Made by a program: the position numbers and the translations under genes
Shown: positions 1 through 20,000 of the stretch, piece by piece
Numbering within the stretch: position 1 is the first letter of the stretch
Layout of the letters: each line of letters opens with the position of its first letter
Origin: Malassezia furfur
Taxonomy: Eukaryota
Assembly: GCA_052055015.1 (NCBI GenBank)
Contig: JBQJIT010000015.1
Reading direction: 5' to 3' (one strand)
DNA: 20,000 bases
The notes under the pieces: model-generated
The model's database searches: none
Told to the model about the DNA's origin: nothing
Seen by the model: only the letters and a program-made list of their open reading frames with translations

Positions 1-1058
1 TGCTCGCAACCCGCGTGCTGCGCCTCGCCGGGACGAAGCCGAGCGTCGTGCTGCTGGCGCACATGCTCGTCGCATGCTTTGCGAGCATGTGGATTTCCAA
101 CGTCGCTGCGCCCGTGCTCATGTTCTCGCTGGTGCAGCCGATCCTGCGCAACCTGCCGCCCAAGTCGCCGTACGCCACCAGCCTGGTCATGGGCATTGCA
201 CTCGCGTCCAACATCGGCGGGCAGACGTCGCCGATCGCCTCGCCGCAGAACCTCATTGCGCTTGAGTACATGAAGCAGCCGATCGGCTGGCTACAATGGT
301 TCTCGATCACGATTCCTGTATCGGGCGTGTCGCTGCTGGTGCTCTGGGCACTGCTTCTGTGGTCCTTTGGAAGCGGCAAGGGCGTCGTGATCAAGCGCAT
401 CCCCGAGCCGAGCCATGCACTGGACAAGACGCAGTGGTTCATCTCGGCGGTGTGCATCGGCACGATTGTGCTGTGGTGCGTTGAGCGCAAGATCGAGTGG
501 ATTGTGGGCGACATGGCCATTGTTGCAATCGTGCCGCTTGTGTGCTTCTTCGGGACGGGGATCCTGACCAAGGAAGACTTCAACAACTTCCTCTGGACCA
601 TTGTGTTCCTCGCGATGGGCGGCATTGCGCTTGGTAAGGGCGTCGACTCCAGCGGGCTGCTCTCGGCGCTCGACCACTTCGTGCAGTCGCACGTCGAGGG
701 GCTGCCCCTGTACCGCATCCTCCTCTTTCTCGTCACCACCGGACTCGTGGTCGCGACCTTTATTTCGCACACCATCGCCGCGGTGCTTCTTGTGCCGCTC
801 GCCGCACAAATCGGCGAGAATCTGTCGCAGCCGCACCCGCGCCTGCTCATCATGGCGACGGTGCTCACCGCAAGCGCGGCCATGGGGCTGCCCATCTCGG
901 GCTTCCCCAACATGACCGCCATCAACCTCGAGGACGAGGTGGGACACCGCTACGTGTCGGTGCGCACCTTTTTGCGCGTCGGCATCCCGGCGAGTCTGCT
1001 TGCGACCGCGGTGATCAGCAGCGTCGGGTACGCCCTCATGTCGCTGCTCGGTCTGTAG
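1..1058 (+). CDS. PHO91: Low-affinity phosphate transporter, Pho87/Pho90/Pho91 (SLC13/DASS) family; 5' end lies outside the window
   Basis: The frame is open from position 3 to TAG at 1056-1058 and encodes many hydrophobic helices. Motifs SMWISNVAAPVL, ALASNIGGQTSPIASPQN and MGLPISGFPNM are typical of this family. Which paralogue it is remains uncertain. Confidence 0.85.
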   Translation, partial: LATRVLRLAGTKPSVVLLAHMLVACFASMWISNVAAPVLMFSLVQPILRNLPPKSPYATSLVMGIALASNIGGQTSPIASPQNLIALEYMKQPIGWLQWFSITIPVSGVSLLVLWALLLWSFGSGKGVVIKRIPEPSHALDKTQWFISAVCIGTIVLWCVERKIEWIVGDMAIVAIVPLVCFFGTGILTKEDFNNFLWTIVFLAMGGIALGKGVDSSGLLSALDHFVQSHVEGLPLYRILLFLVTTGLVVATFISHTIAAVLLVPLAAQIGENLSQPHPRLLIMATVLTASAAMGLPISGFPNMTAINLEDEVGHRYVSVRTFLRVGIPASLLATAVISSVGYALMSLLGL

Positions 1059-1088
1059 GTGTCCTTTCGCGGGGTATATATGTACAGA

Positions 1089-2429
1089 CTAGGTGCGCGT
1101 GTGTCGGTGCGCGAGCCAACGGCCCACCACTTCGAACGAGCCGATCATAATGCCACACGACGGCGCAACCTTGGCAAGGCGCGGTGTCAGGCCACGGAAC
1201 ACGCCTGTCACGCCCTCGGATGCGACGATGCGGCGCAGCGTGCCAAGCATCGCGTTCGTGGGCTGCGGCGCGCCAGGGGGGTATCGGTGGTTGCGTGTCT
1301 GCGTCTCGGCTTGCAGGCGCGTCTTGACGAGGTCAAAGGGATGCGTGAGGAACGCGGCGACGCTCCCGCTCGTTGCGCCCACACCAAACGAGATGCCAAA
1401 CTCTTGCCAAAACGTCGACGTGTGGCTCTCGCCGAAGCCCGCGCCGGTAAACAAGTACTTGCCGCCCTCGTAGCCGGTGAAGTAGATTGCCGAGAAGGGC
1501 ACATCGCGCCATAGCGTCGCAGACAGCCCGCGCCACAGGACGCTAATGCCTTTGGTCTGTACGTCGCGGTACAACGGCTCGAGTACGGAGGCGAACGACG
1601 AGCGGCCATGCGACGCCTGCAGCCGCGTGCGCAGCAGCTCGAGCGGCGTGACGAGCGTCGCGGATACGGAGCGCGACAAAGCGCCTGACACCAGCGATGC
1701 AGCCAGCACCGGCACACGGAACGCGCTCTTCGGCGCCTCGTCCAGATCGTACGGCATGCCCCCGGGAATCTCGGGCATACATATTTCGTTCTCGTCGAAC
1801 ATCGACGGCACCGTCGTGATCGGTGGCGCGTCCAGCGACAGCAGCAGCCGGCGGAACGCGTCGTAGCACGTCATGTACGTCACCTGCGACGGCACCGTCA
1901 TCGCCACGGTCGGCACCAGGCCGCGCCACAGGCCACGCCAGCCTTCGGCGCGCAGCACCTTGACGATACCATCCAGGATGCCGTGCATGCGCTGCTCGTG
2001 CAGCAGCGTTTCGACCTCACACACATGTGGTGTGCACTTGCCGGGGTACACGCACGCTGCCTGTCCGTTGGCCGCGAGCGTCACGGGGAAGGTCGACACG
2101 CGGTACGACGCCGAAGCGCGCGACGACCACAACGAGAGGGAGCTGCGCTGCTGCTGCGCAGGGCACGCATGTATTTCGTGCGCCACGGCACGGGGAGGAG
2201 GCGATGACTCGGTCGGAGCCTCGGCGTATCCAGCGTACCCGAGATCGTGCTGCGTCTGCAGACGGGTCTTAACCACATCCAGCGGCGTCACTGCGTCAGG
2301 AGGTCACGTACTCAGCACAGACGTCGTGAATGCGCCAACAATCGCGGCAATGGCCCGGTCCGTATGTGACATGGTGACATGCACCGGCCCATCGTCCTGG
2401 CCGCCACGCGGCTCGGACTGCTGCGACAT
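1089..2429 (-). CDS. MTM1: Mitochondrial carrier, Mtm1/SLC25A39-40-like; exons 2429-2312 and 2290-1089 (~439 aa)
   Basis: Three carrier signatures are present: PLDVVKTRLQ, PLELLRTRLQ and PFDLVKTRLQ, plus RDVPFSAIYF. The first TM helix (AIAAIVGAFTTSVL) is joined to MTPLDVVK by a 21-nt intron at 2291-2311 (GTACGT...CTGAC GCAG) that contains an in-frame TGA. Confidence 0.85.
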
Positions 2430-2532
2430 GTTCGCGACTGCCAGGGACGCGAACGGTGCGGTGGCGAACATCCGCCGCGGCCTTTTAACGAGCTTATGTA
2501 AGAAGGGCCGCCTCCACCACGCGCCCTGGCTA

Positions 2533-4215
2533 TCAGATAGGCAAATCGGCCCCCGCGGCGCCCGATGCTTCGTCCGATGTCGCCGCGGCGCGCCGCTCGG
2601 CACGCCGCCGGCCCTTGCCTTCGCGCCACTTTTCGTTCTTGGCACTCGCTGAAACGTCGCGTGGGCGGCGCACCATTGGCGTGTACTTGGTCGTAGGGCG
2701 CAGCGCGCCGTTGCCCAGCGGTACAAGCTGAGCACGCGGCGCCTGCGGCGTCACCAGTGTCGGTACCGGCAGACGCGGCGTGCGCGACACCTCGAACGAC
2801 GTGGATGCGGGCAGCGTCGTCGTCGCAGTCGTCGCACTGGCAATCGTAAAGTGACGCAGCAGCTCCGCATGAATCGCCTCGCGCGTCCACTGCGCGTGCA
2901 GATTTGCCGTCGCGCGCAGCGTCGGCGTAAAGTCGAGCGCATCGCTATGCACCGCGTCCATCGCATCGTTCGCACATGCACGCCATTGCACGTCATCCTC
3001 TCGGAAGCCACACTCCCATAGCATCAGCGGGCGGTCCGCGGCCATCTCGTAGCTGGGCTTCGTCTCGTACACAGCCAGCGTCTCGCTCACCTTCGGCAGC
3101 AAACGCAAGCGCGTGTAGCCGGGCGCATCGTCGTCAAGCATTGCGAGCGCCTGTGCCCGGTCGTGTGCCGCAGCCCCCGTATGCACATTCACAAGCTCGT
3201 CCACAATCGACGGGTCCTCGAGGCGCGCACCAACCAAAAACAGTACCGCCATAATGTTGCGCACTTGGTGATACAGGAATGCAGAGCCGCGCAGGTTCAA
3301 CACGTACATCGACTCGGTCGCCTCGGTGTCGGGCATCACCACCGGCAAATCCTGTGCCGTTGGCCACCCGATCGGGACCGCGTCGATCGTCGCGCCATCG
3401 ATGCGGCGAACAAAGTTGGTAATCTGCTTGCTTGCGTCAACTTTGCACAGATTGCGAAAATCGTGCTCACCAAGCAGCCGCGACGCCGCATCGCGCATCC
3501 GTTCCACATCCAGACGATTTGCAAACTGCGAGCCGCTCCCAGGCTGCCAAGCCAGCGCACTCGGCGCTCCTAGCGTGAAAAAGTACTTGTAGTGCCGGTA
3601 GGTACAATCAAAACGCGCAGAGAAATCCGCACGCACCGGCGACCATGCCTGGATCCGGATCGACGGTGGCAAGAGACGGTTGAGTGTCGCGACGTAGGGC
3701 AGTTCCTCACCAGAACTCAGGCGCTCGGGGGCAGGCATCTCAGCAGCGCTCCCCGAAAAGTTTCGCAACGCCCGTTCGTCGACACATCGACTGCGCACCC
3801 ATAACGCAATCACTTGGCCTGCGGCACTCACGCCCGCATCTGTGCGCCCACACCGGCTCCAGCCTGCGCCCTCCATACCCTTTTCCGGGTCCACAAGTCG
3901 CGCCGTACACAGCGCCTCCCAAATCGTCTCTTCCACGGTTGGAAGCGGCGTCACTTGCTGTGTCTGCGCGGCGAGACCCGAATACCGGCTTCCATCGTAG
4001 CAGAATCGCAGTGCAATCTTTCGGCACGGCTGTGCAGAAACATCGAATGGACGTGGCGCTTTGGCTTTGGGCTTGGCCTCCTCAGTCTCTTCCGAAAACG
4101 CGCGCTCGGGTTCTGGCACTGCAAGGTGTGCCGACGACGCCGACGCCTCCAATTGCGCGATTCGTCTCAACAGCTGACTACGGGTCCAGTCACCGTAGCG
4201 CTCGTAGGCGGTCAT
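2533..4215 (-). CDS. PUS3: tRNA pseudouridine(38/39) synthase, TruA family (Pus3/Deg1); an alternative upstream in-frame ATG lies at 4302
   Basis: Catalytic motif CGRTDAGVSA, plus IALRFCYDG, FSARFDCTYRHYKYFF, GEHDFRNLCK and GSAFLYHQVR. Confidence 0.9.
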   Translation of the reverse strand: MTAYERYGDWTRSQLLRRIAQLEASASSAHLAVPEPERAFSEETEEAKPKAKAPRPFDVSAQPCRKIALRFCYDGSRYSGLAAQTQQVTPLPTVEETIWEALCTARLVDPEKGMEGAGWSRCGRTDAGVSAAGQVIALWVRSRCVDERALRNFSGSAAEMPAPERLSSGEELPYVATLNRLLPPSIRIQAWSPVRADFSARFDCTYRHYKYFFTLGAPSALAWQPGSGSQFANRLDVERMRDAASRLLGEHDFRNLCKVDASKQITNFVRRIDGATIDAVPIGWPTAQDLPVVMPDTEATESMYVLNLRGSAFLYHQVRNIMAVLFLVGARLEDPSIVDELVNVHTGAAAHDRAQALAMLDDDAPGYTRLRLLPKVSETLAVYETKPSYEMAADRPLMLWECGFREDDVQWRACANDAMDAVHSDALDFTPTLRATANLHAQWTREAIHAELLRHFTIASATTATTTLPASTSFEVSRTPRLPVPTLVTPQAPRAQLVPLGNGALRPTTKYTPMVRRPRDVSASAKNEKWREGKGRRRAERRAAATSDEASGAAGADLPI

Positions 4216-4323
4216 GATATGCGTTGTAGGGCCAGTAAAGTAACAACGACCTGCGCGAACCCCTCGTACACAAACTCCCCACGCCTTTGGCGCTCGAAGC
4301 ATGCACACCGACCTTTTTCGTGA

Positions 4324-5920
4324 TCACGTGTTGTGGAGTGCACGGTGGAGGATGTCACTTTCTTGCAGCGCGTGGAGGACCACGCTGCAAAGCACGGTGG
4401 ACTCGGCCTGCACGCCCGTTGCGTCATGTTCCAAGATTGCTCCTGCTTCATCATCATGCGTCGCTGCATAGTTGTTTTGTAGGCGCATTGTGCACAGATG
4501 CGCAAGACACTGGCGTGCAAGTGCTGTAGCCGCTGTCGGCTGTCGCTGCTCGACGTCGATGGCCCGTGCGTTAGCAAACACTTGGTTGACCAACAGCGAC
4601 CATCCCTTGATAGGAGTGCTGCGGCAAACAAGTACCGCGCCAACAAAAAAGCGCCACAAGCACCAGCTTATGCGCCCCGTTGCATCGAGGAAGAGCGGTC
4701 GCTGCTGATCGCGTGGGGACTGCAACGATACGAGGGCACTCTCTGCAAACGCCTCCGTCGCCGAGTGCTTGCCCGTGGCATCAACGTGTGTAGGGGTATG
4801 CGTTGAGTCCATTGAAGCCAAAAGCAGGGTCAATCCAGGCGTATGGGTATCTTGTGCGGGTGTGTAGGCCAGAAAGTGGGCTAAGGTACGCTCCAACTCT
4901 CGGCGATCAGAGGGCAAGTCGGGCGACCAACTGCAGCGGTCGTTCAGGGTTTTGCTTCCCAGGACAAACCCATACTGACAAAGAAGCTCGGCATTGCCTA
5001 GCTCTCCATATGTATTGATCAGTTCCTCATCGGTGTCGATTTCCTCAACGCAGCGTACGTCGACCGTGTTGGAAATCGAGGACGATATAACAGCATGGCA
5101 GCTGCCTCGATGCTGCACGCCGCAATACATGCAGACATTTTCCTCTGCTTCGACATGAACATTGTGCATGTCTGTGTGGTTAAACAAGTCCGCAATGGGT
5201 ACCATGCATAATCTGAGTGAGAGTCAACGCACGTACCCATGAAAGACGTTCACCACGAAGGCACGACTCGAAACCAGGGTAAATGCATCCACAAAATTAT
5301 CAAAAGACAACTTGGAACCGATATTCTCCAGGGTGCTAGCACTGTACCGGTCCCAGTATGATTTCAGCCGCCGCTACGTTAGCAGCACACTTACTAAGGA
5401 ACACCCCGGTTTTAGATTTTTGTCGGCATCCCAAAATTGTGAGGCGCGTTGTACGTTGCGCCATGCCTCGGTCCCAACAAACCATACATTGCCTTCCCAG
5501 TGCAGAGGCCAACATAATGGAAGTGAGACATACTGGGGGAGGCTCTGGATGTACCCATAGAATTTTGATGCCTTCCCCAGATGCCGCTCATAGCATAGGC
5601 AAAGTGCCAGGTGGAGCGCATCATCTTTGCATTCTGAAACGGCCATTTTGAAGCTGTCACTCTGACCGAGCGCGCTGCTCCTGGTCGAATAAAGTGCACC
5701 GCTAGGAATCCAGGCCACTGGGTTAATATGCGCGCGTACCGACATCGTTTCGCCCGATTCTTTCTTTCGCGCGCACGGTCCATGCGCCCGGGCTTGCATT
5801 CCATTCAAGGTCTTCATCCATTTCAAGATCTAGTGGCACTTGGACGACCGCTATGCGATCGTCAAGGACCACGCCTTGTTCTTCGCACCATTCCAGCAGA
5901 GTTGCCAAGCGCTGATCCAT
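4324..5920 (-). CDS. SET-domain protein-lysine N-methyltransferase (Rkm/SETD6-like); exons 5920-5740, 5717-5395, 5373-5237, 5212-4324 (~509 aa)
   Basis: Splicing introns 5718-5739 (22 nt), 5374-5394 (21 nt) and 5213-5236 (24 nt) gives a continuous frame. It reads LLEWCEEQGV, YIQSLP, VSSRAFVVNVFHGLCMVPIADLFNH and ELINTYGELGNAELLCQYGF. Confidence 0.85.
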
Positions 5921-5973
5921 TGGTAGGAGCGGGGTATGTGGAGGCAAATGGGCACATTTTCGTAGCTGCGACC

Positions 5974-6417
5974 ATGTCGTCAAGTAAGACCGTGTATATT
6001 GGTGCGTGTTCGGCTTAATGTACAGGCGGAATCGACAAGGACACAACCGAGGAACTCCTCTACCAAGCTTTTGTGACCTTCGGCGAGATTAGTGACATTC
6101 AGCTGCCACGCGTCTCGGAAGGGGGTAAGTTTTCGACACTCACGCAGCATCCGCAAACCGTGGGTTTGGCTTCATCACTTTCTCCCAAGAAGAAGAGGCC
6201 GAGGACGCGATCGATAACATGCACCTAAACGAGTTCCGTGGCGTACGTTTAGATCTAATACAGAACGTCATTACGGTCAATGCAGCGAAACCCCACAAAA
6301 TTCAGACCGCCGATCCCTGGCGACCTATTTGGGAGACCGAGGTACGTTTCGACACCAACGCAGGAATGGATCAAAGAATACGGGGCCACACATAAGAGCG
6401 AAGATGATACTCGGTGA
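5974..6417 (+). CDS. Small RRM protein resembling the N-terminal RRM of cyclophilin E (Cyp33/PPIE), without a PPIase domain; exons 5974-6001, 6026-6124, 6148-6242, 6264-6341, 6364-6417 (~117 aa)
   Basis: Not in the ORF track. The spliced product is MSSSKTVYIGGIDKDTTEELLYQAFVTFGEISDIQLP...NRGFGFITF...AEDAIDNMHLNEFRGNVITVNAAKP...RPIWETEEWIKEY. It has RNP2 (VYIGGI), RNP1 (RGFGFITF) and a Cyp33-like PxW...W tail. There are four GT-AG introns of 24, 23, 21 and 22 nt. Confidence 0.85.
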
Positions 6418-6462
6418 TATGGTGATAGTGTTGCACAGGTGGTATACTATCGATTATGGATA

Positions 6463-7237
6463 TTACAGAAGGCGATGGATATTGTCATTCTCCAGGTCCA
6501 CCAGCGTCTTGGCATCGTACTTTCCATCTTCACGCGGCTGGTCGAGAAGCCTCTGCCACCACTTGAACAAGAACTCGTTCACGATGAGCTTGAACCACGG
6601 CGTGAAGGCCGACGCTGGGTGAGTAAAAAACGTACGATCCAGTTCGTTCATGAGTGTCTTGAGCTCCTCCATCGAGACCCACTTCACGTCACACACTTCA
6701 TTAGGGTTCACATTGAGCGTAACAGGTGTGGTCAAGAAAAGGATATAGTCGACTGTGGTCAGTCGGACAAAGCAACACACCTTCGTGTTCACCCCACAGC
6801 CCATCACTAGGCGCCATGTAATGGATGCGCGTGAGGAACTGAATGTCTTTCACATTTACTTGGTCCAAAGCAATGCCGAGTTCATGCTCGAGCTTCCGCC
6901 GCGCTGCGTTTTTGGCACCCTCCTTGCCGTCTAGTTCGGAACGCACCGCCAGCGGGTGAGAGCAGCAGGTGTTCGTCCACATATTGGGGAACGTGATTTT
7001 CTCCAGAGCACGGCGCTGGAGGAGCAACTTGCCCGTCGACGGGTCGAAGAGGAACATGGAGAACGCGCGATGCAAGAGGCCCTCGCGAATGTTGGTCATC
7101 AGGTGGCACTCTTTCTTGCTACCATCGCGCACATAATTGTCGTCGTTGTCCACCACAATGCAGCGCTCCTCCATGAGGCGGATCTGCTCCTCATCATGTC
7201 CCTGAAGAGAGACGTCTTCAGCTGGCGCACCGTTCAT
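6463..7237 (-). CDS. IDI1: Isopentenyl-diphosphate delta-isomerase type I; exons 7237-6781, 6752-6636, 6614-6463 (~241 aa)
   Basis: Motifs [22 protein letters not shown] and FTPWFKLI are present. WGEHE|VDYILF is restored by the 28-nt intron at 6753-6780. A second, in-frame 21-nt intron at 6615-6635 is probable. Confidence 0.93.
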
Positions 7238-7340
7238 GATCGCGAATCCTTCGTGAGAACGTCGTGCCGTAATCAGGCGAGGTGAATGTCACGTGCATCC
7301 ACGGTATGTGTCGTGCGCGCCTAGGCTCACCTTCCTAACC

Positions 7341-8296
7341 ATGGCGTCGAGCACGGACACAATTGACGTCCATCCCTGGGTCCATCCTGAATTTCGGCCC
7401 GGAGATGTCGATAAAATTATCTCGGATGTTGGTGCGTTTTTAGCTAATGCCTAGATCGTTACAACCCCCAAAACCGCGGCGTCCTGTTGGAATACCTCAA
7501 CACACAACTGAAGAACGGGACATACGACGCCTTGCCAAACTTGGCCATCCTGAAACTGTACGTACCACACCAAGCCGGCACCCAGGATGAAATTTTTTTT
7601 GTCAGTTGTGAGCGTTGTGGACTCGAGACCCACGCGCGCAGGACGTCTTGTTATTAGCTCTAGCTGAGGCCGCTGGTTGTTTTGCCAAGGACATGCTGAC
7701 CACAGCTTCCAACTCAACCCGAACGAGTTCGATTTTGATACCGCTATATATATCCTGGTTAAAGCGCTTATGGCCGTGCCGTTTGCCGACTTTAGCCTCT
7801 GCATTTCGCTCTTGGGCGAAGCCCCTGTCGCTACGCTCACGGCGAACGACAGCGCAAAGAGTACCGGCGCGTCGGGTATCATCATCGAGCCTGTCATCGC
7901 GCATCTTTCCACTCTCTCGACTCTGCTTTTTGAGGCTAAATTCCGCGACTTTTGGTCGTTCTACCAAAGCGCCGAGTTTGCTGACGTTCGTTCATATACC
8001 AGCAAAGCACATGGGTTTGAGGATGCCGTGCGAAAGATGGCTCTCGACAGCGTCCAAAGTACCTTTCGAACCATTTCGACGGAGCGCCTTGCAAGCTACC
8101 TTAACATGCCCGTGGCAGACCTGGAAACCTTCCTTGGGAAGCAGGCCGGGTGGTCTATCTCCAACGGGACTGTTCACGTACCAAAAAACCCAGAGAACGA
8201 CGTGAAGCCCTCCGTGGCCCGCGAGGAGATTTCGCTAGAGAGTACGTGGTACCACACTGACAGTTAGACTTGTCCAAATTACTGGCGCAGGCATAG
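7341..8296 (+). CDS. EIF3K: Translation initiation factor eIF3 subunit K; exons 7341-7431, 7455-7557, 7706-8241, 8268-8296 (~252 aa)
   Basis: The spliced product has VDRYNPQN...YDALPNLAILKLFQLNP...LVKALMAVPFADFSLC. Introns are 7432-7454 (23 nt), 7558-7705 (148 nt) and 8242-8267 (26 nt), and all exon phases are consistent. Confidence 0.88.
7581..7669 (+). ncRNA. Intronic box C/D snoRNA, probable SNORD44/U44-like guide for 18S rRNA (human Am166-equivalent)
   Basis: Lies within eIF3k intron 2. C-box variant AGGATGA at 7584-7590 and D box CTGA at 7664-7667. The adjacent 12-mer TATTAGCTCTAG (7652-7663) is the exact complement of the conserved 18S sequence CUAGAGCUAAUA. There is an imperfect flanking stem (ACCAAGCCGGC / GGCCGCTGGT). 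Confidence 0.75.
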
Positions 8297-8322
8297 CACA
8301 TCTGTAGAAATTATATTTACGA

Positions 8323-9294
8323 TCATGAGGAGACGCGCCATGTCCCGAGACACTCGATGTGTGCCTCGGTATCCGCACTACGCATGACCTTAGCCAGGAA
8401 CGAGGTCGGGTGAGGGGGTATCGAGGTGGTAGTGTGGTCGGACGGCTTGCATGTAAGCTCAACTAAGAGCAATGGATGTCCGTGGGCTGTCGTGGGCACG
8501 ACGTTGACGATATGCCATCCCGCAGCATCTTGGCCTGCAACTTGCATGAAGAGCATACACTCAAGTGTCGTGCTGATTCGATACATTGTCCGTACGGCAT
8601 CTTGACTTGTTCCCTGCCGGGAGCGGTAGGCCTGCATCAGCGCCGCGACATGGGCATCCCTTGGGTTGCACGTCGCAACAACAAAGCGCGTCGTGTTTTC
8701 TGCGTGAGCATAGGTAGGCATACCGTTGGAGTTTTGGATCCCTCGGACTAGGACTTGTGCGTTACTCAGTTCTGCTGCAAGCTCCGAACCAATGGCCGCG
8801 TCCATGTCGGACTGCAGAAGAGCGACGGCCTCAGCCGTCGACGGAGCTTCCTCGCGCGCCGCATGTGGCAGACGCTTTGCGAGGAACTGGGAGCATTGCC
8901 CGAGCGCCTGGGGGTGACTACGGACCACACGCAGGTTGCCAAGTTGGGCTGTGACATCATGCGAAGCTTGCCGAACGATCAGCGCGTGCGCAATACGCAA
9001 GTCGACTTCCTCGACGATCTTGAGTGCATGGGGCCCAAATGTGGCCTCATCGCCCAGGCAGGCAAACGTCTCGAGCACGGGCCCCTGCACGCTGTTGCTC
9101 AGCGGCACCACCACGACGATCGAGTGCGGGGCACGCGGGGCCGGAGCGATGCCTGCCTGCACAGCCGCGTGGATGGAAGGATGGGCGTGCAGGGTCACCG
9201 CATTTCCGCATGCAAACTGCCGCGCCGCCTGGTGTGAATAGGTCCCGAGCGGCCCCAGAAAAGCGACGCTGACGGTATCCGCTGGGACCTCCAT
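8323..9294 (-). CDS. PHA2: Prephenate dehydratase; probable exons 9294-8724 and 8699-8323 (~315 aa)
   Basis: Motifs VAFLGPLGTYSHQAA, SHPQALGQC, STAEA and NTTRF are present. Removing the 24-nt GTATGC...CTCAC GCAG segment at 8700-8723 restores the consensus spacing IQNSNENTTRF. Confidence 0.88.
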   Translation of the reverse strand: MEVPADTVSVAFLGPLGTYSHQAARQFACGNAVTLHAHPSIHAAVQAGIAPAPRAPHSIVVVVPLSNSVQGPVLETFACLGDEATFGPHALKIVEEVDLRIAHALIVRQASHDVTAQLGNLRVVRSHPQALGQCSQFLAKRLPHAAREEAPSTAEAVALLQSDMDAAIGSELAAELSNAQVLVRGIQNSNGMPTYAHAENTTRFVVATCNPRDAHVAALMQAYRSRQGTSQDAVRTMYRISTTLECMLFMQVAGQDAAGWHIVNVVPTTAHGHPLLLVELTCKPSDHTTTSIPPHPTSFLAKVMRSADTEAHIECLGTWRVSS

Positions 9295-9719
9295 GCTGGT
9301 TGTACCCACGGCTTGGATGTGGGCGTTACTCGGCGCACGCGCCAAGACCGGCCGACACGTGCGTGCCAGTGCCGATCCATCCAGATCGGCATATCACGTG
9401 CAAATGTATGTGCGGAGGGGTTGCGGGATGGGGTAAATGGGGCGGAATGTAGGAGGGAAAGTGCATTTTTGTGCAGGAGACGAATCACATCCGTTGGATC
9501 GATATGCGCCGATCATGAAAAACCTGCATGCGATTCGCGATGCACCTTCCTGGCGGCTGCATTTGCGGCGCCAGGACATTCCTTGTAAATCACGGGGTCG
9601 CAGCTGCGGAAAGACTGGGATGCGCGCCAACCTCATAATAATGGCCCGCGTCGCCTACTGATTCCCTTCACCCCGGCCACGACTTGCGCACCTAGTGTTC
9701 TCTGCAGCGTCCATCCGCA

Positions 9720-10901
9720 ATGCAACTCAGCCTCAAGTTTGTTACCGGCCTTCTGCTGGCCACCAGCGCAGCCTTTGCTGCCCAGGATGACATTGAAGTC
9801 AACCTGCACCGTCGCAACTTGTTCATCAACGCCGGCGACCAGCTCAACATTGAGGCCTTCACCAAGCACCTGGTGAATGTCAACAACAAGTACAAGGACG
9901 CTCTCGAGAACTTCAAGCGCAACATGGGCCACGACCACCCGCTGCTCAGCATTCTGTTGAACGGTATCAAGCGCGACAATGGTCAGGGCAGCCTGTCGCT
10001 GACCGATGTGCAGAGCGAGCTGCTGTGGTCGGGCGACGTGACCTACGGTGGTCAGACCTTCGGTATGGACTTCGACACGGGCTCGTCGGACTCGCTGGCG
10101 AACCCGGGTGCATACAACCCCAAGAAGTCGAAGACGGCGAAGAACACCTGGTCGACCTTCAGCGCCGCCTACGGTGATGGCACCCAGGCCCGCGGTCTTG
10201 TCTACACGGACAACTTCGAGATTGCCGGCCTTAAGGCCAAGAACGTTGCCATTGGCCACTCTTACACCAAGTTTATCGAGGACCAAGAGCCCGCCCAGGG
10301 CATTGCCGGCATGGCCTTCCCCTCGATCCAGACCTTCCCCAAGAAGTACAAGCCGTTCTTTGAGAGCCTCAAGGAGCAGAAGGCGGTCAAGAGCGGTGTC
10401 TTCCAATTCACCCTCAAGGCCGGCAAGGGCTCGACGCTGACGCTCGGCGGTATCGACTCGAGCAAGTACAAGGGCAAGGTTACCTACGTCGACGTTGACC
10501 CTTCGCAGGGCTTCTGGCTTACGGACGCCAAGGTTAACGGCCAGAGCATCAAGGCTATTATTGACTCGGGCTCGACCATCATCACCGGCCCTACTGCGCA
10601 GGTGCGCAGCGCTGTCCAGAAGATCAAGGGCATGAGCGCCTTTACCCAGGACGGCACGCTGATGTACACTTACGACTGCAACCTCACCCCCAATGTGACC
10701 ATCACTATTGGCGGCACCCCCTTCAAGCTCGGCAAGAACCAGCTCAGCTACGGCCGCACCAACGGCCAGTGTGTGCTGCCGATCGCTGGTCAGGATGGTC
10801 TGCCCCTGAACGCGTGGATCGTTGGTGACACCTTCTTCCAGGGCGTGTCGATCATTTTCGATACCGACAAGAACCGCATGGGCTTCGCCACCCAGGCCTA
10901 A
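9720..10901 (+). CDS. Secreted aspartyl protease, pepsin family A1 (Lys-rich paralogue)
   Basis: Signal peptide MQLSLKFVTGLLLATSAAFA and a propeptide ending in a KR site. Catalytic motifs DFDTGS and IIDSGS, flap AYGDG, and C-terminal WIVGDTFF...FD...RMGFA. Intronless. Confidence 0.93.
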   Translation: MQLSLKFVTGLLLATSAAFAAQDDIEVNLHRRNLFINAGDQLNIEAFTKHLVNVNNKYKDALENFKRNMGHDHPLLSILLNGIKRDNGQGSLSLTDVQSELLWSGDVTYGGQTFGMDFDTGSSDSLANPGAYNPKKSKTAKNTWSTFSAAYGDGTQARGLVYTDNFEIAGLKAKNVAIGHSYTKFIEDQEPAQGIAGMAFPSIQTFPKKYKPFFESLKEQKAVKSGVFQFTLKAGKGSTLTLGGIDSSKYKGKVTYVDVDPSQGFWLTDAKVNGQSIKAIIDSGSTIITGPTAQVRSAVQKIKGMSAFTQDGTLMYTYDCNLTPNVTITIGGTPFKLGKNQLSYGRTNGQCVLPIAGQDGLPLNAWIVGDTFFQGVSIIFDTDKNRMGFATQA

Positions 10902-11621
10902 GAAATTTGTTGATCATCATTGTTGATGGTACGAAGCCCACTCTTGTATCACATTAAAACCTGTTACAGTAGATAGACATTTATCTTTCGAGATATCTGA
11001 GCTTAGCTAGTTCGACGACCCATGTTCCAATCCAATCGTTCTTTTCCTCTCGATACGCCAATTCGCGACACATGGCTAGCGCTCGACTGCAACACGAAGA
11101 TGTGGATGGAATGCCCCCCGCCTTGCACACCCTGTTGCGGGGCTAGGAGCTTGGCATGGCGTGGCGGTGATGCTCCTTCTTTGGATGTAACCCTTTGTAC
11201 CCTACGTAACGCATGCGATGCTCATCTTTTACGTCCCGCACGGATCGTAGACTCCATAACCATGGATATGCTCAATAATGCAGTGCGCGCATTGGCATGC
11301 CATGAGACGAGGTAGTAGACACTGCCTTCGAGCACGAGCCATGGGCCTAAGCACTTGTTCACAAGCGCCATGTCGCTTTTCCAGGCTTGAAGAGGAATTG
11401 ACACAAATATGCCACGCGTGCATTGGCTTCTACGAACACAGAGAGGGATCGCTCATTGGGACAAAGGAAAAGGAGCTCGTGGGCGTCATAGCGTCACTGT
11501 ACCCTGTCTCTCCGTCCTGGTCTGCGCAAACCGGTTTAGAGTCCTTGACAGATCCTGCTCCTTCCGCTCCAAGACAAGTTAAATAGAATCGTTGGTACGC
11601 TCACCGAGACGCTAACCACCC

Positions 11622-13247
11622 ATGCGTATCACCATCCCTCTTCTTTCGCTCTTTCTCCTGGCCGCGTCCAACGTCTTTGCTGGTCCGGTTGCTAGCAAGT
11701 ACGAGACAGGCATTCCCATCAGCCTTCAGCGCCGTGCACGCTTCGTTAGTGCCAACGGCCATGTGAACCTCGTTGCTCTGACCCGTCATTACAAGGGGCT
11801 CGACAACAAGTACTCCAAGAGCCTCGAAAACTACCGTCGCAACACCGGCCACAAGCACCCTCTGCAAGCGCACCGTCACAAGAAGCGCGAGCACCCCAAG
11901 CACGGCCACGGTCACCCAAACCGCAGCCGTGACAAGAGCCGCAAGGATGGTTTCGGCGGCGCAGGCGGCGGCATGGGCGGCGGTGACTGCCCTGACCTGT
12001 GTGGCCCTGACGGCGGCATGGGCGGCGGCATGGGCGGTGGCATGGGCGGTGGTATGGGTGGAATTCCCGACGGTGGTTCAAGCCCCAGCTCGCCGAGCAG
12101 TTCGGGTGGTGGTTCGGGCGGCTCGCCGAGCGGTTCGGGCAGCGGCTCGGGCGACCCGCCGAGCGGTTCGGGCAGCGGCTCGGGCGGCTCGCCGAGCGGT
12201 TCGGGCAGCGGTCCGGGCAGCTCGCCGAGCGGTTCGGGCAGCGGTTCGGGCAGTGGCTCGGGCAGTGGCTCGGGCAGCGGCTCGGGCAGCGGCTCTGGCT
12301 CAGGTGGCTCCGGTGGTGGATCGGACGGCAGCTCGGTCAGCCTTACTGATGTCGCCAATGAGCAGCTGTGGGCGGGAGACATCACGTTTGGTGGACAGAC
12401 GTTTGGTATTGACTTTGACACGGGTTCCGCAGACACTCTGGCGAACCCAAGCGCCTACGACCCTCATAAGTCCGATACGGCGCAGAACACTAACCAGCCG
12501 TTCCAAACCTCGTACGGCGATGGCACGGCAGCCGAGGGCACCATTTGGACCGACTCATTCCAGATTGCTGGTTTCAGCGCGGAGAATGTGGCCATTGGTG
12601 TCGCGACCCAAGATTTTATCACGCCCGACCAGCAGCCCAGCCAGGGGATTAGTGGCATGTCGTTCCCTTCGCTGCAGGCTTTCCCTAAGGAATACCCTCC
12701 CTTCTTTGAGTCGCTGCGTCAGCAAAAAGTCGTGAACCAAGGCGTATTCCAGTTTACGCTCAAGGCTGGTGAGGGCTCTGAGCTGCACCTCGGTGGTGTT
12801 GACCAGTCCAAGGCTCAGGGCGACTTCAACTGGGCCACGGTGGACCCGTCGCAAGGCTTTTGGGTCACCGATGCGGCGATCAATGGGCAGCAAATTAAGG
12901 CGATTATTGATTCGGGCTCGACCATCATTTCGGGTCCCACTGACGAAGTCGGCGCGCTGATGCAGACCATCCCCGGCGCCACGCCTTCGCCCCAGGATGG
13001 CGCCACTGCGTACCTGTACGACTGTGATAAGTCGCCCGACTTGACGATCACTGTCGCTGGCCTTGATGTACACCTTTCGCGGGACCAGATGCGGTTCGGT
13101 CAGACGCAGGGCAAGTGCATGCTTCCGATCATGGGTCTGGACGGAATTCCTCTGAACGCGTGGATTGTGGGTGACACACTCTTCCAGGCAACGACCATCG
13201 TCTTTGACATGGATGAGAACCGTATGGGCTTCGCCTTGCAGGCCTAG
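11622..13247 (+). CDS. Secreted aspartyl protease, family A1 (acidic paralogue) with a Gly/Ser-rich insert before the catalytic domain
   Basis: Signal peptide, HKKR dibasic site, DFDTGS and IIDSGS catalytic motifs, SYGDG flap and WIVGDT. The catalytic domain is collinear with that of 9720-10901. Confidence 0.93.
   Translation: MRITIPLLSLFLLAASNVFAGPVASKYETGIPISLQRRARFVSANGHVNLVALTRHYKGLDNKYSKSLENYRRNTGHKHPLQAHRHKKREHPKHGHGHPNRSRDKSRKDGFGGAGGGMGGGDCPDLCGPDGGMGGGMGGGMGGGMGGIPDGGSSPSSPSSSGGGSGGSPSGSGSGSGDPPSGSGSGSGGSPSGSGSGPGSSPSGSGSGSGSGSGSGSGSGSGSGSGSGGSGGGSDGSSVSLTDVANEQLWAGDITFGGQTFGIDFDTGSADTLANPSAYDPHKSDTAQNTNQPFQTSYGDGTAAEGTIWTDSFQIAGFSAENVAIGVATQDFITPDQQPSQGISGMSFPSLQAFPKEYPPFFESLRQQKVVNQGVFQFTLKAGEGSELHLGGVDQSKAQGDFNWATVDPSQGFWVTDAAINGQQIKAIIDSGSTIISGPTDEVGALMQTIPGATPSPQDGATAYLYDCDKSPDLTITVAGLDVHLSRDQMRFGQTQGKCMLPIMGLDGIPLNAWIVGDTLFQATTIVFDMDENRMGFALQA
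12012..12300 (+). repeat. Coding tandem repeats: ~4 x 12-nt (GGGM), 5 x 33-nt (SPSGSGSGSGG-like; starts 12089, 12122, 12155, 12188, 12221), then a (GS)n run
   Basis: The unit CTCGCCGAGCGGTTCGGGCAGCGGYTCGGGCRG recurs, with a few substitutions, at an exact 33-nt period. Confidence 0.9.
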
Positions 13248-13685
13248 GCAAGCCTCCCCGTGACATAAATCTGTTTCCCGTTGTGCGGCCTAGAGGTCGC
13301 CTCCTTTCCATTCTAGTTCTTGTTTAGTTTCAATTGATGGGAAATTTTTCTTTCGTTCGTTGAATCAGAGATATGAAAAGGGTTTAGCATGCGGAATGTT
13401 TTGAACTGCGTATTGCCTCACATAATAGAATGCATGGGCCGTGCATCGACATCATTCAGCGCCCGAGTGCTCGACGATCATGGCAACGTGGTGGACGGTC
13501 AATCACCTCCACTTCATTTTGTGTCTAGAGGCACGTGCGCAGATCTGTTGCGCGGGCGCCTGGCGATCATTGCGACGTAACTCGCCGATTGAGGGGTCTG
13601 ACCTTGTCCAACAAAATTTTGTGCTAAGAATTTAATTATACTCGCATTGGACATTCTGTGCAATCCTTGGCATTGCACTGCCAAA

Positions 13686-15122
13686 TCATGAGCTTTCGTC
13701 ACCGTCGTCGATGGTGTGCGCTAGCGCGTTCACGATGGCATCGCTGACGGCGGCGGTCCCTTTGCGCTGGGCACGAAGCACCTCGCTGATCATAAACGCA
13801 ATATCCAGAGACTGTTCATAGTTCAGGCGAGGGTCGCAGTACGTCAGGTATCGCCTCGAGAGATCTTCCTCCGAAAGCTCCATGCTTCCTCCGATGCACT
13901 CTGTCACACCCTCGTCGCCTGTCAGCTCGAGGTGCACGCCGCCCAAGCGACTTTCCTCCTCGGCATGGATCCGAAGCGAGCTCGTGAGCTCCTTGACGAT
14001 GTCACTAAACATGCGTGTCTTGATGCTCGGGTTCAGCGGCGATGAAATCGTATTGCCATGCATAGGATCGCAGCACCAAATGACCAGACCATTGTGCTGC
14101 GAGTTCTTCACCGCACGGATGTGCGCCGGAAGTAGGTCGTTGATCTTTTTCGCGCCGTAACGCGAAATTAGCGTCACGCGCCCTTTTTCAAGGTCGGGGT
14201 TGACAATGTCCAGGATCCGAATGAGGTCCTCGGCAGACATGGACGGACCCACTTTGATGCCGATGGGGTTACGGATGGACCGGAAGAACTCGACGTGGGC
14301 GCCGTCCGGCTGGCGCGTGCGGTCGCCGAGCCAAATTGTGTGGGCAGACAGGTCGTAGGGCCCCTGTTCCGTGTCGCGCGTCAGCACATTTTCGTATTCG
14401 AGCATCAGCCCTTCGTGGCTCACAAAGTAATCCACAGTGCTGAGTGCATTGCTGGCGTGCCTGCCAGGGTCAGCTCCGACTGTCTTCATAAAGTCAAGGG
14501 TATCCACGATACTGTCCGTAATGCGCGCAAATTCTCGCTGTAGGTACTCCGACTGCACATGGTGGAAACTCCAGGCATGCGGGGCATGCAAATCGGCGTA
14601 GCCGCTCGAGATCCAGCTCCGAACATAGTTAAGCGTTGCAGCCGAGTGGAAGTAGGCAGACAAGAGCCTTTCCGGGTCCGGCTCGCGCTCATCCAGACCA
14701 AGACCGTTCACATTGTCGCCGCGGAAGGAGAGGACGGTGCGCTTCTCGCCGTTAGGCAGCTCTACCACCTCGGTCGGCTTGCTGCGTGGCTTTGCGTACT
14801 GCCCCGCAATACGCCCAATCCGGACAACTGGAAGGCGCACGCCATGAATAAGAATCAGCGACATTAGAAGCGTCAGCTTCAACTTGGCTTCGATCTGTTT
14901 GGGATTGCAATACGAAAACAGCTCTGCACAGTCGCCACACTGCAGAAGGAAGGCATTGCCGTCAGCAACCTGCGCCATCTGCTCACGCAGCCGGTCAATT
15001 TCCACAGGAGTAACGAGGCCAGGGAGCGACTCCAGCTGGCCCAGCACTCGCTTCAAATGCGCTTCATCTGTGTATTTGACGTCCTGCTCGATCCTCTTCT
15101 CGCGCCAGGAATCTTTGCCCAT
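13686..15122 (-). CDS. DAHP synthase class II (AroA-II type), ~478 aa from MGKDSWR
   Basis: Motifs LLQCGDCAELF, GRIAGQYAKPRS, SHEGL, WLGDRTRQ, NPIGIKVGP, CDPMHGNT, GGVHLELTG and CDPRLN. The ORF-track extension to 15338 starts at a non-ATG codon and overlaps COG3, so I placed the start at ATG 15122. Confidence 0.93.
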   Translation of the reverse strand: MGKDSWREKRIEQDVKYTDEAHLKRVLGQLESLPGLVTPVEIDRLREQMAQVADGNAFLLQCGDCAELFSYCNPKQIEAKLKLTLLMSLILIHGVRLPVVRIGRIAGQYAKPRSKPTEVVELPNGEKRTVLSFRGDNVNGLGLDEREPDPERLLSAYFHSAATLNYVRSWISSGYADLHAPHAWSFHHVQSEYLQREFARITDSIVDTLDFMKTVGADPGRHASNALSTVDYFVSHEGLMLEYENVLTRDTEQGPYDLSAHTIWLGDRTRQPDGAHVEFFRSIRNPIGIKVGPSMSAEDLIRILDIVNPDLEKGRVTLISRYGAKKINDLLPAHIRAVKNSQHNGLVIWCCDPMHGNTISSPLNPSIKTRMFSDIVKELTSSLRIHAEEESRLGGVHLELTGDEGVTECIGGSMELSEEDLSRRYLTYCDPRLNYEQSLDIAFMISEVLRAQRKGTAAVSDAIVNALAHTIDDGDESS

Positions 15123-15169
15123 CTCGACGTTGCTCGCCACGTGTGACTCCACTCCGTCCTGGGCGCGAA
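15123..15169. promoter_or_regulatory. 47-nt divergent intergenic region (DAHP synthase / COG3) containing CACGTG (15138-15143) directly followed by TGACTC (15144-15149)
   Basis: The motifs are seen directly. Their function as bHLH and bZIP sites is inferred. Confidence 0.4.
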
Positions 15170-17739
15170 ATGAGCGGGGAAGCGTCAGTGCCGGATGCGC
15201 CCTTCTCCCTGGAAGACTGGTACGCGAATCTGGCACCACTGGAAGAGGTGCAGCGGCTCTCAGTGAGCCGAGTTTCTGCTTGGTCTTCGGAACAAGCAGA
15301 GCAGACCGAAGCGCAGGCCGACGAACAGCGTCCCCCAACGCCCACGCTAACGGCCTTTCTGGACTCGCTCGCTGCCGAGATTCATGCCACCGAGGACACG
15401 CACTACGATGCAGAAATCTCGGTGCTTAAAGAAACCATTGGTGAGCTTGATGCTCTACTCGAATTTATCCATGCGGTACAAGTCAATATGAAAGAACTGC
15501 GCGATGGTCTTGCCTTTGTTGAAACCGATGCGCAGGAATTGCTGGAGCAGGCCGAAGACATGATGAAGGATCACGCCAAACTGGAGGAGCTACACAAGCA
15601 GATTACTCTACGCCTCTCCTACTTTGCTGTGCTACCTCAAGCGTCGTCCCTCGCGTCGTCTTCGTCCTTGGACATCGTCCAACAACCTGCATTTTTGGAC
15701 ATGCTAAAGCGCCTGGAACTCGCGTTACAGTTCATGAACACCCATCCCCACTATACCGAAGCACACCTGTACCAAATGCGGATGGGGCACTGTGTCGTCC
15801 GCATGATGGATTTGGTCCGCGTACAGTTTACCAAGCACGGTGCTGACTGCGCCGACAAGGGACTCGCTCGGTTGCCCGAGGCTAACCACATTCGAGATTT
15901 TACCTCGGACACTGGGACGCTGAACCTTGACTCTGACCTGGTGAATGAAGCGCTTTACGGCGACTTTACGGCGCTGCTGCATACATTCCGCCCGCTTTTC
16001 GCCCAGATCGAGACGTTGGAAGAGCCCATGCACGCGTCCACGTCGGCGGTCCTGGATGACTATCGACAAACAATGGCCCAATGTCAGGCCACATTTGTGC
16101 GCTGGCGCTCTGCCCTGGTGAAAGAGCTTCTGCGGATGTTTTTGAACGACCATGCGCGACGAATGGAGAAGGAAGCGGAACTTCCGCTGCAAACGTCGGC
16201 CGCACAAGCGGCGGCATTTGTACATGGTGTCGCGCATCAGGAAGTGGCCTTGTATACGGCCTTCTTCCGTATGTCGGTGGATTCGCGAAATGCGGTCCTA
16301 GCTTCTCCTTTGGCCCATTTCTTGCATGACGTGGGGGAGCAGCTGTGGACGTTTTTGGCAACCAAACTTACAGCGAATGCCAGTATGGGTATGATTTCGG
16401 AGCTGTGTTCGCTCTTTCATACGGTACCTGCACCGACGGATCGCTCGGCGCTTCTTTCCCCGCGGGACGAGACAACACTTGACTTGACACAGCAGCACCA
16501 ACTGGCGCTTCTTTGGACTCAGCCCGTTCTCCAAGAACTGTGCAAGCGCCTTGTACAGAAATCACAAGCTACGTTAAAGATGGACATTGTCAACTTTACG
16601 CCCAAACAAAGCGACCTCATGTATCCACAATGTCTTTCGGACCAACGCACGGTGCTGGGAGAAGAGCAAGCAGTGCTGGCGGAAGCGACCCATGGGAGAC
16701 TGATGCGGCATTCCAAACGTGCCTCCATGGTTGGTGCAGGGCTCCTGGGGTCGCTAGTGGGCACCGATGGACAAGCAGTTGCTCTCTTTGCCAAACCCAC
16801 CCCAGCGGTATACAGTTCCTGGTATGCGCCGGTTCGCACAGCGCTGGATCTCTTGGCAATTTTGCATACTCATATTCCCTTGGCCCTGCTCACGGAGCTC
16901 GGGGTCCAGATTATCGAGGCAGCGCAGGCCGCCGTCCAACGTGGTGCAACTCTGCTGCAAGAAGGCAAATTCGGATCAGAAGACAGCGGAGTTGGGACGG
17001 CCGACGGCGTTTTGTTTCAGTTGCGCCATCTGTTTGTTCTTCAAGAGCTGTATTATTCCTTGGATATCGCCTCCCGCTCAGCGCACAGCCAGACGGTCAA
17101 CAATTCGAACCAGATGGAGCTGACGGCGCAGGAAAAACACCTGTTCGGTGTCAAGGTGGTTGACCCCAAACTCATCCTCGACGCGATCAATTCGGTCTGG
17201 AGCGCATCCAGCTTTCTTGCGCGTGGAAGCTCGGTTGTTCAACCTACGCCAGAAACGGTTGCGTCCGATGGCACGAGACTGTCACCGCTGGAGGCATCTC
17301 GGTTGCGGCTGGAGAAGAACATGGTGGCAACGTCACGGAAGACGAGCGAACTGTTTGCCTCTAATTTGGCCCTTCCACTCCAAATCTTCATGGCCCAAAG
17401 CAATCGGCAGTCGAATACTATCGATGAAACCAAGGCGCTGGCTGCGTACACCACATTTCAACAAAGTATGGATGTGAATTTGGATGAGATGCGGGACAAG
17501 CTTTCTTTGTACATCAACGACGAAACAACCGCTGCCAACATCCTGGACTCTGCCATTGTACGTCATTGTACTGACCAAAGACCTCGACTTTGACTTTTTA
17601 CGAGGCTTATTTGAATCGTGCACTGAGCTTGTTGCCTCGCGAAGCAACCGGCGACGCAGCCGCGCAACTGCGTGGTCTCCCTAAGCCAGGTGACCTGAAG
17701 GAAGAGCTATTACAGCGCTTGCAGCCCATGCGCATATAG
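15170..17739 (+). CDS. COG3: Conserved oligomeric Golgi complex subunit 3 (Cog3/Sec34); exons 15170-17557 and 17581-17739 (~848 aa)
   Basis: N-terminal coiled coil followed by FMNTHPHYTEAHLYQMR, DIVNFTPKQSDLMYP, WYAPVRTALDLL and DGVLFQLRHLFVL. A 23-nt intron at 17558-17580 (GTACGT...CTGAC CAAAG) opens a 52-codon terminal exon. Confidence 0.8.
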
Positions 17740-17779
17740 ACCCTGTGTACTATACGACTCATGGCTACAGCATAGTCAG

Positions 17780-19659
17780 CTATTCATTCTGAGTCTTGGT
17801 CGTATCCTCGCTCGCCAACTTCTTGTGGGGAGGAGTGTCGGGCGGTGACGCCTTGCGCTTAAGCGTTGTCTCTTCTTCCATCTTTACCATCTCGGCGCTC
17901 GGATTGTCGACGGAAGGAAGAGGGTCATTGAATGCCGGCACGTCCGTAGCTGCTGTGGCAGACTCGGATTGAGAGGAAGAAGTCTGGACCGGTTCTTCTT
18001 TCACGCTCTCTGACATGGTCTTGGCCGAGTAATGGCAAGACGCATGCACATAAGCATTGTCCAAAGCCATGGCATTCTTCCAAATCCACTCCTCGAGATC
18101 TTCGCTCCATTCGCTCTGGAATTTTTCTTTGCAGATCCGGCACGGCATCGCTGCAACCTCGGGATCTTCGGGCACCACAACATACGTGCTCGCGAACTTC
18201 TCCCTCAGCGCTTGTTCTTGAACAGGCGTAATGCCAGTGCCGGCGTCGTCGCCGTAAGTGGGGTCACTCACGTCGTCGAACCCGCTACGAATCCAGCGTG
18301 GTACAGGGTCGAACCAGGAGCGACTTTGACCACGCGCAATGCTCGCACGAGAGCGGCGATTCTGCGAGAAGTGCCAGTCTAGATGCAAGTCTAGCCCATT
18401 TTTGCCGGCTTTGGTGTCGGGGTATCGGTTTGCACATTGACGGCAGGGTAACGGCAGGTTTTCTTTGATCACCAGTTCGACCTCGGGAGGTGGGCGCGAC
18501 AGGTCATAGGTGGTTAGTCGAAGATCAAGCGATAGAATGTAGTCGGTGTATTGTCTGTCTTGACTTAGACGTGGGGGGTTCGTAGCTTGGACCACCGCCG
18601 GCGTCGAAGGCGTCGGCGTGGAAGCGGATGGCAAAAGACCCGCTTTCATCAGGTTGGCAATTAGCTCAGACGCCGACGGTGCACCCTCTGTGGGCGAAGA
18701 CGCCACAGGCGCTGCTGCGGGCGCGGGCGCGGGCGCGGGGACAGGCGCGGGTGTACCATGCGCCGAGCGCGTGTCGCTAGGTCGCTTTGAAAGCACATCC
18801 AGCTCACGCTGCACCTCGGCCAGAAGCTCTGGTCTCGGCTCCATCCCCTGCACCTTGTCTTTCAGTTCGCGAAGGACATTGATACGATCCAAGACGGATG
18901 GATCGTGAGGATTCCTAGAGCGTTCCTGCGTTTTAAGTGCAAGGAGGCGCTCAATGTTCGCCAGCAACTGCGACTGTGTCGGCTGCGATGACGAGGCCTT
19001 GGGCGTAGGGCCCTGACTACCAAACAAGGAACGTTCAATCGTCCATTGCGGCCCCTCGCCGAACAAAGGGCCACCCCCCGGTCCTGCTGCACGCCATGTG
19101 GCAAGCAATTCTTCCATGCGCCTCTTGGTGGGTTGGTCCACCACGCGGTAAGATTCAAGGAAGAGTGTTGCCACGCGTGGCGCCCAGAGTTCGGTGTAGG
19201 GTGAGCCAATGTTCTTGCAAATTGAATCCATCAAGTACATCGACGGTAACCGAAGTGGCGGTGGTGACTATCCTGGTTAGCGGCCCGCCAAACGCTATCA
19301 TACATTATACGTACCATGATGATATGTGTGTCAATAAGCTTGGCCACCAACGTAGACATGCGGTGCACATGCTCCTGAGCAATAAGCGTCAGGTTAGTGA
19401 TGATGGGCTTCGAGTTGAACGTGAGTTGCGCCAGCTGCCCACGGTACATGCGCTCGAAGGCAGCCGGGTTCGAGAGCGACGCCGATGGATCGTGAGGCGG
19501 CGCGCCACCAACATAGCCACCTGGGCCGGGCGTCGCTACCGGATACGAGGGAGTTCCACTACCATACCCGGGAGCTGCTGGCGCCCCGTACTGATTGAAC
19601 CCATAGCCGTACGACTCAGACCCATTCGCTGACGGATATGCGTATGAATTTGGATACAT
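17780..19659 (-). CDS. PCF11: mRNA 3'-end cleavage/termination factor Pcf11; exons 19659-19315 and 19267-17780 (~610 aa)
   Basis: CID domain LTFNSKPIITNLTLIAQE...RLPSMYLMDSICKN. Zinc fingers CRQCANR...HLDWH and CRICKE...HASC flank the Clp1-binding QSRSWF motif. One 47-nt intron at 19268-19314. Confidence 0.92.
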
Positions 19660-19811
19660 TCCGCAAGCAGACGCAAAGTATTCTCACAGTAACTACACGT
19701 TCGTCGACCCCAACCTCGTCTGGACCGACCCGCTCGTCTCACGGTCCTCCACAAACCGCGCGCGGTCGTGCACGACGACGCCACGCGCCGCGTGCCTCCC
19801 CCACATTACGG

Positions 19812-19841
19812 CACGTGACTAAAACTATCAATTCGCACGTG
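19812..19841. promoter_or_regulatory. Paired GCACGTGAC E-boxes upstream of PCF11 (CACGTG at 19812 and 19836)
   Basis: Two identical 9-mers 24 nt apart match the Cbf1/USF-type RTCACGTG motif on the minus strand. Confidence 0.45.
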
Positions 19842-19958
19842 ACGATTACAGCAGGATCATGGGCACTTCGCGCGTCGTCGCTCTTCTCTACCCATCTCGG
19901 CGCTTGCGCAAGGTGTGTTCACGCCTGTGACGCTCTCTAACCTTTCAGACTATCCGTG

Positions 19959-20000
19959 ATGCTGACGATCTACAAGGACTTGGATCTTGACATCCCGTCG
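19959..20000 (+). CDS. Possible start of the next gene (MLTIYKDLDLDIPS...), preceded by a putative 36-nt intron at 19913-19948
   Basis: GTGTGT...CTAAC CTTTCAG resembles the other introns, and the ATG at 19959 is open to the window edge. It is too short to identify. Confidence 0.3.
   Translation, partial: MLTIYKDLDLDIPS

Follow-up and report, generated by a model that had tools for sequence, protein, structure and literature searches.

Sixteen predicted GT-AG introns, most of them 21 to 28 bases long, in eight housekeeping genes of a Malassezia yeast

In the window analysed here (the whole stretch of DNA, 20,000 nucleotides), 16 tiny GT-AG introns, mostly of 21-28 bases, appear to interrupt eight housekeeping genes of a Malassezia yeast, a picture that sequence comparison confirms in part. 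The existence of these introns is supported because their excision restores reading frames and homology. With a probability of about 0.85, we regard them as spliceosomal introns of the ordinary U2 type (GT-AG), reduced to near minimal size in a compact genome, and not as the products of a different machinery.

Results

All 16 segments start with GT and end with AG on the sense strand, at the positions proposed in a preliminary description of this DNA, whose lengths and median of 23 nt agree with our recount: four introns are 21 nt long, two 22, three 23 and three 24, and the remaining ones are 26, 28, 47 and 148 nt (mean 32.4 nt). Their G+C content is 51%. Excising them yields eight uninterrupted ATG-to-stop frames, and the tally for the window is 16 introns for 13 genes. 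A frame shift or an in-frame stop is found in 13 of the introns. The other three (6243-6263, 6615-6635 and 8700-8723) are stop-free and of a length divisible by 3, and we judge them to be putative introns on homology gaps against distant relatives only.

Homology, and not motif counts, is the main support for the predicted introns. The claim that the introns restore conserved proteins was borne out directly for 14/16, through collinearity from exon to exon or through a gap over the intron-encoded residues (for 6615-6635, within them), and indirectly for 17558-17580. It did not extend to 6342-6363, the least secure of the set, for which the basis is splice signals and a codon score only. Many of the Malassezia relatives compared are themselves predicted with introns and are partly non-independent; the independent comparators are Ustilago-like raw ORF calls and PDB chains. 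Relatives also have introns at the same sites, with lengths, read from read-through insertions, of 21, 21, 24 and 27 nt, none being below 21 nt.

The mitochondrial-carrier gene (CDS 2471..1089, minus strand) contains a single 21-nt intron, 2291-2311, with the donor GTACGT, a CTGAC branch motif whose A lies at +16, a tail of 5 nt after this A, and a stop in frame. The spliced product is collinear over the junction with four of five aligned relatives (P0042, P0043, P0159 and P0173), the fifth starting past the junction, and exon 2 matches Mito_carr at 8.6e-61. Three introns are predicted in the SET-like gene (CDS 5920..4324, minus strand). The first, 5718-5739 (22 nt, GTACGC, TTAAC with A at +17, 5-nt tail), brings stops and a frame shift; P0035 and P0037 are collinear at its junction, and in P0033 a read-through insertion of 7 aa occupies the exact site. 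The second, 5374-5394 (21 nt, GTAAGT, CTAAC with A at +16, 5-nt tail), holds an in-frame stop and again coincides exactly with a 7-aa insertion in P0033, the collinearity with P0035 being approximate, in a stretch of low conservation. The third, 5213-5236 (24 nt, GTACGT), also holds an in-frame stop and has an ambiguous branch, the A being at +13 in TTGAC or at +19 in CTCAC; P0035, P0036 and P0037 are contiguous at the junction, and P0033 carries an 8-aa insertion.

Four introns are predicted in the PPIE-like RRM gene (CDS 5974..6417, plus strand). Intron 6002-6025 (24 nt, GTGCGT, TTAAT with A at +17, 7-nt tail) holds an in-frame stop. Residue 2 of exon 2 is position 6 of the RRM_1 profile, so the first strand of the domain must derive from exon 1 and the split codon, and exon 2 begins at residue 12 of the PPIE chain 2kyx_A. 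Intron 6125-6147 (23 nt, GTAAGT, with a tie between CTCAC, A at +18, and TCGAC, A at +12) shifts the frame. It separates RRM_1 positions 6-33, in exon 2, from positions 38-66, in exon 3, and these two exons match PPIE residues 12-39 and 46-72, with a loop that differs by one residue. When the stop-free intron 6243-6263 (21 nt, GTACGT, CTAAT with A at +16, 5-nt tail) is read through, the alignment with PPIE (7zev_A) opens a gap of 7 residues precisely over the intron-encoded ones. The last one, 6342-6363 (22 nt, GTACGT), has tied branch motifs as well, CCAAC with A at +17 and TCGAC with A at +11. The final exon, of 17 codons, had no PDB match, and a weak indication comes from its codon score, +1.5 if spliced and -6.1 if read through.

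The eIF3k gene (CDS 7341..8296, plus strand), the product of which has M. furfur eIF3k as its closest named protein (83% identity), contains the only long intron among its three. Intron 7432-7454 (23 nt, GTGCGT, CTAAT with A at +16, 7-nt tail) brings a stop and a frame shift, and its junction is ungapped in all of the relatives that cover it (7/8, from Malassezia, Ustilago and others), P0009 ending before it. Intron 7558-7705 (148 nt, GTACGT, CTGAC, 6 nt after the branch A) brings stops and a frame shift, and the spliced protein is collinear with 8/8 relatives; the ORF calls of four Ustilago-like relatives lose similarity slightly upstream of the junction point. This intron gave no match in Rfam, and its predicted fold is nothing unusual (z = +1.0). 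At intron 8242-8267 (26 nt, GTACGT, CTGAC with A at +19, 7-nt tail), an AG lying 2-3 nt past the branch A is skipped: the C-terminal exon fits seven of eight relatives only with the intron ending at 8267, P0009 diverging past the junction. Ustilago-like raw ORF calls are contiguous at this site, and P0008 has a 9-aa read-through insertion there.

Two introns are predicted in the isopentenyl-diphosphate isomerase gene (CDS 7237..6463, minus strand). At 6753-6780 (28 nt, GTGTGT, CTGAC with A at +22, 6-nt tail), exon 1 reaches residue 154 of human IDI1 (2icj_A), the split codon provides residue 155 and exon 2 continues from residue 156, which makes the junction exact. Reading through the stop-free 6615-6635 (21 nt, GTACGT, CTCAC with A at +16, 5-nt tail) produces, against human IDI1, a 5-residue gap within the stretch that holds the seven intron-encoded residues, which is consistent with a predicted intron and is not residue-exact (five against the expected seven). 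In the prephenate dehydratase gene (CDS 9294..8323, minus strand), read-through of the likewise stop-free 8700-8723 (24 nt, GTATGC, CTCAC with A at +19, 5-nt tail) gives an 8-residue gap against 7alz_A precisely over the intron-encoded residues, immediately before the conserved TRF motif.

In COG3 (CDS 15170..17739, plus strand), where intron 17558-17580 (23 nt, GTACGT, CTGAC with A at +17, 6-nt tail) lies close to the 3' end, the ORF calls of 4/4 relatives (99-52% identical) lose similarity exactly at the donor, reading V-R and then stopping 5-11 codons past it. A search for relatives of the last exon found none; its score of +6.8 in the spliced frame exceeds that of every intergenic window and of 96% of 800 off-frame windows. 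The Pcf11 gene (CDS 19659..17780, minus strand) contains intron 19268-19314 (47 nt, GTACGT, CTAAC, 9 nt after the branch A), which also skips an AG, 3-4 nt past the branch A. Residues 72-100 of exon 1 correspond to residues 12-40 of the yeast Pcf11 CID (1sz9_A) and residues 3-81 of exon 2 to its residues 57-135, the two exons being collinear with this structure to within one residue.

The splice signals are compact throughout. Donors are GTACGT (nine introns), GTAAGT and GTGCGT (two each), and GTACGC, GTGTGT and GTATGC (one each), and 3' ends are CAG in 11, TAG in four and AAG in one. A YYNAY motif with its A 5-9 nt from the 3' end is present in 16/16, against a chance expectation of about 0.13 per intron, and the 5-9-nt tail leaves no room for a pyrimidine tract, in agreement with the 6-nt donor, the branch motif and the lack of such a tract previously described. 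Among the 14 short introns, the spacer between donor and branch site measures 12 nt in the 28-nt one and 6-9 nt in the other 13. In the two introns where an AG is found soon after the branch A (2-4 nt), 8242-8267 and 19268-19314, homology favours the farther AG both times. A loose motif scan gave 26 matches against 17.3 ± 4.9 in 200 shuffles, which is not significant. A strict scan (donor, branch and AG within 21-30 nt) gave 12 against 3.2 ± 2.0, with a maximum of 10 in 300 shuffles; 11 of these 12 matches are introns of the preliminary description. No strict-donor candidate of 12-20 nt came up, except for one nested within the 24-nt intron.

Discussion

In the reading that we prefer, a short intron would consist of just about three signals: a GTRMGT-like 5' splice site of 6 nt, a YTNAY-type branch site, and a 3' splice site that is probably the first AG at least 5 nt past the branch A (YAG in 15/16 introns, AAG in one). 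Excision would be performed by the normal spliceosome via intron definition, as we infer from the canonical signals and from published RNA-seq of a sister species. Most likely, the accumulation of introns at 16 nt from 5' splice site to branch and at 5 nt from branch to 3' splice site corresponds to the shortest spacing that the spliceosome of this lineage tolerates; it does not indicate that this spliceosome is altered.

An origin of the breaks in assembly errors or pseudogene lesions has no specific point in its favour and is close to excluded: all 16 have GT..AG with donor and branch motifs, and breaks or insertions occur in relatives at sites that include the three SET-like ones, that of 8242-8267 and the COG3 donor. 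Nor does it seem at all probable that some of 6243-6263, 6615-6635 and 8700-8723 are retained, wholly or sometimes, to encode insertions of 7-8 residues. Their stop-free lengths in multiples of 3 and the read-through of comparable segments by ORF callers in relatives (P0033, P0008) speak for retention, but the gaps against PPIE and prephenate dehydratase lie exactly over the intron-encoded residues (the five-residue IDI1 gap lies within them) and all three segments bear full donor, branch and AG signals.

The position of the branch bears on two further alternatives. Branch sites are predicted from motifs, and candidate branch As were compared by their pairs to the U2 branch-recognition sequence, which may differ in this organism. 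The predicted distance from the 5' splice site to the branch is 16 nt, its minimum, in 5/16 introns, and that from branch to 3' splice site is 5 nt, again the minimum, in 9/16; the four 21-mers combine both, as had been described. The accompanying statement that no branch A lies before +16 holds only if the weak motifs CTCAC and CCAAC count as branch sites; by pairing with the U2 sequence, an A at +11 to +13 is equal or better in 4/16: in 5213-5236, A+13 makes 5/6 pairs against 3/6 for A+19, and in 6125-6147, 6243-6263 and 6342-6363 an A at +11 or +12 ties with the chosen one (four pairs against four in 6125-6147 and 6342-6363). Lariats of 11-13 nt are thus possible. It is conceivable, if doubtful, that the floor is on total intron length and not on lariat size, the upstream YYNAY being the real branch in introns with a weak proximal motif (CTCAC, CCAAC), with lariats of 11-13 nt and 9-11 nt from branch to 3' splice site. 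In favour of this, besides the better pairing in 5213-5236 and the ties in 6125-6147 and 6342-6363, a second upstream YYNAY is found in 5/5 short introns with a weak proximal motif against 1/9 with a strong one (Fisher p = 0.003). Against it, the proximal site pairs better with the U2 sequence, which is not taken from this genome, in 6615-6635 and 8700-8723 (5/6 against 4/6 upstream), and a proximal YYNAY lies at 5-9 nt in every intron. Less probable still is the proposal of the preliminary description, a hard lariat limit of about 16 nt at which U1 and U2 cannot co-occupy the intron, so that assembly would be rerouted or the U1/U2AF set reduced. The chosen branch A is indeed never earlier than +16, 5-nt tails are frequent, strict-donor candidates of 12-20 nt are confined to the nested one, and the lengths in relatives do not fall below 21 nt; but the sample comprises the 16 introns of a single window, the branch is ambiguous in four of them, and donors are near consensus (GTACGT, GTAAGT or GTGCGT in 13/16), which does not suggest relaxed recognition of the 5' splice site.

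Stentor coeruleus also argues against such a limit. Its 15-16-nt introns form lariats of 10-11 nt and leave a tail of 5 nt, and the U1 core proteins, almost all proteins of U2 and the two U2AF subunits were found there by BLAST (PMC9505925); the question of a steric clash has also been put forward in print before. Therefore 16 nt is not a general geometric floor, tiny introns alone do not imply factor loss, and a reduced or rerouted spliceosome is not implied for Malassezia, so that this part of the earlier proposal is not supported. The introns of Stentor and those of the window share ultrashort length, GT-AG ends and a minimum tail of 5 nt after the branch A. They differ in lariat size, which in Stentor is 10-11 nt and here, for the predicted branches, 16 nt or more (11-13 nt with the upstream motifs), in composition, 75.6% A+U in Stentor against 51% G+C here, and in lineage, Stentor being a ciliate and not a fungus.

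Within the genus, ultrashort introns are a known phenomenon, because the curated set of M. sympodialis already has a mean length of 30 bp, with 5350 introns in 4493 genes (1.19 per gene), 99% of them backed by RNA-seq (Zhu et al. 2017, PMC5389616 Table 2). The mean of 32.4 nt and the 16 introns in 13 genes found here are alike, for a window from another Malassezia species than M. sympodialis or M. restricta. Table 1 of the M. restricta sources (PMC6473144, PMC9241646) gives a median of 30, a review mentions 'very short introns', and Malassezia annotators lowered the minimum intron length to 10-20 nt (PMC5389616 among sources). The novelty first supposed is hence partly forestalled. In the portions of the M. 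sympodialis and M. restricta literature consulted, lengths appear as means, a median and a cumulative plot (Fig. S8), with no analysis of branch position, lower limit or spliceosome.

Introns below 30 bp are listed for ciliates, Microsporidia, Dicyemida and myxozoans, the latter with medians of 22-27 bp, in a 2026 survey (PMC13644364) among whose listed exceptions Malassezia is absent (0 occurrences). The introns of our window resemble those of ultrashort-intron lineages in their canonical GT-AG ends, in the compactness of the genome and in a median length between the low and the mid 20s, and the preliminary description had rightly placed spliceosomal-type introns of 21-24 nt, in a Malassezia organism, within this range. 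Paramecium and the chlorarachniophyte nucleomorphs are further lineages with introns under 30 bp. Unlike parasites with a reduced spliceosome, Malassezia is a basidiomycete that is free-living and can be cultured and transformed.

Sixteen segments predicted to be U2-type introns

The preliminary description had proposed 16 introns in the window, from 2291-2311 to 19268-19314, and the coordinates and lengths that it gave held at every one; read in the sense direction of the host gene, 16 of 16 segments open with GT and close with AG. The extended 5′ splice-site consensus (GTRNGT-like) is followed in 13 of them, with GTACGT (nine introns), GTAAGT (two) or GTGCGT (two) as the donor, and GTACGC, GTGTGT and GTATGC occur once each. 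Acceptors are CAG (11), TAG (four) or AAG (one), and in every intron a YYNAY motif places an A 5-9 nt before the 3′ end, for which the chance level is ~0.13 per intron. The G+C content of the introns is 51%, against 58% for the window. Removal of the 16 segments leaves eight unbroken ATG-to-stop frames. Thirteen segments shift the frame or carry an in-frame stop, and the flanking exons can therefore be joined only by removing them; 6243-6263, 6615-6635 and 8700-8723 have a length that is a multiple of three and contain no stop. On the DNA evidence, the 16 segments are predicted to be spliced as U2-type (GT-AG) spliceosomal introns, and at least 15 of them are correctly placed.

A loose splice-motif scan of the window gave 26 matches against 17.3 ± 4.9 in shuffles; as this is not significant, the scan was dropped as evidence. 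A strict scan, requiring a GT[AG][AC]GT donor, a branch-like motif and an AG within 21-30 nt, gave 12 matches against 3.2 ± 2.0 (maximum 10 in 300 shuffles), and 11 of the 12 coincide with proposed introns. The twelfth match, 9359-9384 (+, 26 nt), falls in the gap that separates the prephenate dehydratase gene from the first aspartyl protease gene; it may be a 5′-UTR intron or may have arisen by chance. The case for the introns rests on homology.

By eye, a 36-nt GT..AG segment at 19913-19948, with a GTGTGT donor, CTAAC and CTTTCAG, is seen in the right-end gene fragment, upstream of an ATG at 19958, and may be a 5′-UTR intron. In the RRM gene, introns 2 and 4 (6125-6147 and 6342-6363) are identical at 19 of 23 positions and have the interior run TTCGACAC in common, outside the splice signals; no other of the 91 intron pairs is as alike (interior alignment score 7, median -2), and the likeness could come from intron duplication or from a common second motif.

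Host and gene content

Judging by protein identity, the host of the window is a Malassezia species, because the named relatives of its eIF3k are closest there: identity over the large exon is 83% for M. furfur, 67% for M. japonica, 57% for M. globosa and 44-47% for Ustilago and its allies. The base composition ranges from 51 to 66% G+C, and the 20 kb hold 13 closely packed protein genes and a gene fragment at the right end; no tRNA genes were found in the window. Pfam matches identify, on the forward strand, a CitMHS transporter fragment (3-1058), a PPIE-like RRM protein (5974-6417), eIF3k (7341-8296), two aspartyl proteases (9720-10901, Asp 1e-47; 11622-13247, Asp 4e-46) and COG3 (15170-17739). 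On the reverse strand they identify a mitochondrial carrier (2471-1089), a pseudouridine synthase (4215-2533), a NUDIX-fold isopentenyl-diphosphate isomerase (7237-6463), prephenate dehydratase (9294-8323), class-II DAHP synthase (15122-13686) and Pcf11 (19659-17780). A gene at 5920-4324 (-) has no Pfam match and was labelled SET-like by eye from its sequence.

The aspartyl protease genes form a tandem pair, and in the second a long Gly/Ser-rich low-complexity stretch (~11950-12330) precedes the protease domain. Only 47 nt (15122-15170) separate the start codon of DAHP synthase (-) from that of the divergent COG3 gene (+), which shows how compact the genome is. Most intron-dense is the RRM gene, with four introns in a 354-nt coding sequence; its product is RRM-only, without a downstream cyclophilin domain, and among its best structural matches several are to the RRM of the spliceosome-associated protein cyclophilin E (PPIE).

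Homology across the splice junctions

Homology directly supports 14 of the 16 introns and indirectly supports one; one is supported by its signals only. When the spliced eIF3k protein was aligned with eight relatives, the alignment was gap-free at the first junction in seven, at the second in all eight and at the third in seven; one relative, P0009, has a truncated N terminus and diverges past the third junction. Raw Ustilago-like ORF calls, which are independent of intron annotation, are contiguous across that third junction. Relatives of the SET-like gene are collinear at all three junctions, and one of them (P0033, 84% identical) has insertions of 7, 7 and 8 residues exactly at the three intron sites, which are read-through translations of 21-, 21- and 24-nt introns. 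In the mitochondrial carrier, the first helix comes from exon 1, and the junction is collinear in four of five aligned relatives, the fifth beginning beyond it.

For the RRM, isomerase, prephenate dehydratase and Pcf11 genes, exon and read-through sequences were compared with PDB chains. In the RRM gene, RRM_1 profile positions 6-33 fall in exon 2 and 38-66 in exon 3, and the same exons match residues 12-39 and 46-72 of human PPIE (2kyx_A) with a one-residue loop difference. Profile positions 1-5 must be supplied by exon 1 and the split codon, a stretch that reads like an RNP2-type strand when set against the RNP2 consensus. Reading through 6243-6263 opens a seven-residue gap exactly over the intron-encoded residues. 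The last exon of this gene (17 codons) returned no matches in a PDB search, and its codon score (+1.5 in the spliced frame against -6.1 in read-through) weakly favours splicing of 6342-6363. The isomerase exons leave a single residue of human IDI1 (2icj_A) between them, exon 1 reaching residue 154 and exon 2 starting at 156, so that the split codon fills 155, and read-through of 6615-6635 gives a five-residue gap at the expected place. In prephenate dehydratase, translating 8700-8723 produces an eight-residue gap that coincides exactly with the intron-encoded residues and immediately precedes the conserved TRF motif. The Pcf11 exons match residues 12-40 and 57-135 of the yeast CID, collinear within one residue.

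The homologue search for COG3 gave only ORF-style calls that end inside the intron, so that the homology support for this intron is indirect. In four of four such calls, similarity ends exactly at the donor, followed by V-R, a stop 5-11 codons past the donor and unrelated tails. The 52-codon last exon has a codon score of +6.8 in the spliced frame, which exceeds 96% of 800 off-frame windows and lies above every intergenic window (maximum 2.1). A look-up of this exon in the ESM Atlas gave no informative cluster. Metagenome scans for orthologous DNA in which exons and introns could be compared (one single-protein query and one alignment query) confirmed no relative.

These comparisons also bear on annotation. 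Public ORF-based protein collections hold translated Malassezia introns: besides P0033, the eIF3k relative P0008 contains a nine-residue insertion, and the COG3 relatives P0038-P0041 end inside the intron, with tails after the donor. Such entries from relatives can mislead homology searches, and the Malassezia genome of the window has to be annotated with the minimum intron length set to about 20 nt or less. The default minimum of 21 in STAR would produce a floor at 21 on its own.

Branch position and the length floor

Counted from the 5′ end, the A of this YYNAY motif, taken as the branch A, lies at position 16 in five introns, 17 in four, 18 in one and 19 in three, and in the others at 22, 38 and 142; it is followed by 5 nt in nine introns, 6 in three, 7 in three and 9 in one. 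Both the 5′SS-to-branch and the branch-to-3′SS distances thus pile up at their minimum. Two introns skip an AG that follows the putative branch A by only 2-4 nt (8262-8263 and 19274-19273), and in both homology backs the farther AG (eIF3k and Pcf11). Because these two AGs are skipped and 9 of the 16 introns have exactly 5 nt after the A, our results suggest a minimum branch-to-3′SS distance of 5 nt.

The position of the branch A is ambiguous in 4 of the 16 introns. Pairs were counted with an assumed U2 branch-recognition sequence that may differ from this genome's; with it, the chosen A is uniquely best in 11 of 15 scored introns, the 148-nt intron being left out. By the same assumed sequence, an A at +13 in 5213-5236 beats the chosen one at +19 (five pairs against three), and in 6125-6147, 6243-6263 and 6342-6363 the chosen A is equalled by one at +11 or +12. 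Among the short introns, a second, upstream YYNAY accompanies a weak proximal motif (four CTCAC and one CCAAC) in five of five, against one of nine for a strong one (Fisher p = 0.003). These ties and losses in U2 pairing, together with the upstream motifs, leave room for lariats of 11-13 nt. Of the hard 16-nt lariat floor put forward in the preliminary description, the pile-up of both distances stands, and the branch call beneath it is ambiguous in a quarter of the introns (4/16); we regard the floor as a reasonable hypothesis built on few introns.

A broader version would make this a two-sided, genome-wide minimum in Malassezia, with at least 16 nt to the branch A, at least 5 nt after it and 21 nt in total, U1 and U2 not occupying the intron together, and splicing sequential or U1-light. 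We consider this unlikely. If it were true, ~4 unpaired nt would separate the 5′ splice-site helix from the U2 branch helix, U1 and U2 would be unable to sit on the intron together, and a culturable, transformable fungus would be available as a model for tiny-intron splicing, in which the shortest intron that a near-standard spliceosome handles could be probed. M. furfur and M. sympodialis have reportedly been transformed (PMC5654937).

The only long intron is 7558-7705 (148 nt), the others being 21-47 nt. Short motifs resembling boxes C and D were seen in it by eye. A snoRNA or other RNA inside it was rejected, with no Rfam match at E <= 10 and a fold no more stable than that of shuffles (z = +1.0).

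Ordinary or altered spliceosome

From the size of the introns the preliminary description had moved to a modified assembly route or a reduced U1/U2AF factor set, and the closest mechanistic precedent runs contrary to that step. Reduced or U1-less spliceosome systems exist, Cyanidiales being a reported example. Stentor coeruleus, as described in PMC9505925, has introns of 15-16 nt that form lariats of 10-11 nt with a 5-nt tail, so 16 nt is no general geometric limit. BLAST in that account found U1-70K, U1A, U1C, Prp39, nearly all U2 proteins and both U2AF subunits, and tiny introns hence do not imply a reduced factor set; its authors propose that branching factors close to the active site have changed, rather than that U1 or U2AF was lost (PMC9505925). 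With U1 and U2AF proteins kept in this closest precedent, the proposed rerouted or reduced spliceosome is in our estimate unlikely. The reading that we favour, with a probability of about 0.85, is that the introns would be ordinary U2-type introns at the minimum spacing tolerated by the lineage.

Comparison with known systems

Seven of the 16 introns have a length that is a multiple of three (~5.3 expected), and three of these seven are without an in-frame stop. In Paramecium, stop-free introns of this length class are depleted, in connection with translational control of intron retention. The 16 introns of the window differ in showing no sign of such depletion, in a sample small enough for a weak bias to be possible.

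Within the genus, short introns are well documented. The curated M. sympodialis annotation of Zhu et al. 2017 lists 5350 introns (mean 30 bp) across 4493 genes, with RNA-seq support for 99%; TopHat and Cufflinks were given an intron range of 10-2000 bp, and the length distribution is in its Fig. S8 (PMC5389616). For M. restricta, annotation was run with the minimum intron length set to 20 and to 15 (PMC6473144), the median intron is listed as 30 (PMC9241646, Table 1), and a review mentions 'very short introns' in Malassezia genes (PMC7426719). The architecture of the window (mean intron length 32.4 nt, 16 introns in 13 genes) matches the published one (~30 bp mean, ~1.2 introns per gene). Pervasive tiny introns are thus documented for the genus, and the novelty claimed for them, which was to lapse if they proved already documented for this species, is removed in part.

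A 2021 study of fungal introns counts M. sympodialis as intron-poor (PMC8476143). The lineages that a 2026 survey names for introns <30 bp are ciliates, Microsporidia and Dicyemida (PMC13644364); Malassezia is missing from that list, although its 30-bp mean has been published since 2017 (PMC5389616). Our literature search found no paper analysing branch-site geometry, length floor or spliceosome of Malassezia and none on its splicing factors, and a genome-wide Malassezia analysis that maps the branch points would add to this modestly but genuinely. In one respect the introns of the window resemble those described for Stentor (PMC9505925), as both keep a minimum of 5 nt after the branch A.

Follow-up and report, generated by a model that had tools for sequence, protein, structure and literature searches.

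A putative U44-like box C/D snoRNA in an eIF3k intron of Malassezia furfur, and a variant box C shared by other intronic candidates

Introduction

The eIF3k gene of Malassezia furfur raises a simple question: why should its second intron be 148 nt long when the other two are 23 and 26 nt? The gene lies on contig C15 of a 13.7-Mb assembly, within what we call the window, the whole 20,000-nucleotide stretch of DNA that was analysed. A preliminary description of the window proposed that the intron hides an unannotated box C/D snoRNA, guiding methylation of an 18S rRNA site that is not methylated in Saccharomyces cerevisiae, and that the presence of this RNA explains how the intron escaped compaction. 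Our analysis points with high confidence to a single-guide box C/D snoRNA encoded in the intron, in the role of U44, snoR18 and CD32, with late entry into the intron likely.

Neither the type of host nor the target is without precedent. The idea that the retained introns of intron-poor fungi, Malassezia included, act as snoRNA hosts is already published (PMC8476143), with RPL7/snR59 and NOG2/snR191 introns hosting snoRNAs in such fungi, M. sympodialis among them, and these host-snoRNA pairs kept in 72-82% of fungi. Neurospora crassa CD32 is an intronic RNA with a D guide (11/0) to 18S-Am161 and a D' guide to Um167; Table 1 of PMC2780460 gives these sites, and the paper lists CD32 as a homologue of snoR18 and U44, with none in S. 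cerevisiae or S. pombe as far as its listing goes. The main text of PMC5824354 (Canzler et al.) describes CD_32 as a Sordariales snoRNA.

Results

The identity of the host gene was established from its translation. A frame of 252 aa is obtained on excising introns of 23, 148 and 26 nt, exon 3 matches the domain PF10075 (CSN8/PSMD8/EIF3K, E 1.9e-23) in a domain search, and homologues of the window protein carry the name eIF3k. A second copy on contig C8 is 86% identical to the window copy across 1.5 kb. A tree of exon-3 translations places the C8 copy beside the named M. furfur protein with a branch length of zero; the window copy, 83% identical to that named protein, is sister to the C8 copy. 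Two-subgenome hybrids of the M. furfur type exist, and we infer that the genome is of this kind. Intron 1 measures 25 nt in the C8 homeolog and 52 nt in M. globosa. For intron 3, two acceptors separated by 4 nt are possible, and only the distal one yields the C-terminus also found in the named M. furfur protein. Closely flanking eIF3k are a NUDIX-family gene and a prephenate dehydratase gene, at 6701-7237 and 8323-9345, both on the minus strand, and two tandem aspartyl-protease ORFs are found at window positions 9720-10901 and 11622-13247.

Within intron 2, everything that had been reported there, namely AGGATGA, a hairpin and a guide running into CTGA, was located at the level of sequence (Table 1). 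The span from box C to box D is 84 nt, leaving about 26 nt of intron upstream and 38 nt downstream, and with trimmed ends this predicts an RNA of some 90-94 nt. Boxes D' and C' were assigned by position only. Retention of the intron would bring a stop codon about 33 codons in.

Table 1 Features of the eIF3k gene and of the candidate snoRNA, in window coordinates.
Feature	Position	Strand	Remarks
eIF3k gene, 252 aa	exons 7341-7431, 7455-7557, 7706-8241, 8268-8296	+	frame after splicing out introns
eIF3k intron 1, 23 nt	7432-7454	+	
eIF3k intron 2, 148 nt	7558-7705	+	GT..AG, phase 2; putative snoRNA host
External stem, 5' arm	7570-7579	+	partner 7669-7676; weak in window, strong in relatives
Box C variant AGGAUGA	7584-7590	+	G at position 2; RGGATGA in 6/6 introns compared
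Candidate box D' GUGA	7608-7611	+	assigned from position ahead of hairpin
Hairpin between D' and C'	7612-7637	+	arms 7612-7620 and 7630-7637
Candidate box C' AGGACGU	7640-7646	+	assigned from position and likeness to box C
D guide, 12 nt	7652-7663	+	complement of 18S 159-170; predicted to select A163
Box D CUGA	7664-7667	+	invariant in 6/6 aligned introns
Branch motif and 3' splice site	7695-7705	+	branch motif 7695-7700, branch A 7699
eIF3k intron 3, 26 nt	8242-8267	+	missing from L043-type species

The box C departs from the consensus RUGAUGA in all six copies, which read RGGAUGA, and its GAUGA portion, the partner of box D, is unchanged despite the G at position 2. Overall folding of the intron is not above that of shuffled sequences (z -0.37 to +1.02). 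For the external stem, shuffles as stable as the real flanks numbered 160 of 300 for the window copy and 53 of 300 for the C8 homeolog, compared to only 0-4 of 300 for the introns of four relatives; about 40% of fungal C/D RNAs are reported to have no terminal or external stem (PMC5824354). The hairpin is paired in 87% of cells across the aligned introns, with covariation that is not significant, and an 11-mer spanning its loop and 3' arm is common to M. globosa. The stretch 5' of the candidate box D' is neither conserved nor matched to rRNA as a guide, which argues for a single-guide snoRNA. The Rfam search that had been suggested as a check gave no relevant match, at the gathering threshold or at E 5-10, to the window, the C8 homeolog or three relatives' loci. 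As Rfam also missed both candidates that bear a canonical box C, the variant box is not the sole cause of the miss. We class the putative snoRNA as one working like U44, and not as a member of the Rfam SNORD44/snoR18 family.

The guide points to a single rRNA site. Its complement has three matches in the 13.7-Mb assembly and the backwards control none: two fall in eIF3k introns, that of the window and its homeolog on C8, and the third in the 18S gene on C510. The 12 bp formed with 18S fall within the 10-21 nt of antisense characteristic of the C/D class, and the D+5 rule picks A163 in the genome's own 18S. The local register A156/A163/U169 has the bases and spacing of N. crassa Am154/Am161/Um167, and published tables equate plant Am162 with human Am166, the yeast entry being blank in both tables (PMC11542601, PMC8583080). 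By this register A163 is the equivalent of human Am166, Arabidopsis Am162 and N. crassa Am161, which bears out both the human Am166 assignment made in the preliminary description and, within those two tables, its claim that S. cerevisiae does not use the site. The snoRNA most likely marks A163. No second guide, for 18S U169, was found in the intron, or elsewhere in the genome by a single narrow pattern search.

To see what has been kept in relatives, a metagenome scan was performed with an eIF3k alignment, giving 45 loci. Of these, nine are of Malassezia type, made up of five that match M. globosa at 99-100% and four from a GC-rich L043-type species that branches near the base of Ustilaginomycotina, its exact place being loose. 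The guide is present in all nine, as well as in the homeolog, and in eight it lies in the same intron, of 173 and 206-209 nt; the ninth locus ends upstream. When one intron per lineage is compared across three lineages, the sole shared word of at least 7 nt is a 13-mer covering the guide (7650-7662). GGATGA and CTGA are also kept. The base before box D (7663) varies between G, T and C, as expected of an unpaired position. The external stems differ in sequence from species to species and their pairing persists. We thus see boxes and guide conserved amid divergent surroundings, as in the C/D class, between lineages whose eIF3k proteins share only about 57% identity. A fourth lineage was seen as protein only: the mis-called N-terminus of P0004 reads DSRPTR..LLALAE, which corresponds to translations of the window hairpin and of the guide and box D in two frames of the intron. 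Conservation at the DNA level covers three lineages, none of them a smut, so the time of arrival is only loosely placed. In prokaryotic and viral collections, searched for stray fungal contigs, no eIF3k was found, and the 39 matches from a pattern scan of viral contigs were taken as chance background.

The other 36 loci have an agaric protein as their best match, and the 9-nt guide core occurs in none of them. Twenty-four have an intron at the same position, of 48-57 nt and guide-free; four have no intron there, and in eight the junction was not located. The short, guide-free introns suggest that the snoRNA probably arrived and lengthened the intron, most likely through entry, in the line of Malassezia or of Ustilaginomycotina, into a short intron that was already there, and the proposal that the intron escaped compaction fits less well than such an arrival. 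The opposite history would have the snoRNA as ancient in this intron, guarding it from shrinking in Malassezia and lost from the agaric line. The position of the intron is indeed common to agaric-type fungi, conserved snoRNA introns are known across fungi (PMC8476143), and the L043 species branches deep in Ustilaginomycotina. The sole hint of a relic, an 8-nt piece of the guide in the 57-nt intron of an agaric-type locus (L085:741-797), is within chance. With no guide core in any of the 36 non-Malassezia loci, with all 24 measurable introns at 48-57 nt, and with in-frame translations covering 90-126 nt in three smut-type introns bearing no guide-D trace, itself a weak point, we regard an ancient origin as rather unlikely, and retain late arrival.

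If the snoRNA works as established snoRNP biology would have it, Snu13 would bind the C/D kink-turn during splicing, Nop58, Nop56 and Nop1 would then join, the lariat would be debranched and trimmed to the protected core, and the D guide would pair with pre-18S for Nop1 to 2'-O-methylate A163, a function equal to that of human U44, plant snoR18 and N. crassa CD32. A real snoRNP might instead serve chiefly as a chaperone that helps the 18S 5' domain to fold, and methylate A163 hardly or not at all. Such a role would suit the short guide pairing of 11-12 bp and the non-standard box C, and the conserved D'-C' loop could pair elsewhere, as in yeast snoRNAs (PMC3116282). Extra pairing of this loop with rRNA was looked for and rejected, as only 6-bp matches were found, not above background, the match to 18S being one of 17 such in 18S. 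Since, moreover, the D+5 nucleotide coincides exactly with a site at which methylation has been mapped in plants and humans, we consider a chaperone role very unlikely. Still less probable is that the conserved words act in cis on the splicing or feedback control of eIF3k, through retention coupled to decay for instance, and that no stable RNA is released. The early stop on retention and the existence of long introns with no C/D signature, such as RPL7 intron 1, would be compatible with this, but the conserved parts are a box C, an rRNA antisense and a box D in the right order and spacing, and the same design is repeated in unrelated hosts. Chance similarity or a decayed relic, which the missing Rfam match, odd box C and unremarkable folding might suggest, can be dismissed with near certainty, given that 11 nt of perfect rRNA antisense beside CTGA arose in 18 of 20,000 dinucleotide shuffles of the intron and antisense-CTGA with an upstream R[GT]GATGA in none, and that the elements are invariant across such diverged lineages. 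A conserved U44-like guide hosted by eIF3k, as first proposed, is thus what the guide, boxes, EIF3K domain and relatives jointly favour.

We then asked how common the variant box is, using patterns with identical gaps (5' splice site..RGGATGA..CTGA versus other bases at position 2) that demand exact GATGA and CTGA and cover intronic RNAs only. The RGGATGA pattern gave 27 matches versus 3 in the control, and the other three bases together 42 versus 16. One classifier was applied to all 27 G-type matches and to 33 of the 37 distinct other-base matches. Eighteen of the 27 terminate properly, with a branch motif and a 3' splice site, making up eight homeolog pairs and two singles (10 loci), and 14 of these 18 have a guide of at least 10 bp. 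Among other-base matches four qualify, from two loci, both with U. In short, 10 of the 12 intronic C/D loci found have RGGAUGA rather than RUGAUGA. The snoRNA of RPL7 intron 2, missed by the patterns, likely has a box C with U at position 2, and its inclusion brings the tally to 10 G to 3 U. Three of the G-type guides select 25S A2265, A2335 and U2426, each 47 above N. crassa 26S Am2218, Am2288 and Um2379, a constant offset that argues for these guides being real. Hosts of the intronic C/D RNAs include Nop14, YchF/Ola1-type, PDCD2_C, RRM and LisH proteins.

Snu13 normally pockets a flipped-out U at box C position 2. The Snu13 of this genome is close to the human protein, and of the residues that we take to form the pocket, E61, I65 and K86 are the same as in human and I100 is V. 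Co-evolution of Snu13 with the variant box thus finds no support, these candidate residues being nearly identical to human. U4 retains U at what we presume, from our picture of its structure, to be the equivalent loop position. A search of the genome for U3 gave no match and is uninformative as to U3. Fungal box C has been reported as almost perfectly consensus (PMC5824354), and no description of RGGAUGA was found in the literature searched, a scope outside which most subscription papers lie.

Several further introns came to light. At G000:C3:41902-42168 (L172) and its homeolog G000:C245:10154-10419 (L171), two snoRNA introns of 132 and 134-135 nt stand back to back with no exon between, just ahead of an ATG-led 183-aa frame, an arrangement suggesting a zero-length exon or recursive splicing; a D' guide of 16 bp to 18S U1225 is present in the first, and a D guide of 11 bp to 25S in the second. 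Both subgenomes also contain RGGATGA/CTGA introns of 156-157 nt (L135/L141 on C4 and C51, L145/L147 on C81 and C97) in which no 10-bp rRNA guide stands beside D or D'; these may be orphans or guides for snRNA. Degenerate box C candidates (GAAGATTA, AGGATGT, AGGATTA) in the long introns L168/L169 (C123, C188), L165 (C765) and L170 (C266) escape the strict patterns. An intron of 143 nt (L097/L100, C371:7666-7808 and C445) has a canonical box C and a D guide that would pair over 12 bp close to the 3' end of 25S; the ATG of a methyltransferase gene, presumably ERG6-like, follows immediately downstream. In intron 2 of RPL7 (L214/L216, C38 and C34; 218-221 nt), CTGA follows a 13-nt guide to 25S; the RNA is probably of the published snR39/59 type, and a clear 3' CUGA is lacking.

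Intron lengths across the genome put the 148 nt in context. With a strict pattern for short introns (22-57 nt) there were 985 matches, versus 37 in the control, and the first 100 of these 985 span 22-52 nt, so that the typical length of about 23 nt given earlier for the window is the low end of a wider range; that intron 2 is the window's single long intron rests on motif scans. A 122-157-nt class gave 108 matches versus 33 in the control. Among the first 30 of those 108, 21 were flagged as chimeras of short-intron ends, and the nine non-chimeric candidates divide into five with a C/D signature (three loci) and four without. RPL7 intron 1, of 159-162 nt, has no C/D signature either. Intron length is therefore a useful but unspecific snoRNA filter: the suggestion that length outliers could serve as an ncRNA finder is upheld as to enrichment but not as to specificity. 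Introns of 128-188 nt with no C/D boxes (L166/L167 on C600 and C713, L108/L110 on C6 and C7, L215 on C100) are H/ACA or regulatory candidates, and the first two pairs are kept in both subgenomes.

Spacing within the 12 intronic C/D loci is narrow, with box C 21-31 nt from the 5' splice site and box D 29-47 nt (median 32) from the branch A. The window intron, at 32 nt, agrees with the roughly 30 nt noted earlier, which is no peculiarity of this locus. Intron 2 shares its geometry with the other intronic C/D RNAs of the genome, and would be long because it must hold the snoRNA together with its upstream and downstream margins.

Discussion

These comparisons confirm, as far as sequence can, a real and conserved U44-like guide in a new host, for a site that already has a known fungal guide. 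The target site itself is not new, CD32 having been published, and what would be new is the host: eIF3k as a snoRNA host was not found in the literature searched, which included the consulted part of PMC8476143. The host of U44 is the non-coding GAS5. Like CD32, the Malassezia RNA is fungal and intronic, of similar size (82 nt for the CD32 cDNA), and has a D guide to the equivalent of A163, of 11 bp in CD32. The two differ in that CD32 is a double guide, its D' guide directed to Um167, whereas in the Malassezia RNA, which lies in eIF3k, no D' guide is conserved and box C is RGGAUGA; CD32 was compared by its published table. Human SNORD44/U44 and Arabidopsis snoR18 share the target site by the published equivalence tables, but the Malassezia RNA has no Rfam match, and snoR18 additionally guides 25S Am2935 (PMC11542601/PMC8583080 tables). 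As with RPL7/snR59 and NOG2/snR191, an intron-reduced fungus carries the snoRNA in an intron of a gene related to translation or the ribosome; unlike those pairs, the eIF3k pair was found only in Malassezia-type loci.

We found no description of a U44-like RNA from Malassezia, or of a basidiomycete example, in a search whose scope most subscription papers fall outside. The part of PMC5209728 covered, its supplement included, holds no snoRNA annotation and no guide match. The word 'Malassezia' does not occur in the main text of PMC5824354, whose supplements (147 genomes, all box motifs) could already hold the Malassezia RNA.

What would be unexpected to a specialist is the majority RGGAUGA box C together with the fixed intron geometry, neither of which was found described in the literature searched. 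We lean, by a little, towards a picture in which Malassezia has shifted its box C consensus to RGGAUGA in most intron-encoded C/D snoRNAs, with U4 and Snu13 remaining standard, in which the host introns keep a fixed minimal geometry, in which snoRNP assembly might depend on the spliceosome or an assembly factor instead of the usual contact with box C, and in which snoRNAs have spread into short introns of new hosts, eIF3k among them.

The snoRNA adds a basidiomycete example to a guide group of humans, plants and Sordariales, suggesting an early presence of Am166 in fungi, followed by its loss from yeasts. The genome-wide regularities are more useful than the snoRNA itself. A majority non-canonical box C would make Malassezia snoRNAs difficult to detect by consensus-based tools, and would test the weight of the position-2 nucleotide in Snu13-driven assembly. 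The tight spacing, among introns of mostly 22-52 nt, would offer a natural measure of the least room that the spliceosome and a snoRNP need.
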